Part shown: in pieces, positions 1 to 64,000 of the stretch
How positions within the stretch are numbered: position 1 is the stretch's first letter
How the letters are laid out: each line of letters begins with the position of its first letter
NCBI GenBank assembly: GCA_025611195.1
Contig: GCA_025611195.1_4718.2
Strand: one strand, 5' to 3'
Length of the DNA stretch: 64,000 nt
DNA from: a phage
The notes under the pieces: generated by a model
Database searches by the model: none
Seen by the model: only the letters and a program-made list of their open reading frames with translations
What the model was told of the DNA's origin: nothing
Translations under genes and position numbers: made by a program

Positions 1-196
1 TTCCATACACGCTCGCCACGTAAATTCGAAGTTCTTTTAAACGATCAAGTAACAACTGTGCGATTTCCAGAGCTTCTTCTGTGGCGGTCTGTGTGTTGCA
101 ACCACGTAACTTGTGCTCTAACAGCGAAGTCGCGGCATCGAGCATGGATGTGTATTTACGATAGTTATAAATATCAATTATAGCTGTCTGATTCAT
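1..196 (-). CDS. hypothetical protein, partial (C-terminus beyond window edge)
   Basis: ATG at 196-194 (minus); frame open to position 1 with no stop; no clear RBS seen. Confidence 0.3.
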   Translation of the reverse strand, partial: MNQTAIIDIYNYRKYTSMLDAATSLLEHKLRGCNTQTATEEALEIAQLLLDRLKELRIYVASVYG

Positions 197-207
197 ATAC
201 ACGTTGT

Positions 208-900
208 TTATTTGTTAGGGTCAGGTAATACTAGGTATTGCCGGTAAAGAGAGTCGATCGCTTTCCTAATATGGCTTGCTTGAAGACGACGCCCGAGAAA
301 AGTCTTATAAAAGGGGTTACGGTCCATGTACAGATCATAATTCCATCTCATCACGACTATGACGTTTTTTATAAACAAACGACATTGCATAATGACTGGA
401 TCGTTATCTTGAGTGTACTTACTCGCGCTACCGATACCACACCTCTTATTAACTTCCCTTAACCGTATTATCACTTTCACGAATTTAATCAGTTCAACCA
501 ATTGGCGTAAATTACGTCGAAACCAATATTGTCGCCAACCTCTCAATGTTTTATGAAAAGGGCCGAAGAGAGTTCTATACCCACACGCATAAAAACTTAA
601 TGTAGATTTCGTATAGCTTGTATATACCCTCAGGCTCTTTTTGGCGCTCTCTTTGTCGTAGTAAACAACACGACCAGGTTTATAATTACGGTTATATAAC
701 TGATCAACACATTCGCCGATTAGACCCACGGTCGACAAACAATCGGTCATGGCTTTAACGGTTTCCGTGTCGTTATACAGTTCTCCTAGCCAGCGAAGCT
801 GTTCTGCTTTTTCCCGTAAACGACGAATACGTTGCTGCCACCAAAACCATCGAATATCCCGAATAGGTTTCTCTGTCCCTGTATTAGAGTTTGTCGTCAT
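208..900 (-). CDS. hypothetical protein (230 aa)
   Basis: ORF track; part of compact minus-strand gene tiling; basic, W/R-rich. Confidence 0.5.
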   Translation of the reverse strand: MTTNSNTGTEKPIRDIRWFWWQQRIRRLREKAEQLRWLGELYNDTETVKAMTDCLSTVGLIGECVDQLYNRNYKPGRVVYYDKESAKKSLRVYTSYTKSTLSFYACGYRTLFGPFHKTLRGWRQYWFRRNLRQLVELIKFVKVIIRLREVNKRCGIGSASKYTQDNDPVIMQCRLFIKNVIVVMRWNYDLYMDRNPFYKTFLGRRLQASHIRKAIDSLYRQYLVLPDPNK

Positions 901-1531
901 TAATACCCTCTATTAGTTGTACGGCAACTTCTCTTTCGGTGTTATAAAAGAACTTACGGTGAAACTGAACAAGAAGTTTTTCGAATTTATGTTGAACGAT
1001 CTTTTTGCGTTCAATATGACCCAGGGAGAGCAAAGCGCCCATGCAACGTACCGCTTGTTCGAGAACTTGTTTCGCGGTATCGTGATCGTCCGGCAACGGT
1101 AAATCTTCCTCGTCATCTTTCGCGATAAGGCGTCTGATGATGTTATCAATACGTATCTCATCACCGTTAATGAAAGCGCCTTTCTCCCATTCATCAAATC
1201 GTTGATGGATTCGACGTTGTAAGTTGGCCCTGTCTTCCATTAACTCTTTCAACTGTTTTTCTAAGTGGGATACGGTACGGCGGTCGGTATCAGTGAAGTT
1301 TTCCGATTCTTTATACCACCAATCATTACGCGCTTGTAGGTCATTGATGCGAGATATTATCCGACGACACTCGTTAACAAACGCATCACCGTTCGATAGC
1401 TCCGTACCGAAATAGCATTTGTATTTATAACGCATAACACGGATTAAACGTTTCGCTAGAAAACCTTGTTTCTCCAGTTTCTTCTTCAGTTGTGCGTATT
1501 TCTCTTCTTTTGTTTCCGCGATATCTTTCAT
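884..1531 (-). CDS. hypothetical protein (215 aa)
   Basis: ORF track; charged, helical-looking sequence; small overlap with neighbours. Confidence 0.5.
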   Translation of the reverse strand: MKDIAETKEEKYAQLKKKLEKQGFLAKRLIRVMRYKYKCYFGTELSNGDAFVNECRRIISRINDLQARNDWWYKESENFTDTDRRTVSHLEKQLKELMEDRANLQRRIHQRFDEWEKGAFINGDEIRIDNIIRRLIAKDDEEDLPLPDDHDTAKQVLEQAVRCMGALLSLGHIERKKIVQHKFEKLLVQFHRKFFYNTEREVAVQLIEGINDDKL

Positions 1532-1878
1532 GTCATATTCTCCGCTATATGCTTTAAACTGTTGCGTATACTTTTCAATCGATGGTTAAATCCGGAACGA
1601 TAACATTTCCGTACAACCCTTGGCGCTCGCGCTTTATTCGCCTGATGAAGCTGTTCATTCACCTGCGACGCTATACGTAAACGTTCTAATAAAGACCTCA
1701 ACCGAACGACAACCAACGGTTGTTCTTTCACCTTCTCTAGTTTGAGTAAAGAGTCAATACGAAACTTTATATCGATAATCTGATTCCTGTTTTTGCGGTA
1801 CTGATGAATATACCAGCATCGACGAAAATAGGTGATGCTAAGCATAGGGTAGATCCTCTTCAACGCTATCTCCAACAA
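1528..1878 (-). CDS. hypothetical protein (116 aa)
   Basis: ORF track; 4-nt overlap with downstream gene start (ATGA-type coupling). Confidence 0.45.
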   Translation of the reverse strand: MLEIALKRIYPMLSITYFRRCWYIHQYRKNRNQIIDIKFRIDSLLKLEKVKEQPLVVVRLRSLLERLRIASQVNEQLHQANKARAPRVVRKCYRSGFNHRLKSIRNSLKHIAENMT

Positions 1879-2081
1879 TACATCGGATTAGGTGCTTTAT
1901 GGCATTTATAAATACCTACTTTCTTCTGTCTACCTTTACCTGGGCCTCGTTTAACGCGTTTGTTATAAACACGACCAAAATATCGTGTGGCGATAAATCG
2001 GGATGTATACATCGGGTCGATATATTCTAGCGTACCTGCTTCTGTCACTTCGAGACATTGCATGCGTAACCTCTCTTTCAT
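1866..2081 (-). CDS. hypothetical small protein (71 aa)
   Basis: ORF track only; short. Confidence 0.3.
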   Translation of the reverse strand: MKERLRMQCLEVTEAGTLEYIDPMYTSRFIATRYFGRVYNKRVKRGPGKGRQKKVGIYKCHKAPNPMYCWR

Positions 2082-2088
2082 CTAAAAG

Positions 2089-2295
2089 TCAGTCCAACAT
2101 AAGCCATGGCATCGCTTTCGCGATAGAATCCACCGCAGCATTTGCGATCCTTCGTTCAGTCGTTGGTACCACGTGCGCCACGAACCGTTTCCCTTTATTG
2201 CAACCTTTCTTGTGTTTTCCTTTGACTAAACGAACACCAATCATGTCGTTGATAACATGATTTAGTATGTGGCGCTGTAGAGAATTAATCATCAC
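2089..2295 (-). CDS. hypothetical small protein (68 aa)
   Basis: ORF track only; short. Confidence 0.3.
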   Translation of the reverse strand: MMINSLQRHILNHVINDMIGVRLVKGKHKKGCNKGKRFVAHVVPTTERRIANAAVDSIAKAMPWLMLD

Positions 2296-2461
2296 TTTTA
2301 CTCCAGGCAGAGAAGATTCTCGGTTTTAGTTCTATCTGTCCGCAAATCCAGGTGTATCGCCATTTACCTTTACGAGGACCTTTCTTATTTTTAACGCCTA
2401 TCAGAATACGATAGGGGTATGACCAAGCCATTCTAAACTCCTAAAATAAATCTCGATATTC

Positions 2462-2788
2462 TTAATGCAATTGCTTCTTAAAACCTAATTTAAGAAGCGT
2501 CATTCTCTTGTCGATGGTATCCAAGGCTTCCAGCAAGGATTTACGCTGCTCCTTTGTAAGCATATCGACGCGTAGACGTTCGTTAATTTCTGCTTTAAGC
2601 TGTATAGGAAGGGTTTGTGTAAGTATGCTATCAGCCTCCATCTCGTAACTATTTTTCGGTATGGGTAATGCTTCAGTAACACCAGTGAGATAAAAACCGA
2701 TAGTGGTTACTCGCTCATCCATTGCTTCTAACAGTTCAGAACTTACTTCATCCACGATAGTTCTCCGTATTAGGGTGGGCGTACCCAC
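2462..2788 (-). CDS. hypothetical protein (108 aa)
   Basis: ORF track; acidic protein. Confidence 0.45.
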   Translation of the reverse strand: MGTPTLIRRTIVDEVSSELLEAMDERVTTIGFYLTGVTEALPIPKNSYEMEADSILTQTLPIQLKAEINERLRVDMLTKEQRKSLLEALDTIDKRMTLLKLGFKKQLH

Positions 2789-2802
2789 CCCCAGTTGTTA
2801 AT

Positions 2803-3822
2803 TTACACCGCCACCTTAGCCTTGATAGCCGGATGTGATTGATATCCGACGAACACAAAGTCTTCGTAACGGTAATCCGTAATACTTTCCGGTTTACGTA
2901 CGATTGTTAGCTTCGGTAATGGATACGGCTCACGGCTGAGCTGCTCTTTAACCTGTTCGAAGTGGTTGTGATAGATGTGGCAATCTCCACCCGTCCACAC
3001 GAACTCACCAACGTCCATATTCAGCTGTTGGGCAAGCATATGCGTCAGCAACGAATATGATGCGATGTTGAACGGTTTCCCGAGCACTGCGTCGCACGAA
3101 CGCTGGTAAAGCTGACAGGATAAGGCACGTGTTGGTACGTTATGCGCATTCAACCAAAGTTCTGTTTCACTGTGTCGTACATCATCCGTAACCCACTGGG
3201 TTCTTAATACGTCATTGCGTTGAACATAACCAACGCGTTCATCGATGGTGAGCTCGTGGGTATAGAACTGATAAAATGAATGGCACGGAGCGAGATGCAT
3301 ATCGTCTAAATCACCTACGTTCCACGCGCTAACGATGATCCGTCGAGAATCGGGGTCTTCTTTAAGCTGGCGCATCACGTTTGCAATCTGATCGTGATGT
3401 CTAACATACACGAGGTGTTTTAGCATACCGTCATTAAGAATGCCGCAATACTCATAGCCGCGTTGCATCAACTCACGAGTACGTTCTGTATCGTGCGGAA
3501 CAACCACTTTGTAGTCGATCCATTCCCGCCATTGTTTGCCGTAAATCGGTCCTAGATTCCCTTCTTCGTCAGCCCACTCATTCCAAATACGAACACCGTT
3601 ATCTTGAAGATAAGCAACGTTTGTGTCGCCGTTAAGAAACCAGAGCAGTTCGTGGATAACGCTCTTAAGGTGAATCTTCTTGGTGGTTACCAGCGGGAAC
3701 CCTTTCTTCAAGTCAAAACGCATCTGACGTCCGAATACAGAACGGGTCCCGGTGCCTGTACGATCGGCTTTATCACGGCCGTTATCCATGATGTCTTGCA
3801 AAAGGTCCAAATACTGTTTCAT
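2803..3822 (-). CDS. thyA: thymidylate synthase (ThyA family) with two insertions relative to E. coli ThyA
   Basis: Translation has the ThyA signature: [53 protein letters not shown], catalytic [22 protein letters not shown]; ATG at 3822. Confidence 0.9.
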
Positions 3823-4178
3823 TTTAATCCTCTAAGTGTTTCAAGTAGTTCCTGAAATTTGTAACGATATTTAGAATCACTTAACGTGTAACAGCAACCA
3901 CGTAACACGTTATGCGCGTAATCAGCTTGTAAACCACGAACCTTCGGATCCAGTGATAGATTCAATGACGCGTCATCAAAAATCCACGCTTCAATGTTCT
4001 TCTTAGATTCCTTCGTTAACATCGTTTTCACCTCGTAGTAAAAGTAAATAGAGTTTTGTCGAGACGCCCTAATTACATACAACGTAGGTTCTCCTGGCTT
4101 CAGAGAATTCTTAAAATCCGTTAGTTTTGATGGACAGGATAAGACAGCATAAAAGCCTCCCATTACGGGAGGCTTCAT
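3819..4178 (-). CDS. hypothetical protein (119 aa)
   Basis: ORF track; stop overlaps thyA start (ATGA at 3819-3822). Confidence 0.5.
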
Positions 4179-4186
4179 TAATCAGC

Positions 4187-4735
4187 TTATTTCACAAGAA
4201 CAGCGAATTCGAGAACGTAAATAGCTTCATCGTCCATCGGATTTGTTGTGGTATAGCCAACGAAGCAATAACCCATATCCACGATAAACTCGCTAAGTTT
4301 ATCGATGACTGATGCCTCGATGCGATCATCAACAGACAGACGACATTTACGGGTTATGTTTTGCCCGCGAGGAACACCAGCCAACACGGATAGAAAATGT
4401 ACGATCCGATTATTGGTTGTGAACTGCACGTAATCATCGTAGTGCTTAAGGTCTTTCATCGCAGACTCTACCGTCATCCGGCGACCAGGTGATACATACT
4501 CAGAATAAGAATAAGCTGCAATCGTGCGGCGGTCTTCAGTGAGGTAAGTATTCCCTTCGGGATGATAGCTCTCGATTGTTCCGTCTTCATAGGCGACGGT
4601 TACAACAGGTGCGCCGTACTCGTCGCGACCGAAATCAATCTTACATTTATTCGAAAGCGGTAGAACTGTACAAGGCTTTGCATTGTTCTCATCGGGGAGA
4701 TCGTAACCACTCATCATTTTCAAGAACATAGACAT
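4187..4735 (-). CDS. hypothetical protein, paralog of 4822..5355
   Basis: Shares M..NNAKP.T..F.RD..G.P...G..P.GN.Y..D..TIA.Y.YS pattern with the adjacent gene. Confidence 0.55.
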   Translation of the reverse strand: MSMFLKMMSGYDLPDENNAKPCTVLPLSNKCKIDFGRDEYGAPVVTVAYEDGTIESYHPEGNTYLTEDRRTIAAYSYSEYVSPGRRMTVESAMKDLKHYDDYVQFTTNNRIVHFLSVLAGVPRGQNITRKCRLSVDDRIEASVIDKLSEFIVDMGYCFVGYTTTNPMDDEAIYVLEFAVLVK

Positions 4736-4787
4736 AATAGAACCTCATGATAATAGATAATAGAAATGATAGATAGTACAACAAATT

Positions 4788-4811
4788 GAGGGGGTATTAT
4801 CCCACCCCCTC
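4788..4811 (-). terminator. GC-rich hairpin (GAGGGGG / CCCCCTC) after gene 4822..5355
   Basis: 7-bp inverted repeat with 10-nt loop just downstream of the minus-strand stop. Confidence 0.5.
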
Positions 4812-4821
4812 GCAGGGATTA

Positions 4822-5355
4822 CTACTTAACGATCGCGATGATTTTGCCGCTCGCACCGGCGTAATATGCTGTTAATTCACCAGTAAACAACTCTTGTAAA
4901 AGACGATTTACGTGACTAACAAAGTTAGGATTGTCTGATTTTACAAACTCGATATTGCGCGTTTGTTTTATATCACGATCGATTAAACGGATTTCCAACA
5001 ACGCACAAATAAGGCGATCGTCGAGTTCACCACTCGCATCCAGCACTTCCCCATACTTCGTAGCACGGACGTCCGCATACATACGGTCAACATCATCCTT
5101 CCCAAAACCACAGGAATAGGCATACGTTGCGATGGTGTTACCATTGTCCATCACATAAACGTTACCACCTGGGTAATCGATAAATCGTTGATCCTTATCA
5201 CCATGAGCGACGAACTCCAGTGTCGGTCTACCCATCGAATCACGGTTGAATTCAATTGTGGTCAAGCGATCTGGTACCACATGCAACGTAAATGGTTTCG
5301 CATTGTTACGATCGCTAGTATCGCAGTTGCCCATTACTTTTACAATAACACTCAT
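4822..5355 (-). CDS. hypothetical protein, paralog of 4187..4735
   Basis: Tandem paralogy visible in translation (see 4187..4735). Confidence 0.55.
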   Translation of the reverse strand: MSVIVKVMGNCDTSDRNNAKPFTLHVVPDRLTTIEFNRDSMGRPTLEFVAHGDKDQRFIDYPGGNVYVMDNGNTIATYAYSCGFGKDDVDRMYADVRATKYGEVLDASGELDDRLICALLEIRLIDRDIKQTRNIEFVKSDNPNFVSHVNRLLQELFTGELTAYYAGASGKIIAIVK

Positions 5356-5429
5356 GTTTTATTCCTTAGTAGTCCTAGTAGTAGTATTGAGGAATAGCAC
5401 CTCATTAGATAGTCTATTTTGGTAATGAT

Positions 5430-5729
5430 TTACTGAAACAGGACATTAAACTCGACGAGATACCCATCGGATCTATCACCACGATATCTGTTGCAGAAAA
5501 CACCGAATTTCATCAAGAACTCACATAACTCTTCGGCTTTGTATAACGGAATACGATTTTCGTCGAGCAGAGGACACATATGGCTAACCAGCTCCGACGA
5601 ATCAACGCAACACAAATAAAGAAGGAACCGAACAATAGCTCGGTTCTTAGTGAAGCTCTCGAATTCACCTGCGGTTCTGAACTCATCGAGGAGCTTTGTC
5701 GTTTTCTTCAATCGTTCACGATCAAGCAT
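5430..5729 (-). CDS. hypothetical protein (99 aa)
   Basis: ORF track; ATG at 5729. Confidence 0.45.
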   Translation of the reverse strand: MLDRERLKKTTKLLDEFRTAGEFESFTKNRAIVRFLLYLCCVDSSELVSHMCPLLDENRIPLYKAEELCEFLMKFGVFCNRYRGDRSDGYLVEFNVLFQ

Positions 5730-5751
5730 GTTAACCTCAATACGAACATAA

Positions 5752-5783
5752 CCCTCCTCCGACCCATCAGGGAAGGAGGAGGG
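5752..5783 (-). terminator. CCCTCCTCC / GGAGGAGGG hairpin between minus genes
   Basis: 9-bp inverted repeat 5752-5760 / 5775-5783 just downstream of the stop at 5793. Confidence 0.5.
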
Positions 5784-5792
5784 AATATGCTG

Positions 5793-6107
5793 TTATTTTG
5801 TTTTAGGTGTTGAACCGTTCTTCTTGAAGTCGGATTCGTATTTCACGTTAGAATCGAGAACCTCACGAACGGTTTTATCCGTACAGCCACGAGCGATGTA
5901 TGCATTAAGATCATCACGTAATTTACGCATTGTTGTTTTATCCGCATCAGAAATATCTGACTTGGTAAGACGGAATGCAATTGCGTCACGGATTTTATTC
6001 AGCGTCGCTGGGTTAATACGCTGTTCTGCAAATACCGCTTTGATGAACTTATCGCTATCTTTCGAAGCGACGGCAGCATCAAGAATCTCAATATGCTTTT
6101 CAGACAT
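5793..6107 (-). CDS. hypothetical protein (104 aa)
   Basis: ORF track; basic/acidic mixed small protein. Confidence 0.45.
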   Translation of the reverse strand: MSEKHIEILDAAVASKDSDKFIKAVFAEQRINPATLNKIRDAIAFRLTKSDISDADKTTMRKLRDDLNAYIARGCTDKTVREVLDSNVKYESDFKKNGSTPKTK

Positions 6108-6163
6108 CTTCTTTCCTTTAATAAACGATCATCGTCATATTCATTGCGCAGGGTACTATCACT

Positions 6164-7387
6164 TCAGTAGCTTAGACATCCCGTGCTACGCGCCAACGCA
6201 ACGTCATATGCATCCATGATCGCATCACCGATAGCGGTATGACGAATCAACGGAATACCCATGTCTGGATACTCTTTGGTACCTAAGATGGATACCGGTT
6301 TGTCTTGATACGCGGCAATCATCGAACGGATATCCTGAACCTGGTTATAACGACAAACTGGCTTAAAGCCTGCTTTACGGAACCAATGTTCTAATTGAGG
6401 CCAATCTGTTTCACCGCGAGCAAGATAATAGAAGGTATCCTTACCGTAGTATTCGGTCATCTCATCACGGATATTGTTAACAAATGCATTTACTGTAGCA
6501 ATGGCTTCTTTATAGTCCATCACTCCGACATGCTGAAAACAATAGTCGCGCGCTTCCTTCGGTGCTTTGGTTTGCCACCATTCTACCGTGGACTTACTAA
6601 TATCACCGCCATCAGCGATTTGACCGTAAACGTCAGGGAAGATATCTATACGTGGACCGTTAATAACAGATTCTGGATTAGCTAGATCAAAGAACAAGAT
6701 GCCGATTTCCAGCAGTACCCCGTTCTTTTCCAGACTGAGATTCTCCACATCCAGGCAAAACGCAGGTTTCTCTACCGCTGAAAAATCAAAATATTCTTCG
6801 AGGCGCGGCGTTGGTTCGGCGGCGAAAAACGTCTCATGAATGAACTGGGCGAATGTCTTATTCTCTGCTACTAAGTCAATACCCAATTTACTTAGCAGAG
6901 GTATAATTGCACGGTCGTTGTACTCCATTACCACCAACTCTTGGCTTTTGATAGAACGACCAATTGAGTAAAAAAGATGAACGATATCTAACGGTTTGTA
7001 CGGAGCCTCAAAAGTTGTTCCCTGGAACGACTCAGCCAGCGCCTTATGCGTTTCTTCACGATGATTCATCAGTTGGAAAATAGCACAGCGCAGATAATGC
7101 CGTAATGTTATCTCGTGAAGGTGTGATGTATCTTCCTGAAATAACGTCATGAAACCGTGATATGTATAATACTCGCCTCTTTGAATTTCTTCGAGGAGTT
7201 CTTTGTCCCCATTTATTTCCTCTGGTGTTATCGGTTCGATTTGATCATGGATAATATTGAGCAGGTCACTGCCGTGTACCTTAAACAGTTTTTCAACGCT
7301 AAAATCGGGTAATGTCGCAATTGCTGCGTACATTAATGTTTCTGCGGGATTAAGTTCTTTATTGTCAATTGTGATGGTTAAAGCCAT
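6164..7387 (-). CDS. putative DEDDh (DnaQ-like) 3'-5' exonuclease domain protein
   Basis: C-terminal part has FCLDVENLSL (D.E) and HTAIGDAIMDAYDV (H.A..DA) motifs; start moved to ATG at 7387 (MALTITID) with GAGGT RBS. Confidence 0.55.
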   Translation of the reverse strand: MALTITIDNKELNPAETLMYAAIATLPDFSVEKLFKVHGSDLLNIIHDQIEPITPEEINGDKELLEEIQRGEYYTYHGFMTLFQEDTSHLHEITLRHYLRCAIFQLMNHREETHKALAESFQGTTFEAPYKPLDIVHLFYSIGRSIKSQELVVMEYNDRAIIPLLSKLGIDLVAENKTFAQFIHETFFAAEPTPRLEEYFDFSAVEKPAFCLDVENLSLEKNGVLLEIGILFFDLANPESVINGPRIDIFPDVYGQIADGGDISKSTVEWWQTKAPKEARDYCFQHVGVMDYKEAIATVNAFVNNIRDEMTEYYGKDTFYYLARGETDWPQLEHWFRKAGFKPVCRYNQVQDIRSMIAAYQDKPVSILGTKEYPDMGIPLIRHTAIGDAIMDAYDVALARSTGCLSY

Positions 7388-7412
7388 TTTATTATACCTC
7401 ATCGAAATCAAA

Positions 7413-7754
7413 TTAGTTAAATTCAGGTTTATCAGCAGCCAGACCAAGTCCAGCCAGTATTACGTAATCATACCAAGCTTTTACTTTTGCTTTCGCTTCA
7501 TCTAAACTATCTGCGTTGATGTGCGGAAACTCATCGTTGACTGGGAAAGGTAAATCGCAGTCGTAGCTTGTATAGTCTTTCCAACCTTTCCATTCGATAG
7601 TTAGAGAACCAAAAACGGTCTCAGCAACAACGTGGTTATAGCGACATTCTTCACATGGCGTACGCTCTTCCGACCAAACAAGCTCGTGCTGTGCTAAAAG
7701 TTGTTGTACGACCGATAATGGTTGCTCTTCATTAAGTTCGATACTGTCTATCAC
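7413..7754 (-). CDS. hypothetical protein (113 aa)
   Basis: ORF track. Confidence 0.45.
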   Translation of the reverse strand: MIDSIELNEEQPLSVVQQLLAQHELVWSEERTPCEECRYNHVVAETVFGSLTIEWKGWKDYTSYDCDLPFPVNDEFPHINADSLDEAKAKVKAWYDYVILAGLGLAADKPEFN

Positions 7755-8347
7755 TGTATACCCTCCTTTTCCTTATCGTAATTACTACACATATTGACAA
7801 ACGCAGTATTATCAGACAGCATGCTAACCATCTGACGGATTGCGTCCAACGGTTCAAGTTTAGGATTGATTGATTCACCGGTCAACGCGCTTATTGCTCG
7901 TGTGATCTCAGCCAAATCAACGTTCGGGTCTTTATCATCAATGATGAGCAGACTCTTCGCCGGTTTCTGACGACGTTTGATGATTAACAAATACGTGACA
8001 AGGTTCTCACGCCAAGCGTCAGAATCCAGATTGCGTATCAGGGTTAACGCACGACGTTCTTCCGCCCATGATGGTTTCTCACGGATAACGGGCATGTAAG
8101 ATAATTGCTCAGCAAGCCCTTTCAAACTGACACGGTTGGTGCCACCAGGATGCTCACTAATCCGCAACATCTCGGTTAACAGACGGACATATGCGGTTGT
8201 TGTAGAAACACCCCGCAGCGGCAGGAACAAATTATGTCCCGGAACCCCATCATGACTCAGCGGTGCGATATACGCCATGAATTGACGGATATCGTCATCG
8301 GTCTGTTCTCCAGCAACGAACTTAAACGCTTCACGTAGAACGCTCAC
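7751..8347 (-). CDS. hypothetical protein (198 aa)
   Basis: ORF track; 4-nt overlap with downstream gene. Confidence 0.5.
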   Translation of the reverse strand: MSVLREAFKFVAGEQTDDDIRQFMAYIAPLSHDGVPGHNLFLPLRGVSTTTAYVRLLTEMLRISEHPGGTNRVSLKGLAEQLSYMPVIREKPSWAEERRALTLIRNLDSDAWRENLVTYLLIIKRRQKPAKSLLIIDDKDPNVDLAEITRAISALTGESINPKLEPLDAIRQMVSMLSDNTAFVNMCSNYDKEKEGIQ

Positions 8348-8633
8348 TACGAAGTCTCCTTAATGTTTCTTTTATATGCAATCTCTTCGGCAAGTACAGA
8401 CGTTTGTACAGATCAACTAACAGATAACGCATAACGGAAGCAACCACCAGGTATTCGCCTTCAGCTTCCGAATAGCGTATCATGTTAATCGGGTAATTCA
8501 AATAAGAATAAGAAAAGAGATCATCATTGGTGAGGCGATGATCTTCAAGATACTGACGAAACAATTCTGCTAAGGCATCGTACTCCATTCCGTAGTAACA
8601 CAACGATACCTGTCTTACCGACAGTCGTTTCAT
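8331..8633 (-). CDS. hypothetical protein (100 aa)
   Basis: ORF track. Confidence 0.4.
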   Translation of the reverse strand: MKRLSVRQVSLCYYGMEYDALAELFRQYLEDHRLTNDDLFSYSYLNYPINMIRYSEAEGEYLVVASVMRYLLVDLYKRLYLPKRLHIKETLRRLRSERST

Positions 8634-9472
8634 GCTGAGTTACCTTTTAGTTTTCCGCGTATCATGTCAACAACGCGTGAGGGATCAGAAATAACATTAG
8701 CGATAAGATGATCGATAGGTAGGTCGAGAACGATTTTCTTCAGCTGGAAAGTCGTATCTTTACGACGCACGCCGTAGAACACACCATCTTTAAACACAAC
8801 CTCGTACGAAATTGGTAGCTGACTGATAATCGTGTTAGCGTAATCACCCAACCACATCGACCCCGCCATCAAATGCGCACAAACCGCATGACTAATACGC
8901 ACATCTTTGTTCTTCTGGCTAACGTCTTTGATTTTCGACATGGTGACCAGAAGTTCACCGATCTTACTGAGCATATCGTCGTATACCCCAAAGAACTTAA
9001 TCAGTTGTCGGGCACCTAACGATATATATGTTTCTCGCGGTAAGACACAACACACCTGCGGTAACGTCCCAACCCCATAGACACAACTGTGGGGTGACAA
9101 TGGGAGCAAATCAGCAACCGCGTTCTTGATGTTGTTATACTCAACGATATCGTTGAACGGCGAAAGCCCTTTCGTAATCGGTTTATCAATCGCCACATCA
9201 AACTCCGCGAACGTCCATGCTGCTTTACGGGGTTCCCCTTTCTTGTACGGTGGGGCCAGTATCGCAACAACACGAAGTCGATACTCATGTGTATCGCGTA
9301 GCTTAAGTTGGATACCATCATCATCGCCTTCACGCACAAGTGAGTAGCGGCTCGCGCAACCATCACAGACCACCGTTGGTTCGTGTTGACCGTATGCTGC
9401 AAGCATCGGTTTACTAAGATCTTTATCACAGTGTTTACAATGATGATCCTGTTCCTGATAACTGATTTTCAC
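8630..9472 (-). CDS. hypothetical protein with N-terminal Cys-rich (zinc-ribbon-like) segment
   Basis: N-terminus HHCKHCDK...VVCDGCASRY suggests CxxC..CxxC metal binding. Confidence 0.5.
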   Translation of the reverse strand: MKISYQEQDHHCKHCDKDLSKPMLAAYGQHEPTVVCDGCASRYSLVREGDDDGIQLKLRDTHEYRLRVVAILAPPYKKGEPRKAAWTFAEFDVAIDKPITKGLSPFNDIVEYNNIKNAVADLLPLSPHSCVYGVGTLPQVCCVLPRETYISLGARQLIKFFGVYDDMLSKIGELLVTMSKIKDVSQKNKDVRISHAVCAHLMAGSMWLGDYANTIISQLPISYEVVFKDGVFYGVRRKDTTFQLKKIVLDLPIDHLIANVISDPSRVVDMIRGKLKGNSA

Positions 9473-9487
9473 ATCAGGGCTCCTTTG

Positions 9488-10444
9488 TTAATGTAATACG
9501 CGATCTACTGGAATTGTCGACGCGTTGCTGGCGGACAGATTCGTTGCTTTACGATCAGGACTGAATCGACGAGCGTTCTCTTCATGGTAGTTAACCGGGT
9601 TATCCTGTTTCAGCAATTCTATTGCTTCATCAAACGCTAATTCCCTATAACCCTTTGGATATAGGAACAGGGGTTCGTCAATATCCAACCCTTTAACAAA
9701 CTCATGCGACAACCAAACGCTACCATCAGCACTGTAAAGAACAGGCTCAACATCATAATCCAAAACGTATTGATACCAGTAATTAAACAGTTGGGCGATC
9801 CATCGATTACGTAATAAATAATCGATTACAACCGCACTACGCACGCTATGGCACCAGCCGATCTTACCGTCAACTCTCTGCAACAACGTACCGTCATTTG
9901 CTTGGTGGATGACAGCATTAAATAACCAGGCAAGATCGGTTGCGAAAAGTGCCGCTTCTTGAATATCGCTAATGTAGCGCACAGGTATCGTCAGATGAGT
10001 GCGGTAATGCGCCATCGCTTCTTCGTAGTTGTCTCCTTCGATACAGAGAATACCATTTGACGACAGATGCCCCTGATTCAATGACTGACTGATATAAAGA
10101 TCAGCGATCGCGTTAATATGTTCGACGGTACCCAAGGTTAATTCAGACATAAAACGATCAACGTCAACGGACATCGATGTACCGGAAATGAACGGATTGG
10201 CTGGGCGAGCCGTATTAGAGAAAATAATCGACCAGATCGCTTCGTGTTTTTCATCCGATGGGACAAACGAAATATGGCGTTCTGCACTATTAGCATCAAC
10301 AGATACTTCTACTGTTTTCAAGCAGCTAGTACAAACATAACACGTGTTCGGCAACGGCATATCCGAAAACATATCGTAACGAATTGTCGCAATTGAAATA
10401 TCATGTCCGCAGTGAGGGCATGTGGTATCAATAAGTGTTCTCAT
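9488..10444 (-). CDS. hypothetical protein with N-terminal zinc-ribbon-like motif
   Basis: TCPHCGH ... CYVCTSC at N-terminus. Confidence 0.5.
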   Translation of the reverse strand: MRTLIDTTCPHCGHDISIATIRYDMFSDMPLPNTCYVCTSCLKTVEVSVDANSAERHISFVPSDEKHEAIWSIIFSNTARPANPFISGTSMSVDVDRFMSELTLGTVEHINAIADLYISQSLNQGHLSSNGILCIEGDNYEEAMAHYRTHLTIPVRYISDIQEAALFATDLAWLFNAVIHQANDGTLLQRVDGKIGWCHSVRSAVVIDYLLRNRWIAQLFNYWYQYVLDYDVEPVLYSADGSVWLSHEFVKGLDIDEPLFLYPKGYRELAFDEAIELLKQDNPVNYHEENARRFSPDRKATNLSASNASTIPVDRVLH

Positions 10445-10710
10445 TGTTGAATTCCTTTTGATAAGAATAACTGTATATCGGTAAACTGTTCTTTAGGAAC
10501 ATCGTCGGCAGCCGTTAGAACCTCAGGACCGTGTTCGTTGAGGTAAGCTTCTCGTTGAAGATGATAAAGTCGATTGGCTTCTTGGAACTCAGTGTCCGTC
10601 ATGTAAACCAACTTAAACTTCGAACGTTTATTCGGATTATATCTCTTATTACGTTTCTTTGGTTTCTTCGCCATAATAGCCTCGTGAAGGTGGATGGTAC
10701 ACCCATCCAC
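10441..10710 (-). CDS. hypothetical small basic protein (89 aa)
   Basis: ORF track; 4-nt overlap with downstream gene. Confidence 0.4.
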   Translation of the reverse strand: MDGCTIHLHEAIMAKKPKKRNKRYNPNKRSKFKLVYMTDTEFQEANRLYHLQREAYLNEHGPEVLTAADDVPKEQFTDIQLFLSKGIQQ

Positions 10711-10721
10711 CTTCCTCCATG

Positions 10722-11243
10722 TTAAAGTGCGTTCATTTCTTCAGGTGTGCGTACAGTGCGCGTGTTGGGATCGACCATTGCTGGTACGCCCGCAGGACAT
10801 TTACGGACATCAATCCGCATCTCAGGCTCGATCGGACGAACGCGATACGTTTTACCGTCGTCGGTTAACACCGAAATGGTCAACGCTTGGTTCAATTCAT
10901 TAACGAAGTTCACCAAACGCTGCTGCCCGCCTGCCGACCAGAAGTTGAGATCGGTTTCTCCGCTGAAATAACTGATTCCTTCGGCGGTCCCAATCGTGAT
11001 TTTAACGATGCCCGGATAGTCACGAAGAAGGGGTGCCTGATAACCTTCATCTTCCGTATCCAATTTTACCCACGCGCCTCCCGTAGACAAGCAGTTAACT
11101 TCCAAGGCGGTTGGCGCACTGACTTCTGCCGATGACCAGGTATACATCGTGCCTAGTTTAGCGTGTCCGGTTTCCAGCTCGCTGTAATCCCAAGCGTGTG
11201 CTGATGCCGTAATAAAGAGGGCTGCAAGAAACAACTTTTTCAT
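10722..11243 (-). CDS. putative secreted/periplasmic protein with Sec-type signal peptide
   Basis: N-terminus MKKLFLAALFITASAHA-WDY (n-h-c regions, AHA cleavage site); ATG at 11243 with AGGAAT RBS. Confidence 0.55.
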   Translation of the reverse strand: MKKLFLAALFITASAHAWDYSELETGHAKLGTMYTWSSAEVSAPTALEVNCLSTGGAWVKLDTEDEGYQAPLLRDYPGIVKITIGTAEGISYFSGETDLNFWSAGGQQRLVNFVNELNQALTISVLTDDGKTYRVRPIEPEMRIDVRKCPAGVPAMVDPNTRTVRTPEEMNAL

Positions 11244-11298
11244 TCTTTTCGATTCCTATTAAAAGTGACCGATTTCTGTGGTCAGGATTGCTAATACA

Positions 11299-11760
11299 TT
11301 AAATCTGGTTTTGTTTCCGTATTGCACGGTTACGTTTACGTTCTTGGTCTTTGACAGTACCAAGAAACTTCCTTAATTCTGACGGTTCGAGCGTACCCTC
11401 ACGTACCACGCCGTTTTGTTCGATATGGTACGACCAATAACCAACTTCAGCTGTTAAAGATAACGTTGTTGGTTGCGCATCAGGCAACGATCGGGGTGAG
11501 AAAATAAAGAGTAATTCAAAAGGCGTTTCTCGGCTGATGGTGGGACGGATACTAACGTCAAGCCCCTCCCATCGCTGCGGCTTAAATATTCCTCCGGCGG
11601 CGACGATTGTCTCCGAGCGTTGGTCTACAAGCTCAGCTAATTCACGATCGTCATTGAAATAAATATCGTGAAGGATATCTGTGTCGATAAAAAACCCGCG
11701 CTCCAAATCGTGACGAACAATTGAATTCTTCATTCTAACGCCTTTGTTGTTTGTTTTCAT
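11299..11760 (-). CDS. hypothetical protein (153 aa)
   Basis: ORF track. Confidence 0.45.
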   Translation of the reverse strand: MKTNNKGVRMKNSIVRHDLERGFFIDTDILHDIYFNDDRELAELVDQRSETIVAAGGIFKPQRWEGLDVSIRPTISRETPFELLFIFSPRSLPDAQPTTLSLTAEVGYWSYHIEQNGVVREGTLEPSELRKFLGTVKDQERKRNRAIRKQNQI

Positions 11761-11807
11761 GTCCTATACGAACACGAAAAACCGTTAATTTTTACCTTGA
11801 TTGCGTG

Positions 11808-12095
11808 TTAAAATTCCACACCGCGACCGGTCATCGACGAAGGAACCGTGCGATAATAGAAGTAGATGTAATGGTCACGATGGCTAAAATAGTTTTTGCA
11901 AGCATAGAACTCTCCAGATCCAATGAATGATTTAATACGTGTAACTTGAGGGTGTCGTTCGATTAGCGCTCGTAGGACGATTTCCATTTGGTGTGCGCTC
12001 AAGCCTGGTCGAGCTGCGACATGATAATGAAGCTCCTTAAGAAATCGTTTCCAGGGTTCGGGTTGTGTCGACGATCGAGACATCGTTATCTCCAT
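11808..12095 (-). CDS. hypothetical protein (95 aa)
   Basis: ORF track. Confidence 0.4.
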   Translation of the reverse strand: MEITMSRSSTQPEPWKRFLKELHYHVAARPGLSAHQMEIVLRALIERHPQVTRIKSFIGSGEFYACKNYFSHRDHYIYFYYRTVPSSMTGRGVEF

Positions 12096-12121
12096 AGCAG
12101 GTACCGGTAACGCGGCATAAA

Positions 12122-12139
12122 CCCTCCCCGAAGGGAGGG
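12122..12139 (-). terminator. CCCTCCC-CGAA-GGGAGGG hairpin
   Basis: 7-bp perfect stem, 4-nt loop, immediately downstream of the stop at 12150. Confidence 0.5.
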
Positions 12140-12149
12140 CGGTTAATGA

Positions 12150-12707
12150 TTACTCCATCCATACTTCTTCGTCGTAATGATTTTCTATCGCATTACGCCA
12201 AAAACGTACGGTGTCCAAACTAATCGGTGCGTAAAAATGTTGGTCAACGCCTACATTAAGTCCGTTGGCCTTCGCTAACATACAGCGATGAATATGCCCG
12301 AATAGATTGAAGTAGCCCGGGTTTCTTTCGCTGGGTTTATGGCATAGCCAGTAGGATTCGTCATTGCTAATCGGCAATACCAACGGATGTTCATAAACAG
12401 CAGCAAACCCCATACCGAGCAGTTTATCACGCCACGCGTCGAAGCTTAATCCTGTCGCTTTGTATGCGTCTTCGTCCCAATTCCCCATTACCAATTGAAC
12501 CTGGATATCAGAACGAATGGCTTCCACGAACTCGAACTTACCCCAATCACCTAAATGCCACAACACACTGTTCTTTGGAAGATTGTTGATGGCTTTCAGC
12601 ATATGTTGGTTCATATCGGCGACGCTTGCGAACGGACGGCGTGAATACGTCCATGTACGCTCGCTATCGAAATGGGTATCCGATGTAAAGAAGATGGGTG
12701 GGGTCAT
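12150..12707 (-). CDS. calcineurin-like metallophosphoesterase
   Basis: SDTHF, GDWG, GNWD and GHIH motifs in order. Confidence 0.65.
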   Translation of the reverse strand: MTPPIFFTSDTHFDSERTWTYSRRPFASVADMNQHMLKAINNLPKNSVLWHLGDWGKFEFVEAIRSDIQVQLVMGNWDEDAYKATGLSFDAWRDKLLGMGFAAVYEHPLVLPISNDESYWLCHKPSERNPGYFNLFGHIHRCMLAKANGLNVGVDQHFYAPISLDTVRFWRNAIENHYDEEVWME

Positions 12708-13186
12708 TGATCTAATTGCTCCAGAAATGCGCGACCCGATTTACTTGCTTTTAAATGCTGTTCTGCGGAAGTAAGCAGAAGATCGGTTGGTGTGAATGCA
12801 GCGCTACCTTTCCACGCCGTTTTCAGTTTACCCTTTTCGATACTGAACTGAATCAGTTGTTGGGTACCGAAGTTAAGCGTGTTCGTCGCGGCGCTAAATA
12901 CACCACCCATCATGCTGTAACCAAAGACTTTCACATTTTCCGTGTAGAAGTCATTGTCGATCAATTTGTTCTGGAGCTCGAGTTGATCGGACGGCAGCAA
13001 TCCCCCATCAAAGACACTTAAAATACCAGCCAGGCGATACATACTCACCTTCCCTGCAACGCCCACCACGTAATTGCCATACACGGTTTCTTCCAGTTTA
13101 GCAACAACGGTGCGATCGTCGGAGGTTTTCATCGAAACCTCAATACCATCACCAACTTCTGTCAACGTTAAATCAACGATACTCAT
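12704..13186 (-). CDS. hypothetical protein (160 aa)
   Basis: ORF track; ATGA overlap with 12150..12707. Confidence 0.45.
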   Translation of the reverse strand: MSIVDLTLTEVGDGIEVSMKTSDDRTVVAKLEETVYGNYVVGVAGKVSMYRLAGILSVFDGGLLPSDQLELQNKLIDNDFYTENVKVFGYSMMGGVFSAATNTLNFGTQQLIQFSIEKGKLKTAWKGSAAFTPTDLLLTSAEQHLKASKSGRAFLEQLDQ

Positions 13187-13208
13187 TCATCATTCTCCGC
13201 TTTCATGT

Positions 13209-13895
13209 TTAACACATGATTTCACCATGTTTCTTTTCAACATACGTATAAACATCATCCAAATAAGCAATGAGTTTATCCCGATTTGCACAAAGCGATT
13301 TAATCACCGCAATCTCTTTCATATAAAGCTGCTGACCTAACGCCGGATAAGTAATCCAAGCATAGCCGTCAGGCGCAAATTTAGAAATAAGATAATCGGC
13401 GGTTTCCTGTAGTGCGAACTCTTTACTCATCTGACCGTAACGATGTTCGATTGCACGGATACCAAAACGTTCGCTATCCAGACGACCCATATCCGCCAAA
13501 CGAAGCACCTGAGAAGCAACCGAGCTACGTGGACCGGAGTATGAGGCGCGGTGTTCAGCAATAAGTACACGTATCTCCTCGATGTCTTCTGGTGTGAAAA
13601 TATGTTGCTCGTTACGAAGCAGGATAACCGATGCACGAATACCTCCGATAAGGTGGTGGTACGTTCTGTTTTCGTGGCATGCAATATCATGCATAAAAGC
13701 GGCAGTTAATAGACGACGACGTTCCGTGGGTCTGATGATGCCAACCACATCGGCAAGTTCATTTGCCAATTCGACAACAGCAAGCACGTGTTCTTCTTGA
13801 TGAGCAAGATCATTTTTACGAATATTATCAATTACTTCAGTGCGTGTTTCCTGAGATAAGAAATTTAGACAATCCAACGAATATAAAGATTTCAT
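13209..13895 (-). CDS. putative HD-domain phosphohydrolase
   Basis: H..H ... FMHDI motif pattern; ATG at 13895 with AAGAGGT RBS; TATATTAC promoter motif upstream. Confidence 0.5.
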   Translation of the reverse strand: MKSLYSLDCLNFLSQETRTEVIDNIRKNDLAHQEEHVLAVVELANELADVVGIIRPTERRRLLTAAFMHDIACHENRTYHHLIGGIRASVILLRNEQHIFTPEDIEEIRVLIAEHRASYSGPRSSVASQVLRLADMGRLDSERFGIRAIEHRYGQMSKEFALQETADYLISKFAPDGYAWITYPALGQQLYMKEIAVIKSLCANRDKLIAYLDDVYTYVEKKHGEIMC

Positions 13896-13943
13896 CGCAC
13901 GTACCTCTTTGAATCGGTAGATAGATTAATAGATATTGATTAC

Positions 13944-13968
13944 TCACGTAAGTAATATAGCCGTGAAA
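13944..13968 (-). promoter_or_regulatory. candidate phage early promoter (minus-strand TTTCACGGCTATATTACTTACGTGA)
   Basis: One of four near-identical 25-nt motifs with invariant TATATTAC, 50-70 nt upstream of the minus-strand ATG at 13895. Confidence 0.5.
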
Positions 13969-14048
13969 GGATTTGTGTTGGTCCGTTTCGATGCCCATCG
14001 TATTTTATGGATTGTCGAATGACGTCATTTTTAAGGGACATCCCCGAC

Positions 14049-14077
14049 CTCCTCCCCACACCTTTCCTGGGGAGGAG
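14049..14077 (+). terminator. 10-bp hairpin (CTCCTCCCCA / TGGGGAGGAG) followed by TTTTAT, in the 5' leader of the helicase gene
   Basis: Perfect inverted repeat with 9-nt loop then T-run on plus strand; no plus-strand gene upstream. Confidence 0.4.
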
Positions 14078-14111
14078 TTTTATCATACTTTCTATTAATT
14101 CGAGCGCGATT

Positions 14112-16193
14112 ATGTTGGATAGAATCAATCGTTTAATGAACCGAATGACGGTTAAAAATCAGAGTAACAATACCGTGCATATCGGGGGTATCGATGCGTG
14201 GCGTCTTTCAGATGACATTCAGCGTATATGGGGTACCTCCCGATTTATGAAACACATGTTTCGTAATTTCTCTTCTAGTGGACTCAGTCTCCACAACTTT
14301 TACCTTCCCGATTTCGTTTATATTCTCGAAACGATCATCGAAGCAAAGAATACCCGTAGTAACAAACGCATGCTGAAACACCTTATCGAGATACTACTGC
14401 AGGAAACATGGTTGCAAAATACCACCATCGAGCAGCCTGCAATCCTCGATAAAGCACGCATGAACAAAATGCTAACGCTCTCTTTGTTCGATTATCAAGA
14501 TGAGTTCATCGACATCTATAACCGTAATGTACCTAAGTATCGACTGAAAGGATACGTGTGTGCGATGGGTGCTGGTGCTGGTAAAACGATCACAGCATTG
14601 GCATTAAGCGCCGCAATGAACGTCGATGTATTTGTGGTCTGCTGCCCTAAGAACACCATGCGTTCAGCATGGCAATCCGATGTAAACAAAGCCATCGTTG
14701 ATCCTGCAACAGAAACCGCGTTCTGGTCGGATACAATGCCACCATCACAGCTGCAGAAAAGCGATAAATACTATTTTTTACATTACGAATCGATGGGCTT
14801 ATTAAACGATGTGATGATCAAGCATAAACGCACAGCGAAGCGCGTTCTTATTGTTGTTGACGAAAGCCATAACTTCAACGACAAGAACAGCCAACGTTCC
14901 CAGCGACTGGTTGATCTTGTACAGACAATGCGTCAAACCATGAATGCGGATGTGCACGTCTTGTTTATGTCGGGTACGCCTGTTAAACAGATGGGTTCTG
15001 AGATGATCCCATGTTTAGGTTGTATCGATCCGATGTTCCAAGGACAGGTGGTCGATAGCTTCAAAGCAATTTACGGTTTAACCAGCAGCCGTGCTAACGA
15101 TATCCTCAGACATCGTCTTGGGTTCATGATGCATGTCGTACCTAAAGAGGCTTACCGTAAAACCCGTCCGGAAGTTCAGGACGTTTACGTGAAGCTCCCT
15201 AACGGTAGCGATTATACCATCTCGAGCATTCGTGACGACATGGCGATATTTGTACGCGATCGGGCGAAGTATTACAAGGATAACTGGGGACATTACCGAA
15301 AGATTTTTGATGATGCCTTGGACTACTATCGTAAGACTATTCGTACCGACGGAGAACGTAAAGAGCTATCTCGATACGAATCGATTGTTGCGCGTTTCCA
15401 GAAAGGTTACGATCCCGTCAGAGACAAAGAAGATGCGATGTTCTGCAACGCGTTTGAAAAACGTTCCATCATGCCAGTTCTTCCTTCTGATTTAAGGGTT
15501 GCTTTCAAAGACGCCAAGAGCGTCATCAAGTACGTTGGGTTGAAAATTCAGGGTGAAGCGTTGGCGCGTGTTCTGGGCGCAGCGCGCATTCGGTGTCATG
15601 TCGACATGGTGGAATACATCGACTTCGAAGAGTACATCAATAACGCCGAAGCCAAAGTGTTGATCTTCACATCGTACGTTCAGGTGGTTGAACGCGTCGA
15701 TAACATGCTTCGTGATGCGGGCTTCTTACCGGAACCCATTTACGGGAAGACCAACAAAAACATCAACCAAATACTTGCCCGTCTACGCGACGATCCTGAC
15801 AGCGGTCCCGCTATCGCAACATTTGATAGCTTAGCTGAAGGGGTTCCGATGCTGATGTGTAATGTGGGTCTTTTCCTGAACAACCCGTGGCGCTCATCCG
15901 ATGAAATCCAAGCCATCAGCCGTCTCGATCGTGTAGGGCAAACGCAACCTGTTCGGATTTATCGTTTCATGTTAGATACAGGAAGCGAAGGTAACGTTTC
16001 TACACGTAGCCACGAAATCATGGAGTTAAGTCGGCAGCTTGTTGAAGAAATCACGGGCGTCAAATACGTGGTGAACAAGCAAGATGATGTTAACTTGCAG
16101 GAAACGTTAGCGATGGAAGGATACGATCAATACGTTACCGTAAACACCTCGGAATACGATATTAAACCACGACCTGCGTTCTTGGAATGGTAA
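14112..16193 (+). CDS. SF2 helicase / SNF2-like ATPase
   Basis: Walker A GAGAGKT, DESH (motif II), SGTP (motif III), C-terminal helicase domain; start set to first ATG after the leader hairpin (ORF track 14007 is probably too long). Confidence 0.65.
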   Translation: MLDRINRLMNRMTVKNQSNNTVHIGGIDAWRLSDDIQRIWGTSRFMKHMFRNFSSSGLSLHNFYLPDFVYILETIIEAKNTRSNKRMLKHLIEILLQETWLQNTTIEQPAILDKARMNKMLTLSLFDYQDEFIDIYNRNVPKYRLKGYVCAMGAGAGKTITALALSAAMNVDVFVVCCPKNTMRSAWQSDVNKAIVDPATETAFWSDTMPPSQLQKSDKYYFLHYESMGLLNDVMIKHKRTAKRVLIVVDESHNFNDKNSQRSQRLVDLVQTMRQTMNADVHVLFMSGTPVKQMGSEMIPCLGCIDPMFQGQVVDSFKAIYGLTSSRANDILRHRLGFMMHVVPKEAYRKTRPEVQDVYVKLPNGSDYTISSIRDDMAIFVRDRAKYYKDNWGHYRKIFDDALDYYRKTIRTDGERKELSRYESIVARFQKGYDPVRDKEDAMFCNAFEKRSIMPVLPSDLRVAFKDAKSVIKYVGLKIQGEALARVLGAARIRCHVDMVEYIDFEEYINNAEAKVLIFTSYVQVVERVDNMLRDAGFLPEPIYGKTNKNINQILARLRDDPDSGPAIATFDSLAEGVPMLMCNVGLFLNNPWRSSDEIQAISRLDRVGQTQPVRIYRFMLDTGSEGNVSTRSHEIMELSRQLVEEITGVKYVVNKQDDVNLQETLAMEGYDQYVTVNTSEYDIKPRPAFLEW

Positions 16194-16198
16194 TTAAG

Positions 16199-16227
16199 AA
16201 GCTCTGCCTGATGTCAGGCAGAGCTTT
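16199..16227 (+). terminator. rho-independent terminator after helicase gene
   Basis: AAGCTCTGCCTGA-TG-TCAGGCAGAGCTTT: about 12-bp stem followed by T-run, 6 nt after the stop. Confidence 0.6.
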
Positions 16228-16292
16228 ATGCTGCGTTCGCTGCAAAATCGTATGACGTATATGCGTTGTACTTATTAAATAGGACTGAATAC

Positions 16293-17744
16293 ATGAAACT
16301 CAAACAAAGCTGGAAAGACGAACTTCTTGCGTTAGTAAATAGCAAAAACAGTTTACAGCTGACATTAGACGACGTAAAATTTGAACTAACTGAACCGGTA
16401 AGCGAAGTGCCCGGAACGGTTACTGTCACGATCAAACCGAACGATGATAGCCGTTACTTTAACGAGCAGTCTCTGACCTACGTTCGTCGAGACATCGCTA
16501 AAAACTTCACCGGGATCCCGTTACGGGTTATCGTTAAAAATGATACCGCCGTAAAGGATATCATCAACACGATCGCTGAACGTTACGGATTGGTATTTGA
16601 CACAACCGTCGACTTCCTCGAATCCGAGCTGAATAAACAAATTACGTTCGCAGACACCGGTATTAAAGACATCACGGTTCCGGTTGCAAACACGTCTTAT
16701 GTTTGGGCTGGTAATCTTCAGTTCAACATTGCTAACGATACGTTAAGCTTGATTACGATCATCAAGAAAACCGATCTTACGAATCTGGTTTATCTGGATG
16801 GTGTTGAAGCTGATACAACGGGATCGTTACTATTAGCAACGACCTCGGTTATCGACGAAAACGGAAATACCGAAACAACTGAAGGTGTCCTTGACGCCGC
16901 GCACTTCCAGAATGTCCTGAACGTCATGGTTCGTTATGGTGATATTACCAACGAACAAATGCAACAAGCAATGCAGACAATTAACCAAAGCGAAGACGTT
17001 CGTAGAGTAGAGGTGAGATCATACGGTGACGCCGAATTACTGGTAACCACCAAGAAAGATTGGGCTATCGGTAGCCTTAAGGGTGCTATGGCTGTTGGAC
17101 GCGCTTCACCTAAACCGATCCAATACGTTCTTAAAACAAAAGGCGGCAGCATTATATTATCATTAAATGGTTGGACAAATGTTTCCATCGATTGGGGTGA
17201 TGGGAATAAGACGACGGAGGACTCAGTCGATAATGAATATCGGCACAATTATACGGACACTACAGAACGTACGATCGTCGCTACGGGTACCCCTACCAAC
17301 GTTGAAGATACAGAGGTACAGCAAAGCTTCACCGGTGGTAACATTACAGAAATCGTTGACTGGAACAACGGATTACCTAAGGCCCCATCATTACTTGCGG
17401 CGAACAGTTTAACTAAGGTTCCTAATTATATCCCGGCATACTGGACATCGTTAGAAGGTATGTTTACGAGATGTAGCGTTATTAACGACGTGAACATCAC
17501 CAAATGGAACACCCGCAACATTACTTCAATGAAGGACCTCTTCTACGGTTGCGCTGCGTTCAACCAACCGATCGGTTCGTGGGATGTTTCGTCTGTTAAG
17601 AATATCGACAATATGTTGTCTGGATGCTTCGCGTTCAATCAGGATCTGAGTGGTTGGACATTCCCGGCAGGCACTTCACACATTAACTACGACGCCATGA
17701 CCGCCGTGTGGAGTACTGAACACAAACCACACTTCACCGAGTAA
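16293..17744 (+). CDS. putative virion/surface protein with C-terminal DUF285 (BspA-like) repeats
   Basis: C-terminal repeats of the form MF..C..FNQ.I..WDVS.V.N...M; ATG at 16293 with AGGA RBS (ORF track start 16266 is a TTG). Confidence 0.55.
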   Translation: MKLKQSWKDELLALVNSKNSLQLTLDDVKFELTEPVSEVPGTVTVTIKPNDDSRYFNEQSLTYVRRDIAKNFTGIPLRVIVKNDTAVKDIINTIAERYGLVFDTTVDFLESELNKQITFADTGIKDITVPVANTSYVWAGNLQFNIANDTLSLITIIKKTDLTNLVYLDGVEADTTGSLLLATTSVIDENGNTETTEGVLDAAHFQNVLNVMVRYGDITNEQMQQAMQTINQSEDVRRVEVRSYGDAELLVTTKKDWAIGSLKGAMAVGRASPKPIQYVLKTKGGSIILSLNGWTNVSIDWGDGNKTTEDSVDNEYRHNYTDTTERTIVATGTPTNVEDTEVQQSFTGGNITEIVDWNNGLPKAPSLLAANSLTKVPNYIPAYWTSLEGMFTRCSVINDVNITKWNTRNITSMKDLFYGCAAFNQPIGSWDVSSVKNIDNMLSGCFAFNQDLSGWTFPAGTSHINYDAMTAVWSTEHKPHFTE

Positions 17745-17762
17745 AAAAAATAGTTAGCATAT

Positions 17763-17795
17763 CTTCCTCCCTACCCATAACGGGCGGGGAGGAAG
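17763..17795. terminator. bidirectional hairpin (CTTCCTCCC / GGGAGGAAG) between convergent genes
   Basis: 9-bp inverted repeat between the plus-gene stop (17744) and minus-gene stop (17813). Confidence 0.55.
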
Positions 17796-17812
17796 GTTTA
17801 TGTGGCTATGAC

Positions 17813-18151
17813 TTAGAACCAGAGTTCTTTCATGAGGTAGGCTTCCATATCGTAGATAAGCCACTCGTCAGGAATTTCTAAAGGATCGTCTTCGGTTAAG
17901 GTCAGCATGTGCAGGGCGAACGCACGCTTAATATCGTTCAGCAGTTTCTCGTCGTCGTAACCTTCAGGTAACTTACGGTCTACCAGTTGGGTTTGTTTAT
18001 AGACAGCACAGAACGCTTCTGGGCTGTGTTTGTCCATCGGAAATTGTTCAGCAGCCTGAACCATCGTCAACGTCCAGCTTACAACATTGTAGCGCTCACC
18101 GTTAATTTCACTGAACTGATCATCGATTAAACAGATTTGTTGTACGTTCAT
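17813..18151 (-). CDS. hypothetical protein (112 aa)
   Basis: ORF track; ATGA overlap with upstream gene. Confidence 0.45.
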   Translation of the reverse strand: MNVQQICLIDDQFSEINGERYNVVSWTLTMVQAAEQFPMDKHSPEAFCAVYKQTQLVDRKLPEGYDDEKLLNDIKRAFALHMLTLTEDDPLEIPDEWLIYDMEAYLMKELWF

Positions 18152-19041
18152 TCATTTTCTCCATTCTTATCTTGGTCGCAATCACACTCTTCGACGTCTT
18201 TCTTACTTAAACGCAAGACACCAAGTGCGGCATGCTTGAGTTCTTGCAACGCGCTTTTCAGCTGACCTTCTTCATCGAAATCAAAATACTTCTCGTTGTA
18301 GCTTAATGCTGGAATCATATTTACGAGAGGCTCGATGGCAGGCATCAACATTTCAATAACAACCTTAGGATCAACAAAGCGTTCAAACCCTTCAGGAAGT
18401 TTGCTCGCCACAACCTTATCGTTCTTGATGAAGAATTTGTTCTTGAATAAATCGTCAAGAATAGCGTTCTCTTCATCCGTACGTTTTGCGTGAGGACGAT
18501 CGATCATCTGCACAAACACATCACTCAACGCTTCAGGCAGGGTCGGATTTTCACGAAGAGAAGTTCCAGCCGGAATTTCAATATCGATCTTTGCCCACTC
18601 AACAACCTGGTGATCTCGTGTGTAGATAACATCGACTTCCCACGCCAGGCCGTCCGGACTTTCCACAGTGTAACGTGTTTTCGCTTGACCTTCCGGAGCC
18701 ATACGCTCAATGGCATCAAACATCTCGACTGGGATTTCGACTTCGCTTTCCGTTGCATCGCCTGGACCACGATACACCTTCGTGGTCATGATGTATTTCG
18801 GTTCTTCGTTATCGATCTGTATCGCACGTGCGCGTACCTGACCTTTCACACCACCAACGGCCGTGTTATCAAACAACCATTGATGTTGCACCATATGTTC
18901 GATTTTTGATGCGACTTGACGAAGACGTTCAACACCGTCCTCAGCCAGTTTACCAAAGAAGACCAGCTCACGTTCCTGCTGTGTCTCACCACTTAACATC
19001 ATTAAATTGGCGATTTGTTTCACGCCTCTTACTTTTGACAT
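18148..19041 (-). CDS. hypothetical protein (297 aa)
   Basis: ORF track; acidic C-terminus. Confidence 0.5.
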   Translation of the reverse strand: MSKVRGVKQIANLMMLSGETQQERELVFFGKLAEDGVERLRQVASKIEHMVQHQWLFDNTAVGGVKGQVRARAIQIDNEEPKYIMTTKVYRGPGDATESEVEIPVEMFDAIERMAPEGQAKTRYTVESPDGLAWEVDVIYTRDHQVVEWAKIDIEIPAGTSLRENPTLPEALSDVFVQMIDRPHAKRTDEENAILDDLFKNKFFIKNDKVVASKLPEGFERFVDPKVVIEMLMPAIEPLVNMIPALSYNEKYFDFDEEGQLKSALQELKHAALGVLRLSKKDVEECDCDQDKNGENE

Positions 19042-19056
19042 ACATGCTCCGGTTAT

Positions 19057-19078
19057 AAGGGCCTGCTTCGAGGCCCTT
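19057..19078. terminator. hairpin AAGGGCC / GGCCCTT with T-run on plus side
   Basis: 7-bp inverted repeat, 8-nt loop, followed by TTGATTTTTTGATT. Confidence 0.4.
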
Positions 19079-19110
19079 CATTGATTTTTTGATTCCACCA
19101 AACGCTATCG

Positions 19111-20685
19111 TTACAATTCAAAATCTTCATCGATAACGCGCTGGGTAAGCACTTTGTCGCTGAAGAACTCCACCTTGCGCTGATGGTATTTACGATGCGC
19201 TTCGATAGAAGTACATACCAGATACCAGAAGGTTGGCGTCATTCCTTCAAACTTCCCTTTCAGCTGACGCAGTCGCCCCAACACCTGAATGTTACCGGTT
19301 CGTGACCCCATCGCTAACGTCATGAACGCCATCACCAAGTCAGGAAGGTCGATACCCGTACCTGCCGATTTCACCGTCGTAACGCTAATATCGTTATCCA
19401 ACAAGACCATGAAATCTTCTTCAGCCGTATAAGGACCGATCTCTAACTCAGGAATACGTTCACTAAGGTAATGCGACAACGACTTACACATATCGACGGT
19501 TGCACAATACACCAGCATCTTCATACCTTCCTGATACTGGTTCATGAAACCTTTGATGATAACCGTATAGATGAAGTTAAAATACGCGAGTTTGAGTTGC
19601 TTGTTCTTCATGATAGACTGTTCGAATATCGTGTGAGAATAAGAACCCCCAAACCCTTTATATCTGACTTTATCTGTACTGCGTAGTCGATACGTCACGG
19701 CATTTACCGCAATGTATTTCTTGTATTCGCCTTTCGCATAACGGGCTTCTTTCGGATACATCAAATACAACATCCGCTCGATGAACGGATCATCGGACAC
19801 CGCCGTTGCTGACAGATAGATGATTTCCGGAATACTAGCGTAACACTTGACCTTAAACAAGAAATGCAATGCTTCATGGCACTCGTCATGAATCAGAAGG
19901 CCTATGCCGGTCTTTTCCCAAAACTCAGCGGGATGGAAGGCATATGGCGCAACGCAGTTATTCTTCTCGTAGTCCGCAATATAACGTTGGAACATGTTCA
20001 AGGAGAACAATGCGATTTTGAAGTCGAGTTCGCCTTGTTCAACCAAGGTTTGAAACTCCAACATACTGTAACGAGGAATGTCAGGATGCGGTGGATCCTC
20101 CTTAGCGTTCCCGCGTATCTCGATAACATCCCCTGGTTCCATCCCGAAGAAGTTCAGTAGTGAGCTTCGCCAACCTGGCATGTATCTCGGCGACAGAATG
20201 ATACCCGTCCGCACACCGCGTCGGAAGGTAATCTCCTGCGACATGGCCGTTTTTCCCGACCCCGTTTGAGCGGTGTTTAGGCTCATTCTGAAGGGGGTAT
20301 CCTTACCCCCGTCCATGTACTCCAACCATTCTTGCTGATCTTCACGCCATGGGAACTTCCATTTCTTTACGAACTCCACTTCTTTACCTGGTGCCGGATC
20401 GTGGTAAACGATTTCCAACCACTCTTTTCGTATCCCTCGGGAAAAGATAAAATCCAAAAACGATTTCAACTGTTCGCGGAGTAAGTATACCTCACTATAA
20501 TCGCTTCTTGCCGCGGCATACGTGTTTATGGTATCGGTAACCATTCTCCGTGTACGAGGGTCGCGCCGTTTCCTCAGATGCAAACAACGGTCTCGAAGGT
20601 AATGGCCGATAAGATGGGCAAATCGAAGTCCGTATCCGCTCAGCCTCATGCCGTGCGAGAAGACATCGATACGAGCTAACTTCAT
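19111..20685 (-). CDS. DExH-box SF2 helicase
   Basis: Motif I AQTGSGKT, motif II LLIHDECHEA, motif III LSATAV, motif V TVKSAGTGIDLPD, motif VI QVLGRLRQ; start overlaps stop of beta-prime-like gene (ATGA). Confidence 0.7.
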   Translation of the reverse strand: MKLARIDVFSHGMRLSGYGLRFAHLIGHYLRDRCLHLRKRRDPRTRRMVTDTINTYAAARSDYSEVYLLREQLKSFLDFIFSRGIRKEWLEIVYHDPAPGKEVEFVKKWKFPWREDQQEWLEYMDGGKDTPFRMSLNTAQTGSGKTAMSQEITFRRGVRTGIILSPRYMPGWRSSLLNFFGMEPGDVIEIRGNAKEDPPHPDIPRYSMLEFQTLVEQGELDFKIALFSLNMFQRYIADYEKNNCVAPYAFHPAEFWEKTGIGLLIHDECHEALHFLFKVKCYASIPEIIYLSATAVSDDPFIERMLYLMYPKEARYAKGEYKKYIAVNAVTYRLRSTDKVRYKGFGGSYSHTIFEQSIMKNKQLKLAYFNFIYTVIIKGFMNQYQEGMKMLVYCATVDMCKSLSHYLSERIPELEIGPYTAEEDFMVLLDNDISVTTVKSAGTGIDLPDLVMAFMTLAMGSRTGNIQVLGRLRQLKGKFEGMTPTFWYLVCTSIEAHRKYHQRKVEFFSDKVLTQRVIDEDFEL

Positions 20686-22688
20686 AACGTGAATACATCC
20701 TCCGGTTTAGGTTCTTTGCGCGGTAAAAGCATGTAGTCGATCGGATGATCCGGCTTCATGGTTGGGATATAACTGTTCGGGTTTTGGAACGCATCCAGTT
20801 GCTCTTGGTGAGCGAACTTCATACTCAAGGAGCGCATGTTCATGTTCTTCTTGAAGGTGCTGAAGTATCGTGTTGTTCCCTGTTTCGGCATGCGATAATC
20901 TTTCGTGTGTGGCGAACGAATCATGCTGGCGTAGAGAATAACATCGAGATGCGAAAGGTTCATTCGCAGACGCTGTGCGCACAAGCGATGCCAATAGTAC
21001 AGCACGTTTGCAACTTCTTCCGGTGTTGCTTCGTCTTCCGAGAGGAACCCGGCACTGAAAGAACCTTTCCCGAATTTGAACTCACGTTCGATTTCTTTTG
21101 CGTATTCCATCATGTTTTTGTGGATTAACGGCATCTGGAATAACGTACGTGAATTGTCCCAATGTTTCAAGTCGAAAATCACAATCCCGTCAGACGTCAC
21201 TTCCCAGCTATGGCGTTTAAGATAACGGATAAACGCTTTACTCGGTACAACAGGACGTCCGCAGAAATCGAAATTGACTTTGAGCTTACGATAGCTTTCA
21301 TCTTTCCTGTCGTAAATCTCCATATCGCAAAGCGTCATGTTAAACAGACGCTGTGGTATCAGCGAACTGATTTCTTCCGCTTCGGCTACATCGTACAACA
21401 TGTTCGCAAGACCTAACTTCATCTTAATCAGCACGTGTTTACCTTTCAGCTCACGTGCGAGTTTGATGTCGTTCATGTTCTGGCTGTAACGAAGGATATG
21501 TTGATATTCCGGTGGGATTGGTGCTGTAGAGACCGTTGACGAACCGTCGTGGTGTTTGGTAGAAAGAATGTTCTGCGTTACCTGTTGCGAGCAGGTACGC
21601 GCTGCGCCATCGCCGACATTATCGGTTAATGCGAAGTTATGACTTAATTCACCATAACACGTTGTGCATACCCCAGCAGGATCGGGATGATGACAATAGT
21701 TAACGGAGCGCATACGCACTGTGGTGCCGATCAATTCTTTCATATGTGGTTGTATCGCTACCAACGAACCGTCATCACGAATAATGAATCGGCCGTGGAA
21801 GCCACGCAGGTCGGTCTCATCACGGATTGGCATCGGGATGGTCTCTCTACTACCACAATCACCAGGATGTAGTCGTTGCACAACCGCTGTCGCTATCTGA
21901 AGTTCACGACCGAAATATTCAGACTTTTTAATCTGCTCTTTGTTGAACAGCAACGATTTCGCCGCAGAACGACTTTCTTTCAAGCTGTCGGGAAGAGAGA
22001 TCAAACCTGACGCGTACGACCGCATTACTGGATCACGGAATATCTCGGAGTTAATATCGGTCAAGAATCCACGCATCCCAATACACTGCAGCACCTGCCC
22101 AATCGAAACGTGTTCGGTTCTTACCGCACGTGCAATAGGGTTTGCATGTAATGTTTTATCGGTGCTCAGTACCTTTGTCAGTTTCTTGTATGCGCTTTCG
22201 ATACCTTCGCGGGTGGGTTCCGCTTCAGCGATGATTTTCTTAACTTCGGGGTGTACGGTAATCTGATAAAAATCATCCGCACAAATAGTTGTTACGTATT
22301 CCTCCAACGCATACGTAAAGAAGTTATACACGTTGTTAAACATATCGAACAGTGCTTTCCAGAGAACCTCACGATTCTCTTGTGGGTAAGCATACATGCA
22401 TTGACGATACGCTGCGCTTTGCAACGCTACCGATGAACCCGCTGTAAACTTACGTTTATCAACCAGGTTCTCTTTTGTCAATGGTGTCTCAGGATACATG
22501 CGATGTACAGACCAGTGCATGTAACTAAAGAAAATGCGTCGCGCACGTAATTCATGAACGCCATCGTCCATCTCGATATATACACGGTCATTAGGCTGTG
22601 CCCACTCGAATACCTCATCAACCGGCCAGTGCATAAGCTCGCGTGCCCTCACACGACGTTTCGTGGTGGTCGTCTGTGTTGTAGTCAT
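20682..22688 (-). CDS. RNA polymerase beta-prime subunit, C-terminal portion (split multisubunit RNAP)
   Basis: QVLQCIGMRGF aligns with beta-prime AGMRGLMA region; VRMRSVNYCHHPDPAGVCTTCYG...TQNILSTKHHDG aligns with E. coli [21 protein letters not shown]...TQLTMRTFHIGG. Confidence 0.65.
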   Translation of the reverse strand: MTTTQTTTTKRRVRARELMHWPVDEVFEWAQPNDRVYIEMDDGVHELRARRIFFSYMHWSVHRMYPETPLTKENLVDKRKFTAGSSVALQSAAYRQCMYAYPQENREVLWKALFDMFNNVYNFFTYALEEYVTTICADDFYQITVHPEVKKIIAEAEPTREGIESAYKKLTKVLSTDKTLHANPIARAVRTEHVSIGQVLQCIGMRGFLTDINSEIFRDPVMRSYASGLISLPDSLKESRSAAKSLLFNKEQIKKSEYFGRELQIATAVVQRLHPGDCGSRETIPMPIRDETDLRGFHGRFIIRDDGSLVAIQPHMKELIGTTVRMRSVNYCHHPDPAGVCTTCYGELSHNFALTDNVGDGAARTCSQQVTQNILSTKHHDGSSTVSTAPIPPEYQHILRYSQNMNDIKLARELKGKHVLIKMKLGLANMLYDVAEAEEISSLIPQRLFNMTLCDMEIYDRKDESYRKLKVNFDFCGRPVVPSKAFIRYLKRHSWEVTSDGIVIFDLKHWDNSRTLFQMPLIHKNMMEYAKEIEREFKFGKGSFSAGFLSEDEATPEEVANVLYYWHRLCAQRLRMNLSHLDVILYASMIRSPHTKDYRMPKQGTTRYFSTFKKNMNMRSLSMKFAHQEQLDAFQNPNSYIPTMKPDHPIDYMLLPRKEPKPEDVFTL

Positions 22689-22833
22689 TATTGCTTTCCG
22701 ATTTAAATGGTTTTATCATACGGTTTACCAAATCCGTTGGACTTTACTATCGTTGTGATAGCATCGGGAATCCCTTCCCTTAGGTTATGTAGGTGTTAAT
22801 ATATCTCCACTGCTGTCGTAAAGGTCAGCAGCA

Positions 22834-23319
22834 TTATCCAGCTTCCTGTTGTATAGCGTATGGATCCATAGCGTCTGACATATTCGCAAAAACGGTGAGA
22901 ATAAACCCCTTTATCTGTCTCACCTCGGTTACACGAAGCCCTTTATCATTACGGTATACGTTTTCTTCACCAACCAACTTCGGCCTGATAGCATAAACCC
23001 CATCAACAAACGGGAATGTCGGATACGGATAAATACCGATACGAATGATGTTTGGATGATCGCCTAGAAGGTCACGCCCAAATGTATCTACTCTACCGTA
23101 AACCGTTCCATCCACACCCTCCACTTCAATGAGATCATTTCGAATATCCTGAAATAGCTGCTCTAATGTGTCGGCGGGGTACGTATATGCGACACCTAAC
23201 GCTGGGTCCTCAATGGTTTTGACACTGAATCCGTTAAGCCAAACAATCTGTTCATCCGCCCATGTTTCTTCATATACCGTTAATCCATCGCCGTATATGT
23301 TGGCGCGTGCTATCTCCAT
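22834..23319 (-). CDS. hypothetical protein (161 aa)
   Basis: ORF track; ATG at 23319 with AAGAGGAAA RBS. Confidence 0.5.
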   Translation of the reverse strand: MEIARANIYGDGLTVYEETWADEQIVWLNGFSVKTIEDPALGVAYTYPADTLEQLFQDIRNDLIEVEGVDGTVYGRVDTFGRDLLGDHPNIIRIGIYPYPTFPFVDGVYAIRPKLVGEENVYRNDKGLRVTEVRQIKGFILTVFANMSDAMDPYAIQQEAG

Positions 23320-23433
23320 AATCTCATTTCCTCTTATACGTTCGGATAGATGACATGTTGGATATACGTTGCCTTTGCATATATTGCTTTATTTCCGTCA
23401 GAAATAACGGAAAATAAAAACAACGACATAGTT

Positions 23434-23463
23434 CCCTCCCACCTCCACATGGGAGAGGGAGGG
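23434..23463 (-). terminator. CCCTCCC / GGGAGGG hairpin
   Basis: 7-bp stem (extendable with mismatches), downstream of the stop at 23477. Confidence 0.5.
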
Positions 23464-23476
23464 CTATTCGTGTTTA

Positions 23477-23842
23477 TTACTCTATGCTGTCTTCTTCAAC
23501 ACAATCCTCTTCGGAACCGTCGAACGTTTTCTGCACCGCAGTGGTATCCCAGTTGGCAGCGTAATCAGCCATCGCTTCGCGCAACGCTTCTTCACCAGCA
23601 TCGCCAGCCAGATCAAGCACAACCAAACCTTGCGCGACGTTTTGAGCGACAGTATCAATAACGGTTGCATCTTCTTCAAAACTACGTACCGGTTCAATGG
23701 TGCCTACATCAACAGCATAGTTCGTGGTCGCTGTAAGCACGGCGACTTGTAGTGCATCGCTATTATCATCATCATGCAGTGCTGCTTCAATACCGATTGG
23801 ACGGGCCAGTTCTTGCAGTGTTAATTTGCGAATTAAGTTCAT
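23477..23842 (-). CDS. small acidic protein (121 aa), member of a local 3-gene family
   Basis: Shares LTLQELAR and VLDL.G..G segments with 23866..24216 and 24335..24748. Confidence 0.45.
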   Translation of the reverse strand: MNLIRKLTLQELARPIGIEAALHDDDNSDALQVAVLTATTNYAVDVGTIEPVRSFEEDATVIDTVAQNVAQGLVVLDLAGDAGEEALREAMADYAANWDTTAVQKTFDGSEEDCVEEDSIE

Positions 23843-23865
23843 TATGTTTTTTCCTCAGGTGAATG

Positions 23866-24216
23866 TTAGCAATCGTTTAAAACTTTTTCGATACGATGGT
23901 TGACGAGTTCATTGAACGACTCTTCAACTTGTTCGATAATTTCATCAACGTCGATATCTAATTGTTGGGGTTGGATAACATGCTCTTTCATGGTTTCTAA
24001 CCAGTATTCGGCTTTAACCATAACGTTAGCTACTTGTTCGACCTGGCTGCGTATGTCGACGATCTGGCAGTCAGGATTTTTAATATCGATGATGTGTCCG
24101 TGCTGATTGATAAAGCCTAGTTTATTCGACGCCTTTACCGCATCGCGGGCAAGTTCTTGCAAGATTAAATTATTTACGTAGTTCACTGCTACGGAACGAT
24201 TTTCTTTATCACTCAT
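23866..24216 (-). CDS. small acidic protein (117 aa), member of a local 3-gene family
   Basis: Start moved from 24381 to ATG at 24216 (MSDKENR) with AAGAGGA RBS; the longer ORF would read through the hairpin at 24295-24323. Confidence 0.45.
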   Translation of the reverse strand: MSDKENRSVAVNYVNNLILQELARDAVKASNKLGFINQHGHIIDIKNPDCQIVDIRSQVEQVANVMVKAEYWLETMKEHVIQPQQLDIDVDEIIEQVEESFNELVNHRIEKVLNDC

Positions 24217-24294
24217 ACCAGGGATCCTCTTTAAGTCTTCACATTCTAGTGTTAAGCAGTTAAAATAAACCGTCCCTTTAATCAGCATAAACAT

Positions 24295-24323
24295 CCTCCT
24301 CCTACCATGCGGGCAGGAGGAGG
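24295..24323 (-). terminator. CCTCCTCC / GGAGGAGG hairpin
   Basis: 8-bp inverted repeat between stop of 24335..24748 and start of 23866..24216. Confidence 0.5.
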
Positions 24324-24334
24324 CGTAATATGCA

Positions 24335-24748
24335 TCAGAAAGGTGTGCGATTCTTATATTCGAATAATGTCTGAAGGACACATCGTGTTAACGAGTTTTG
24401 TAATTCGATACGTCCTTGTTCTCCGAACAGATCCAACACCATCATCCCTTTTGCTGTTTTCTCTGCCACTTCTTCACAAATCTGTAAATTGTACATGTCG
24501 TCATTGCCGAGTTCCTTTCGACCGATCGAACTGACACGCATCAACTCACCTTTACTATCGCGAACATCGGAGAATGCATCATAGACCGCATCGATGTTCG
24601 CAGAACGCGTCAAACCCTCCGCTTCGCGCCACTCTCGATATGTACCATCAAGCGTTTGTTCCTCGCCCGAGGTTGTTGATTCGCTGTTGGTGGTTGGGCG
24701 AATTAAATGGGGTGTTATCATCGCGATCACGCTGTCGTAATGGTCCAT
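24335..24748 (-). CDS. small acidic protein (137 aa), member of a local 3-gene family
   Basis: MMVLDLFGEQGRIEL resembles GLVVLDLAGDAGEEAL of 23477..23842. Confidence 0.45.
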   Translation of the reverse strand: MDHYDSVIAMITPHLIRPTTNSESTTSGEEQTLDGTYREWREAEGLTRSANIDAVYDAFSDVRDSKGELMRVSSIGRKELGNDDMYNLQICEEVAEKTAKGMMVLDLFGEQGRIELQNSLTRCVLQTLFEYKNRTPF

Positions 24749-24759
24749 CGTTTACCTCG

Positions 24760-26928
24760 TTAGCTTTCGCAGTCATCTGCGTCGATGATTTGTCCGCCAG
24801 CAACGTTCAGTTGATGATACAGAATCCTCAACGCACGGTTGCCACCAATGGGATACTTCTCGAAGTTGGTCGCAATAGGAATCGCTGACGGCTTATCGGT
24901 CGCATAGATGCTTTCAGTGATGCTATCCACCTGTTTTGGATTGTTCGCATAGTCCATAAAGACGCTCGCAAACCATCCGCCAGCGAAGGCGGTAACTTCG
25001 CGATGTTCAGATTCGCCACAGTAACGAGTCGGTTGCTCTTTACCGGGAGAACTGTATTTATCGCTATTACTGAGTTTCGACGGTAATCCATGCGCTTGCA
25101 ATTTAGGGATACCCACAGCCGACCAATCGTTCGCCGTCTTCTCCAACATCATGATGTACGTGTCACCGATCGCAATATCGTTCTTGGTTGTCCGCCACTG
25201 TCCAGAACGCCCGCGGTACCGTACAGGACCTTTCTTCAACGGGAACTCACGAATCAGATTCTCCATACGTTCTGAACCTGCTGCGATACTGTCCGTCGGG
25301 ATATAAACTTCCGTACCGTGGCGCTGTACGTACCGTAAATGATCCCATTTATCCTCATTCGTGATACAGTATTTTTCAACAACCTGTTCCACGAACTCAG
25401 GACTGACGATATAGTAATAGCGCATCAGTGTGTTCCAGGCGGTCTCCAGATCGCCTGCATCCATCACTGGTTTCAGTTCACGCATGATCTGATCACCAAC
25501 GCCGTTGATGTATGGCGCATTAACACGACTTAAACTCATCCTTTTAATTACCGTGCTATCGTCAAACATAAAGTCCGCAACGTTACCCCATTGGTCAACC
25601 GGCATTTCATCGTCTTCCATGATGTCGGTTACGACGAATTTATCGCCTGCCATACCGGTGAATTTAAACCCGATGCCTGGAACAACGTCATACGTGTATG
25701 TGATGGTCACACGCCAATCATCAAGATTCTCTTTACGGTAATCGCGGGTCGGTAACACATGGCGTAGCTGTCCGTTAGGATTGCGGATATCAATACCGTG
25801 TTCAGCGTCAGCCAGGTTCAACCACCACATCACCGTTTGATGATGACGTATCGGCGTACCAACGCGTTCACGTTCGTACTTACGAACAGCATCCTGAATT
25901 CGGGTGTAAAGCAAACCGATTGCGTTCTCGTATTTCAGGAATTGACGATACGGAGGACGCATCTTCTCTTCCATCATAATCGCGCGCTCGCGGGCTTGAC
26001 GTCCAGAACGACGATGTCGATCGCTGACAACATCGATATCCGTTACACGCGCATTCGGTTCAGCGTAAGTGAGATCATCGTAAACATAATCCACACGCTG
26101 AAGATTACACGTCATCATGTCAACAACGCTGAGGATAGGATCTATTTCGCGTGTTGCTGCAAGTAACCCATCCTTACGAATACGCTCACCGTTCTCGGGT
26201 ATCGCTTGATATACCTCATCATCGCCGTAGAGATTAATTGGATATCGTGATTTACCTGATGTGATCGTTCGCTTCTCAATGCCGGTACTGGTGAAATGCT
26301 TCAATACACCACGACGGGCAACGCCACCATCTTCAATACACTGGTAGAAGCTACCGAAACACACCTTGCAATCGCGACCGTAACCCCACTCACGTGTTTC
26401 TTGATTGATCGCTGGGCTTTCCATCAAACGAGAATATCGCGGTACGATCTGGCCTCGACGAAGGGAATGGAACAAGTTGGTTGGTCGAAAACGGAAACCG
26501 TACTGCTGATGCATGATGTGATGCTCAGGCACTTCAAGCAAGCGTAGCTCGTGACGGTTACCATCCTCTTGGTTTTCGTACAGCACGTAATGCATCGTGT
26601 TTGTTTTGATGCTGTTTGCTGTATGTCCTGGTTGAAACCGTGGAATGATATCTATGATGCGAGATTCAACTGGAAACTCTACTGACCAAGTGTTCTGTCC
26701 GTACTGGTATTCAATCCCCGTCGTTAGTCGGGACGGCTTCGCATCTTTGATAACCAACGCTTGGCTAAGATGTCCACCAAACATCGCAGCGCGCTGTGCT
26801 GAGTTATAATGCAATAGCCCGTTAAGTCCAGTCCCTACGCCAGTATACTCCTGTTTAATGGGAATGATTTTACCTTCAGCGATTGCCTGCTTCACAGATT
26901 CATAAAGAGGTTTTTCTTTATAATGCAT
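24760..26928 (-). CDS. RNA polymerase beta-subunit-like protein (C-terminal catalytic region)
   Basis: GDKFVVTDIMEDDEMPVDQWGNVADFMFDDSTVIKRMSL resembles the beta GDK..RHGNKGV..EDMP..DG.P.D..NP..VPSRM region; start moved to ATG at 26928 (MHYKEKP), since the track ORF overlaps the divergent plus gene. Confidence 0.5.
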   Translation of the reverse strand: MHYKEKPLYESVKQAIAEGKIIPIKQEYTGVGTGLNGLLHYNSAQRAAMFGGHLSQALVIKDAKPSRLTTGIEYQYGQNTWSVEFPVESRIIDIIPRFQPGHTANSIKTNTMHYVLYENQEDGNRHELRLLEVPEHHIMHQQYGFRFRPTNLFHSLRRGQIVPRYSRLMESPAINQETREWGYGRDCKVCFGSFYQCIEDGGVARRGVLKHFTSTGIEKRTITSGKSRYPINLYGDDEVYQAIPENGERIRKDGLLAATREIDPILSVVDMMTCNLQRVDYVYDDLTYAEPNARVTDIDVVSDRHRRSGRQARERAIMMEEKMRPPYRQFLKYENAIGLLYTRIQDAVRKYERERVGTPIRHHQTVMWWLNLADAEHGIDIRNPNGQLRHVLPTRDYRKENLDDWRVTITYTYDVVPGIGFKFTGMAGDKFVVTDIMEDDEMPVDQWGNVADFMFDDSTVIKRMSLSRVNAPYINGVGDQIMRELKPVMDAGDLETAWNTLMRYYYIVSPEFVEQVVEKYCITNEDKWDHLRYVQRHGTEVYIPTDSIAAGSERMENLIREFPLKKGPVRYRGRSGQWRTTKNDIAIGDTYIMMLEKTANDWSAVGIPKLQAHGLPSKLSNSDKYSSPGKEQPTRYCGESEHREVTAFAGGWFASVFMDYANNPKQVDSITESIYATDKPSAIPIATNFEKYPIGGNRALRILYHQLNVAGGQIIDADDCES

Positions 26929-26959
26929 AGGACTTCCTATTATCGAATTGAGGTACGTC

Positions 26960-27313
26960 ATGTCTAACACGCCCCTGAACGACTTTCTTAAGACAAACCC
27001 CGATGACCTCATCCACGATCTTGATTTCAGGAACGTTGTTGAGATGCATCTGGAATATTTCAAAAATGCCGGACTGGTCTCTACGATAGACATACCACCC
27101 GAACGCGCCTACGAATTCGATGGTAACTTTTATGGATTGTGTCGTGTTCTGCTCGGCGAGGGCAGTGAATCAATGCACTGGATCACCATGAGACTCAATG
27201 GTTATCGCGACCCTACGGAATACACGGCCGATGTTCTAACCATGAAGATTGTCGATACAAGCGCAATCAACACATTAAAACAGCAGTACCGCACAATCCA
27301 CTACAGCGCTTAA
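26960..27313 (+). CDS. hypothetical protein (117 aa)
   Basis: ATG at 26960 preceded by GAGGT; followed by a bidirectional hairpin. Confidence 0.4.
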   Translation: MSNTPLNDFLKTNPDDLIHDLDFRNVVEMHLEYFKNAGLVSTIDIPPERAYEFDGNFYGLCRVLLGEGSESMHWITMRLNGYRDPTEYTADVLTMKIVDTSAINTLKQQYRTIHYSA

Positions 27314-27318
27314 GATAA

Positions 27319-27347
27319 CCCTCCCACAGCGTAAAGCGTAGGGAGGG
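27319..27347. terminator. CCCTCCC / GGGAGGG hairpin between convergent genes
   Basis: 7-bp stem with 15-nt loop between plus stop 27313 and minus stop 27379. Confidence 0.55.
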
Positions 27348-27378
27348 CATTTATGCCGTCGTTCGTTGGCTTAGCACA

Positions 27379-28659
27379 TCAGAAACGATTTACAGTACGT
27401 CCTGTCCACGCACTCAGGATGTTGTTACGTTCCATCTCAGCCCGACGACGTAAACCGTTTGGCGACTGCGGTGCTGGCGGCATCCCCCACCCAGCAGGCT
27501 GCATACCCATACCAGGCCAAGCGGTATTATTGAACATCGTGCCGTTACGTTCCGCGACACGATTCATCAACGCATCAAACGTGCTATTACCTGCCGGTTG
27601 GTTACCACCACTTTCCCACTGATTAGGTTGAACAGGTGCGGTTTTACCTAACAGGTTATCAATCACGTTACTTGTTGCAGCAGGACGCGGTTGCATACCT
27701 TCATGTGCAGCTGCTGATGGATTTGGCTTAACCGTCGGCTGCGGACGACTGTTCAGCGTTACACCCATGTTGTATTTCGCTGGTGGAATCTGACCACGAT
27801 GTTGGGTAATCGGCTCAAAATCCTCGACCCAGGTAACATCGCAATAACCGTTCTCTTTACCGTCGTACTTATCACCAAACAGTTTGATGAGATTGTTCAG
27901 CGGTTCCATCAGCTTCGCGAAGCTGTGGATAAGACAATCGAAATAGGGAGCATGAGGATCGCTTGACCCAGCATTATACGTTTCACTTACTTCACCGGAG
28001 TGAGGGATAACGTACTCAACCAGGTTTCTCAGCATGTTAAGATCTTTCTTGGAAATCTCAACACCACACCAGTACGTTTTCTTATCTTTCGTGCTGATGT
28101 GTTCCTCTTCCATGAACGGGAAAGTAACTACCGCAACACGGGTCATCTTCTTACCCATGTAGGTTGCGCCGGTACGACGAAGATAAATTTTAGACAGCGT
28201 ATACGGTGTGTCGCGTTTCAACCAAACGGTAACCAGTTTGCCCAGGGTCGTTAATGTTTTATCGCTGGCGTCCGCAAGGATGTTGAAGAACTCTTTTTGC
28301 TTCGGTCCGAAACGTTTTGCTTCTTTAGGGTTGATTGCGGTTTCAACCATCCAAATCAGCATAGAACACAGCGTGGCGTTAAAACGAACAACCATCGCGC
28401 GACGCAGGAACTGAAGTACTTCCGATTCGCCGTTCATCACGTCTTCACTTAACGGATGGAACAACACGCGTTCAGCTAACTGGTTTCCGGTACGAACTTC
28501 GGGAACCGGCATCAGCAACGGCATGCTTTCCACGGTAGCGGCAACTGCAACAACTTTACCATCCCCATCCGTAAAACGATATTCTAATTCGTGGGCATCA
28601 TTCTCAAAATAGTTAACGCTTTGCAGCGCTTTGCGATAAGCTTCAATAAGCTTCGACAT
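27379..28659 (-). CDS. hypothetical protein (426 aa) with Pro/Gly/Met-rich low-complexity C-terminus
   Basis: ORF track; C-terminal GMGMQPAGWGMPPAPQ low-complexity tail. Confidence 0.5.
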   Translation of the reverse strand: MSKLIEAYRKALQSVNYFENDAHELEYRFTDGDGKVVAVAATVESMPLLMPVPEVRTGNQLAERVLFHPLSEDVMNGESEVLQFLRRAMVVRFNATLCSMLIWMVETAINPKEAKRFGPKQKEFFNILADASDKTLTTLGKLVTVWLKRDTPYTLSKIYLRRTGATYMGKKMTRVAVVTFPFMEEEHISTKDKKTYWCGVEISKKDLNMLRNLVEYVIPHSGEVSETYNAGSSDPHAPYFDCLIHSFAKLMEPLNNLIKLFGDKYDGKENGYCDVTWVEDFEPITQHRGQIPPAKYNMGVTLNSRPQPTVKPNPSAAAHEGMQPRPAATSNVIDNLLGKTAPVQPNQWESGGNQPAGNSTFDALMNRVAERNGTMFNNTAWPGMGMQPAGWGMPPAPQSPNGLRRRAEMERNNILSAWTGRTVNRF

Positions 28660-28687
28660 ATTACGTTTCCTTTTCTTTTACGTCAAC

Positions 28688-28708
28688 GGTCCCCCACAAC
28701 AGGGGACC
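28688..28708 (-). terminator. GGTCCCC-CACAACA-GGGGACC hairpin
   Basis: 7-bp perfect stem, 7-nt loop, just downstream of the stop at 28715. Confidence 0.55.
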
Positions 28709-28714
28709 TATGGA

Positions 28715-30301
28715 TTAGAAGTTGCCTTTGGTAGTTACCGCATCCACCAGGTTAAACAAATCAACACTCAGCTTGTAAACCTCCTGCTGGCTACGGTTGA
28801 GCAGTGGGCTGTACGCGGACGGGTTGATGTTCGGCATGGTGTACGGAATCGGTGAAGAGCCGTCAACGCTGATCTTGAACTGGCTGTCCAGGAACAGGTT
28901 GATTGCGCCACTCACCATAACCGCGTTCGGGTTGTTACCCAACATGGAGGGCAGGATATTGGTAATCATGTCAGAGCGCATCTGTTCAGCAGCGCGGTTA
29001 CAATCATACCCTTTAATGAACGGTACAGCGTCAGTAACCGCAACCGCCCATTGCCCAGGCATGATACCTAGTTCTGGATGGCCGTGGTTATCAGCAATGA
29101 AACGGAACGATTCCAACATGCGATACGTCATCGCAGCAGGCATCATCGCAGCAAGCGACGAACAGTACAATGTTGGGTAATCGATAACGTCCCAGCTCTG
29201 GCTATCGGTCGGCATCCAGCCAAACTCAGTGGTTGCTGATGTACCGCGACGAGCTTCCACATACGGGAATAACGTTAATACGTCACGGATATGTTCGCCG
29301 AACATCCGTTTCATGTCTACCCAACTCATGCTACCGCTGAAGGCGAATCCCTCATCACGCATGATCGCACCGAATACCGGATGTGCAACCAACGGTTCTT
29401 CACGAACAGCTTGAGCTGCTTCTACGTAAATATCCTCATTCTCTGCGCTACCTGGATGAGACCCGCTTTCGTACGTCTGACGAATAGCCCCGACGTTATC
29501 GAAGGCTTTTCTTAGATAGATGGTTGGGATGTTCGTATCAGCACTCGCTGGTTTGATTTTCTCCGTTGCGAAACACATTGCTGCTTCCACACCACGAAAA
29601 ACCGGTTCCGGTTGCGATTGATAGGAAGAGCGATGGACCACATCAGCGTAGGCTGGATCGAACTGCTGCATCACGTTCTGCATGGCTGGGTCCATGAACT
29701 GGTTATCAAAACCACCATTGCCTACCCAACGTGCTGTCGACGCATAAGTCAGCGTATCCTGAACACGAGTACTGAACTGAACATCACGATTAACAGGGTC
29801 GTATGCGCCAGTCAAAAGGTTCGTTGCGTCCATCGGGGTCGCGCGAACGATTTGCTTACCGAACATATCCGTTGTGGTTGTTTCGGTTACCTGGATTACA
29901 TTCGTGAAGAAGAACACCAGTTCGTTCGGTAGATCGATAGAACGCGTTGTAAACGCATCGAGGCTTACCGAATGGTCGGTGTATCCAGAAATGTAATGGA
30001 CGCGCTTGGTTCCTGGTGCAAGGGCCAAGGATTCTTCCACAGCCATCATGAAATGGAAACGACGTGTGCCCCAACCATTCGCAATCTCCGAAACCCCCTC
30101 AGGTTCTGCAGACTGCTGTAACAAACCGGTTGCAAGCTTATTGATTGCTGATGGGGTTGTTGCCGTACCGAACTTCGTCGTGTTAATAAAGTCTTCGATG
30201 CTACGCATGCTATCTGCATGGAATCGTAGTGGACGACGTTGTACGTTGTTGTACGGTGCGGTTTCAACCATCAGTATTTCACGAACATTCATCGGGATCA
30301 T
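28715..30301 (-). CDS. hypothetical protein (528 aa), possibly virion structural
   Basis: ORF track; followed by a terminator hairpin; no recognisable enzymatic motif. Confidence 0.55.
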   Translation of the reverse strand: MIPMNVREILMVETAPYNNVQRRPLRFHADSMRSIEDFINTTKFGTATTPSAINKLATGLLQQSAEPEGVSEIANGWGTRRFHFMMAVEESLALAPGTKRVHYISGYTDHSVSLDAFTTRSIDLPNELVFFFTNVIQVTETTTTDMFGKQIVRATPMDATNLLTGAYDPVNRDVQFSTRVQDTLTYASTARWVGNGGFDNQFMDPAMQNVMQQFDPAYADVVHRSSYQSQPEPVFRGVEAAMCFATEKIKPASADTNIPTIYLRKAFDNVGAIRQTYESGSHPGSAENEDIYVEAAQAVREEPLVAHPVFGAIMRDEGFAFSGSMSWVDMKRMFGEHIRDVLTLFPYVEARRGTSATTEFGWMPTDSQSWDVIDYPTLYCSSLAAMMPAAMTYRMLESFRFIADNHGHPELGIMPGQWAVAVTDAVPFIKGYDCNRAAEQMRSDMITNILPSMLGNNPNAVMVSGAINLFLDSQFKISVDGSSPIPYTMPNINPSAYSPLLNRSQQEVYKLSVDLFNLVDAVTTKGNF

Positions 30302-30302
30302 T

Positions 30303-31889
30303 TTATTTTTTTCCTCTTAAATTTACTACATGTTCATTTAATCGAACAACTAATTGCACAAGCTGCTGACGGATATCTGCTGGACAAAGCATCAATCCTT
30401 TACGATCAGCTGGGACTTTCTCAAGGATTTCCGGACCTGCTGCGGAAACATCCCAATCCCATTCACAAAACGCATCAGCCACCATGTTAATACCGACAAC
30501 CGGTAAAGTTGTACGTTCATCTTCATACATGGCATGCGGATACAATTTATTGACGGTAATGACCTCCTGTGGTTTTAACTGATGGATAATCTGGTAAACG
30601 TCGTCGCGTTTAACCTGGATACCTACGGTCAGCGCAGCCAGTTGAGGAAAACCCCAATGGTCTAATAAACACGCTGCGATCGCTAACGCTTTTGCCTGAT
30701 GTACGGCTTCAATCGGTGATAGACTTCTCGCTGGAAGATGGCTATCAAGCAACCATTGTGCCAATGCTCGGCATCCACGGTTGATTGGTTTTAACTCAAC
30801 GCTGTCATCATGTTTAGCGTAGGTGTATCCGTCGTAACGTTTTGCGATACGCGCATACATGTCTTCAACTTTACCGTAAGGTGCCGTTTCATCGATGTCG
30901 TGCAGCACCCGTTCCATCTGGGTAAGATACGCGATGTCGAGAATGAGTACGCGCGGTGAACGTTTATCTTTCACCATCAACGCATCGATCACGCCTTGGC
31001 TATCTTCGTCTTGCGCGTTCCCTCGCGGGGTTTTCTCGCGAATCGGTCCGCTGAAACGTCGTTCCGTACAAAGGTTATTCACATAGCTAAAGATCAACGT
31101 TACCAGGTGCGTACAACTTACCAACACCCCATCTTTAACGACAGGCTGTACGGCTTGGTCCAAATCGCGTACTGCGAGACGGCGAACGATGGCTTGTGAA
31201 CGCAACCAACCGGGTACTTTCTCCGTCGACATGTAATCCACTGTCATCGACAGCGTGATCTTTTTATCACCTGTCTGCGCACGGATATAATCTTCCAGTC
31301 GGTCGTAAGCAGCGATATCATGAATGCGTGTTTTATACATTAACGACATAGCTACTTCTTCTTTACGTACCGTCCCGTACGTTTTCCCTGCGTCAATCAG
31401 AAACTCCGCCCAAATCGGCACCATCAGACGGACGTAGATCGCTAACGCCGTTAACTCAACGTAATCATTTCGTAAATAGGTTTTCTCGGGTATATCATCC
31501 TCACCTAATGTTGTTTTCATGTCCGGCGGTAATTTTACCCAACCTGGGGTATTACACAACGCCAGAATCTCTTCATACACAACCGGTTTGTAAATTTCAC
31601 CAACAGCGCGGCTCAACTCCTCCATTTGTTGTTGTGGAGCAATGTAGTTATCCATCGCTTCACGTGCTTTAACGAACCCTTCGAAGATGTCGTCGATTCG
31701 ACGTGGGTTCTTTTGTTCTATCCAGGCGAGATACTTGTTAATCTCCCGCATCTGATTGCTAGCCATATCCCCATCAATCTTGATGTAACCCTGGCCTGAA
31801 AATTCCACGGTACGTCCGTCACGATGTTTGATGAGATAGTGATCCAGCTTTTCTTTGCCTTGCGTCGTAATGACGGGCACTATGTGCAT
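30303..31889 (-). CDS. hypothetical protein (528 aa)
   Basis: ATG at 31889 with AAGAGGTTG RBS; TATATTAC promoter motif about 90 nt upstream. Confidence 0.55.
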   Translation of the reverse strand: MHIVPVITTQGKEKLDHYLIKHRDGRTVEFSGQGYIKIDGDMASNQMREINKYLAWIEQKNPRRIDDIFEGFVKAREAMDNYIAPQQQMEELSRAVGEIYKPVVYEEILALCNTPGWVKLPPDMKTTLGEDDIPEKTYLRNDYVELTALAIYVRLMVPIWAEFLIDAGKTYGTVRKEEVAMSLMYKTRIHDIAAYDRLEDYIRAQTGDKKITLSMTVDYMSTEKVPGWLRSQAIVRRLAVRDLDQAVQPVVKDGVLVSCTHLVTLIFSYVNNLCTERRFSGPIREKTPRGNAQDEDSQGVIDALMVKDKRSPRVLILDIAYLTQMERVLHDIDETAPYGKVEDMYARIAKRYDGYTYAKHDDSVELKPINRGCRALAQWLLDSHLPARSLSPIEAVHQAKALAIAACLLDHWGFPQLAALTVGIQVKRDDVYQIIHQLKPQEVITVNKLYPHAMYEDERTTLPVVGINMVADAFCEWDWDVSAAGPEILEKVPADRKGLMLCPADIRQQLVQLVVRLNEHVVNLRGKK

Positions 31890-31976
31890 AACAACCTCTT
31901 TTCGCGGTTCCCTGTTAAAACGTCTTCGGCGACGTCTACCACAAAGGTAACATTTATGTCGCCTCTATGACTTTGT

Positions 31977-32001
31977 TCATAGAGGTAATATAAGCGTGAA
32001 T
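31977..32001 (-). promoter_or_regulatory. candidate phage early promoter (minus-strand ATTCACGCTTATATTACCTCTATGA)
   Basis: Fourth instance of the TATATTAC-core motif, upstream of the minus gene starting at 31889. Confidence 0.45.
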
Positions 32002-32131
32002 AATTTTGGATTCCGGCTGAGTTATCGCTCAGCATGCAAGGCATCCCGCCGAAGCGAGACACCTTGCACTAACGGAAGATATTCGCGTTACCTTCTGAGT
32101 CTTCGATTCAGAATGCGAAGCTGAAGCATTA

Positions 32132-32920
32132 TTAGAACGCTAAGCCATCAAAGGCTACCGACGGATCATCGTCGTCATTTGCGCTTGGTGCATCCCAACG
32201 GGTATCTGGGGCTGCTGGAGCCGAACGCGATGCGTTAGAGTTACCGTTGTACTGGCCGTTACCAGCATTACGGTTACCGCCGCCGTTATTGTTGTTACGA
32301 TTATAGCTATTATTGCCATTGCTTACGCTACGGCTTTCACCATCGAAATTGGTCGCGAGGATGCTTGGCAACACCGCACGATGAATACGTACGAATTCCA
32401 GCGCGCAAAGCGGTGAAACAACCCCGATCTGTAAAGGTTGTCCAGACTCATCAACCAAAGAGTGGAAACGTGGCGGCTTGAATACGAACTGGATGTTCGG
32501 TTTTTGGTACGCAGTTACGGCGATATATACCGAACCATCATCATTCTTACCAACCCATGTTGTACTTTCGGTAATCTGTTTCTTCTTACCTGGGTTATTG
32601 CGATCATCAATAACCTTTTCGTTCTTCATCGCAAAGCGTTGACCTGGTTTACCCTTAGCAACCTGCTCGAGGATCGCAAGCAGGTTATAGAACGCATATG
32701 AACTCATGCGTGCCCAAATGCTTTCAGCGCGACCCTGCTGGTCCTTACGACCTGTATAAACCGTGATACGCGGTTGATTCTTAGCAACGCTAATTTTCAA
32801 TGAGGGGACTGAATTGCCGCCCTCAACTTTTTCGTCCGCCCACAGTTTCCAGTTGTTGTCGTCGTAAGCCGTAGGAATAATGTTTCCTTGTGGTTTACTG
32901 CCCGAATTCCAATTGCTCAT
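32132..32920 (-). CDS. putative ssDNA-binding-like protein with disordered Asn/Gly-rich linker and acidic C-terminal tip
   Basis: C-terminus ...NNNNGGGNRNAGNGQYNGN...SANDDDDPSVAFDGLAF resembles the SSB-type acidic tail ending in F; N-terminal fold not recognisable by eye. Confidence 0.35.
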   Translation of the reverse strand: MSNWNSGSKPQGNIIPTAYDDNNWKLWADEKVEGGNSVPSLKISVAKNQPRITVYTGRKDQQGRAESIWARMSSYAFYNLLAILEQVAKGKPGQRFAMKNEKVIDDRNNPGKKKQITESTTWVGKNDDGSVYIAVTAYQKPNIQFVFKPPRFHSLVDESGQPLQIGVVSPLCALEFVRIHRAVLPSILATNFDGESRSVSNGNNSYNRNNNNGGGNRNAGNGQYNGNSNASRSAPAAPDTRWDAPSANDDDDPSVAFDGLAF

Positions 32921-32993
32921 TTTCAGCCTCGTTACGTAGTGTGAATCAATTTCTGGTTCAGATGATAGTTAATATTAGTTAAAAATTACAGCC

Positions 32994-33827
32994 TCAGCGG
33001 AACATGTCCAACAGAAAACGTTTTGCGAAGGGGTCGCGTAACTGGTTGACGCCAAAGCGTGTACGGTCTTCCGTTGTTAACGGATTCCACTGACTCTGTT
33101 TCGCAAGATCTAACAGCATCCTTTTTATTTTCACCGGCCCGCTGTTAAACTGTACGGCTTGGTCGCCGAACGTTCCCAATGTCATCTTTGTAAATGGGAG
33201 GTTCGCAACCTCTGGACGATCTCCACCAGTAAGTTTGGTCGACCACTGATGTTTTCGTTTCAAAGTTCCGGTATGACTCTCTACCAAAATAAGTTCACCA
33301 AAACCGGTTCTTGCCAACAAGTCAGAAACATAGTGCGTAGTGATATACGACGTTTTGGTTATCGTGGGTAATTTACAATCCATCGATTCGATATTGGGGA
33401 GTCGATCTACAGACGCCATCAACCCACGATAAAGTGTGGCGAGTCCTTTTTGTTTTTCGGTGTGTGGCTCCTTGTGTATAGCGTGCGGATAAACACGCTT
33501 TATTGACGCATAGGTTGGCGCATATATCCGCAAACGAATATGGGGAACGAGTTCATTCACCAACTGCCTTAGCTGCAGCAACTCGTTTTGAAAATCCCCC
33601 GTTATCATCGATAATGGTAATTTATGCTGTTCGACGTCTTCAAAGCTTTCAACAAAATTGCGCGCTAAAGTACGCAGGTTGAACAACCAATCCATCGGCG
33701 TTTCTGGCTGTTGCTGCACGGCTGATAATGTTGCTGACGTCCCCACCGATAAAGGATAATCACCTAACGTGCGGGCGTACATATCGCTCATACCCCACAA
33801 CTCCTTCTTATCATGGCAACGTATCAA
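32994..33827 (-). CDS. hypothetical protein (277 aa)
   Basis: ORF track. Confidence 0.5.
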   Translation of the reverse strand: MIRCHDKKELWGMSDMYARTLGDYPLSVGTSATLSAVQQQPETPMDWLFNLRTLARNFVESFEDVEQHKLPLSMITGDFQNELLQLRQLVNELVPHIRLRIYAPTYASIKRVYPHAIHKEPHTEKQKGLATLYRGLMASVDRLPNIESMDCKLPTITKTSYITTHYVSDLLARTGFGELILVESHTGTLKRKHQWSTKLTGGDRPEVANLPFTKMTLGTFGDQAVQFNSGPVKIKRMLLDLAKQSQWNPLTTEDRTRFGVNQLRDPFAKRFLLDMFR

Positions 33828-34953
33828 GCCAAGCAGAAACCTTTAAGGCATCAACGTTCGGGTATTTATTACGGATGCGTTCGACCAGCAAACGCTTAAC
33901 GTTGTCCTTTGTCAAGTCCCCGCCTTTCTCGATAACGTTATTGACAAAACTGTTCTTTAATAACGACTGGTTGTTCTTGGCGTCCGTTTTAATTGTCCAG
34001 ATAAAACCTGGATACAAAGAAGGGATAGAACGAAACGTTTTCGCTGCGTCGTCTTCCTTATCACAACGTATTCGGATGTGATCGCCCTTCTTCAATGAAG
34101 CCAATTCCCGTTCCAATACACGAATGATTTCATCTCCAACAAGACCGTGCAGTTTTATCGTCTTGTAGACATCTGCTTTCTTGTTCTCAACAAATTCCCA
34201 TTGGTCGTTAAACGATTCTGTTAACGTATAACGGAGGTACCCCTTTGGACCTTCTTCGCCATGCGACAAGCGACCGAACGAACCGCCAACCATGATACGT
34301 CCTTTCTGGGATTGTAAGTGGATATGCCCACTCACGACCCACCCTTGGGTCTTCTCTACCATTGCGTTATACGCATCGCTGCTATGAACACATGTCGCTT
34401 TTAACGCTTCTGGTGGAAGCTGATATTCAAACGCGCCGTGCATCAGAATGAAGTCCGGCGATCCCTTCTCATCAATAAGTCGGTTCACAGCCGACAACGT
34501 CACATCCGGATCGTGGCTGTAGTTATCTGGAAGATAGAGCACTTTTAAACCAAAGTCTTCATCAACCATGCAGAGATCATCGTAATAACGAACTTTCGCT
34601 CCTATCTCCATGACCTCGTTCTGTTCAACGAACCACTGGCTTTGCTTCTGGTCATGTAAATTGGTACCTTCAAGAAAGATCAACGTAATATCGTGTTTTC
34701 TCGCATACCGTAACAACCAGGTACCCCAGGCACGAACAGCAACCACGTCACTCGTTACAAATGTCGTAATACGATCGAAGACATCACCACTGAATGTAAT
34801 CACGTCAAGCAGCGCAGGATCTTCTTTTGTGATATAATAACGTAGCTGGCTAATCAGATTCACTGTCGGTGTTTGACGATGGATAAAGTGAATATCCGAC
34901 AAGTTGATTCCTCGTAATACCCCAGGCGTTTTATTTCGACTGAAGTCTCGCAT
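33811..34953 (-). CDS. Mre11/SbcD-like metallophosphoesterase nuclease
   Basis: Calcineurin-like motifs: FSGDVFD, EGTNLHD, ILMHGAFE, SGHIH. Confidence 0.55.
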   Translation of the reverse strand: MRDFSRNKTPGVLRGINLSDIHFIHRQTPTVNLISQLRYYITKEDPALLDVITFSGDVFDRITTFVTSDVVAVRAWGTWLLRYARKHDITLIFLEGTNLHDQKQSQWFVEQNEVMEIGAKVRYYDDLCMVDEDFGLKVLYLPDNYSHDPDVTLSAVNRLIDEKGSPDFILMHGAFEYQLPPEALKATCVHSSDAYNAMVEKTQGWVVSGHIHLQSQKGRIMVGGSFGRLSHGEEGPKGYLRYTLTESFNDQWEFVENKKADVYKTIKLHGLVGDEIIRVLERELASLKKGDHIRIRCDKEDDAAKTFRSIPSLYPGFIWTIKTDAKNNQSLLKNSFVNNVIEKGGDLTKDNVKRLLVERIRNKYPNVDALKVSAWLDTLP

Positions 34954-35735
34954 CAGAATTCCTCTAAGTTACTGCTGCTAATAGCCCCCGTCGTAGACGA
35001 CACGTTTTTACTGCTCGCCGACGCTGTTGTTGAAGAAGTTCTGGCTAGATTCAATCCGTTTAATAACCCACGCTCTTTTACCGTACGACGCGAACCATCA
35101 CGAACGTCGTAAAGGGGTACGTTATAATGGTCAAAAATCCGAAGCCATTGCACGTAATCAGCAACAACATGGTCTTTGCTTTCATTCGGAGCAAAGCGAT
35201 CAAGCTGATGGTCAACGTAAGCTTTAGCGCTTTCAGGATTGAAGTTATACTGTCGACGTGCTTTATCCACCATCGCGAGGAAACACGTGTTGGGGTCACG
35301 ATTGATGTATGAACGCGTCCGGATAAAGATAGCCGGTACCGTAAACAGAACCTTGTTGTTATTCCCGTCAGTGACAATATTAACGGCACGATGTGGTTGA
35401 CCTGCTATCTTACACCAATCGTGAACAATGGTACTGTTACTCAGCATCTCCGCGTATTCAGGATCCTGAGAAAACATACCCGCGAACGGATACAAGAAAT
35501 GTTTAACAAACAGCGATTCGGGCAGGATGTTGGGACGCGTCATCTCCTGTAAACCTTTTCGTAGAAGCTCGCTGTTGTCTACCAGCTCCTGCCACATGTC
35601 CGGTCGTGTTTTCGGGATGGACGGATCCTGAGCGCGACGAATGCGTTCTTCCTCATTTACAACCACTACCCCAGCCGGATACCCCAATAAATCCGTTCCT
35701 TCGCTAACGTTGCTGTTAGTTTGGCGCGCCTTCAT
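34953..35735 (-). CDS. hypothetical protein (260 aa)
   Basis: ORF track. Confidence 0.5.
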   Translation of the reverse strand: MKARQTNSNVSEGTDLLGYPAGVVVVNEEERIRRAQDPSIPKTRPDMWQELVDNSELLRKGLQEMTRPNILPESLFVKHFLYPFAGMFSQDPEYAEMLSNSTIVHDWCKIAGQPHRAVNIVTDGNNNKVLFTVPAIFIRTRSYINRDPNTCFLAMVDKARRQYNFNPESAKAYVDHQLDRFAPNESKDHVVADYVQWLRIFDHYNVPLYDVRDGSRRTVKERGLLNGLNLARTSSTTASASSKNVSSTTGAISSSNLEEF

Positions 35736-36123
35736 TTACTTCCTCCTGCCACTTGACAAAATTACCACGCTCGGATCGCAGAACACCACCCAGATCGTAC
35801 GATATACCTTTCTCTGTGACAATCCCACCAATCTGGAGATCGACACGTTCCGTCGTCGGATCGATATACTTGACACGGACTTTCAATTCCACACGATCGT
35901 AATAACGCATTAAATAATCATACAACATCCGGTATGTCGCATCTTCCAATTTGGGTGCGCTATACTGCGATGTTGCAATGAGGTACGGTAGTGAAACGAT
36001 GGAACCTTGATAGCAATACGACTGGGAATAATTCGATATTGCGAAATTGGTCATTAACCCATCCAGCTTTTTTCCCGACGCGGTTAAAAAGCTCGACAGC
36101 CCAGGTAACGGATTCGATGCCAT
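35716..36123 (-). CDS. hypothetical protein (135 aa)
   Basis: ORF track. Confidence 0.45.
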   Translation of the reverse strand: MASNPLPGLSSFLTASGKKLDGLMTNFAISNYSQSYCYQGSIVSLPYLIATSQYSAPKLEDATYRMLYDYLMRYYDRVELKVRVKYIDPTTERVDLQIGGIVTEKGISYDLGGVLRSERGNFVKWQEEVNEGAPN

Positions 36124-36136
36124 GAGGAACTCCTCT

Positions 36137-36586
36137 TTAAGCGTAATTCATTCCAACCAATCTATCGTAGTTAGGCATATGCCCTAACTTCAGTTCGACA
36201 GGCACGGATACATTGGTACGCGGTGCGTAAAATGTTCGCGTATGCATATCGATATACCCACAGTCCAAATAAACAATATCAGACAACTCTGCCGGATGTT
36301 TAGGTGTGGGAATCTTTAGTCGATTATAACACTCAAGCTGCCACCAGGCATGAAAAAAGTTATTGTAGGCGTACGATTTACTGTTGGCAACTTTAAGTCC
36401 GTAGACAACCCATAACGTCGCCATGAAGTTGGTTGCGTTAATTCGCATCGGTTGTTCATTATTGAGCATGTGCGTGTAGGTAAACAGCGGTGTGTTACCA
36501 TCGCCGAAACGTCCGACCAGGGTATTGTTCGTACGTTCGACCTCAAAGGAAAAATGCTGGCTGCTATTGCCATCAAAATGGATCAT
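36137..36586 (-). CDS. hypothetical protein (149 aa)
   Basis: ORF track. Confidence 0.45.
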   Translation of the reverse strand: MIHFDGNSSQHFSFEVERTNNTLVGRFGDGNTPLFTYTHMLNNEQPMRINATNFMATLWVVYGLKVANSKSYAYNNFFHAWWQLECYNRLKIPTPKHPAELSDIVYLDCGYIDMHTRTFYAPRTNVSVPVELKLGHMPNYDRLVGMNYA

Positions 36587-36662
36587 TCTGTTCTCCTCAA
36601 GCTTTTCATTTCATAGAGTGGTGGAAATTCGTAGAAAGTTACAAAAATAAAAAGAATGGGTA

Positions 36663-36692
36663 GTCCCTCCCCACCCGAAGGTAGGGAGGGAC
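36663..36692 (-). terminator. GTCCCTCCC / GGGAGGGAC hairpin
   Basis: 9-bp stem, 12-nt loop, downstream of the stop at 36704. Confidence 0.55.
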
Positions 36693-36703
36693 CACAGATG
36701 TAT

Positions 36704-37168
36704 TTAAACCAATGCCGCGATAACGTCGTTAACATTACGACCGCGCAACTCTGCCGCCAAACGAATAACTTCATCCAGGGAACGGTTTGTACGAATCTTA
36801 GCTACTTTCCAATTTTCAGGATACTGTTCGAAGTTAAGTAACCAAGTCATTACCTTTGCTTGTTCCACACCGTTGAGTTTGATTGTCGTGCGCGGATTGG
36901 CTTTGAACCACTTCTTGCTCAGCTGTGCCATACGGCGAACAGGGTAAGCGTAAGCGCGAGTCCAATCTTTGGACAGATTGTCGAGTAACTCACGGTAGCT
37001 GCTATCGTAGTCTTTGTTGATACGACGTAATAACCAGTTGGCGGTCATCTGATAGAGTTTATCATCTTCACGTAACCGCATCCCTGCTACTGCTAAATAA
37101 ACGATAAGACCTGCACCCATGATGAGAGACAGGATAAACAGAACTTGGGTTTCTTGTGCTAAAGTCAT
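36704..37168 (-). CDS. putative membrane protein with one N-terminal transmembrane helix
   Basis: N-terminal VLFILSLIMGAGLIVYLAVAG hydrophobic segment; TATATTAC promoter motif upstream. Confidence 0.5.
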   Translation of the reverse strand: MTLAQETQVLFILSLIMGAGLIVYLAVAGMRLREDDKLYQMTANWLLRRINKDYDSSYRELLDNLSKDWTRAYAYPVRRMAQLSKKWFKANPRTTIKLNGVEQAKVMTWLLNFEQYPENWKVAKIRTNRSLDEVIRLAAELRGRNVNDVIAALV

Positions 37169-37254
37169 TTTTACTATCCTCGGATTTCGTTAGGATTTGA
37201 TTTCCAATATAAGGACAATGTGATATGCCTTATACAGTCGATTGATGTTGTACA

Positions 37255-37279
37255 TCACTTAAGTAATATAGCCGTGAAA
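37255..37279 (-). promoter_or_regulatory. candidate phage early promoter (minus-strand TTTCACGGCTATATTACTTAAGTGA)
   Basis: Near-identical to the motif at 13944..13968; 90-110 nt upstream of the minus ATG at 37168. Confidence 0.5.
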
Positions 37280-37288
37280 AATGTTGGA

Positions 37289-38104
37289 TTAACGTGTTCT
37301 CCTATCACGATGCGTATACGACTGAAGACCGATGTCCATATGCGGTAACGTCAGCGTCTGCCAGATCTGTCGTGCGTAGCGATCGAGTGTATGGTCGTCA
37401 GTAACACAATCGACTGGTTCGATGAGGTGAGTCGTATACTGGCTTTTCTCGGAGAAAGGTTCGATGTTAGCGGTGTCCCCTAATCCGCTTTTCACCGTGA
37501 AGACGAGACGGGTAATTATCATCGCCTTATGCTGCTGTTCATTATAGCGAAGGCTACGATATACAGCATAGCTCCCCCCTTTTAGGCTTCGGGTATAACG
37601 AAGGTCGGAGGTCGTCTCGGAAATCTGATACAACATCCAATCCAACGTATCACGCCAGTACGCATCATCCACATCAGGAACCGTGATGCCATAACGCGTA
37701 GGCAGCAGTTCTAAAAGCAGTTTATAAAGTCCACGACGCAGACCATGCTCTTCTGTTTCAGACAAACCGTTTCCAACGTAACGTGAGATACGCGTACGTA
37801 AATACGTACGGATGAACATATTTGTCATCAGTGATTTCGCGCTACTACTGTTATCCTCAAAGCGATCAACACTGAAACTCGTTTCAATCAGCTGCCCATT
37901 AAAGTACAATGCGGCAACATACATCGCATTACTGCTATCTCGTTCAATGTTTAAACGCCCGCAGATATTGGCTGCGTCGTTCATGGTAAATTCTAACTTA
38001 TCGTGTTCGATACGGTAAATAATATCCTCTTGGGTTGCTAAGCTCGCAATGCGACGATAACCCGGAGAAGTGCGTTTTACACCCATGATTGTCCTCGTTT
38101 TCAA
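37289..38104 (-). CDS. hypothetical protein (271 aa)
   Basis: ORF track. Confidence 0.5.
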   Translation of the reverse strand: MKTRTIMGVKRTSPGYRRIASLATQEDIIYRIEHDKLEFTMNDAANICGRLNIERDSSNAMYVAALYFNGQLIETSFSVDRFEDNSSSAKSLMTNMFIRTYLRTRISRYVGNGLSETEEHGLRRGLYKLLLELLPTRYGITVPDVDDAYWRDTLDWMLYQISETTSDLRYTRSLKGGSYAVYRSLRYNEQQHKAMIITRLVFTVKSGLGDTANIEPFSEKSQYTTHLIEPVDCVTDDHTLDRYARQIWQTLTLPHMDIGLQSYTHRDRRTR

Positions 38105-38126
38105 TTTAAGATTGCGTGCGGCATAG

Positions 38127-38153
38127 ACCCTCCCCGCCTTATGCAGGGAGGGT
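38127..38153 (-). terminator. ACCCTCCC / GGGAGGGT hairpin
   Basis: 8-bp stem, 11-nt loop, downstream of the stop at 38168. Confidence 0.55.
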
Positions 38154-38167
38154 AGCCATTAAATGGA

Positions 38168-38806
38168 TTAACCTAATTTACCACCGGCGATATTGGTGAA
38201 ATCTTCGCCATCAGGAACTTGCAGTAGAATACGTGCCATGTCCCAGTTGGTTAATGTGATTGCTTTATCATCGATACTCAGTTCTGGTAGGTCGAGTTCA
38301 TGATCATCAAACTCGTAGGAAATACTCCACGTTTCATCTGTTTTAGGATCTGTCATCAATACACCGTCTGTCACACGCATGTAGTCCGGATGCAGTTCAT
38401 TACTGAACGTACTGAACGGATCGGTGTAACATTCAGCATACCCTTCGATCTGCTGACGCTGTGCCTTCGTACGTAATTCAGGGCATGCCATAATCAGTTG
38501 TCGAGATATGCCGTTTGCAGCACGGAAGTCTTCCACGGTGTTACATGGCATAACCACATCGTCATGGAAGATGTTCTCCGATTGTCTCAACAGCGTCTTA
38601 CGGAGTTCAGCATAGTTTATCTGATTGAACGCATCGAACGTTGCTAACGATTCAGCGTAAAAATGCTTTACGTGTTCGCTTGCGCCGCCGAGGCTATTCA
38701 TCAACTTGTGACCATACTCCATGAAGCTTTTATCGAGACCGGAGGACATTTCTCCGAACCTCAGTGCACGATAACTGTCTCGTCCACCTGTAAATATTTG
38801 CGCCAT
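38168..38806 (-). CDS. hypothetical protein (212 aa)
   Basis: ORF track. Confidence 0.5.
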   Translation of the reverse strand: MAQIFTGGRDSYRALRFGEMSSGLDKSFMEYGHKLMNSLGGASEHVKHFYAESLATFDAFNQINYAELRKTLLRQSENIFHDDVVMPCNTVEDFRAANGISRQLIMACPELRTKAQRQQIEGYAECYTDPFSTFSNELHPDYMRVTDGVLMTDPKTDETWSISYEFDDHELDLPELSIDDKAITLTNWDMARILLQVPDGEDFTNIAGGKLG

Positions 38807-38821
38807 TACAGGCGTCCTCCT

Positions 38822-39061
38822 TTAGCAATGGTTGTTAGTTGCTTCTATTTCATCAAGATACGGTTCTACGTCATCGCCCTCCACGAATTCGTTGAACCAA
38901 CAGTCAATGGTAGAAATAACCGGTGACTGGTGTTCACATTTCTTAGATACCTTAAAAGGTACGTTATTATCCATCATACCGAGTTCGGGTCGAAAACGCC
39001 CGAAATGTTTCGCAGTCCAAATGTCTGGGACGATATGGTTGTTCATCGTGGTGTTCAGCAT
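38822..39061 (-). CDS. small ORF immediately 3' of the intron region; possible downstream exon of the beta-prime-like gene
   Basis: ATG at 39061 with GAGGT RBS; MNNHIVP and LGMMDNNVPF weakly resemble the beta-prime segment following the catalytic loop (MAVHVP, LMMSTNNILSP). Confidence 0.35.
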   Translation of the reverse strand: MLNTTMNNHIVPDIWTAKHFGRFRPELGMMDNNVPFKVSKKCEHQSPVISTIDCWFNEFVEGDDVEPYLDEIEATNNHC

Positions 39062-39064
39062 GAG

Positions 39065-39740
39065 TCGCTACCTCATACCCGCAGCTTTACCTGCAGCTTC
39101 CGGTGTTACCGGAATGTCCAGAATACATCTTATCCATATTCCAAATGGAACGTAGGACTTCCGCGCTGGATCTCGCTTGAGACCACGTATTCGTTGAACG
39201 TTCTCCTGAACGGAGCTTCGCTGCTGATCGAACATTGTCGTGTACGGTAGGCATCCCCGAAGGGATTGTCATTGAAGCCGCGTACATCCGCTACCTTGTT
39301 TCTACCTTATCGGTTCCTCTTACGAGGCGTAGCGGCCTTAGCCCTTCCCAGCAATTCACGGAATCCAAGCTCTTCCTTTCGGAAGGCAGGGCCTATGATT
39401 AAGCATCCCCGTCGCTGTTATCGACTATATCTTCATCCTCGTTGCGAGGAGTCTCCCGTTTGGGTCTGTGTTTAACAGAGCCTACTCTACTCAACATCGC
39501 GTCTTTCGATAGTCTGTGAGCACACATCTTAACGAACATTCGTGGATTCCTAAACAGGTGAACGTTCTTGTTGAGATGCTTCGCTGCGGATTATTCCCGT
39601 CCTACCTCTTTTACCGTACCCAGTTCATTACGCTGGCCCTCATCTATGTCACCATGATGAGTTGGTGTGTAGTCCGATTACAGAAACTTCCCGTCAATTA
39701 GAGAGTTTTAACTACGTTCCTGTTACCAGAAACCAGATCC
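39065..39740 (-). ncRNA. group I intron-like element B (approximate boundaries)
   Basis: Minus strand carries Q-like AATCCGCAGCGAAG (39592-39579), R-like GCTCACAGACTATCG (39521-39507) and S-like GAAGATATAGTCG (39433-39423); no long ORF. Confidence 0.5.
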
Positions 39741-39814
39741 CGACGGTATCAATAAATCAACGTAAGTTATTGATTTAATTGAAAAACTGAAATCTGCATT
39801 ATCTAAATCTTCAG

Positions 39815-40185
39815 TATGGTTCGCTACTCCATACCCGTACCTCATGTACTGCTTACGTCTTTCACGTAAGGATAGACTATATCTTTCACCCTCAGCATTA
39901 TCTGGTCGGGGCTCCCATTTCGGCGGTCAGATGACCGGTGGTTTCCCACGCCGCTTGGCCCTAACGCCCGTAAGCGATAGTCGTTGAGCACATCTCCGTT
40001 CTGGAGACTTCGCTGCGGATTCCCCAATCCTTGCCGCTTTTACCGTACCTGAATGATTAGTTCAGCCCCACGCTCTGTTCCCAGGCATGGTTGGTGGACG
40101 AGGCTCTAAGTAGGTTCCCGCATTAGAGAGTTCCTCGTAACAACATTTCTGCGTTACTGGGCCTAACGACCCTTTCAAGATCATC
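39815..40185 (-). ncRNA. group I intron-like element A (approximate boundaries)
   Basis: Minus strand carries P/Q-like GGTAAAAGCGGCAAGG...AATCCGCAGCGAAG (40044-40008), R-like GCTCAACGACTATCG (39987-39975), S-like AAAGATATAGTC (39885-39875) and a P9-like hairpin CTTACG-TGAAAGA-CGTAAG. Confidence 0.55.
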
Positions 40186-41411
40186 ACGCTTAACCCGATG
40201 GTGTTATCCTGCGGATCGCGTTTAACCTTGGTGATTTCAAGACATTGGTTACTGCTTCGGTCAAGTGATGGGTTTCGAACAAAGCCGCACACAATCCCAT
40301 CGAACGGTGTATCAGCAATAAGCTCATCATGCAGCTCGCTCATCATCGGATGATAATTACGGACATGTTCCGCAACGAACGCACGTGCTGCTCTCGGTGA
40401 ATAACCGCGATGGAATAACTTGGATTGGATATGTTCTTTATTGGTTAAAGTAAATGGTGCGTATGGGAAATGCAGATGATAATAACGATGGTTCGCTGTT
40501 ATCGAACTGATTACGGTACGCGTGGTGAATGGATGTAATGTACCTAATATGTTTTTACGCGTGATACCTTTCTTCTTACCGATGAACTCATCGAAAATCG
40601 CCGCGTGGTATTGCAGCAGCTTCAATTGCACTTTCGCCATCCAGTTTTCTTTCTTTCTGGCGCTCAAAGGTGTTGTTGGATGATAGATACTATTCAGTGT
40701 ACCAATAGCATCGATCGCACCTTCCATTTTGCTATCTGCATAACGGCCGGTCGGTGTATTTTCGATAACGAACATCATGGCCGCAGGAAAGCTGATATAC
40801 TGACTGAAGAACTTATCACGATGGATACGGATGAATTCTCGTAGCGTGTCAACTTTCTCTGTGTTCTTCGGTCCACGTAATGTGGGTCCTTTATACAAGA
40901 TCTCCATGATGCGATCGAAGTTCTGTATAAAGCTATTTACACCACGCCGTATCCCGAATACATCAAATTGCTGCTCCAGATAGTTCTTGAGTTCAATGGG
41001 TCGTTTTACATTTGGACGGTAACTGGCATCAATGAGCCACGTCATCGTTTCGAAGCTTTTGATATTCAACTCGCTTGCCAGCACGAGATGGACCAACGGG
41101 TTAATGAACGCATCGATTCCTTCAGGGACACGCGCCCAGACCGTCGAACGAATCTCCTGTTCTGCTGGGTAGGTTACAACCGTTTTACAGTTTGGACACA
41201 CCGTGCCGAGCAACTCACCGCGATTGTAGAAACCACAACCACATTGTGGCGTGATATCCAACGTATCGCTGGAGTAAACACGGGTGATAAAACTGTTTAA
41301 TTTCTTCTTCTCTTCGACGACTTTTGTATCGTAATCGTTCAACAAAATCGGCGTAAAGGGAAGTTCTGCGAGCTGTCTATCGAAACTCACGATATCGAGC
41401 ATGATGGCCAT
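40062..41411 (-). CDS. RNA polymerase beta-prime subunit, N-terminal portion; 3' end of this ORF probably reads into intron A
   Basis: Zn-binding CGCGFYNRGELLGTVCPNC; GKKKGITRKNILGTLHPFTTRTVIS aligns with beta-prime [24 protein letters not shown]; ORF ends before any DFDGD catalytic loop. Confidence 0.6.
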   Translation of the reverse strand: MAIMLDIVSFDRQLAELPFTPILLNDYDTKVVEEKKKLNSFITRVYSSDTLDITPQCGCGFYNRGELLGTVCPNCKTVVTYPAEQEIRSTVWARVPEGIDAFINPLVHLVLASELNIKSFETMTWLIDASYRPNVKRPIELKNYLEQQFDVFGIRRGVNSFIQNFDRIMEILYKGPTLRGPKNTEKVDTLREFIRIHRDKFFSQYISFPAAMMFVIENTPTGRYADSKMEGAIDAIGTLNSIYHPTTPLSARKKENWMAKVQLKLLQYHAAIFDEFIGKKKGITRKNILGTLHPFTTRTVISSITANHRYYHLHFPYAPFTLTNKEHIQSKLFHRGYSPRAARAFVAEHVRNYHPMMSELHDELIADTPFDGIVCGFVRNPSLDRSSNQCLEITKVKRDPQDNTIGLSVMILKGSLGPVTQKCCYEELSNAGTYLEPRPPTMPGNRAWG

Positions 41412-41453
41412 GGGACATCTCCTACAAATGAAAAAGAACGTTAGGACGTATAA

Positions 41454-41477
41454 GGGAGGGAGGTTGCCCTCCCTCCC
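41454..41477 (-). terminator. GGGAGGGAGG-TTGC-CCTCCCTCCC hairpin
   Basis: 10-bp perfect GC-rich stem with 4-nt loop downstream of the stop at 41504. Confidence 0.6.
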
Positions 41478-41503
41478 GTCAGATTACATCGAACGTTCTT
41501 CCA

Positions 41504-43399
41504 TTAGAACAGGTTGAATGCTCCACCCATGTTGTTACCACCAACATTCGGACGATCGCTACGTGCATAGATGTTGCCGGAGATGTTACCCAGACCACGA
41601 GCACGTGCTGCTGTGTTACCACGAACGGCGGTACCTGCCAGATGCTGGATGTTCTCAGGACGGATGGTGAAGCCAGCTTCGGCAGCCGCTTCAATCAATG
41701 CCGCAAGCGCATTCGGTTCGAAATCGTAACGCATTGCCCAACCGGTTTGTTCCCAGCTACCAGACAGAACGCGATCGATGATTTCGTGACGAGCAACAAC
41801 ACGCTGAGACATCGACATATCGGTACGGTCGAAGCTGTCTTCCCAAGCTTCTACGGTATCCGGGTTAGTGATGTTCATCATGTACAGATCGTCCATATCA
41901 CGAATATCGTGACGGTTACCGTCCTGGTGGTTGTAGTGACCCAGCGGGATACGGTTACCAGTAGCGTAGACTAACGGTTGGCCGTATTGATATTTCTTGC
42001 TGAAGCAACCCAGGGTGGTATCATCGAATGCACGATAGAGTGCTTTATAGCCTTCGGAGATTTCTTGAACTTTACCGTCAACGTTGCCCGTAAAGATCTT
42101 CTCAGCTGCAGGGATCATACGCAGCAACCAGCTATATTCGCCTTCTTCCGGTACGTCGATAGAAATCAGCAGAGACGGATACAGTACCTGTTGCAGGAAC
42201 TTGTAAATCTGCTCGTTGGTTTGAGTAGACAGATCCAGCGGTGCAGTAACTTCCGGATCCAGTACCATCGCCAGAGCACCCGGGTTATGCGGACCAATAC
42301 CACGAGCAGCGTTGCTGATTAAAGACTGCGCCCACGCCATACCGCTGTTCAGCGTAGCGATGGTACCAATCAGACCCAGCACAAACGTGTTCGGAGTGAA
42401 CGCATCCAGCTCCAGCGGGTAGGCGCTGGTCATCACGTAACGCGGTTGGTACTGTACAGTCGGCGGTACCGGATAACCGTTAACCAGAACAGGACCTTGG
42501 TTGAAGGTCGGGTTCTGCGGGCTGTAGGTCAGGTCAATGTAACCAGTGGTTGCGACCAGGCGCTGTTGACTATCGTAATCGCTCATCGCTTGACGGATAC
42601 GGTTAGAGATAGTTACAGTGATGTCAGAACGCACTGGGTTACCGACGATATCGCTGTCCTGCATACCGCTGGTGTTGTACTGAACGCTGCTGATCGGCTG
42701 ATCGCTTGCCATCATGCCCAGGTTGAACTGCGGCAGACCCAGTTTATCGCCGAGACGGATTTCGATCGCGGTTTGGATTGCGTTATCTGCAGCAGACAGC
42801 AGGGTGGTTGCCAGATGCGCAGATTCAGCAGTGATTTCATTGGTCACCACAGCCAGACCGGCGATACGAACAGTACCGTTAGCCTTACCGCCAATAGCCG
42901 CATACATTGCCGCCATGACTTCGTTGATGAACGTGCCGTTCAGGTTATCAACCCAGGTACGCGGTACCAGAATGTTACCATGCGGACCTTGTTCTTCACG
43001 ACGCGGCAGCGGAGCCAAACCGGCAACCAGCGGAAGCACATAACCGAAGAAGTGGTTATGGTCACCAACTTTTGCACCGCTCATAACAACCAGGGTCGGA
43101 TACGGTACACTGTACTGGTTAGGATCGACGGTCACCATGATGAAGTCGTCTTTGAACCCTTTATCTTCCAGTTCTTTCTCCATCAGACGACGGAGATTCA
43201 GTACCTGCTCGGAGCCAGTATTACGGCTAATACGACGGCTCAGTGTACGGTTGATCGTACGCATCGTATGAGTTACTTTAGGCTGGCCAGCAAAATCTGC
43301 AGCGGTTTCCAGCGCCTCATCAGCACGTTGTGCGGTGCGGGTTTCAGCTGCACGAATTTCTACATTATCGTTACCGTTATTACGTACGTCTAAGCCCAT
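41504..43399 (-). CDS. candidate chimallin (ChmA) phage-nucleus shell protein; alternative: major virion structural protein
   Basis: 631 aa with low-complexity N- and C-terminal tails; AAGAGGAA RBS; TATATTAC early-promoter motif upstream; strong terminator downstream; PhuZ encoded 8 kb away. Identity not verifiable by eye. Confidence 0.4.
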   Translation of the reverse strand: MGLDVRNNGNDNVEIRAAETRTAQRADEALETAADFAGQPKVTHTMRTINRTLSRRISRNTGSEQVLNLRRLMEKELEDKGFKDDFIMVTVDPNQYSVPYPTLVVMSGAKVGDHNHFFGYVLPLVAGLAPLPRREEQGPHGNILVPRTWVDNLNGTFINEVMAAMYAAIGGKANGTVRIAGLAVVTNEITAESAHLATTLLSAADNAIQTAIEIRLGDKLGLPQFNLGMMASDQPISSVQYNTSGMQDSDIVGNPVRSDITVTISNRIRQAMSDYDSQQRLVATTGYIDLTYSPQNPTFNQGPVLVNGYPVPPTVQYQPRYVMTSAYPLELDAFTPNTFVLGLIGTIATLNSGMAWAQSLISNAARGIGPHNPGALAMVLDPEVTAPLDLSTQTNEQIYKFLQQVLYPSLLISIDVPEEGEYSWLLRMIPAAEKIFTGNVDGKVQEISEGYKALYRAFDDTTLGCFSKKYQYGQPLVYATGNRIPLGHYNHQDGNRHDIRDMDDLYMMNITNPDTVEAWEDSFDRTDMSMSQRVVARHEIIDRVLSGSWEQTGWAMRYDFEPNALAALIEAAAEAGFTIRPENIQHLAGTAVRGNTAARARGLGNISGNIYARSDRPNVGGNNMGGAFNLF

Positions 43400-43463
43400 T
43401 TGGGATTCCTCTTTTCTTAAACTTTATTAAATGACGTCATTGAATCAGCTTCTACTCGCTCAT

Positions 43464-43488
43464 TCACCTAGGTAATATAACCCTGAAA
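43464..43488 (-). promoter_or_regulatory. candidate phage early promoter (minus-strand TTTCAGGGTTATATTACCTAGGTGA)
   Basis: TATATTAC-core motif 65-90 nt upstream of the minus ATG at 43399. Confidence 0.5.
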
Positions 43489-43653
43489 TTTTTTTCAATA
43501 TTGGTGTAACCACATTGAACGATATAAACCCCTAGGCGAACGCTGCCGAGAAGCAACATTCTTTCTACATATAATCAGGATATGTCTGTAAACTTTTACT
43601 TCTCTTATTGAGAGTAATGTCATATCCGTTTACCATCTTCTTACGGAGTTCGT

Positions 43654-44748
43654 ATGTTTCGTGTTTTAAATAACCTCCCGCGAACATCATCGGGTGTGCA
43701 ACCCGTCCCTCAGAAAGACTATCTAATACGCGAAGTTCAAAGAAACCTACAGACAATCCAGAACCACTATCAGGGTTTTACCTTCGCGGTTCAGAGCGAT
43801 CACATCCTTGCGTTGCTGCTCGCACAGCTCCCTATGAGATACGACATCTCAGTACAAACTTACTACGACATGATTCTCGATCTCACTCCAGAATTGGGTA
43901 ATCGTGTTAAGTTGACAACATCAAGATACGCGGGTAAGTTATTCGACGGTGCTTTCTATCCAGGATTGCATGAAGCTATTATCGCAACCGGTGAAAGTCG
44001 TCTTATTTCACGTGACGTTCTTGACAACTGGCGTAATTGGTCACCAGTTAGAATCGTGACGCACCCATACGCAAATCTTCGTTACATTCCTCTTCACCAA
44101 AAGCAGGTTGAGGAAGGACGAGGTTTTGCGGTCATTATGGTTGATGTACCATTATTAGCACTACAGTATCGAATGTGGTCTTTGGTCATGGGTCATAACG
44201 TCGACGGTAAATGGGTGGTTAAAGAGCCGGTTACAAGCTTCCTTGCGAGTTTTCCGTTGGTTAACGCATTATACTCACACAACGATATTGTTATACGTAA
44301 CCGTTGTTTGTGGGTGTCTCCGGCTAAGAATCCACTCAAATCACCAATTTACGTTAACGACCTTGATAACGTATTCGACCAAGTCGTTCTGTCCGTACAG
44401 CATCATTTATTACGAAGAAGACGAAGCTACACCGACATGCTTAAACAGATACCGAGTTTATACGGAGATCAGTACCAAGCGACCCGAATGGGCTACACTG
44501 TCGATCTTCGACAAACGCGATGGGCAAGAGATCTGGGTTGTCTGTCATTATGGCAACAACTCGTCACATTGCAAAACGTATCCGAAAGCGTCGGGTTCAG
44601 CAGCCAAATCGATAACGACCTGTACCGTGCTGCCGACCGGAGTCTAAAAGAAGGTAACTGGGAATCTTCTCCGTTACCTGGCGATTTAAGACGTGAAGTT
44701 ATTGCACAGGTTGCCGACCTCTTAAAAATTCTTCCTGCTGGTGCATAA
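43654..44748 (+). CDS. hypothetical protein (364 aa)
   Basis: ATG at 43654 with GGAG RBS; divergent from the chimallin-candidate gene. Confidence 0.5.
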   Translation: MFRVLNNLPRTSSGVQPVPQKDYLIREVQRNLQTIQNHYQGFTFAVQSDHILALLLAQLPMRYDISVQTYYDMILDLTPELGNRVKLTTSRYAGKLFDGAFYPGLHEAIIATGESRLISRDVLDNWRNWSPVRIVTHPYANLRYIPLHQKQVEEGRGFAVIMVDVPLLALQYRMWSLVMGHNVDGKWVVKEPVTSFLASFPLVNALYSHNDIVIRNRCLWVSPAKNPLKSPIYVNDLDNVFDQVVLSVQHHLLRRRRSYTDMLKQIPSLYGDQYQATRMGYTVDLRQTRWARDLGCLSLWQQLVTLQNVSESVGFSSQIDNDLYRAADRSLKEGNWESSPLPGDLRREVIAQVADLLKILPAGA

Positions 44749-44767
44749 CCACCTCCTTCTTTCCACG

Positions 44768-44799
44768 CATCCTCCCAACCCGTAAGGGAAGGGAGGATG
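44768..44799. terminator. CATCCTCCC / GGGAGGATG hairpin between convergent genes
   Basis: 9-bp stem between plus stop 44748 and minus stop 44815. Confidence 0.55.
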
Positions 44800-44814
44800 G
44801 GGTGGTGGGTTATG

Positions 44815-46968
44815 TTATTCTGCAGTTTCTTGCTTCGGTAAATAACTTGCTGCGATGTCTTGGGCCAACAATGTATTGTTTTTATTCGAGATGAAAATAC
44901 CGTAACTTTCCATTAACGCATAATACGAACGAACGAGCGTAGAGATCAGTCGACGAATATCCATACCTTGAATAAAGATATCAGGAAGCCCGGAGGCTTC
45001 GATCACTGGTAATGGTATCGTTAAGTTGCTTATCGTTTTCTTATCGTTACGTACAATCCAATCACGGAAACGTTGTTGTAACCCTTTATCCTCCCAGGAA
45101 TCAATCCAATCATTAAGAAGCGTTTTGTTCTTCGTCGCCAACGGTACACGAACCCCAACATAAGGTGGTTCGGGGCAATGGCCGTACGATTGAGCAAACA
45201 CTTCTTCCCACATATCGTAAGACTGTTTCGTTACCGCAACATGTGGTTTCACTTTAACACGTGTTAAGAAATCCGGATCGCCACGTTTCATTGATTCAAC
45301 GATTTCGTTCTCTAGTGAGATAATATCGTCAAGAACCAATCGAATGCTGATCTTCTCATTACGTAACAGCTTATCCATTATACCACACATCATGCGTTCA
45401 ACACGTTGGACGATTATTTTTGGTGCTGACGCATCACGCATAACAGGACCTTTCAACTCCAGCTTCGGTGGGTTGATGGGAACCCCTTCACGCATGGTCA
45501 TGTATCCGTAATAGTTTTTACCCATCGAGGTTAACGACAGAATTAAGAACATATATTCGTTCTTCATTTCCATTACGTACATATGCTCTTTCGCTACACC
45601 GATATTACCAGAACACATCGCCATCAGATGAACCGTAATCTGCGTAACCAGATAGATAAGCGTGTTTGCTAAGCGCGTCGAAATCGGATTGATCTCCATA
45701 TTTCCAAATCGCCACTGAACCCACTCCTGGCAGGTAAACACCGTCGAGTCGGTATCAGACAACACACCCACTTCACGGATTGCTGACGGAAAAGCATAAA
45801 CACCAGCCGGTTGGTTCTCGGTACGCCAGAACGCCTTAATTAAATCAGCGTAGCTTTGGATGCGTTGCAACATTAATTTTGTCGTTGCTGCAGTAAGACG
45901 ATAACCAAGTTCATTTCCTTTTTCTAGCGCTACGTAAATCGCTTCCCCGTTCAAGAACTCCGTGCATTGTGCTGTAATCCAAGCGACCGTGTTGTTATCC
46001 ATGGAAGCAATAATGGCTTTAGCCTCTTCCATCGTTTCAACAGGCTCGGATGCCAGTTCACATAACGAGTCAAGAAAATCTCGAACAAATTCAGGATTAA
46101 GCTCACGTAACGAGTACAGGTTATTGCTGTACATGTAGCAGGCGCGTTCCAACGGCGTTAAACCGGTAATTAGCTCCCGGATGGTCAGTTCTTTCTCTGG
46201 GTCGAAAATATATCGATGCAAGCATTTCGATACGTTAGCCCAAACCTCTTCCGGTGTAGGGTAATGCAGTTTGTATTTTACCATTACCTGCTCAATGGCT
46301 TTACGATCGCTGTTACGGACAATGCTCACAATGTTTTCAATTGCGATATCGCAATCGTAATAATGGAAATTACCCGCAAGGAAGCGTTCGTTGTTCGCAT
46401 TGGCTGAACCTGAAGCACAGCGACATGTTGTCGTTAAACTTGGATGCGCGATCGGATTATAAAAAGGGTTAAACTTGGATGCCTGTGTTCCTGATAAACT
46501 GTTGTTGTCTAACTTGGTGTTGGTTTGTCGTTTATCGTGTAACTCAGCTTCGTCTTTACGTCCATGGGCTTGCGCTATCGACATTTGTTTCTTTTGTTTC
46601 TTACGCAACTTACCGTTTTCAACCGCAAAGTCGCTTAGCACACTGGAACGTGTTTCACGCGGATAACAGTTAGCCCATACCGGCGTGATAATTAAATTAT
46701 TTTCTTTAATATCATTGAAGTATTGGCTGAACTTGATGACTTCTTTTTCTCGGTTTCCTTCAGTACGCTGTGTTAGTACAAGGCAGTCGGGATCAACCAT
46801 CCCGTATTTTCCACCAGGACTAACCGTATCAAGAACAAACTGCAACGCTTCCCGCTGAGAAATCCCACGCATGCGCATTAAGAACAGGGTATAATCCTGT
46901 ACCGCTTCTTTGGTCATATCCAACGTACGACCATATCCGTTTTCATCGTAAAAGAACGGATTTTCCAT
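44815..46968 (-). CDS. hypothetical protein (717 aa)
   Basis: ORF track; contains an SDTDS segment but no other polymerase motifs could be confirmed by eye. Confidence 0.55.
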   Translation of the reverse strand: MENPFFYDENGYGRTLDMTKEAVQDYTLFLMRMRGISQREALQFVLDTVSPGGKYGMVDPDCLVLTQRTEGNREKEVIKFSQYFNDIKENNLIITPVWANCYPRETRSSVLSDFAVENGKLRKKQKKQMSIAQAHGRKDEAELHDKRQTNTKLDNNSLSGTQASKFNPFYNPIAHPSLTTTCRCASGSANANNERFLAGNFHYYDCDIAIENIVSIVRNSDRKAIEQVMVKYKLHYPTPEEVWANVSKCLHRYIFDPEKELTIRELITGLTPLERACYMYSNNLYSLRELNPEFVRDFLDSLCELASEPVETMEEAKAIIASMDNNTVAWITAQCTEFLNGEAIYVALEKGNELGYRLTAATTKLMLQRIQSYADLIKAFWRTENQPAGVYAFPSAIREVGVLSDTDSTVFTCQEWVQWRFGNMEINPISTRLANTLIYLVTQITVHLMAMCSGNIGVAKEHMYVMEMKNEYMFLILSLTSMGKNYYGYMTMREGVPINPPKLELKGPVMRDASAPKIIVQRVERMMCGIMDKLLRNEKISIRLVLDDIISLENEIVESMKRGDPDFLTRVKVKPHVAVTKQSYDMWEEVFAQSYGHCPEPPYVGVRVPLATKNKTLLNDWIDSWEDKGLQQRFRDWIVRNDKKTISNLTIPLPVIEASGLPDIFIQGMDIRRLISTLVRSYYALMESYGIFISNKNNTLLAQDIAASYLPKQETAE

Positions 46969-47042
46969 AAATCCTCCAAAAGTTATTTAGTCTGTCTACA
47001 TCATCTCGTATATCTGTTAAAAAAGAAGGACGGCATAAAAAG

Positions 47043-47070
47043 AACCGATCCAGCCGAAGCCAGATCGGTT
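47043..47070 (-). terminator. AACCGATC / GATCGGTT hairpin followed by U-tract on minus strand
   Basis: 8-bp stem, 12-nt loop; minus-strand downstream sequence CTTTTTATGCC...CTTCTTTTTT; lies about 195 nt beyond the stop at 47265. Confidence 0.45.
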
Positions 47071-47264
47071 TAAAGGATAATAACTGACAGAAAGATATCG
47101 ATGATGTTCGTGAAACAAGATCTTCTCTCGTGTACAATGATGCCAGATCAGAGGGAGGTTGTAACACGAGAGGTGGTTCGCCAAAGAAGGAATAAAAACA
47201 CGAACCTATCTTATTTCACTGATGGCACTAACCACTCAAAATATATAGTACTGTATGTAAAAGT

Positions 47265-47678
47265 TTACTGATTAATCAAGTCGTTAGCAACAATCTTGGT
47301 GTAACCTGCCTGATTAAGAATTTGATTAATTTTTGTCATGTCGGTTGCATCCTCGATAACGATGCTGGGTTTATAGATCAGCGTCTTGGTAACAACGATT
47401 GTACTCTCCTTAATCCAAGGAATCCCTAAAATTACATACTCGCCATCAGCTGTGATGACCTCGACGTAATTGTACTTCGTCGGATCGTTCGGTACACTCG
47501 ACGGGAGCCGGGAATAAATCTGTTGGTGAATGGCGTCCACATCACGGCCGTTACGTACAGCGGTACGATAATTGTACACCGCGCTAATTTCTACTCCGTT
47601 GAAGTTAACCCCAAGTTCTGGGGCGTACACATCAAAACTCACAACAGAGCCAATCTTTTCTAAATCAGAAGCTGGCAT
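47265..47678 (-). CDS. hypothetical protein (137 aa)
   Basis: ORF track. Confidence 0.45.
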   Translation of the reverse strand: MPASDLEKIGSVVSFDVYAPELGVNFNGVEISAVYNYRTAVRNGRDVDAIHQQIYSRLPSSVPNDPTKYNYVEVITADGEYVILGIPWIKESTIVVTKTLIYKPSIVIEDATDMTKINQILNQAGYTKIVANDLINQ

Positions 47679-47689
47679 AATAGCATCCT

Positions 47690-48211
47690 TTATTTAAAAA
47701 TGTATTCATACCCGAAAGTCGTCGCCGACCAGACCCGGATAGATGATAGTGTTCCACCACGATAAAACGTTTTTGTGAACTCCATATCCTGGACAACACG
47801 ATAATAAACACGTCCGATAATACGCACGATAAGATATCGTGATAACGATCTCTCCTCGCAGTACTCATCGATAAAGTCATCGTCGATATCTGATAAGACA
47901 ACGTCTGCGATTTCTTGCAGTAGATTCCTCATCAGCATCTGCCTTCCTTCGGTACCCCACCCAGACAAACAGTAGTCGTCTTCTGCTTGACTATAGATGT
48001 CGTTAACCGCCTGTTCGAGCAGTTGCTCAAGATAGTAGTCATCGCGCTTTATAACGTGGCGACGGCGCTCAGAGGCGTATTTTTCCATCCTGTGTTTCTC
48101 TTGTTCGGCGTATGTATTAACGACGCCACAGTCTTTTCTGGATCGTCCCACAATGCGCGACGAAAACTGGATACTACCATAACGGTAGGATAGATTTGTA
48201 CGACCTCCCAC
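47690..48211 (-). CDS. hypothetical protein (start uncertain)
   Basis: ORF track; N-terminal 40 aa overlap the upstream ORF in another frame, so the real start is probably internal. Confidence 0.4.
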   Translation of the reverse strand: MGGRTNLSYRYGSIQFSSRIVGRSRKDCGVVNTYAEQEKHRMEKYASERRRHVIKRDDYYLEQLLEQAVNDIYSQAEDDYCLSGWGTEGRQMLMRNLLQEIADVVLSDIDDDFIDEYCEERSLSRYLIVRIIGRVYYRVVQDMEFTKTFYRGGTLSSIRVWSATTFGYEYIFK

Positions 48212-48537
48212 CCGTAACGATGTGTGTTAGTCGTACGTCCGACATTGAACAGACATAACTGATTTAAGAAACAGAGCTGTATCTTTGTAAACAACACTGT
48301 GTCTTCACGTTTAACGTATCCGAGGATATAGGCATTCTCGAACGCCTCGCGTGACAAGACGGGGCGATTAAGGTACCGCAACGCTAATACCAGCAACGTT
48401 GTTATACGCAACGGATCTTCTGGGTCATTCATGGTGCTCAGCTCTGCTTGTAACCAGTCGGGGATAGTAACCGTCAGACGATAGGTATCTGTTCCACGAT
48501 CAACCACATTCAACGTTGAAAAAGGCAACATATCCAT
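48049..48537 (-). CDS. hypothetical protein
   Basis: ORF track; overlaps neighbours in different frames. Confidence 0.4.
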   Translation of the reverse strand: MDMLPFSTLNVVDRGTDTYRLTVTIPDWLQAELSTMNDPEDPLRITTLLVLALRYLNRPVLSREAFENAYILGYVKREDTVLFTKIQLCFLNQLCLFNVGRTTNTHRYGWEVVQIYPTVMVVSSFRRALWDDPEKTVASLIHTPNKRNTGWKNTPLSAVATL

Positions 48538-49075
48538 GAATTCCTTCTATCTCGAGGTTGTTCTCGCAGGTCTTGGGTAATAACCCACTGGCCGTTAACA
48601 TCTGTGTCATCGAGTAATCAAAGCACGGAAATATAAGGTTAACGGTTTCCTGGATCGCGTCAACATAACTATAAATGGCTTCATAATACTCACCATCATG
48701 ATCTACGCTAACCAGTTCCTGACACAGTTCTTCGCTTATCATTTCATATACCGGCGGATACCACGATTGAAATGGTCGCTGCATACGTAACGACCAGTAC
48801 TCGTACGTCGTATACTGAAGCACGTCATAAGCCGATACGTTAATGCGGTCGAAGAAAGCATACTTGTCCATATGCTGATACAACATCGCCAGTACGGTTT
48901 CCAAGCACACCGATATCCGCACGCCACCATCTTTCCCGTTAAGAAAATTAGGTTTCTGCCGATAACGCACAAATGCCGACGGCTTTGATTGTATTATTCC
49001 ACCACCAACCATAACGTCATACTCGTATCTAACGTAAAATTGAAATGCCACCAATCTTCTACACGTGGGATCCAC
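48500..49075 (-). CDS. hypothetical protein (start uncertain)
   Basis: ORF track. Confidence 0.4.
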   Translation of the reverse strand: MDPTCRRLVAFQFYVRYEYDVMVGGGIIQSKPSAFVRYRQKPNFLNGKDGGVRISVCLETVLAMLYQHMDKYAFFDRINVSAYDVLQYTTYEYWSLRMQRPFQSWYPPVYEMISEELCQELVSVDHDGEYYEAIYSYVDAIQETVNLIFPCFDYSMTQMLTASGLLPKTCENNLEIEGIHGYVAFFNVECG

Positions 49076-49479
49076 GTACGAAGAATCTGGTTAACTTCGC
49101 TTCGCATCACCGATAAACGACAACGAAAGTCGAACTTCTCATCATGACCGTAGTCTTCATGCATGAAAACTTCGTCCAAAACGAACTCAAGTTGCGTGTC
49201 TACATCACGACCGGAGATATTTCGTTTGTACAGATACAGTTCAATCGTGTCATAAAGCAACGTATGAATATCATAATTTCCGTTCGGCGAGAAATAAGGT
49301 AATCGCTCATCGAACATCGAAAACAGATATTCACTGTAGTTTAATAACGGGATGATGTACCGACGTCCGGTCTGTGGTGTGCGAATATGTATCGAAACCT
49401 GACTTGGACGCGGAATAGCCGACGGCTTAGAATCGTCTCTCTGAAATTGCTCTAAAGATCGCAACAAAGGTGGCCGCAT
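48994..49479 (-). CDS. hypothetical protein (start uncertain)
   Basis: ORF track. Confidence 0.4.
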   Translation of the reverse strand: MRPPLLRSLEQFQRDDSKPSAIPRPSQVSIHIRTPQTGRRYIIPLLNYSEYLFSMFDERLPYFSPNGNYDIHTLLYDTIELYLYKRNISGRDVDTQLEFVLDEVFMHEDYGHDEKFDFRCRLSVMRSEVNQILRTWIPRVEDWWHFNFTLDTSMTLWLVVE

Positions 49480-50056
49480 TGTAACTCTCCAACGCCCAAT
49501 TGTAAGGCCCTTCTAACATGTGTTCCCATACGTGAATAAACTCACTACCGAAGACAGGCTCCAGCGCCATGGTGAGATTCGTAAGTTCTGACGCGGCCGC
49601 ATGGTAAGCATCAACGTGTCTTTCCATTGACGGATCGTCTTCATTGAAAATACGTTCTGTGTCGCCAGCCCGTTCAATAAGTTCGGTAATGAGATCTGTC
49701 CATGTTTCGTGGCACGTCATCATTTCCTGTTCTCGACTTAGTATTCCGATGTCTGCGTGTACGCTGGACTCGAACCGGTCGAAAAGGACCCGAAGAACAT
49801 GCACCTTGTCGATGTATCTCACCGTTATCCAAGAAAGCGGTTGCCATCGACTCAGCGTCCATCCGGTACTCGGGAACCCCAAACTCATATAGTACGGGTT
49901 GCACGGGACCGAAGACGGAGCGACGCTGTTTAAATCGTTCCTTAATGGCAATGCCCTGTTTAATGTAAATGGGTTCATTGGCGAGTCGTTTCGCTTTTTG
50001 TTTTGCGTGAGCCAATCGAAGTTCTTCCAATTGCCCAAGCCATTCAAATTGTTCAT
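49427..50056 (-). CDS. hypothetical protein (start uncertain; 383-nt two-frame overlap with 49674..50651)
   Basis: ORF track; both frames are open across 49674-50056. Confidence 0.4.
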   Translation of the reverse strand: MNNLNGLGNWKNFDWLTQNKKRNDSPMNPFTLNRALPLRNDLNSVAPSSVPCNPYYMSLGFPSTGWTLSRWQPLSWITVRYIDKVHVLRVLFDRFESSVHADIGILSREQEMMTCHETWTDLITELIERAGDTERIFNEDDPSMERHVDAYHAAASELTNLTMALEPVFGSEFIHVWEHMLEGPYNWALESYNAATFVAIFRAISERRF

Positions 50057-50651
50057 CTGTTAGCTCCTGGGGACGTTCAACAATCGCGCCAGACGGGCAG
50101 ACATTGATCGTGATGTTAATTGATGGCATCGCCATCACTTGAGGGTTGCTATTACGTACGCGGACAACATGTTCGGTTGCTGATTTACGATCAACGCAAT
50201 ACTCTGTTTCTTGGAACTCAAATGCTTTTAACGGCGTTGGTTTTGTTTGACGTTTCTTAACACGACCAAGATCAACAATATAGGCATAATCACAAACACG
50301 TTCTATTCCGTAAATACGGTTATCCGACCAGTTCTTACCAAACAGCTTGTTGTGATGATAAGACAAATATTCGGTTACCATACCCTGAACAACATCGAAG
50401 TCTTCTCGAAAATCAGGTTGATACCAAATCGGACCGAGAATATCTGCGAACGATTCATGACGATATCGAGGATCATGTCGAGTCCAGGGCATTCTCTGAT
50501 TAAGATCGAAATCCACCAACAATTCCGTTAATTGCAGTTTTTCCTTCGGAGAAAGCTGGCGTTGATGATGCAAACTCAAGCAATCGATAAGTGGTAATGA
50601 AACCCACGATGCTAATGTGTACAAATCGATCCTGGCTAGTCTCTTGGTCAT
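49674..50651 (-). CDS. hypothetical protein (325 aa; C-terminal about 45 aa look non-coding-like)
   Basis: ORF track; Arg-rich low-complexity tail suggests read-through past a real stop or a frameshift. Confidence 0.45.
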   Translation of the reverse strand: MTKRLARIDLYTLASWVSLPLIDCLSLHHQRQLSPKEKLQLTELLVDFDLNQRMPWTRHDPRYRHESFADILGPIWYQPDFREDFDVVQGMVTEYLSYHHNKLFGKNWSDNRIYGIERVCDYAYIVDLGRVKKRQTKPTPLKAFEFQETEYCVDRKSATEHVVRVRNSNPQVMAMPSINITINVCPSGAIVERPQELTDEQFEWLGQLEELRLAHAKQKAKRLANEPIYIKQGIAIKERFKQRRSVFGPVQPVLYEFGVPEYRMDAESMATAFLDNGEIHRQGACSSGPFRPVRVQRTRRHRNTKSRTGNDDVPRNMDRSHYRTY

Positions 50652-50742
50652 ACTCTTTTCCTAAGTCCCCATTGTTTATACACACGATATCTGGGAATAG
50701 TTAAAATATACGGCGTAAAACGAAATAGGAGAGTTTCTGGCA

Positions 50743-51063
50743 TCATTTTCTCCCTCTTCGAATACCACCGATACCTCTTCGATCCAAGACGTCCCAAGCA
50801 CGCTTTATTTCCTCCTCCGTCGCTCTGGTATCTGGAGGAACAACCATAACACAATCGTGCAACGGCCAATGCGCGGGTCTGGGGTCAGCGAACAGATTAT
50901 CCCATTCAAGCGTCCATTCTTTCTTTGAACGATTATAGTAGAGCGTAAGATACGTGTTGGTATATGCTGGGTAACCACGCATAACTTCAATATTCTTACG
51001 ATCCTGGCGTTCCTGATTCCAGTCGTTAAATCGTTTTCTTATTTTATCCCACCACTCTCCCAT
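50743..51063 (-). CDS. hypothetical protein (106 aa)
   Basis: Start moved to ATG at 51063 (MGEWWDK) with AGGAGA RBS; the track ORF extends through the upstream terminator. Confidence 0.45.
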   Translation of the reverse strand: MGEWWDKIRKRFNDWNQERQDRKNIEVMRGYPAYTNTYLTLYYNRSKKEWTLEWDNLFADPRPAHWPLHDCVMVVPPDTRATEEEIKRAWDVLDRRGIGGIRRGRK

Positions 51064-51086
51064 GCTTTCTCCTACGCGGCATAAAA

Positions 51087-51106
51087 GCCTGCCCCGAAGG
51101 ACAGGC
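51087..51106 (-). terminator. rho-independent terminator (stem GCCTGTCC, UUCG loop, then UUUUAU on minus strand)
   Basis: Minus-strand GCCTGTCC-TTCG-GGGCAGGC-TTTTAT directly after the stop at 51117. Confidence 0.6.
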
Positions 51107-51116
51107 TCGATAGAAC

Positions 51117-51317
51117 TTAATAACCATCCAATTTCAATGAAGGATGGTTGACGATATGTGCGTGTTTTGCTGGGTCGTATGGCTGATATGGAAAATAGCC
51201 ATGCCACTGACGACCTTGGCATTTCGTACACAAGAACCGACCATCGCCACGCTGATTCTCGTAAGCGAGTTCAGTACTATCAACATGACCGCAACGTTCG
51301 CAGATAAACAGCGACAT
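51117..51317 (-). CDS. small zinc-ribbon protein (66 aa)
   Basis: CERCGH ... CTKCQG double CxxC. Confidence 0.45.
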   Translation of the reverse strand: MSLFICERCGHVDSTELAYENQRGDGRFLCTKCQGRQWHGYFPYQPYDPAKHAHIVNHPSLKLDGY

Positions 51318-51354
51318 AGCGCATCTCCATTCACTTGAACTTTTTGGTTCGGTG

Positions 51355-52335
51355 TTAGAAAAGCAAGAAACCGCTGTTCTTCGCTTCCGCTACAGTTTCG
51401 TCACCAACTTTCGGTGCCTGTTGACGCGCGTTACGATGTTCGATGTAACGTTTCGCTTCGTCAGCGATTTGTTTGATAATACCCCCTAAACGATCGGTAC
51501 TTAAAACAAACGACGTCGCTTCACGAATCGGGCTGCTTTCAGGCACAAAACCATCACAGCTGTAAATAGCGTTAACACCCATGACTTTAGTCGCGTCTTT
51601 CGGATAAAGCGTACAGAAAGCAATAGGACTATCGTTCTCTTTCGTCCAATCGTATCCCATGAACGTATTCAGTTCGGTGATCGTTGGTTCCAAACCGGTA
51701 ACACGCGGATGGTTTAAGAAGTTTTCCAGGTCGGCGCTGTCAAGACGACGGTTCTCGCCAGAAAACAGAACACAAAGCTGGCTAATAACAACCTGCACGT
51801 CCAGGTTGACATCCTGCTCCGATTTCCCATTTTCGCCATTCATGTGATAGCTAACAATCACCGGACGTTTCAATCCTTCTGCAGCTGCCATCAGTCCTTT
51901 AAAGGTACGATCGGCGTTGATCGTTTGACGCTCATCATCGAACGAGGCAACGATGCAACACACCACACGTTCACCGCGTTCCAGCAGGTTAGCAACCAGC
52001 GCAGGACCTGCAACAGAACCTGAACCACCGCTCAGACTAAAGACCACGATATTAAATTTACCTGGTGTATGCTTATTCAGAATACCTGGGATTTGTGAAC
52101 AGATCAGTTCAGCGTTCTCATCACGCTTCTTACCAGAACCGTCTAACTCACGACCCGCCGCATCTTTAAAGATGTAGATATGATCGTCGTCCAGTGCGCT
52201 ATCGCGTAGGTTAGCCCGGCTGGTATCAACATACGTCATGCTGTGTAATCCTTTCGCGACTTCGCCTTCAAACGCTGAGCCGATTTCGCCACCACAACCA
52301 CCAACAGCCCAAATATGTACTTGGTTCTCTTGCAT
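51355..52335 (-). CDS. phuZ: PhuZ-like phage tubulin/FtsZ-family GTPase
   Basis: N-terminal WAVGGCGGEIGSAF (tubulin T1-like GQCGNQIG) and FSLSGGSGSVAGP (T4 GGGTGSG-like) motifs; 326 aa; ATG at 52335 with AGGAG RBS. Confidence 0.75.
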   Translation of the reverse strand: MQENQVHIWAVGGCGGEIGSAFEGEVAKGLHSMTYVDTSRANLRDSALDDDHIYIFKDAAGRELDGSGKKRDENAELICSQIPGILNKHTPGKFNIVVFSLSGGSGSVAGPALVANLLERGERVVCCIVASFDDERQTINADRTFKGLMAAAEGLKRPVIVSYHMNGENGKSEQDVNLDVQVVISQLCVLFSGENRRLDSADLENFLNHPRVTGLEPTITELNTFMGYDWTKENDSPIAFCTLYPKDATKVMGVNAIYSCDGFVPESSPIREATSFVLSTDRLGGIIKQIADEAKRYIEHRNARQQAPKVGDETVAEAKNSGFLLF

Positions 52336-52399
52336 GTGAACTCCTAATTTAATATGTATTTAACGTACAATGAATCTTTCTTTGCTAAAGGGGTGACCC

Positions 52400-53242
52400 A
52401 TGGGTGCTATTGACCACAGTGTAGATCGTATCTGTCGTACAATACCGGCAGATATCCTACAGTATTGCTATATCGATCGTTACGACTGGCGTAATCGCTA
52501 TCCTCGTTCCGTAGAAGACATCATTACCGATTGGGTAATCCGTAAACGGGTTATCGGCGACATCGATATCTACGGGGGACTACAAACCGTTATTCCCCTT
52601 GATGATGCAGGTGTCACTATCGAAGAAGTCACCATTAACTGTTATGTTTTCCACATTCCGTTGGAAGCCACGCAGGGGCGTTATATCACGTCCGCATTAT
52701 CCATTATTTCAGGGAGCGTGAACAACTACGGAATAAACTATAACGGGCAATGGGGTGCTTTCAACCAAACCCAGTTTCAACGTCAGCTTTGTGGATGGAA
52801 CCCCGCAAGCAACGCGTTACAGCAAGGGATGAACGCTTTCGGTCCTATGAACGTTCTTAGTACAGCTAACGTTGATATCATCGCCCCTAACACCATCATG
52901 GTGAACAACGTCACGCCTGTACAATTTCCCCTGAGTCTACGTTGTTTCCTTGCCCACGATCCGGAACTTACTAACCTCAGCATGGAGGTTTGGAACGACT
53001 TCTACAAACTCTGTTTATATGCCACGCAAAGTGACATCTACAACAGAACCGTTATCCGTCTCGATAGAGGTGTTACAGCACAAGGACAAGAAGTCGGTGC
53101 ATTCAAGGAATACATCGATCGCTTTGCTGATGCTGAAAACACATATCAGGAATTCCTGAACGAAACGTGGGCAGGCGTTGCTGCGTGGAACGATCCGCAA
53201 ACTAAACGTCGCGCCATTCGACTACAAACCGGCTACTTCTGA
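52400..53242 (+). CDS. hypothetical protein (280 aa)
   Basis: ATG at 52400 with AAAGGGG RBS; divergent from phuZ. Confidence 0.5.
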   Translation: MGAIDHSVDRICRTIPADILQYCYIDRYDWRNRYPRSVEDIITDWVIRKRVIGDIDIYGGLQTVIPLDDAGVTIEEVTINCYVFHIPLEATQGRYITSALSIISGSVNNYGINYNGQWGAFNQTQFQRQLCGWNPASNALQQGMNAFGPMNVLSTANVDIIAPNTIMVNNVTPVQFPLSLRCFLAHDPELTNLSMEVWNDFYKLCLYATQSDIYNRTVIRLDRGVTAQGQEVGAFKEYIDRFADAENTYQEFLNETWAGVAAWNDPQTKRRAIRLQTGYF

Positions 53243-53769
53243 TTAACGACAGCTTCCTCCCTCGGTGTTTTCGAGGGAGGTATTTGCCGTTTGAACACTT
53301 TCAACACGTTCGCAAAATCAGCGGCAATAATACAGGCCGAGGTTGATAGCTTATTGCTGAAAATGAGATCGTCCGGTAAACAATCGAACTGAATACCATA
53401 TTGCGTCTTTGTCTCATCAACGATCAGTGACGGTGTCGATCCTGTCTTCGCAATATCGGTGATGTACAAACGTAAAAATAATTCACCATCTTCGCTATCG
53501 ATAAAACGATAAGCGTTACCGGAAAACGCAGCATACGGCGTAACGATAAATTGAACACGATCGTCGGTCGGGTGGATTTGTAACCAACGTGCGATATCAC
53601 CGTTACTCACATTTTGCATACGTAACACCGTGAATGCGAACAGTGTATCGTGATGCTTGGAATAATGCAGCACATACGCCGCATCTTTCTTTCTGTGAAT
53701 CCCTTCAATGTATTCTATTGTCGTGTAGCCTGATTTATATAGCTTTACTTGCGGTTTATCACTCATCAT
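53233..53769 (-). CDS. hypothetical protein (178 aa)
   Basis: Start moved to ATG at 53769 (ATGA coupling with upstream gene); 3' end overlaps the plus-gene end and contains the hairpin 53256-53280. Confidence 0.45.
   Translation of the reverse strand: MMSDKPQVKLYKSGYTTIEYIEGIHRKKDAAYVLHYSKHHDTLFAFTVLRMQNVSNGDIARWLQIHPTDDRVQFIVTPYAAFSGNAYRFIDSEDGELFLRLYITDIAKTGSTPSLIVDETKTQYGIQFDCLPDDLIFSNKLSTSACIIAADFANVLKVFKRQIPPSKTPREEAVVNQK
53256..53280. terminator. CCTCCCTCG / CGAGGGAGG hairpin at the overlap of convergent genes
   Basis: 9-bp stem, 7-nt loop, 14 nt after the plus-strand stop 53242. Confidence 0.45.
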
Positions 53770-54065
53770 AACAACCCTTCCCGTTTCATCGCGGCACGCA
53801 TGCTTGCGTAAAGCGCATTCTTCATTGCCCCTGGACGCAACGGATAACAAATCTCATACCGACGTCCTTGTTTTACAGCAATTTTCCTTCCGTTCAAAAA
53901 CAGTGTACCATTATCCAGCAGCAACTCACCTTGTAGTACCATGAGTCCTGCTTTAACATGACATCCTTCTTCTTTAGTTAAGACCTTATAGCCGTGTTTA
54001 TCCAATAACCACAATTCGTAGATACCATGCGCAGCCTTCGGCATTACTTTCTTCTTCGTCGTCAT
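53766..54065 (-). CDS. hypothetical protein (99 aa)
   Basis: ORF track. Confidence 0.45.
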   Translation of the reverse strand: MTTKKKVMPKAAHGIYELWLLDKHGYKVLTKEEGCHVKAGLMVLQGELLLDNGTLFLNGRKIAVKQGRRYEICYPLRPGAMKNALYASMRAAMKREGLL

Positions 54066-54077
54066 GGAAGATCCTCC

Positions 54078-54452
54078 TTAAACTCCTTGTCGGATCATCA
54101 CCAACCGGAGCATGTTGTATTCCAATGTAGCGCTTTCTAATTCGAATTCATATCGATACCAGAAATTCGGCTCTAATTGACCTACAACACATTTACGAAC
54201 GTCTGTCTGCACCTTCCTCGACAATCCCTGTAATAGTTGCGTTATCTCCGGCTTGAAGTAATACGCCAAACCTAACTGGTCAGAGTAAAACAGGCCACAA
54301 TCAAAGATGGCCTGTAAAATAACATATTCAACCATCAGGTGACGCGCATCAGGTTCAGGGAATGGCGAACGTAACGCGAGGTCTAACACATCGACGATTG
54401 GGCCGACATAAATGGCGGCACGGTACTCACGAATAACGCTGATGTTATCCAT
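54078..54452 (-). CDS. hypothetical protein (124 aa)
   Basis: ORF track. Confidence 0.45.
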   Translation of the reverse strand: MDNISVIREYRAAIYVGPIVDVLDLALRSPFPEPDARHLMVEYVILQAIFDCGLFYSDQLGLAYYFKPEITQLLQGLSRKVQTDVRKCVVGQLEPNFWYRYEFELESATLEYNMLRLVMIRQGV

Positions 54453-54465
54453 GATAACCTATTCG

Positions 54466-55290
54466 TTAACTATCGCTTTCTGATGTATCAACGTAGTTGA
54501 AAATACGATCCCGTAAACACTCGTAACGAGGCAATGCGCTAAGAATGATCATCTTCAGCTGCATCGCGATCGATACACGTTCTTCATCCGACGCGTCGTC
54601 TCCCCATTTACCTGGCTTAACCTGAATAGGTTCATGCGGATCCTGCGGAAATATGAAACTTAACAGCAGATAATCCGTACGGAACTCCCACACTTCTCGA
54701 CCGTCGTTATCGGTTTCTTTACGCAGCGTGAAGAGTTGACGTTCGGTGGTTGGATCCAACATCAGCGGTCGACCACGAACAATCTCCAGTTTACGTGGGC
54801 TGACGAACGTCGTACGTTCAGGAAGGTATTTTTCAACATCATCTGTATCCAACAAGAACAAAATGATATCGTCGAAATACTTCGGTGCGTACGTGTGTAT
54901 CGGTTCGCCATCGCTATACGAAGAGATCTCTTGGAGTATTGGCGTCTTAGACGAAAAGTTCTGGCATGAACCACGGGTGATCGGTAATGTGTCCCACTGA
55001 TGTTCTGTAGACAATTCGACAGGCACCAACGGATAATCATCGATGAAAACCACGCACGTTGTGTTGACGGGTATTCTTCCGTCATTGCCGGGTTCAAAAA
55101 CCAAACGTATTTTACCGGTAATCAGCGCCATCTCATCCGGCATTAAATGGCCTGCTGACCGAGCGAGTCTGAAACCGCTCGCCTGTTTATAAGGTTCGGG
55201 TTTATAGCCACGGACAATAAGAGAGATATCCGCAAGTTCAACGCTCACGAATGCATCTTTGGTGTCTTCATTGTTCGTCGTTAACGTCAT
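54466..55290 (-). CDS. hypothetical protein (274 aa)
   Basis: ORF track; ATG at 55290. Confidence 0.5.
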   Translation of the reverse strand: MTLTTNNEDTKDAFVSVELADISLIVRGYKPEPYKQASGFRLARSAGHLMPDEMALITGKIRLVFEPGNDGRIPVNTTCVVFIDDYPLVPVELSTEHQWDTLPITRGSCQNFSSKTPILQEISSYSDGEPIHTYAPKYFDDIILFLLDTDDVEKYLPERTTFVSPRKLEIVRGRPLMLDPTTERQLFTLRKETDNDGREVWEFRTDYLLLSFIFPQDPHEPIQVKPGKWGDDASDEERVSIAMQLKMIILSALPRYECLRDRIFNYVDTSESDS

Positions 55291-56305
55291 TGTTCATTTT
55301 CTCCGTTACAACAAATCGTTCAAGTTCACGTAATAAACGCTCTTTTAAAGCAGGATCAACTTCCGGAGCATGTTTATCGCGATACCATTCTGTCCCGTTG
55401 TATTGCAGGCTAACATGCCATGTTCCTAACGGGCTTTCCTCCGCAGCGGCGATGAAATTCTTAACGCCGGTTTTGGTAGGATACTCCATGATAGGAACAG
55501 CCTGCTTCGGATCCATTACGGTAAGATCCTGGAAGTTATAGTCCAGGAGCGTTAACGCGCGTTTGTCGCGTAGCAGTAATCCGCAATCCAAGATAGTGAA
55601 ATCGATACCCCAAAATTGTAGCTTACCGCCTGTACTGATAGGAATATGACCACGATAAACCGCGAGATAGATCTCCCCCTTATCGGTTTCTTTATTGTAC
55701 CCGGCAATGAATGCTGCGGTAATTAACGGCTGATCGCCTTTCGCAAAGAAAACAGGATGTGTACGATAAAGCCAATCATTACGGATTAAATCCGATACCT
55801 GGCCTAAACGTGCCGTGGGCACCATTGTCGATCCTAAGTCACTATTACTAACTTCGAATTGGTAATATTCAAACAGAACACCGTCGACTTCTTCTTTAGC
55901 GTATGGCTCACGAGCCGGATTAGCGAGTAAGTAACGTAACTTGCTATCGATTTCGGCTACGCGTTCCTCATGGGTATCCATACGACTAGCGACGACGAAA
56001 GCAGCCAGATTACGTACGCTAAGGAACACGTCGTCTTTCTCTTGGTCACTTAGTCCTTCTTCATCCGCTAACGTTGTCCAATGCAGTGGTCCCTCCACCA
56101 TCTTTAACCATTTGTCTTCACGCTCTGGGTAAACAAAGGGCTTGTGTACAGGAACGCTGGTATGCTGTACACGCAATAGTAACGAACAAGGGGATTGCGT
56201 TATCAACTCCCGCGGTACTATACCACTCGTGACAGCGATGACGTGACGATTAAGAACAAGAGAAGCTGAATAAGTGATATTATCTAATCCTGGTAATTGA
56301 TCCAT
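55268..56305 (-). CDS. hypothetical protein (345 aa)
   Basis: ATG at 56305 with AAGGA RBS; preceded by a 305-bp AT-rich intergenic region. Confidence 0.5.
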   Translation of the reverse strand: MDQLPGLDNITYSASLVLNRHVIAVTSGIVPRELITQSPCSLLLRVQHTSVPVHKPFVYPEREDKWLKMVEGPLHWTTLADEEGLSDQEKDDVFLSVRNLAAFVVASRMDTHEERVAEIDSKLRYLLANPAREPYAKEEVDGVLFEYYQFEVSNSDLGSTMVPTARLGQVSDLIRNDWLYRTHPVFFAKGDQPLITAAFIAGYNKETDKGEIYLAVYRGHIPISTGGKLQFWGIDFTILDCGLLLRDKRALTLLDYNFQDLTVMDPKQAVPIMEYPTKTGVKNFIAAAEESPLGTWHVSLQYNGTEWYRDKHAPEVDPALKERLLRELERFVVTEKMNNDVNDEQ

Positions 56306-56560
56306 GATAGAAATCCTTAGTATGTTTGATATGTTGTTTAATTGACATATTAAGTTTAAAAGAGGTTATGTTTTACGTATTGTTAATAACGTATTCTTAT
56401 CTCTATTAAGCTATGTTCTATCTAAAGATAGTAAACAGATATAATGCTCCCCACCTCCCCATTCTCCCAAGTAATACTGGCCTACCGGCCCTCTCCTTTT
56501 TAAGGGAGAGAGTAAGCATTCAGTATTGCTCAAATGAATAAGCAAAACAGTATAAACTTA

Positions 56561-56584
56561 CCGTCTCGAGACAACTCGAGACGG
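56561..56584. terminator. perfect 10-bp palindrome hairpin CCGTCTCGAG-ACAA-CTCGAGACGG with T-rich flanks on both strands
   Basis: Located 27 nt after the minus-strand stop at 56611. Confidence 0.6.
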
Positions 56585-56610
56585 CGTAGTGTCTGTTTAT
56601 CTCTTTTATG

Positions 56611-56949
56611 CTAACAACCTATTTCTGCATAAACCTTTAACGATTCGAATACATCTCCCTTCTTTATCATCGTCTTGTACAAACGTGATTGAGCAATGAT
56701 CTTTATCCATTGTTGCGGATCGTGTAAATTCACATTTTCAAAACGGGGTGGGGTATTATCTCCGTCGAGTCGGATATACCCTAAGAGCAATCCTTCATGG
56801 TGTCCTCGACGGATTTCGATATGTGGTTTGAGGGAGGTATGATTGTCTGGTGGATACCAGCTTACGGTGTAATAATGGTTTCCTGAAACAACGATTTCGT
56901 GAACGGTTTTTGTTTCATCGTCAATGATCGCGTTTACGCTGGGGATCAT
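56611..56949 (-). CDS. hypothetical protein (about 112 aa)
   Basis: Start moved to ATG at 56949 (MIPSVNA), overlapping the upstream stop (TAATG); the track ORF extends 100 nt into the upstream gene. Confidence 0.4.
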   Translation of the reverse strand: MIPSVNAIIDDETKTVHEIVVSGNHYYTVSWYPPDNHTSLKPHIEIRRGHHEGLLLGYIRLDGDNTPPRFENVNLHDPQQWIKIIAQSRLYKTMIKKGDVFESLKVYAEIGC

Positions 56950-57548
56950 TAATTTTTGAAGCATGGGACATAAACCTCCATCAACATCGCATAAAGCGCA
57001 CCAAGCCCATGCAGGACTCGGTCGGGTGCAAAGGTTGGTGTGTAACATACTTGTTCGGTTGGTGCTTGTTGACGTAAGTCTAACGGATCTCCGTTGATAA
57101 GCATCTGCAGGAGATCAACATCATCTTGCAATGTATCCTCATCGATGTATGCATCAACAAAAAGCAATCGGTGTAACTGTTCCGGTTTAATCGAAATACC
57201 TACAACCATGCAGTTGTTGTAGGTGGCGTTGTCCAGAAAGAAGTGAATGACGCCCGCTTGTGGATCGCCGTTGTAATGCAGCCATCGCGTAAAGCCAGCC
57301 GACATCATCCACAGTGGATTGTGTTGTAGCGCACTGACGACACGGGTCTCGAATTCCAAACCAAACTTCTGGAAGATTGCGCCCATCTGGAAACGATCTT
57401 CATCGAGACGGTAACGGAATATACAAGCATCCGATCCCGTTGAGTTGTCGTACACCGAAAGATACCCGCGATGGATTTCCACGGTAACATTGTTGTCGTC
57501 AAGCGTGGCGCTCGCAACGCCGTTAGAAAAGGTTGGAACAAAGCTCAT
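56949..57548 (-). CDS. hypothetical protein (199 aa)
   Basis: ORF track. Confidence 0.45.
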   Translation of the reverse strand: MSFVPTFSNGVASATLDDNNVTVEIHRGYLSVYDNSTGSDACIFRYRLDEDRFQMGAIFQKFGLEFETRVVSALQHNPLWMMSAGFTRWLHYNGDPQAGVIHFFLDNATYNNCMVVGISIKPEQLHRLLFVDAYIDEDTLQDDVDLLQMLINGDPLDLRQQAPTEQVCYTPTFAPDRVLHGLGALYAMLMEVYVPCFKN

Positions 57549-58096
57549 CTTGTAATCCTTAATTTACCTGAATGAATTATCGTTGATGGGTCCACGACGC
57601 GACCGTATTTCGCATTACGTAGTACACGATGCCCAAAGAAGTCAGCGGTTTCCAAAACAACTGTATAACAACCAAGCTGATGTTGGTGTCCCCAAAACCG
57701 TTCAATGGGAATCCAGCATGGCGTCATGCCTTTGTGTCGCCAATCCGTAACACAGCCGAATTCAGCAAACTGTTCAGTAAACCACTCATCAATGTCGGTA
57801 TCCGTAAAGAGAAACACGTGGTTTTTAACCAGATAAGCGAACCCTGGATAAAAAAGCTGAGGGTCATCTGGGTCACGTAGATAAACACGAAGTTTGTCTA
57901 GTGTGCCCTCGATAACGATTGTATCGGGTAATCCTGGTGGTGTGAACCGAAGTTGGAAGTTATCCTCGTTTGCCGAGGCGTTAACCAAATACCCCAATTG
58001 AAGGGGTCGATGCAATTCGAAAAGGTTGAACGTTAATGCATATTCGATATACTCTAATCCTATATTCATGTCTGACCTATGTGGTATGGATGACAA
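57545..58096 (-). CDS. hypothetical protein (start TTG at 58096 or ATG at 58069)
   Basis: ORF track; GGAAGG upstream of the TTG. Confidence 0.45.
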   Translation of the reverse strand: MSSIPHRSDMNIGLEYIEYALTFNLFELHRPLQLGYLVNASANEDNFQLRFTPPGLPDTIVIEGTLDKLRVYLRDPDDPQLFYPGFAYLVKNHVFLFTDTDIDEWFTEQFAEFGCVTDWRHKGMTPCWIPIERFWGHQHQLGCYTVVLETADFFGHRVLRNAKYGRVVDPSTIIHSGKLRITR

Positions 58097-58207
58097 CGCT
58101 TTGCCTTCCGCGAGTGTAATCAGGAAGGTAATGTAGGTTTATTTTAATCTCCATTTCGCGATGATATGACAGTCTTTATTACGTTTACCATCTGAGGGAG
58201 CATGCTC

Positions 58208-59446
58208 ATGTCTTCTATTTTACAGGTGTTTAATGCGCATGCGGAAGGCATTGACATCGACGAGTATTTTGTTAATCAGGTTATCCGTTACGCGACACGC
58301 TTCCGCACGCAAGACCAAGAACACATGCGTTTTTTCGGTGGGGTTCTGTTAGGCGTGCAGAAAATCCGATTCACAACAAGACATAACGATATGTGGTTTT
58401 CCGACGTCTTGATGATGGATGAAGAAAGCTTACGACGCGATTTGAGTAAACTGCCCTTTTACAATACGCAGACCAACCGTGTTGCCTCAAACGCATTTAA
58501 CCTAAGTTGCTGCTGGTTGCTTTATGCGATTTTCCATAGCAAACAAATCAAAAAAGAAAAGGTTCGTGAGGCCGGGATGCTTGCTGCAATGCAAGTCCTT
58601 CATTATAAATTCATTTGCGGTCTGGTAGCGCGGCGTTATCCTTATAACGCCGATCCGGCTATCGCCATTAAGGCGTACGATGAGTTAACGCTCAAATCAG
58701 GTATCAAACGCATGAATAGCTGGAATGAGTACATTGACGAACGCTGTAATGCCATCATTGCGCGTAATAGTACACATTTCAGTCGTTGGTCAACCCTGGA
58801 ACCAGATAGTGTCGCCGAACGTTTTGTACGTGATGTGAATACCGGAATTCGTAAAGTTATCAACCGTATCACCGATACGTACTACGCGATGTACGAAGAA
58901 GGTAAGAAGATCGGCACGTCCTCTCAAACTGTAGAATTAGACGACGGCCTCGCTGTCCGCGATATTAAACGCAACGAAACCACGTATCGTCAATATCTGT
59001 TCGAAATCGCTTATGACCGAACAAGTTTCGTTAAACGTGAACTCATGGTCGTCATCCTCGACGTGCATCATACTACCAATCTCCTATCCCTTGAGCGAGC
59101 GTTAAGTTATATCAGCGCTAACGTAGAGCGGCCAACAAAAGACGGAAAGCAGGTCTCTCAGATGTTGCGGCTTGTAATGGAACATGCTATCGAGTATATC
59201 ATCTTGAATAAGGTCGATATGCGCGATCTTACGTTCTTATTCTACATGCGTAACGTGTATACGTCTAACCGTACCAGCAACCCGAAACTGTTAGAACTGC
59301 GTAAACTTGGCTCTGAAGTCATTAAGAAAGCAACCAACGCGAGAAACGACGCTGAAGCTGCAGCGACACGCACAGGTGTCTTTCTGTATATCCTGCTTCG
59401 GGTGTTTAGTCGCAACTATTACGTTCGTCGCGCGATGTCTCGCTAA
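58208..59446 (+). CDS. hypothetical protein (412 aa)
   Basis: GAGGGAG RBS 7 nt upstream of ATG at 58208 (first ATG at 58202 is too close to the RBS). Confidence 0.5.
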   Translation: MSSILQVFNAHAEGIDIDEYFVNQVIRYATRFRTQDQEHMRFFGGVLLGVQKIRFTTRHNDMWFSDVLMMDEESLRRDLSKLPFYNTQTNRVASNAFNLSCCWLLYAIFHSKQIKKEKVREAGMLAAMQVLHYKFICGLVARRYPYNADPAIAIKAYDELTLKSGIKRMNSWNEYIDERCNAIIARNSTHFSRWSTLEPDSVAERFVRDVNTGIRKVINRITDTYYAMYEEGKKIGTSSQTVELDDGLAVRDIKRNETTYRQYLFEIAYDRTSFVKRELMVVILDVHHTTNLLSLERALSYISANVERPTKDGKQVSQMLRLVMEHAIEYIILNKVDMRDLTFLFYMRNVYTSNRTSNPKLLELRKLGSEVIKKATNARNDAEAAATRTGVFLYILLRVFSRNYYVRRAMSR

Positions 59447-59598
59447 CAATGTAACAGTAAAACTTTACTGATGTTGGTTATTATTTGAAGCATAGGGCTT
59501 CACCCAGGAGTACCATCCCTGTAAGTCGTTTGTCCTCTCCTGGTTAACTGTCGTTCTCTCACAGTGCTCGACAGACCAAAAATGCTCAAGCCTCATAG

Positions 59599-59627
59599 CC
59601 TCCTCTGGGAATGGAACCCAGAGGAGG
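59599..59627. terminator. 11-bp hairpin CCTCCTCTGGG-AATGGAA-CCCAGAGGAGG between convergent genes
   Basis: Perfect inverted repeat, 13 nt downstream of the minus stop 59640. Confidence 0.55.
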
Positions 59628-59639
59628 ACTATGTTTGCT

Positions 59640-59960
59640 TTAAAATTCAATGCGACCCTTAGTTGTAAACAATACACCTCTTTGCCAACAGAAAAGATCC
59701 TCCGATTGAGCGCAAACACGAATACCCGCATCGAATAGATGTTTTGTTCTGGCGCTTAAACAATCTGGATCTTCTACATACAACAGAAGACGTTGGCATT
59801 TATTTTGAATGCGCTCGACAAGGATGTTCTTATCGCTTAAAATAAAATGCGCGTTATCTGTTAAGTTATCGTCGGTTTCCAGCTGCCCGACAAGTTTGAT
59901 TAAAATACGTAATTGCTCAAGTGTGTCATGATCAAATGAATCGCCCATGGCGTACCTCAA
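59640..59960 (-). CDS. hypothetical protein (106 aa)
   Basis: ORF track. Confidence 0.4.
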   Translation of the reverse strand: MRYAMGDSFDHDTLEQLRILIKLVGQLETDDNLTDNAHFILSDKNILVERIQNKCQRLLLYVEDPDCLSARTKHLFDAGIRVCAQSEDLFCWQRGVLFTTKGRIEF

Positions 59961-59993
59961 CGTTATACGTCGTTAGTATTATAATACGTTATA

Positions 59994-60021
59994 GTCTCCC
60001 CGCCGGTATTAACGGGGAGTC
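59994..60021 (-). terminator. CTCCCCG / CGGGGAG hairpin after the terminase gene
   Basis: 7-bp core stem with flanking pairs, downstream of the stop at 60034. Confidence 0.45.
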
Positions 60022-60033
60022 TGCGGACTACTC

Positions 60034-62265
60034 TTAGAAAAAACCCCCTGGTCTGTATTGGCCCATCGTCATCCACGCGTTACGAGAAATATTCCGTTCG
60101 TTCGAAGAGCGACTTATTTGACGATACGTATTCGCTCGTTCCTCCCTTGCTTTCGTAATCATTGCGTCGATAGAGACAGACGCTGAATCCTCCCCACGTA
60201 TTTTTCCTTTATAGGTAAGAAGCTCCGCCTCCAACCGATCCAAGATAAGGCCATTGGTTTCGGTCTTAAGCAGCTCATAGATTTCAGCAACGCGTTGACG
60301 TAGCTTCGCCTGCTGTTGGTTAAGATAAGCTTCATACGGATCTATTTCACCCGTCACAGATGCCGGTAAACGACTCATGACTTTAAGCGGATCGATACCG
60401 TAATGAATCTGTTTCTTAGCGCGCTTGATAAACCACATCGCTAACATCCATGCGAACGTCATGTCATCGTGCATTCCATCCTGGTGGTCGACACGCCCAT
60501 CTTTGATAACCAACCCAAGAATCTCGGAACACAGCATCTTATCGCGTAACTGCCCGCGGGTTTCTACGATACCTTCCATCAAGATGTCGGAATACAACTC
60601 CATGCGTTTGCGTGCATCCGTCGTGAAGCCCAAATGCCGTTTACGCTGAGCGTACCAACTTTCATCACGCATGCTCAACGGCAGTTTCAGGTCTTCGAAC
60701 ATTGCTGGATTATCGGCATGTCTGTCCACAATCGTGTTGTATACACGTTTGAATACGTCGATGCCTGCTTGCCGCAAGAACTCTTCAATTGCGTCTAACA
60801 ACATGATCGCACTGCTCTTACGTTCGGGAATCAACGTAACGTTCTTATAACGCATCATGAAGTTGGCCATCCAACGAGCAAAAGAAAGCAGACTCAGTTT
60901 ATTAAAACGTCCTGTCGCAACAACTTCTGCTGTTTCCACATCCACCATCACCAAACCGATCGCGTCACGACCAATCGCGTCACTGGTATCTAAACCAGCA
61001 ACCACCTTATTGTTCTGCATGTATGTCTCGATTTGACCTCGAGGTATATACCAGTTAATGCAGTAGCCTTCAGGTGAGATCTCGATATGGTCGATTTCAC
61101 GTTGTCCTGCCATGATCATCTCAACCATCTCAGCGGTTAACGGGCTTTCTGCTGAACCGTTGGTCCAAATGTTCATGTAGTCACGGTCTTTCTGAAGTTT
61201 ATCACCTTCCGTTTCGTTCATGGTTTTTGCTAACCATTCGTCACTGAATCCCAATTGAGCATGGTTCCATTGTGCCCCGATCCTGACGGTCGCTTTGCTG
61301 AGCTCGCATGGTACGTTGTTCAATACCGTCTGATGCAGATGCTTTTCGTTACGGCAGTCAAAGAAACTTTCAGAAAACGGCGCGGAACGCATGAAAACTT
61401 CATAAGCCCATTTACCCTCGCGTTTATCCAATTCACCTGCTGTTGTCGTATAGATGATACTTGTCAGGTCGCCGTTGCTTAATGCTTCATCGCGTGCTGC
61501 ACCCATCGCACCGATACCAGCAGGGACAATGATTTCGATGTATTTCGTAAACGCGGTTTCGTCGCTATGGAATATCGGGGTTGTTAGACCACGACCGATG
61601 TTTGTTGCTTGTTTCTTATCCGAACGTGGAATCTTTACCGATAACTTGTTCTTGAAACGCGTGTAGGTTACGTTCTCTTTGTTCGATGAATCACGGCTAT
61701 CCAGCGTCCAGAGATACGCAGGCAGTAGATCGCGTATACTACGCACATCTTCTACTGTTTTCGTACGGGCGTCACCGTCTTTTGTTAACTGAATAACCTC
61801 GGTGTTTCGACTACGAACATAGGTTAGATAGCAGAACAATCCTAACATGGTCATGGATTTACCCGTCTGACGTATCTGTATCTGATACCAGTTCGTTCGG
61901 GTAAATATTCCCCAGAGCATCGGAATGTTACCGCGGTTAGCACGGAACGAGATCTTGTTATCACCCGCTTTAGCCGGAACACGCATCACTTCACGGAAGA
62001 AGTACCACGGATTAAGATAGCATTCCGCACTGATCATCTGAATCTGTTCTGACGTCAAATTCGGTGCGTGGGGGTCAACACCGATTAATCTTGGGTTTAA
62101 TAACGCCATGAAAAACGCAGAGTTTCGGACACCGAATTCACGACGATACAAGATCGCTAAATCACGCCAACTTGTGTTTGTTGTTTCCCAGTGTGGAACA
62201 GCTTGAGGAAAATAATCCCAATCTTCCTCAAACAAGATGATTTTCTTCGGATCGACAATCGACAT
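60034..62265 (-). CDS. terminase large subunit (ATPase + nuclease)
   Basis: Deviant Walker A IRQTGKS (compare T4 gp17 SRQLGKT); C-terminal GLDTSDAIGRDAIGLVMVD RNaseH-like nuclease motif; 743 aa; GGAGGAG RBS. Confidence 0.6.
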   Translation of the reverse strand: MSIVDPKKIILFEEDWDYFPQAVPHWETTNTSWRDLAILYRREFGVRNSAFFMALLNPRLIGVDPHAPNLTSEQIQMISAECYLNPWYFFREVMRVPAKAGDNKISFRANRGNIPMLWGIFTRTNWYQIQIRQTGKSMTMLGLFCYLTYVRSRNTEVIQLTKDGDARTKTVEDVRSIRDLLPAYLWTLDSRDSSNKENVTYTRFKNKLSVKIPRSDKKQATNIGRGLTTPIFHSDETAFTKYIEIIVPAGIGAMGAARDEALSNGDLTSIIYTTTAGELDKREGKWAYEVFMRSAPFSESFFDCRNEKHLHQTVLNNVPCELSKATVRIGAQWNHAQLGFSDEWLAKTMNETEGDKLQKDRDYMNIWTNGSAESPLTAEMVEMIMAGQREIDHIEISPEGYCINWYIPRGQIETYMQNNKVVAGLDTSDAIGRDAIGLVMVDVETAEVVATGRFNKLSLLSFARWMANFMMRYKNVTLIPERKSSAIMLLDAIEEFLRQAGIDVFKRVYNTIVDRHADNPAMFEDLKLPLSMRDESWYAQRKRHLGFTTDARKRMELYSDILMEGIVETRGQLRDKMLCSEILGLVIKDGRVDHQDGMHDDMTFAWMLAMWFIKRAKKQIHYGIDPLKVMSRLPASVTGEIDPYEAYLNQQQAKLRQRVAEIYELLKTETNGLILDRLEAELLTYKGKIRGEDSASVSIDAMITKAREERANTYRQISRSSNERNISRNAWMTMGQYRPGGFF

Positions 62266-62276
62266 ATAAACTCCTC

Positions 62277-62305
62277 CGATGGAGGGTGCCGAGCACCCTC
62301 CATCG
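62277..62305 (-). terminator. 13-bp perfect hairpin CGATGGAGGGTGC-CGA-GCACCCTCCATCG abutting the terminase RBS
   Basis: Between stop of 62316..64000 and the terminase start; its 3' side adjoins the GGAGGAG RBS. Confidence 0.55.
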
Positions 62306-62315
62306 TTGTATTACC

Positions 62316-64000
62316 TTATGCGACTTTACTAATAACGACTGCGGTGATACCAAGATGTAGGTCAACGCCATTCTGTACTTTAATCCAGCGGATATACAGG
62401 TTAGCGTTATCCTGTCCCGTACCACCTGGGACGTTATTGTTCTTATTCCATTGTGAGATTTCGAAACGTTTCTGCACGTTAGGACCAACCATGATTTCAA
62501 AATGGGTCGGTTCTGGCGCTTTCGATTCCGTCTTCTCAAGATAGAGTGGATGCGTCGCGTAGTAAAGCTGGTTCAACCATTCACCCAGATCTGAGTGTTT
62601 GTTCGTCAAGTCAACATACGCGTTACCAGCAACATCATAAGTAAACAACGCTTTCGTGTTACGGCCATACACGTCCGTTGTCGTCGGCGTTGTTTGCGAG
62701 CTGAACGTTACTGTCCAGTAATCACCGGATGTTGCCGAACCTGCTTGCAGCAACGTCATTCGAATAGTCTGCGTATGACGTACGCGCTTGTAAACGGTAG
62801 GATCGACTTCATCTAACCAGATGTTGTACGCAAATTCCTGAGGTTGTCCGTATTTCTTCGGATTAAACTCGGGACTGTTCAGTGCCAATTGTACTTTATC
62901 GGTTACGTTGTAGTATCGCTCACGGTCAACGTTGTACAACCAGAATACCAGCTCATACCCCACCGCATCAGATACCCATTGCGGATAGCAGAACAGTTTA
63001 ACACTGTATGCCCCTTTCGCTTCTTTAGAAACAACGGTATAAGGGACACTAATATGTTTCACTGCACCAGGTAACGCGTAGGATGTGTCCTCATCGTCGT
63101 CCAGGTAGTAGTGTAACGCCAGCGGATGTTTGCTGTTGATGACCTGGGACGTGAAGACGTTAAGACCATCCAATACAACCTTGTTACCAGTAACCGGCCA
63201 GTGTTTAATGGAGCCGTCACTGTAGGTGACTTCAGCCTGAAGGTCAACGGAGTCCAGGTTGACGTTGATCGGCAACTCAAGCAGTTTGGTATCGCTGCTG
63301 CTCAGCCACGTTGACTTCAGTCGTACCCCGTCTTCCAGAATATATTTAATACCCTGGTCTGGAGTGCGTACGTAGTCAGTGATACGAACGATCATGCGCT
63401 TCATGGATAGCGGCTGCGGACCGTCACCATAACCTACTACCATCACCTGCTCAAAATCTTCGACGGGCTTAATGCAGTAACCTTCGCGGGGTGCCCAGAT
63501 GGCTTTGTTCGTTCCGTCTTTGTAAGCGATAAGCTGACACGGAATGAAGTCACTGATCTTATTTCCGCTGTTGTCATACATCGCACTGATGATTTCGCCT
63601 TTGGCGCTAATATCAGAACCACGGAACACCGCGATACGTCGAATATCCGAACCATGTAGATGGAAACGACGATCGATATTCATCGTAGCTGGGATCGTGT
63701 TCGTATTAATCAATACACGCCACGTGTCGTACGACCACGTCGGATCGATACCTTCAAAGGTTGTCGTCCCATCGCCCTGACCGTCGAACGGAGCAGATAA
63801 TTGACCAATGAGTTTAAGGGTACTTAGTTTAGTGCGATCATCTACAGCGATAACACGGTATACCGCATTCGTATCCCAGTCTTCAACCTTATCATCCACG
63901 TTGGGAACATAAAGTTTCCAGTCTTCTTCAACGCCATTATAGATCTCTTTATACGCATAGGTGGTATAGCGTCTGTCGAGATCCTGAATAGCGAGTTTAT
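62316..64000 (-). CDS. hypothetical large protein, partial (N-terminus beyond window edge); possibly virion structural
   Basis: Frame stays open from 63899 to the window edge at 64000 (no stop in 33 codons); the track start at 63899 is an internal GTG. Confidence 0.5.
   Translation of the reverse strand, partial: KLAIQDLDRRYTTYAYKEIYNGVEEDWKLYVPNVDDKVEDWDTNAVYRVIAVDDRTKLSTLKLIGQLSAPFDGQGDGTTTFEGIDPTWSYDTWRVLINTNTIPATMNIDRRFHLHGSDIRRIAVFRGSDISAKGEIISAMYDNSGNKISDFIPCQLIAYKDGTNKAIWAPREGYCIKPVEDFEQVMVVGYGDGPQPLSMKRMIVRITDYVRTPDQGIKYILEDGVRLKSTWLSSSDTKLLELPINVNLDSVDLQAEVTYSDGSIKHWPVTGNKVVLDGLNVFTSQVINSKHPLALHYYLDDDEDTSYALPGAVKHISVPYTVVSKEAKGAYSVKLFCYPQWVSDAVGYELVFWLYNVDRERYYNVTDKVQLALNSPEFNPKKYGQPQEFAYNIWLDEVDPTVYKRVRHTQTIRMTLLQAGSATSGDYWTVTFSSQTTPTTTDVYGRNTKALFTYDVAGNAYVDLTNKHSDLGEWLNQLYYATHPLYLEKTESKAPEPTHFEIMVGPNVQKRFEISQWNKNNNVPGGTGQDNANLYIRWIKVQNGVDLHLGITAVVISKVA

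Follow-up and report, generated by a model that had tools for sequence, protein, structure and literature searches.

The early-promoter signal of phiKZ and its relatives is already well known. According to a review (PMC7598289), all jumbo phages with RNA polymerases of their own have an AT-rich motif near -10 before early operons, and in each case with profiled transcripts this motif was shown to be the early-promoter consensus; the same review, together with differential RNA-seq and ONT-cappable-seq papers, places the motif ~10 bp before the early starts of phiKZ and 201phi2-1. The consensus is given as TATATTAC for phiKZ and as TTAWTAVAA_HYWTTTRARR_BTATATTACDWHDGTG for 201phi2-1 (PMC7058600, Table 2), which confirms the phiKZ assignment of TATATTAC made in the original prediction. 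Here, we describe sites of this type in a 64,000-nucleotide stretch of phage DNA (the window), which is ~94.5% identical to Escherichia phage Goslar (Chimalliviridae) and comes from a Goslar-like, nucleus-forming giant E. coli phage, a chimallivirus. Goslar virions contain all five virion RNA polymerase subunits; the corresponding genes lie outside the window, and the 94.5% identity suggests that the present phage carries a virion polymerase as well.

The core TATATTAC occurs exactly four times in the 128 kb formed by both strands of the window, always on the minus strand and between genes, so that the positions, orientation and intergenic placement originally predicted are all borne out by the sequence. 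Each copy is preceded by TT(T)CA(C/G)G(G/C)(C/T). The four sites (P1-P4) and the features associated with them are as follows.

13944..13980, minus strand: P1, predicted early promoter, core TATATTAC at 13952..13959; motif (13959..13944) TATATTACTTACGTGA
13209..13895, minus strand: HD-domain phosphohydrolase gene, first after P1 (Pfam HD, E = 5.7e-8)
31977..32013, minus strand: P2, predicted early promoter, core at 31985..31992; motif (31992..31977) TATATTACCTCTATGA
31945..31988 including a 6-nt repeat, minus strand: 38-nt insertion relative to Goslar, between the P2 core and the original start region
30303..31889, minus strand: 528-aa gene, first after P2, equivalent to Goslar gp175
37255..37291, minus strand: P3, predicted early promoter, core at 37263..37270; motif (37270..37255) TATATTACTTAAGTGA
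36704..37168, minus strand: 154-aa gene after P3, with one N-terminal hydrophobic segment
36660..36695, minus strand: terminator-like hairpin closing the P3 unit (16-bp stem and T run)
43464..43500, minus strand: P4, predicted early promoter upstream of chimallin, core at 43472..43479; motif (43479..43464) TATATTACCTAGGTGA
41504..43399, minus strand: chimallin (phage-nucleus shell protein) gene after P4 (Pfam Chimallin_Phikzvirus, E = 4.8e-28)
41454..41477, minus strand: hairpin GGGAGGGAGG-GCAA-CCTCCCTCCC between the genes for chimallin and non-virion RNA polymerase beta'
40062..41411, minus strand: beta' gene of the non-virion RNA polymerase, first exon (Goslar gp247 equivalent)

The bare octamer is not significant by itself (4 observed vs 2.2 expected). 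The conserved extended motif, as predicted, is real: the 18-mer TTCACGGYTATATTACYT, allowing up to 3 mismatches, has 4 matches against 0.21 expected, a number reached by 0 of 100 shuffles, and the 16-nt pattern TAYATTACYTNNNTGA has 5 exact matches in the window against 0.01 expected. Scores of a core-proximal PWM are bimodal over the 128 kb, with six sites at 16.7 or above and the next best at 8.8. Every site falls within the non-coding part of the window (~7-11%) and is oriented as its downstream gene; from motif end to ATG, the distances at P1-P4 are 49, 88, 87 and 65 nt. Three of the six junctions in the window at which a leftward gene block starts beside a rightward gene (Goslar annotation) carry the motif. 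Scanning the Goslar genome with TAYATTACYTNNNTGA gave 13 sites per 237 kb, 13/13 on the minus strand, 12 between annotated genes and one within a hypothetical ORF of 62 aa, with no extended site in a real coding region of that genome. The sites are also conserved in four related genomes. In a single register, P1-P4 agree with the 201phi2-1, N1M2 and OBP consensus sequences at 25-32 of the 33-35 positions specified, all at or above the null maximum and 11 of the 12 site-by-consensus comparisons above it. The motif is real, non-random, intergenic, oriented with the genes and matches published consensus sequences.

Judged from these sequences, the sites are very likely early promoters for the virion RNA polymerase of a Goslar-like chimallivirus. 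The core TA(T/C)ATTAC would serve as an extended -10-like element and TTTCA(C/G)G, two bases further upstream, as roughly a -20 element, preceded near -30 by a putative A/T-rich block whose form is either TTAATCCAA or TATTGAAAAAAA. The predicted transcription starts lie 6-8 nt downstream from each core, at or beside a conserved (G)TGA, near 13945, 31978, 37256, 43465 and 58121 (the last from the fifth site described below). Leftward transcripts would cover the HD-domain operon, a pair of 528-aa genes, one small membrane-protein gene on its own, chimallin with the non-virion polymerase beta' gene behind it, and a gp225-like gene. Where exactly transcription starts, that it is early in the present phage and that the virion polymerase recognises the sites are likewise predictions.

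P1 would drive the HD-domain gene (the equivalent of Goslar gp159) and the leftward operon from a divergent intergenic region; its motif block is identical in Goslar, and the 5'UTR just downstream has diverged. P2 has its orthologue in Goslar at 160791, and no Pfam family was found for the product of the 528-aa gene that follows it. At P3, the -30 element TTAATCC shares bases with the stop codon of the upstream gene, and among the four related genomes differences inside the promoter occur only at degenerate motif positions; the P3 gene is probably a single-gene transcription unit, since a strong hairpin lies directly 3' of it. The first core T of P4 is 80 nt before the chimallin ATG, and its upstream element is the A-tract variant TATTGAAAAAAATTTCAGGG. 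Chimallin is 96.5% identical to Goslar gp246, and downstream of it, within the P4 unit, lies the first exon of the beta' gene for the non-virion polymerase, an exon whose Goslar gp247 equivalent is named nvRNAP beta'(1) (PMC10541120); the intervening hairpin is probably a partial terminator. Pfam upholds the predicted HD-domain and chimallin identities, and the predicted membrane protein is the 154-aa product with its one hydrophobic segment. Two details of the original prediction need amending: the ribosome-binding site at P3 is GAGGA rather than of the AAGAGG type, and the terminal GTGA is ATGA at P2 as a result of the 38-nt insertion.

The exact borders of that insertion are ambiguous because of the 6-nt TTACCT repeat. 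It holds a perfect palindrome, CCTCTATGA-ACAAAG-TCATAGAGG, and is common only to the window and IMG/VR contig UViG_3300011560_000001. Unexpectedly, related phages carry insertions of 38 to 53 nt at one fixed position inside these promoters, each with a direct-inverted-direct repeat structure, that at P2 included.

A fifth promoter (P5), overlooked in the original prediction, and a candidate sixth site were also found.

58120..58156, minus strand: P5, predicted promoter, variant core TACATTAC at 58128..58135; motif (58135..58120) TACATTACCTTCCTGA
57545..58069, minus strand: 174-aa gene after P5, equivalent to Goslar gp225
22776..22812, minus strand: candidate degenerate sixth promoter, core TACATAAC at 22784..22791
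20682..22688, minus strand: 668-aa RNA polymerase subunit gene after the candidate sixth site, equivalent to Goslar gp165

P5 sits in a divergent intergenic region; its downstream half is the exact consensus, the upstream TTTCACG element is absent, and its motif block is conserved between relatives while the adjacent 5'UTR diverges. The more divergent copy predicted near 22790 is a plausible though weak sixth site, with its register probably at TACATAAC (22791..22784) and not at ATATATTAAC; its core-proximal PWM score is 16.7, and with two mismatches to the 16-nt pattern it is not significant alone. P5 and the 22791 site have TGGAGAT-N8-ACCTACATWACCT in common and share 25/37 positions, and ACCTACATWACCT occurs in Goslar only at the equivalents of these two places.

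This shared sequence bears on an improbable alternative, that the sites are middle or late promoters read by non-virion RNA polymerase, or else serve both phage polymerases, with P5 and the 22791 site, which lack TTTCACG, perhaps a separate temporal class. The phiKZ chimallin gene is transcribed from an early and also from a middle start, and in 201phi2-1 early promoters are not found on all non-virion polymerase genes. However, phiKZ middle promoters have TACT at -22 after an A-run and late ones TATG at the start, and the window sites fit the early consensus rather than these motifs; the core variant alone defines no class, since TACATTAC and TATATTAC are swapped between related genomes at orthologous TTTCACG-bearing sites. 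That the motif is a non-transcriptional repeat, such as the binding site of a protein with a regulatory or DNA-organising role, a cassette for recombination or what is left of a small mobile element, is very unlikely: the insertions do recur at a fixed position within it, and composites of terminator and motif recall T4-type PeSL recombination cassettes, but the strict co-orientation with the genes, the placement 39-219 nt upstream of start codons, the three junction sites and the identity with motifs whose starts are experimentally mapped in phiKZ and 201phi2-1 speak against it, and a recombination role would supplement a promoter role, not supplant it.

Slighter still is the probability that these are host sigma-70 promoters for E. 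coli RNA polymerase, with TATATT as the -10 hexamer. TATATT matches TATAAT at 5/6 positions, and upstream lie TTAATC (16 nt away in the first promoter form, 3/6 to TTGACA) or TTGAAA (13 nt away in the second, 5/6); yet a sigma-70 scan calls none of the motif sites on the minus strand, in agreement with the predicted absence of a sigma-70 pair, and sigma-70-like sites are not enriched (30 vs 34 and 23 vs 34 expected). Conservation also reaches positions that sigma-70 does not read (AC after TATATT, the adjacent TTTCASG, TGA at the start), the same motif serves phages of Pseudomonas, Erwinia, Ralstonia and Klebsiella, phages of the phiKZ type develop independently of host RNA polymerase, and a vesicle encloses the injected DNA along with the virion polymerase. 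Chance likeness among AT-rich intergenic stretches, to which the octamer count alone would lend itself, has next to no probability and is refuted by the extended-pattern statistics and the one-strand placement in Goslar; conservation in the four related genomes likewise argues against it.

In favour of the early-promoter reading, transcription of Goslar chmA is seen at 5 min and takes place within the early infection vesicle. Counted against this reading are the ambiguity of the sole published statement on Goslar, a figure legend that shows 91 nt upstream of chmA, and the number of sites, 13 in Goslar vs 28-32 in phiKZ. Set against the 175/249 Goslar genes detected at 5 min, so few sites imply either long read-through or further, unrecognised promoters; the strong hairpins right after chimallin and the P3 gene would limit read-through.

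Among known systems, the E. coli sigma-70 -10 element (TATAAT) is likewise an AT-rich hexamer ~10 bp upstream of the start; unlike it, our sites have no -35 partner at 16-18 nt and have conserved flanks foreign to sigma-70. AR9 of Bacillus shares an injected multisubunit polymerase and an AT-rich element near -10, but differs in its consensus, its uracil-containing genome and its lack of a nucleus, so that the likeness is in mode of action only. The Goslar early promoters at 43266, 49732 and 86705 are preceded, 35-45 nt upstream, by a conserved hairpin followed by T(T/C)TATGCYG, composites that resemble the T4-type PeSL cassettes of terminator and early promoter (PMC2839356, PMC4122927); as a further likeness, indels between close relatives of the Goslar type fall in the promoter cassettes. 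PeSLs, however, rely on host sigma-70 for their early promoters and are associated with whole-gene swaps, and, comparing indels alone, those of the window type are 38-53 nt long, lie within the promoter and have direct-inverted-direct repeats.

A further comparison is with the predicted promoters of N1M2 and OBP (TTTCARRYAKATATTATYWAAGTG) and of EL (WTTTYAAACCTACATTATY; PMC7058600, Table 2), which share TTTCARR, then an AT-rich core and then AAGTG, all in register with the window sites (25-30 of 33-35 positions); P5 has AAACCTACATTAC where EL has AAACCTACATTAT, and the window core ends in TTAC, theirs in TTAT. The 201phi2-1 consensus (ONT-cappable-seq, PMC11512511; string from PMC7058600) has its -30, -20, -10 and start elements at the same spacing as the window sites and is matched by P3 at 32/35 specified positions and by P1, P2 and P4 at 27-30. 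It differs in that TTTRARR becomes TTTCACG in the window phage, with C at two purine positions, and in that the second Goslar promoter form has an A-tract in place of TTAWTAVAA. The early promoters of phiKZ, served by its virion RNA polymerase at 28-32 sites with mapped starts (Ceyssens 2014, Wicke 2021, Putzeys 2024), have an identical core, a T-rich element upstream of about -19 and, beyond it, an A-tract, and they precede early operons on the main coding strand. The Goslar-type sites add the conserved TTTCA(C/G)G and the (G)TGA at the predicted start, tolerate the TACATTAC core, are fewer (13 per 237 kb) and belong to phages of E. coli. The likeness extends to chimallin: phiKZ gene 54, which according to Wicke et al. 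has a primary transcription start with the early motif, resembles P4 in motif, A-tract and the 80 nt to the ATG, a distance kept though the phiKZ protein is only ~24% identical. Cores upstream of chimallin are also present in RAY, Eowyn, RSL2 and pEa_SNUABM_37, and altogether in five other genera.

The motif is a real element of this phage genome and is placed as a promoter would be. As the original prediction described, the window holds four copies of the octamer TATATTAC, exclusively on the minus strand and exclusively at the sites here called P1 to P4, which are listed below with a fifth site (P5), a degenerate candidate sixth and the gene downstream of each.

13944..13980, minus strand: P1, upstream of an HD-domain gene
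31977..32013, minus strand: P2, upstream of the gene for a 528-aa protein
37255..37291, minus strand: P3, upstream of the gene for a 154-aa protein
43464..43500, minus strand: P4, upstream of the chimallin gene
58120..58156, minus strand: P5, upstream of a gp225-like gene
22776..22812, minus strand: candidate sixth site, upstream of a gp165-like RNA polymerase subunit gene

Four copies of the bare octamer, against 2.2 expected, are not significant, but the longer pattern TTCACGGYTATATTACYT, with up to three mismatches allowed, gives four matches against 0.21 expected, a count that was never reached in shuffled sequences. The pattern TAYATTACYTNNNTGA has five exact matches in the window against 0.01 expected, four of them with the core TATATTAC and one with the variant TACATTAC; the latter is P5 (58135..58120), which had been overlooked. 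All sites are intergenic, in a window of which crude gene calling leaves 7–11% non-coding, and the five exact ones all lie on the minus strand, co-oriented with the genes downstream. The distribution of core-proximal position weight matrix (PWM) scores is bimodal: six window sites reach at least 16.7, and no other hit on either strand exceeds 8.8. The window has, by the Goslar annotation, six junctions at which a rightward gene adjoins the beginning of a leftward block, and three of these bear the motif. The finer claims stood for the most part: the motif ends in GTGA except at P2, which reads ATGA, the ribosome-binding site is of the AAGAGG type except at P3, where it is GAGGA, and Pfam bears out the HD domain and chimallin among the downstream genes. 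The 154-aa protein encoded downstream of P3 has one N-terminal hydrophobic segment.

A divergent copy previously placed near 22790 scores as a sixth site by PWM, in a register other than the one proposed: both the PWM and the likeness to P5 favour TACATAAC, probably at 22791..22784, over ATATATTAAC. Taken alone, this site is not significant, as it carries two mismatches, a level that gives 13 matches against 5.8 expected. It shares with P5 the string TGGAGAT-N8-ACCTACATWACCT, which has only two occurrences in Goslar, and neither site rises above the null against the consensus strings of phages 201phi2-1, N1M2 and OBP. The two could form a separate promoter class; at orthologous sites among related genomes, TACATTAC and TATATTAC are interchanged, which argues that both cores belong to one class.

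A close relative of the window is Escherichia phage vB_EcoM_Goslar, a jumbo phage of the family Chimalliviridae that forms a phage nucleus and was the sole match in the phage collection to a 3.6-kb piece spanning the chimallin gene (95.7% identity). Aligned over its full length with Goslar 129.2–193.5 kb, the window is 94.5% identical and shows four large differences. A stretch of 683 nt at 214..896 is without a megablast match to Goslar and stands in place of 359 nt there (129368..129726); it looks like a gene replacement within a block of small leftward genes.

The complete annotated Goslar genome (237,307 bp) served as the genome-wide control. It holds ten copies of TATATTAC, every one on the minus strand, eight of them intergenic with the extended context and two in coding sequence without it. 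A PWM built from the eight extended sites retrieves four additional ones with the core TACATTAC, and TAYATTACYTNNNTGA with at most one mismatch finds exactly 13 sites, all on the minus strand. The motif is thus not mostly inside coding regions, the outcome that would have spoken against a promoter: 12 of the 13 Goslar sites fall in annotated intergenic DNA, and one lies inside a 62-aa hypothetical ORF. The P1 block is the same in the window and Goslar, although the 5'UTR directly downstream has been rewritten, and the P5 block is conserved beside a substitution cluster; in the P3 promoter of four related genomes, changes are confined to degenerate motif positions. Scanning IMG/VR with the extended pattern retrieved two further Goslar-like contigs, one with 10 matching sites and one with 5, and single matches in many contigs of 215–237 kb. 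Six loci from IMG/VR metagenomic jumbo-phage contigs, mostly of 214–229 kb (L015, L021, L028, L032, L049 and L043, the last from a 23-kb contig), carry a near-identical single site, TTTAAGATACA...TTTCA(C/G)GTCTATATTACTTG.GTGATTAAGACAAT, probably one orthologous early promoter of another chimallivirus clade.

The literature confirms that, as the original prediction had it, TATATTAC is the phiKZ early-promoter consensus: predicted promoters for phiKZ (TATATTAC), 201phi2-1, OBP, EL and N1M2 are given in PMC7058600 (Table 2). An AT-rich motif centred near -10 lies upstream of early operons in every jumbo phage that encodes its own RNA polymerases and, wherever transcripts have been profiled, it is the early promoter, so that the virion polymerase must be the enzyme that reads it (PMC7598289). 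In phiKZ and 201phi2-1, differential RNA-seq and ONT-cappable-seq place the motif ~10 bp upstream of early starts, with conserved blocks near -20 and -30. P1–P4 share this extended architecture, T-rich near -20 and A/T-rich near -30, with a conserved GTG at the predicted start. Compared with the consensus strings of 201phi2-1, N1M2 and OBP, they agree at 25–32 of the 33–35 specified positions in a single register, at or above the null maxima of 23–27 from random 75-nt windows, and above them in every comparison except P2 with 201phi2-1.

We also compared the window with eight other chimalliviruses at the chimallin locus. The core lies 80 nt before the chimallin ATG in both the window (ATTGAAAAAAATTTCAGGGTTATATTACCTAGGTGAAT) and phiKZ (ATGAAAAAAATTTGAGATTTATATTACTAAATTGAAT), with an A-tract common to both, at a chimallin protein identity of only ~24%. 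TATATTAC is likewise found at the loci of RAY, Eowyn, RSL2 and pEa_SNUABM_37, and TATATCAC at those of PhiPA3 and Noxifer. In phiKZ, the early motif stands at the primary start of the chimallin gene, PHIKZ054 (Wicke et al., PMC8244752). Judged by its sequence, the window element is the same one that marks mapped early starts in relatives.

Host sigma-70 promoters, with -35 and -10 boxes spaced 16–18 nt apart, are ruled out by a sigma-70 scan in which not one of the sites was called on the minus strand, in line with the claim that no such pair fits them. Sigma-70-like matches occur at or below expectation (30 against 34.2 and 23 against 34.4), the lower count being that for 32000..51900 (sd 5.1), a scarcity that fits a genome unread by host RNA polymerase. 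Promoters of the phiKZ middle or late type, read by the non-virion polymerase, would show either TACT at about -22 after an A-run (middle) or TATG overlapping the start (late). The start regions in the window read ACGTGA, AAGTGA, AGGTGA and TCCTGA and fit neither definition; TATG is present at P2 alone, where an insertion created it.

In promoters of the N4 type, the virion polymerase recognises a short DNA stem-loop, and the complementary TCAC...GTGA around the core, with arms 13–15 nt apart, could suggest such a hairpin. Among the 13 Goslar sites we found no compensatory change between the two arms, one-sided changes being left uncompensated, which makes a hairpin promoter unlikely.

The observation behind the original prediction is therefore confirmed, and its interpretation as early promoters read by the virion RNA polymerase is supported. 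In the proposed mechanism, TAYATTAC would serve this polymerase as an extended -10-like element, bound along with TTTCASG and the A/T-rich -30 block, and transcription would start at the conserved (G)TGA, 6–8 nt downstream of the core, an estimate based on the published centring of the motif near -10 and on the T-rich block upstream of -19. This would put the starts of P1 to P5 near 13945, 31978, 37256, 43465 and 58121, and the predicted 5'UTRs would span ~49–89 nt. Two hairpins bear on the resulting transcription units.

36660..36695, minus strand: strong terminator-like hairpin following the P3 gene
41454..41477, minus strand: perfect 10-bp hairpin, GGGAGGGAGG-GCAA-CCTCCCTCCC, between the chimallin and polymerase beta' genes, with no adjoining T run

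P3, its single gene and the first hairpin look like a one-gene unit. The second hairpin may dampen transcription running on from chimallin into the polymerase gene, and may set how much chimallin mRNA there is relative to the read-through transcript.

The five subunits of the virion polymerase (gp78, gp196, gp205, gp207 and gp210) have all been found in Goslar virions (bioRxiv 10.64898/2026.04.21.720040), and their Goslar genes all lie outside the region matching the window. The window contains three polymerase-like genes, located after chimallin in the P4 unit, downstream of P2 and downstream of the candidate sixth site. Their Goslar counterparts (gp165, gp171 and gp247) bear annotations as RNA polymerase subunits, and none of them is one of the five found in the virion; gp247 is nvRNAP beta'(1) in Armbruster et al. 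(PMC10541120). Transcription of Goslar chmA is under way by 5 min and takes place inside the early infection vesicle.

Two tandem group I intron-like elements (39415..39781 and 39853..40189, minus strand) lie in the nvRNAP beta' gene region, scoring 46.9 and 29.6 bits, both below the Rfam gathering score of 50, with a weaker match at 39159..39363 (minus strand). The second corresponds to 368 nt (39803..40170) present in the window and absent from Goslar, and the Goslar HNH endonuclease gene gp186 (Goslar 168217..169281) is missing from the window. Rfam at its gathering threshold and ARAGORN gave no matches in the window.

The sole unexpected finding is that insertions recur within the promoters. 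Compared with Goslar, P2 has 38 nt inserted directly after TATATTACCT, and contig UViG_3300011560 has the same insertion. This contig has a further 43-nt insertion at the orthologue of the Goslar promoter at 15067 and a 53-nt one at that of 86705, neither of which is found in Goslar or in UViG_3300045988, and the Goslar promoter at 226695 shows the same architecture. Four promoters hence have an insertion of ~38–53 nt at one fixed point, directly after TAYATTACCT, and its presence varies at three of them, P2 included, within a ~95%-identical genome set. The insertion loci are as follows.

Window 31945..31988: insertion in P2
Locus L025 of a related contig, ~3046: promoter insertion
Locus L022 of a related contig, ~4372: promoter insertion
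Locus L014 of a related contig, ~1300: promoter insertion
Goslar 226695: promoter with the same architecture

The layout is the same in every insertion: the start region is repeated, a perfect 9–10-bp inverted copy and a CGAY-rich spacer come next, and the original start region closes the series. In a transcript initiated at the predicted start, pairing of the inverted copy with the second repeat would add a stem-loop near the 5' end. The signature TCA...AGGCGAY followed by TTACCT is confined to promoters, and blastn with the 38-nt insertion matched the window and one IMG/VR contig only; both results argue against a copy of a dispersed mobile element. The insertions might reflect template switching at a heavily used promoter, a very small promoter-targeting element or a selected leader hairpin. 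That Goslar-like early promoters are targets of a previously undescribed small sequence module seems to us a rather unlikely proposition; if the module were selected or mobile, as opposed to a by-product of mutation, it would offer a new way to retune virion-polymerase promoters or early mRNA leaders. A 60-aa ORF overlapping P2 (31880..32062, minus strand) is probably not a gene, being unannotated in Goslar and subject to a frame shift by the 38-nt indel.

The promoters themselves belong to a familiar type of element, of which we found no published description in this clade; our search of the literature returned no Goslar-clade early-promoter consensus. The consensus derived here is TTAATCCAAnATTTTTCACGGCTATATTACYTnnnTGA, together with an A-tract variant. 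For annotation, it places predicted early transcription starts in an E. coli-infecting, nucleus-forming jumbo phage, including that of the promoter driving chimallin and then the first non-virion RNA polymerase gene. It could also drive early expression of genes inserted in the phage, a use to which the phiKZ consensus early promoter has already been put. Additionally, the sites form a defined template set for studying promoter recognition by the virion polymerase, a mechanism of which we found no description in the literature consulted.

A different signal, a G/C-rich hairpin, often CCCTCCC...GGGAGGG, followed immediately by T(T/C)TATGCYG, shows the strongest enrichment of all intergenic signals in the genome. 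Its occurrences in the window are listed here.

12113..12139, minus strand: hairpin with T(T/C)TATGCYG
24283..24323, minus strand: hairpin with T(T/C)TATGCYG
38119..38152, minus strand: hairpin with T(T/C)TATGCYG
47031..47070, minus strand: hairpin with T(T/C)TATGCYG
From 4153, minus strand: T(T/C)TATGCYG nonamer
From 51085, minus strand: T(T/C)TATGCYG nonamer
From 16225, plus strand: T(T/C)TATGCYG nonamer
From 27350, plus strand: T(T/C)TATGCYG nonamer

With 17 intergenic copies in Goslar, this cassette is probably the terminator type of the phage, and its TATG could be related to the phiKZ late-promoter motif. Conceptually, the early promoters described here repeat what is known from phiKZ and 201phi2-1. 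A second comparison is with the PeSL of T4-type phages, in which a terminator stem-loop sits directly upstream of a conserved early promoter, repeatedly and with indels between close relatives. The hairpin signal recalls this arrangement in Goslar, where it lies 35–45 nt upstream of the early promoters at 43266, 49732 and 86705; unlike in T4-type PeSL, the Goslar-type indels fall inside the promoters, and these promoters are not of the sigma-70 type.

Follow-up and report, generated by a model that had tools for sequence, protein, structure and literature searches.

The window analysed here is a stretch of 64,000 nucleotides of phage DNA; the region shares about 94% identity with Escherichia phage vB_EcoM_Goslar. 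This jumbo phage of the Chimalliviridae forms a nucleus and is endowed with its own multisubunit RNA polymerases, several subunit genes of which are found in the window. The locus under study is a 216-nt divergent region, separating an HD-domain hydrolase gene on the minus strand from a helicase gene on the plus strand. Its features, and those of the flanking genes, are the following:

13209-13895, minus strand: HD-domain hydrolase gene, first gene of a divergent minus-strand operon
13944-13967, minus strand: 24-nt motif TTCACGGCTATATTACTTACGTGA, a candidate promoter of early type (virion RNA polymerase) for the HD-hydrolase operon
14002-14023, plus strand: invariant block ATTTTATGGATTGTCGAATGA, with TATG at 14006-14009; putative late-type (non-virion RNA polymerase) promoter, predicted start at G14009
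14009-14111, plus strand: predicted 5' leader of the helicase gene, untranslated and 103 nt long; the hairpin occupies +41..+69
14019-14028, no strand assigned: perfect 10-nt palindrome ATGACGTCAT, at +11..+20 of the predicted leader
14049-14077, plus strand: leader hairpin, 10-bp stem and 9-nt loop, with arms fitting the phiKZ consensus
14049-14058, plus strand: 5' arm of the hairpin, CTCCTCCCCA
14059-14067, plus strand: hairpin loop, CACCTTTCC (cacctttcc)
14068-14077, plus strand: 3' arm of the hairpin, TGGGGAGGAG
14078-14083, plus strand: T-rich tail TTTTAT (U4AU as RNA), with a T-run of 4 here, of 5 or 6 in close relatives
14112-16193, plus strand: SNF2/SF2 helicase gene, 693 aa, ortholog of Goslar gp160, phiKZ gp203 and 201phi2-1 gp300 (virion-associated helicase)
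16199-16226, plus strand: helicase 3' terminator hairpin, 12-bp stem, tail TATGCTGCGT, a typical member of the family described below

The initial annotation had described, on the plus strand, a perfect 10-bp hairpin followed by TTTTAT, located 35 nt before the ATG at 14112 and with no plus-strand gene upstream to be terminated. The sequence bears this out: all ten pairs of the stem are perfect (7 G-C and 3 A-T), TTTTATCATAC follows directly on its 3' side, and 35 nt separate its 3' end from the start codon. Every gene from 2285 to 13895 is on the minus strand, so that no plus-strand gene ends near the hairpin. The folding energy of the isolated hairpin is -18.1 kcal/mol; within an 82-nt context, the MFE is -23.7 (z = -2.87), and the hairpin is present in both the MFE and the centroid structures. 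In 1000 dinucleotide shuffles of the 103-nt leader a perfect 10-bp stem never arose, and in the whole window eight perfect stems of the 10-bp type are found, against 0.87 expected. The leader hairpin is real, and stands far above chance. A terminator scan caught just its inner six pairs, because the maximum loop allowed by the scan is 8 nt.

The element resembles a canonical Rho-independent terminator, in that a G+C-rich stem (7 of 10 pairs are G-C) is followed by a U-run (U4AU), although a short one. The minus strand carries the same stem without a T tail (GTCGGGGATG), which gives the element a plus-strand orientation; on the same ground, a bidirectional terminator is rejected.

The position of the hairpin in an untranslated leader depends on the start codon of the helicase gene. 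A mechanically produced list of open reading frames contains a longer in-frame ORF, 14007-16193 (728 aa), which reads through the hairpin. The Goslar annotation places the helicase start at the ATG equivalent to 14112, and the helicase N-termini (MLDRIN, MLARIN or MLDYI) align among relatives. The frame opened by the ATG at 14007 is closed after 8 codons in Goslar, by a 1-nt deletion, and after 9 codons in a diverged relative, L007; because of these early stops, the hairpin is rejected as a coding part of the 728-aa ORF. Substitutions located 3' of the hairpin are non-synonymous in the 728-aa frame, which also speaks against a coding reading. By comparison with relatives, 14112 is the true start codon. 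Indels in the window leave the frame 14007-14111 open into the helicase, in what looks like a false N-terminal extension. A copy of the gene in a Shigella flexneri assembly (P0123; L028 701-2902), annotated with 733 aa, is apparently over-extended likewise; annotators should be warned that indels can create false extensions of this kind through the hairpin (728 aa here, 733 aa in Shigella). Sequestration of a Shine-Dalgarno sequence by the hairpin is unlikely: the GGAGG of the 3' arm is 36 nt away from the ATG, the same composition is found in every terminator of the phage, and an AUC or AUA start after GGAGG is unsupported by conservation.

Similar hairpins are found throughout the window. 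When elements were counted, composed of a perfect stem of at least 7 pairs, at least 4 of them G/C, with TTAT or YTATG within 8 nt, 15 were found, against 0.97 in shuffles. Many intergenic hairpins of the window have C-rich 5' arms and G-rich 3' arms (CCCTCCC / GGGAGGG, CCTCCTCC / GGAGGAGG); the immediate tails of the family hairpins are TTATG, TTTATG, CTATG or TTATC, and nearly all members lie 3' of same-strand genes or between convergent genes. Mapping of RNA 3' ends in phiKZ has yielded a terminator consensus, 5'-BCCYCCCCHWWDGGGRRGGBYTTATKYYGT-3' (Putzeys et al. 2024, PMC10914365), and the same type of motif is known as motif A in 201phi2-1 (PMC11512511). Both phages belong to the same virus family as the present one, and likewise have their own RNA polymerases; in all of them the motif combines C-rich and G-rich arms with a TTAT soon after the stem, and occurs in many copies per genome.

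Compared with this consensus, the leader hairpin has both arms, CCYCCCC and GGGRRGG (CCTCCCC at 14051-57, GGGGAGG at 14069-75), and is one of the 8 elements of the window matching a regular expression for the arms; TTAT begins within about 2 nt of the stem (TTTTAT in the window, TTTTTAT in Goslar). It differs in its stem of 10 bp, in the C which follows TTAT, in place of K (G/T), without any YYGT (tail TTATCATAC, i.e. TATC), and in its loop of 9 nt, not of about 4 as indicated by HWWD. Loops in the family range from 4 to 15 nt, so the short-loop rule is looser in this phage. A TATG tail, mostly TTATGYYG, is found in 12 of the 15 gene-end members of the family in the window. A further difference concerns placement, since the hairpin is found in a 5' leader, and not 3' of a gene; its termination activity is predicted from sequence. 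With these differences, the leader hairpin is, by its composition and tail, an ordinary member of the phiKZ-type (chimallivirus) terminator-hairpin family. It had been treated in the initial annotation as an isolated feature; it turns out to be one copy of a genome-wide family, and the Goslar GenBank record reports a "putative transcriptional terminator, -14.80" at the orthologous site, upstream of gp160 (putative helicase). The feature itself is therefore not new to databases.

Leader placement is recurrent in this phage, as leader hairpins are found at several Goslar divergent junctions: terminator-like hairpins in plus-strand leaders precede gp13 (an annotated terminator), gp23, gp211 and gp232. 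The tails of the Goslar plus-strand leader hairpins are TTAT(C/T) or T-rich (L020 9956-10069; junctions before gp23, gp30, gp211 and gp232). In the gp23 and gp30 leaders a stable hairpin is located right after TATG. None of the five leader hairpins, that of the helicase and those of gp13, gp23, gp211 and gp232, features TATG in its tail, versus 12 of the 15 gene-end members (Fisher p = 0.004, post hoc); this is only suggestive, and compatible with leader copies being weaker or non-restarting terminators.

Two other arrangements were observed among members of the family. In cases such as 5752-5783 (minus), 12122-12139 (minus), 16199-16226 (plus), 38127-38153 (minus) and 47043-47070 (minus), a gene-end hairpin directly precedes TATG; the next start codon is often just 18-21 nt further on, with no other TATG in the gap. 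Such a gene-end hairpin, together with its TATG, may constitute a coupled module of terminator and restart promoter. Hairpins at 17763-17795, 27319-27347 and 59599-59627, between convergent genes, have TATG-type tails on both strands, and are apparent bidirectional terminators.

Upstream of the hairpin, comparison with diverged relatives reveals a conserved block. The helicase is 62% identical to that of the window in L006, and 58-61% in L007 and L009, and the arrangement of a minus-strand HD gene and a plus-strand helicase gene is kept. The intergenic alignment of these relatives features two invariant blocks only, the early motif and ATTTTATGG..TGTCGAATGA (14002-14023); the latter is unchanged in the window, Goslar, L006, L007 and L009, while its flanks diverge, and occurs once in the window. 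It lies 40 nt 5' of the hairpin on the same strand. In phiKZ, the non-virion RNA polymerase initiates at the G of the late promoter T-3 A T G+1 (PMC4666361), every position of TATG being required (PMC4666361, PMC12809450). Since the block is invariant upstream of diverged helicases, and contains a phiKZ-type TATG, transcription is predicted to start at G14009, a placement based on a 4-nt motif plus conservation. ATTTTATG is found 5' of the helicase orthologs in 201phi2-1 and L013 too; a variant TATG motif precedes the orthologs in L012 and FLC9 and, less clearly, in phiKZ and RAY. That the orthologs are virion proteins points to a middle or late gene. No conserved TATG or other promoter-like motif is found between the hairpin and the ATG in the alignment of relatives; the placement of the hairpin inside the helicase leader, as proposed in the initial annotation, is thus upheld by the TATG block 40 nt upstream and by the lack of such a motif downstream.

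Other roles were considered for the block and for the hairpin in promoter function. The block does not belong to the minus-strand early promoter, as other copies of the early motif lack it. The hairpin is rejected as a required part of a TATG promoter, since no hairpin precedes TATG in phiKZ P119L, the best-studied late promoter; structural papers on phiKZ-type TATG promoters mention no hairpin. Host sigma-70 promoter logic is also rejected, as a scan of the window found fewer promoter-like sites than in shuffles; according to published work, this virus family transcribes independently of the host polymerase.

The palindrome ATGACGTCAT is found in two perfect copies only in the window, at 14019-14028 and 43431-43440, and in three in Goslar. 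Both copies of the window are located in divergent regions holding the early-type motif, the one at 43431-43440 in the chimallin leader. A dimeric factor may bind to this palindrome.

The other invariant block is the 24-nt motif on the side of the HD-hydrolase gene. In the window the motif, TTCACGGYTATATTACYTANGTGA, is present in four copies, against 0 expected, all on the minus strand:

13944-13967, minus strand: copy of the 24-nt motif in the HD-hydrolase/helicase divergent region
31977-32000, minus strand: copy of the 24-nt motif
37255-37278, minus strand: copy of the 24-nt motif
43464-43487, minus strand: copy of the 24-nt motif

One of the copies is located upstream of the chimallin homolog (41504-43399). 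Goslar contains 11 copies, again all on the minus strand; intergenic DNA similar to the motif is found in Erwinia jumbo phages, and TATATTAC-type sequences are present at the equivalent divergent junction of phiKZ and 201phi2-1. Early promoters of jumbo phages have been described as having a conserved, AT-rich block around -10, preceded by a stretch rich in T (PMC7598289, PMC8244752). The motif fits this description, and is therefore taken as the putative early promoter of the HD-hydrolase operon and, more generally, as a candidate early promoter consensus of Goslar-like phages. Its firing direction is along the minus strand, away from the hairpin.

The hairpin itself was compared at two levels of divergence. 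The predicted leader is 103 nt long in the window, Goslar and L006, and 122 nt long in L007. A hairpin is found at a near-constant position in the three lineages, with a stem sequence different in each, and always with a T-rich tail:

Window, +41..+69: stem CTCCTCCCCA, tail UUUUAU
L006, +39..+65: stem GCCCCCT (RNA GCCCCCU), tail CUUUUUC
L007, +47..+79: stem CCTTCGGAC (RNA CCUUCGGAC), extended to 13 pairs, tail UAUUUCUUUAUGCCGU

The L007 hairpin is significant by itself, being matched in 6 of 1000 shuffles, and was flagged as terminator-like. The L006 hairpin has a perfect stem of 6 bp, equalled by 337 of 1000 shuffles; being weak, it adds little support. By these comparisons a leader hairpin is kept clearly in one diverged lineage (L007/L009), and weakly in a second one (L006). 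In 201phi2-1 and L013 the orthologs are preceded by the TATG but not by the hairpin, and no such hairpin separates the proximal TATG from the start codon of phiKZ gp203 or of 201phi2-1 gp300. The absence from 201phi2-1 and L013 indicates that the hairpin is not essential for helicase expression in the wider family, and is a feature of the Goslar-like clade. Further diverged relatives were sought by the DNA pattern ATTTTATGGNNNTGTCGAATGA, which gave chance matches only among viral and metagenome contigs, and by a helicase protein search of IMG/VR, which returned nothing beyond relatives at the level of Goslar. In L009 (2501-5635, cluster of P0001) the helicase, 1044 aa long, includes a LAGLIDADG intein.

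In 15 close relatives the stems are identical. The T-run of the tail consists of 4, 5 or 6 residues, and is followed by ATCATAC or ACCAGAC; in one group the tail is TTTTTACC, so that TTAT itself is not conserved. The 9-nt loop, cacctttcc in the window, is its exact reverse complement, ggaaaggtg (GGAAAGGTG), in Goslar and 13 other close relatives (window compared with L001, L004 and L027-L038). Likewise, the loop of the helicase 3' terminator (16211-16214) is either atgt or acat, alternating among relatives, so that flip inversions recur at both terminators flanking the helicase gene. Judging from the aligned loops, these changes are hairpin flip inversions at the DNA level, leaving stem and tail unaffected. 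Flip inversions of hairpin loops at inverted repeats were reportedly described in plastid non-coding DNA by Kelchner and Wendel in 1996. The present case is alike in that, among close relatives, the stems are identical and the loop is exactly reverse-complemented (CACCTTTCC vs GGAAAGGTG); it differs in that the genome is that of a phage, the two terminators concerned flank a single gene, and no effect on stem or tail is predicted.

Taken together, the data favour, with a probability of roughly 0.55, the interpretation of the leader hairpin as an intrinsic terminator in the helicase 5' leader, acting as a leaky attenuator. The non-virion RNA polymerase of the phage would start at the G of the conserved TATG (G14009); about 70 nt on, the nascent RNA would fold into the C-rich/G-rich stem of 10 bp, with U4AU behind it; some of the polymerases would then release a leader RNA of 70-76 nt, while the remainder would read through, yielding the helicase mRNA. 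By this means the hairpin would throttle or gate helicase expression. The hairpin, its membership in the family, its orientation and its position relative to the TATG block and the ATG are observed; the start, termination itself and its partial efficiency are those expected from the comparison with related phages. Some points weigh against attenuation: the tail reads TATC, not TATG or TATT, lacks YYGT, and has a T-run of only 4 nt in the window; moreover, TTAT is not kept in one group of close relatives, the L006 hairpin is weak, and the orthologs of 201phi2-1 and L013 have no leader hairpin.

The attenuator reading, already put forward in the initial annotation, finds a precedent in the termination sites mapped in 5'UTRs of phiKZ and 201phi2-1 (PMC10914365, PMC11512511). 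In phiKZ, such sites yield a short RNA along with a read-through mRNA, and 17 candidate 5'UTR-derived RNAs are listed. Termination at T102, upstream of PHIKZ221, exceeds 90% and generates an RNA of 71 nt; the RNA ending at T131, upstream of PHIKZ302, has 141 nt, and both were confirmed by northern analysis (PMC10914365). In 201phi2-1, 5'UTR termination occurs at T055 and T056, just after capsid-gene promoters, and 5'UTR-derived small RNAs are found (PMC11512511). As in these cases, the terminator of the window would lie tens of nt past the promoter and before the coding sequence, and the predicted RNA of 70-76 nt falls in the size class of the premature terminators of phiKZ and 201phi2-1; those, in contrast, were mapped experimentally and concern other genes, while both ends of the window RNA are predicted.

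A second term of comparison is offered by bacterial leader attenuators, such as those of the trp and pyrBI leaders. Bacterial intrinsic terminators and attenuators share with the window leader a G+C-rich stem followed by a U-run, and partial termination would be expected here too. Unlike in bacterial attenuators, no conserved leader peptide or antiterminator pairing was found in the window leader, transcription is by a phage polymerase and not by that of the host, and the U-run is short and interrupted. The leader does not qualify as a trp-type attenuator: its upstream ATGs have no Shine-Dalgarno sequence, and neither a conserved leader ORF nor an alternative pairing was found.

Other functions may be envisaged for the hairpin. 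It might act as an insulator, stopping incoming plus-strand transcripts, antisense or read-through, that cross the early minus-strand operon, for instance, with little effect on helicase transcripts started at their own promoter. This fits with its orientation along the plus strand with no plus-strand gene upstream; moreover, about 9% of the terminators mapped in six Pseudomonas phages, a set in which the predicted intrinsic ones are mostly those of phiKZ, lie in antisense orientation relative to genes, and phiKZ is reported to produce antisense RNAs (PMC10914365). Yet the only conserved promoter-like block is upstream of the hairpin, so that the transcripts of the helicase gene itself must cross it, and no conserved TATG is found from the hairpin to the ATG. 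Nor is there an obvious source of incoming plus-strand transcripts, since all 11 early-type motifs of Goslar are on the minus strand. The proposal of the initial annotation, that antisense transcription coming from the divergent promoter might be terminated here, fails on the same account: the motif at 13944-13967 would fire along the minus strand, away from the hairpin. An insulating role is accordingly considered improbable. So is, to a similar degree, a role of the hairpin after transcription and without termination, either protecting the mRNA from 5'-end-dependent decay, or modulating its translation or its export from the phage nucleus. The short T-run (4 nt) and the unconserved tail would suit such a role, and stable hairpins are found at or near TATG in other Goslar leaders, e.g. 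those of gp30 and gp23; the present hairpin, however, is about 40 nt away from the predicted 5' end, and not at the end, it shares its arms and T-rich tail with the 3'-end terminator family of the phage, and, at 35 nt from the start codon, it does not occlude the ribosome-binding region; no alternative pairing with the start region is conserved.

Finally, the palindrome might matter only as DNA, as a cruciform, as an inverted repeat prone to recombination, or as the neutral remnant of a terminator duplication. The loop inversion between the window and its relatives indicates that the palindrome recombines, or undergoes template switching, at the DNA level. Such flips, however, are a general by-product of any inverted repeat, and the occurrence at the same leader position in L007/L009 (weakly in L006) of a hairpin of different sequence, whose T-rich tail is always confined to the coding strand, speaks against this reading; a palindrome devoid of any RNA role is very unlikely. 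Assignment of the hairpin to a known RNA family is also rejected, as it corresponds to no tRNA and to no Rfam entry: searches with Rfam 15 gave no relevant match in 13700-14400 at E <= 1 and, in the whole window, nothing at gathering score.

If the hairpin is indeed a leaky terminator, it provides one well-anchored 5'-leader terminator outside Pseudomonas phages, in a nucleus-forming jumbo phage, and the phiKZ terminator consensus and the TATG promoter rule would extend to the E. coli-infecting Goslar lineage. Precise predictions follow: a start at G14009, 3' ends at 14078-14086, and an RNA of about 70-76 nt. No new kind of mechanism is implied, the design being already known from related phages.

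A speculative idea, to which we give little credit, is that the pocket of the non-virion RNA polymerase that recognises TATG might also read, on the non-template strand, the TTAT(G) tail of chimallivirus terminators, the length of the T-run setting the extent of read-through. Were this true, termination would result from a hairpin combined with pausing induced by a promoter motif, and not from a long U-run; gene-end terminators with TATG would double as restart promoters of the next gene, and leader hairpins, with TTATC or TTATT at their end and no restart signal, would be attenuators kept leaky by design. The hairpin of the helicase leader would then be a tuned variant, with T-runs of 4, 5 and 6 occurring among natural variants.

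Two observations fall outside the helicase locus. The window includes an ORF-poor stretch of 1.25 kb (38807-40061, especially 39415-39781 and 39853-40150, both on the minus strand), containing a group I intron-like RNA (RF00028, 46.9 bits, with a gathering score of 50) and a second, weaker match. At the equivalent position Goslar features one intron and a NUMOD1/HNH endonuclease ORF; compared with it, the window is without the endonuclease ORF, of about 1 kb, and has an additional intron-like piece that Goslar lacks. Contigs of Goslar-like phages, 236-240 kb long, are present in assemblies of Salmonella, Shigella and E. coli isolates.

Follow-up and report, generated by a model that had tools for sequence, protein, structure and literature searches.

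A DUF7941 protein with a DUF285/LRR distal half, a candidate modular adhesin of a Goslar-like jumbo phage

The gp161-like locus

The window, by which we mean the whole 64,000 nt stretch of phage DNA analysed (contig GCA_025611195.1_4718.2), belongs to a Goslar-like nucleus-forming jumbo phage and shares 93.9% nucleotide identity with Goslar over a 5.1 kb neighbourhood; the literature places Goslar in the Chimalliviridae. A plus-strand open-reading frame runs from an ATG at 16293 to a TAA ending at 17744 and encodes 483 aa. The program-made frame opens further upstream with a TTG at 16266, we took the ATG as the start because the homologues all begin MKLKQSW. The protein is 91.7% identical in amino acids (and the gene ~94% in nucleotides) to gp161 of Escherichia phage vB_EcoM_Goslar (HOV27_gp161, YP_009820846.1), which is also 483 aa long and has the same DUF7941 plus LRR architecture. 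About 8% of residues differ; the genome sampled by the window is Goslar-like but distinct from that of Goslar. Gene order is as in Goslar: an HD protein, a SNF2/DEAD helicase (plus strand), gp161 (plus), gp162 (minus), gp163 (minus) and a helicase. Features at the locus (window coordinates, strand, description) are:

16198..16227, plus: upstream stem-loop, 13-bp perfect stem followed by TTTATGC (folding and conservation)
16281..16284, plus: probable Shine-Dalgarno sequence AGGA, 8 nt 5' of the ATG (read from the sequence)
16293..17744, plus: coding sequence, 483 aa, from the list of open-reading frames; orthologue of Goslar gp161, with neighbours shared in Goslar and in loci L004, L005 and L006
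16293..16736, plus: DUF7941 globular domain, residues 1-148, presumed virion anchor (PF25613, PHROGs, AF2 model and Foldseek)
16737..16865, plus: DUF7941 linker, residues 149-191, predicted disordered in the monomer, strongly conserved
16866..17003, plus: short helical region, residues 192-237, with helices at 202-214 and 220-237 in the AF2 model; variability starts here
17004..17324, plus: beta-rich region, residues 238-344, with a conserved IDWGDGN motif; fold unclassified
17325..17741, plus: LRR-type solenoid, residues 345-483, with three canonical DUF285/PARCEL repeats (389-463); presumed ligand-binding tip
17757..17803, no strand assigned: stem-loop between the convergent gp161-like (plus) and gp162-like (minus) genes (folding with shuffles)

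The helicase and the 483-aa frame are the only plus-strand genes here and are flanked on either side by minus-strand blocks, bearing out an earlier description of the locus as a plus-strand island; GC skew is positive only at 15-18 kb. The AGG core of the Shine-Dalgarno sequence is retained in Goslar, L006 and L004 and is absent in L005. Such phages use their own RNA polymerases, and a scan for sigma-70-like promoters returned background levels (11 sites against 9.9 expected). An upstream block, AATCGTATGACG, is kept in all five loci compared; as a recurrent promoter motif it was rejected, since its 9 matches in the window, where 9.2 were expected, show no enrichment.

Both flanking hairpins are conserved across four related loci, with a single compensatory change, T-A to C-G, in the upstream hairpin of L005. 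The upstream hairpin folds at -24 kcal/mol (z -4.9; 0 of 200 shuffles equally stable) and the equivalent site in the Goslar record is annotated as a terminator, it likely terminates the helicase gene and marks the 5' limit of the transcription unit of the 483-aa frame. The downstream hairpin folds at -27.9 kcal/mol on the plus strand (z -5.1) and -26.1 kcal/mol on the minus strand (z -5.9), its core is inverted in L005, and it is likely a bidirectional terminator. The gene had been described as bracketed by strong terminators: strong, conserved hairpins do lie on both sides, whilst the consensus terminator scanner reported neither because the U-tract is short (UUUAU only), both being found by folding with shuffles.

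Domain architecture of the 483-residue protein

The N-terminal part matches DUF7941 (Pfam PF25613), a virion module specific to chimalliviruses, which the neighbourhood's identity to Goslar shows this phage to be. The match covers residues 4-213 and profile positions 5-221 of 276 (E 1.6e-24, 87.3 bits against a gathering score of 27), and the N-terminus also matches PHROGs 1037 and 2935, both annotated as virion structural protein. This module, absent from the first-pass annotation, is the part that ties the protein to the virion. It shares 34% identity with Goslar gp22 in the N-terminal domain, which the AF2 model renders at moderate confidence (pLDDT ~65-80). Compared by Foldseek, the modelled domain matches PDB entry 9xqd_0 (E 1.3e-4, probability 1.00; target-normalised TM 0.56), whose chain was identified as PHIKZ127, i.e. 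phiKZ gp127. The match is partly one of prediction with prediction, because gp127 in 9XQD is an AlphaFold model docked into a 4.4-4.7 Å map. Fold comparison alone found this relative: in sequence searches of the PDB neither the protein nor a family profile of 23 sequences returned anything relevant, and a direct hhalign comparison of the family profile with gp127 was weak (probability 7%, E 0.005), aligning residues 10-149 with 15-152.

The linker (residues 149-191) has pLDDT <50 throughout, yet is strongly conserved, with a column entropy of 0.2-0.4 among orthologues and several columns invariant across paralogues; docking onto the next protomer is predicted for the corresponding linker of gp22 (Basu et al. 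2026), and such conservation of a linker modelled as disordered agrees indirectly with head-to-tail oligomerisation. Goslar gp22 and phiKZ gp127 both end in the DUF7941 C-terminal globular domain, whereas the window protein lacks it and has helical, beta-rich and LRR regions in its place. In the helical region, identity falls to 26-33% in the alleles P0054-56, and against Goslar pN is 0.056 with a pS of 0. Strands of the beta-rich region (238-334) are modelled at pLDDT 80-95, and G302, D303 and G304 are invariant. A PKD/Ig domain, suspected from the pattern IDWGDGN...H.Y, was rejected as Pfam gave no PKD match, and the region was left unclassified; a single hit in BFVD, to a 'PKD domain-containing protein', was non-specific.

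The repeats at the C-terminus had been attributed to DUF285 in the first-pass annotation, and the Pfam scan bears this out (PF03382, residues 385-456, E 5.3e-22, 78.2 bits against a gathering score of 25). The profile for the 26-residue PARCEL repeat, TIGR02167, also matches in two stretches, by a small margin (32.4 bits against a cut-off of 30). Together the DUF285/PARCEL matches are far above chance. The peptide quoted in the first-pass annotation, GMFTRCSVINDVNITKWNTRN...SGWTF, corresponds to residues 389-457, and three canonical 25-residue repeats lie in register (389-413, 414-438 and 439-463), preceded by ~2 degenerate turns recognised by eye. The C-terminal third had been said to carry the repeats: the DUF285 repeats are there, the canonical ones occupying only about the last quarter. 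In the DNA encoding them a 20-nt direct repeat recurs at a spacing of 75 nt. As modelled, the distal domain winds into a curved solenoid, each turn taking 20-30 residues, and can be superposed on solved LRR proteins, with which it shares only 10-13% sequence identity.

The protein shares with PARCEL/TIGR02167 proteins the 25-26-residue repeat and its signature MF..C..FNQ.I..WDVS.V, scoring above both curated cut-offs, but has only three canonical repeats, a phage virion anchor and no secretion or lipoprotein signal. The palindromic repeat DNA to which PARCEL owes its name (Röske et al. 2010) was not detected in the repeat tract; a search for inverted repeats in 17300-17744 (seed 7, minimum length 12) returned none, and would miss more degenerate palindromy. 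Pfam searched at E up to 1 gave DUF7941, DUF285 and a sub-threshold Rad60-SLD only, with no match to LRR_5 (PF13306), the family of BspA-type LRR proteins such as Bacteroides ovatus BACOVA_04585 (PDB 4FS7). Neither a signal peptide, a lipobox nor a membrane segment was found: on the Kyte-Doolittle scale the first 30 residues average -0.33 and the maximum 19-residue window reaches 0.89; the first cysteine comes only at position 394. The export or anchor signal of a surface (lipo)protein of the 'BspA family', as RefSeq names it, is therefore lacking. The motif had been called one usual in bacterial surface proteins; the DUF285/PARCEL match agrees with this, whilst the protein itself, having no export signal, is not literally a bacterial surface protein.

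A conserved anchor and a variable distal half

In the N-terminal domain orthologues share 88-98% identity, whilst in the distal regions this falls to 26-53%. Nucleotide identity in the 3' part of the gene is only 49-58% in L004 and 62-66% in L006, against 90-98% in the flanking genes, and nowhere in the 8 kb neighbourhood is variability higher than in the distal half. Against Goslar, pN is 0.054-0.056 in the C-terminal two-thirds and 0.016 in the anchor (~3x), with a dN/dS of 0.39 for the beta and LRR regions and 0.08 for the anchor; across orthologues dN/dS is 0.03-0.15 in the anchor and 0.38-0.44 in the distal domains. Strong purifying selection on the anchor is thus set against recombinational replacement of the tip. 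The protein shows the signature of a receptor-binding protein, a conserved attachment end with a mosaic distal end, and the distal half is a hotspot of recombination with sharp limits.

Full-length orthologues number roughly 110. Assemblies under the labels Salmonella, Shigella, Enterobacter and E. coli contain alleles that are 92-96% identical to the window protein, so that the allele does not obviously appear to track host genus. Two relatives carry disrupted alleles, one with a nonsense codon (L010) and the other with a frameshift and a 180-nt deletion (L009); the intact protein is therefore apparently not essential in those phages, which suggests an accessory role. Relatives also have a paralogue of 584 aa, which shares the anchor, carries ~7 DUF285 repeats and directly adjoins two genes, one for a 175-aa DUF7941 protein and one for a 967-aa tail fibre. 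We ruled out the 584-aa class as an allelic form of the same locus, as it occupies a separate locus on the same contig. In the 64-kb window itself tblastn found no paralogue of either half of the protein, the other DUF7941 genes lying outside it.

Virion association and candidate functions

Goslar gp161 is already described: Basu et al. (bioRxiv, 2026) list it as DUF7941 plus LRR among ten DUF7941 proteins, which they propose to form baseplate-anchored host-recognition filaments, and propose a host-recognition role for gp161. LC-MS/MS of CsCl-purified Goslar virions detected it by 27 unique peptides (53.8% coverage), with an estimated ~111 copies per virion (range 74-174; Basu et al. 2026, Table S4), so that the orthologue is present in virion preparations, as expected if the window protein is adsorption-related. 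Filaments of gp22 were seen by negative stain, and filament formation has been demonstrated for gp22 only, the other interactions being predictions; the Goslar baseplate maps showed no DUF7941 density (Basu et al. 2026). In phiKZ, gp126 and gp127 have been placed by fitting in the outer peripheral baseplate (PDB 9XQD). The finding is in this sense correct but not new; what this analysis established is the domain content, the LRR fold, the gp127-like N-terminal fold and the orthology and synteny with Goslar gp161, and what it adds is the presumed binding half as a recombination hotspot together with natural knock-out alleles, which therefore offer a convenient handle for testing the DUF7941 model.

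Our preferred reading, which we hold to be reasonably probable, is that this Goslar-like chimallivirus encodes a modular adhesin associated with its virions, with a DUF7941 anchor and an exchangeable LRR tip that binds the bacterial surface. The DUF7941 module (globular residues 1-148 and linker 149-191) would most likely attach the protein to the peripheral baseplate or to gp22/gp23 head-to-tail filaments. The C-terminal half would be built of the short helical region, the beta-rich region and a five-to-six-turn LRR solenoid of DUF285/PARCEL repeats, and the exposed, exchangeable LRR tip would bind a bacterial-surface ligand and so contribute to adsorption or host range. We infer that gp161 itself sits on the fibre network and that its LRR binds the host. 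The pairing of DUF7941 and DUF285 in one open-reading frame, the virion PHROGs on the N-terminus and the paralogue in a tail-fibre cluster support the adhesin. Structure prediction agrees, with an LRR-fold distal domain behind a gp127-like N-terminal fold, and the first-pass suggestion of a host-recognition or adsorption-related protein gains from the DUF7941 anchor, the LRR distal domain and the conserved-anchor/variable-tip mosaic, in agreement with the proposal of Basu et al. (2026). Against the adhesin stand the position of the gene among replication and transcription genes, outside the tail cluster, the possibility of co-purification, the disrupted alleles, the spread of alleles across host genera and the missing DUF7941 density at the baseplate.

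Several of these points would suit other functions. The estimated copy number lies well above a six-fold baseplate stoichiometry, as could be expected of a virion-attached adhesin that is not a receptor-binding protein, its LRR binding mucus, biofilm matrix or non-host cells and enriching the phage near hosts without specific adsorption. Ig-like decoration proteins are thought to enrich phage where hosts live in this way. Near-identical alleles in assemblies of several host genera, the wide ligand range of LRR folds and the apparent dispensability of the protein in relatives with disrupted alleles favour the same function, but the sharp turnover of the tip by recombination fits better with an arms race against a variable host surface and the paralogue is located in a tail-fibre cluster, leaving a non-receptor adhesin unlikely. 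LRRs are also classical protein-protein interaction modules, and the solenoid might instead make contacts between phage proteins as a cap, branch point or fibre dock, the protein then being a purely architectural part of the peripheral baseplate or DUF7941 network. The homology of the N-terminal domain to phiKZ gp127, a structural baseplate piece, and the similar copy number of gp162, the product of the neighbouring gene (~127 vs. ~111), point this way; contacts with conserved phage partners should however conserve the domain, yet the distal half is the most variable part of the 8 kb, and disrupted alleles are tolerated, so we find an architectural role rather improbable.

Association with the virion could itself be misleading, as the Goslar virion preparation also held chimallin (~126 copies), PhuZ (~171) and nucleus fragments, and with such non-virion assemblies present, a protein that forms or binds filaments could have been purified along with the virions whilst not being part of them. 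An intracellular protein of the phage nucleus, bouquets or filaments would fit a gene embedded among helicase and non-virion RNA polymerase genes, and no cryo-EM density has been assigned to gp161. Against this, other chimalliviruses have DUF7941 relatives annotated as virion structural proteins, the phiKZ baseplate model includes gp127, the paralogue lies in a tail-fibre cluster, and the conserved-anchor/variable-tip pattern has no obvious intracellular rationale; we consider this very unlikely. Least credible is an acquired bacterial-type BspA/DUF285 surface (lipo)protein displayed on the infected cell, for example in superinfection exclusion. DUF285 is best known from surface lipoproteins of Mycoplasma and Listeria, but the protein has no hydrophobic segment or BspA-type LRR_5 match and its N-terminus is a chimallivirus virion module instead; we rejected the lipoprotein idea because the export signal is absent.

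Extending the adhesin reading, proteins of the gp161 type might be exchangeable LRR tips in a self-assembling, micron-scale DUF7941 filament network emanating from the baseplate, the 3' cassette (also that of the 584-aa paralogue) being swapped by recombination to retarget the network and the nonsense and frameshift alleles being natural on/off variants. This is speculative and, in our estimate, doubtful; if true, a filament network with LRR tips would let the phage capture hosts at long range, in a manner different from that of classical tail fibres. The matter bears on how nucleus-forming jumbo phages locate and attach to their hosts, for which the DUF7941 'fibre cloud' was put forward only very recently. 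Only three Goslar-type DUF7941 proteins, this one among them, carry a recognisable binding domain, and the recombination hotspot and natural knock-out alleles could also matter for engineering jumbo-phage host range in therapy. Searching the literature for phage receptor-binding proteins with BspA or LRR domains gave no results.

A conserved N-terminal anchor with an exchangeable C-terminal tip is likewise found in lambda Stf and the distal fibres of T-even phages. The window protein differs from such modular tail fibres in having no trimeric beta-helix, coiled coil or Peptidase_S74 chaperone, and its anchor is DUF7941 rather than a fibre shaft. It resembles them, and the paralogue family phiKZ gp131-135 as well, in its evolutionary signature: a conserved attachment end, a distal end that is a mosaic, paralogues that carry other tips, and tolerance of loss-of-function alleles.

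The plus-strand island and its hairpins

The gp161-like gene starts at position 16293, with AGGA eight bases 5′ of the ATG, and this is also the start in the Goslar annotation and in all homologues (N-terminus MKLKQSW). Together with the upstream SNF2/DEAD helicase gene it forms the only plus-strand pair between two minus-strand blocks, and GC skew is positive only at this pair, which bears out the plus-strand island described in the first-pass annotation. The 5.1 kb neighbourhood is 93.9% identical to that of Escherichia phage vB_EcoM_Goslar, the protein is 91.7% identical to Goslar gp161 (YP_009820846.1), and the gene order (HD protein, plus-strand helicase, gp161-like gene, then minus-strand 112-aa, 297-aa and helicase genes) is common to the window, Goslar and three Goslar-like contigs.

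Table. The gp161-like gene, its flanking stem-loops and the hairpin + TTT(T)AT sites of the window
16293-17744, +, gp161-like CDS, intact ORF of 483 codons (ORF list)
16198-16227, +, upstream stem-loop, 13-bp perfect stem, −24 kcal/mol, z −4.9
17757-17803, both strands, downstream stem-loop, −27.9 kcal/mol (z −5.1) on +, −26.1 (z −5.9) on −
4148-4174, −, hairpin + TTT(T)AT
4944-4972, +, hairpin + TTT(T)AT
14049-14084, +, hairpin + TTT(T)AT
16201-16230, +, hairpin + TTT(T)AT (overlapping the upstream stem-loop of the gp161-like gene)
51080-51107, −, hairpin + TTT(T)AT

The gene had been described as bracketed by strong terminators. Both hairpins are indeed stable, and Goslar and three more relatives retain them (in the relative L005 the upstream stem has a compensatory change, T-A to C-G), but neither was called by a consensus terminator scanner, because the U-tract is short. 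TTTATG lies directly 3′ of each, and the Goslar equivalent of the upstream hairpin is annotated as a terminator in the Goslar record. GC-rich hairpins with an immediate TTT(T)AT occur at five sites in the window vs. 0.7 in shuffles, three of the five running on as ATGC; the scanner missed some of these and reported the 14061-14075 hairpin. Hairpin plus TTTAT looks like the usual terminator design of this phage. The downstream hairpin core in L005 (6455-6528, vs. window 17745-17812) is the reverse complement of the window core (CCCCGCCCGTTATGGGTAGGG vs. CCCTACCCATAACGGGCGGGG) within the same outer stem, the inner palindrome having apparently been flipped.

The mechanical ORF of the upstream helicase (14007-16193, +) has 728 aa from 14007, with the terminator-like hairpin at 14049-14084 inside its 5′ extension; the start annotated in Goslar is equivalent to the ATG at 14112 (693 aa), calls in L004 and L005 give 648 aa, and translation most likely begins at 14112 or further downstream. 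The gp164 orthologue, an SF2 helicase (19111-20685, −), is 524 aa long in the window as in Goslar and L006, but has 753 aa in L004 (7823-10084), L005 (7806-10067) and L009 (5184-end), and 876 aa with a weak LAGLIDADG_3 match in L010 (5822-end), which suggests an intein or homing-endonuclease insertion in the longer forms, absent from the window. Across 19900-20100 the nucleotide identity with Goslar, L006 and L005 falls to 74-78%.

A DUF7941 module joined to DUF285 repeats

The C-terminal DUF285 repeats reported in the first-pass annotation are real and far above chance, given the Pfam match to PF03382 (residues 385-456, E 5.3e-22, 78.2 bits vs. a gathering score of 25), the score for TIGR02167, the NCBIfam 26-residue PARCEL repeat (32.4 vs. 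a cut-off of 30), three canonical 25-residue repeats in register (389-413, 414-438 and 439-463) and a 20-nt direct DNA repeat whose 75-nt spacing matches the protein period. The peptide originally quoted spans residues 389-457. Some other jumbo phages are very rich in DUF285; the genomes of Vibrio phages pir03, sm033 and C-ZP2022, for example, match it at 16-38 places each.

Missing from that account was an N-terminal DUF7941 module (PF25613, residues 4-213, E 1.6e-24, 87 bits vs. a cut-off of 27, profile positions 5-221 of 276), a region also matched by PHROGs 1037 and 2935 (‘virion structural protein’). An AlphaFold2 model (23-sequence alignment, mean pLDDT 75.7) divides the protein as follows.

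Table. Predicted regions of the gp161-like protein, with AlphaFold2 pLDDT
residues 1-148, alpha/beta N-terminal domain, about 65-80
residues 149-191, linker, below 50
residues 202-237, helices, about 65-84
residues 238-344, beta-rich region, about 58-95 (above 80 from residue 281)
residues 345-483, solenoid, above 90 (75 for the last three residues)

The sole significant Foldseek match of the model in the PDB was 9xqd_0 (E 1.3e-4, TM 0.56; 148 aligned columns vs. a 150-residue modelled chain), a chain identified as PHIKZ127 by sequence search with phiKZ gp127. phiKZ gp127 and gp126 and Goslar gp22 and gp23 all score as DUF7941. In the phiKZ structural atlas (PMC13250141) one gp127, an AlphaFold prediction docked into 4.4-4.7 Å maps, sits in each star-lobe of the outer peripheral baseplate at the end of the gp139 band.

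Conserved candidate anchor and variable tip

Orthologues of 480-485 aa form about 55 clusters in public data (61-96% identity), several of them found in assemblies that carry Salmonella, Shigella, Enterobacter or E. coli labels. Their N-terminal domains are 88-98% identical, whilst in the P0053-P0056 alleles identity is down to 26-53% across the helical, beta and LRR regions. Column entropy is 0.14 in the N-terminal domain, 0.38 in the linker and about 1.0 downstream; though predicted to be disordered, the linker is thus nearly as conserved as the N-terminal domain, a pattern to be expected if it folds against a partner in the way put forward for gp22. Selection differs likewise, with dN/dS of 0.03-0.15 in the anchor vs. 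0.38-0.44 in the distal domains, and a 52-codon helical segment compared with Goslar has pN 0.056 and pS 0. In sliding nucleotide comparisons the flanking genes keep 90-98% identity, vs. 49-58% against L004 (16900-17700) and 62-66% against L006 (17100-17500) in the 3′ part of the gp161-like gene; the abrupt edges of these troughs indicate, on sequence comparison, cassette replacement by recombination.

The same anchor (about 56% identity) also occurs in relatives in a 584-aa paralogue with about seven DUF285 repeats. In the L002 cluster at 8001-13348 this paralogue precedes a 175-aa DUF7941 gene and then a 967-aa tail-fibre gene, whose product has a Peptidase_S74 domain. Paralogue and 480-aa orthologue occur on one contig; Goslar itself lacks the 584-aa form, and the window holds no paralogue. 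A 775-aa homologue (P0066) has a second DUF285 block.

Two relatives carry disrupted alleles. In L010 (3001-4452) the gene is colinear but has a nonsense codon at position 277, its truncated product falling in two sequence clusters (13 and 3 members) and the contig being recorded in two samples. The L009 allele (2543-3816) has gained 2 nt at codon 151 and lost 180 nt, and its 271-aa product was read on eight contigs. Because such alleles circulate, these phages apparently do not need the intact protein to propagate, and it behaves like an accessory adhesin. Laboratory lambda, with its frameshifted side tail fibre gene, offers a comparable case. Each disrupted allele leaves separate anchor and LRR ORFs, and the L009 lesion coincides with the boundary of N-terminal domain and linker.

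Near-identical gp161 alleles (92-96%) lie on contigs of phage size (about 235-243 kb); the source assemblies bear the labels Salmonella enterica, Shigella flexneri, Enterobacter hormaechei and E. coli, a distribution that suggests Goslar-like phages, carrier-state or contaminating, across several genera.

Virion association and candidate function

Basu et al. (bioRxiv 10.64898/2026.04.21.720040) determined the structure of the Goslar virion and quantified virions by mass spectrometry. For gp161 their Table S4 gives 27 unique peptides (53.8% coverage, 133 spectra) and puts the copy number per virion at an estimated 74/111/174. Virion proteomics, proposed as a check, exists in this form for the orthologue. 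They list ten DUF7941 proteins (gp22, 23, 31, 33, 34, 86, 91, 92, 93 and 161), show that purified gp22 forms filaments, and suggest that a ‘DUF7941 fibre cloud’ anchored at the baseplate serves host recognition; no DUF7941 density was seen in their baseplate maps.

We regard the gp161-like protein as probably a modular virion adhesin. Its DUF7941 module would fix it to DUF7941 filaments or the peripheral baseplate, and its LRR tip would bind a ligand on the bacterial surface, with recombination retargeting that tip. Among other readings of a virion protein, an environmental adhesin that binds no receptor is rather unlikely, and a purely architectural LRR less likely again. That the protein is intracellular and only co-purifies with virions we consider improbable. 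The surface-protein motif taken literally finds no backing, as the protein has no signal peptide, lipobox or hydrophobic segment and no Pfam LRR_5 match; a bacterial-type surface lipoprotein is contradicted by the absent export signals and is scarcely credible. The suggested host-recognition or adsorption role is, by contrast, supported as far as it can be tested without experiments, with gp161 detected in virion preparations and the same role proposed in the 2026 preprint.

The finding is already known, since RefSeq annotates the orthologue and Basu et al. describe its architecture, its association with the virion and its proposed role. Our analysis adds four elements absent from that preprint, namely a sharply delimited recombination hotspot, the anchor/tip selection contrast, the tail-cluster paralogue of relatives and natural knock-out alleles.

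The 112-aa ORF (17813-18151, −) is convergent with the gp161-like gene, shares its intergenic hairpin and matched no Pfam or PHROG family. Its Goslar orthologue gp162 (9 peptides, 58% coverage; Table S4 of Basu et al.) was detected in the virion preparations at about 127 copies, close to the estimate of about 111 for gp161, and the product could be a partner or co-assembled protein. Other small proteins from near the locus are abundant in the same preparations (gp158 about 926 copies, gp168 about 219); the genomic region looks non-structural. Orthologues of gp158 and gp168 apparently flank the island, within the two minus-strand blocks.
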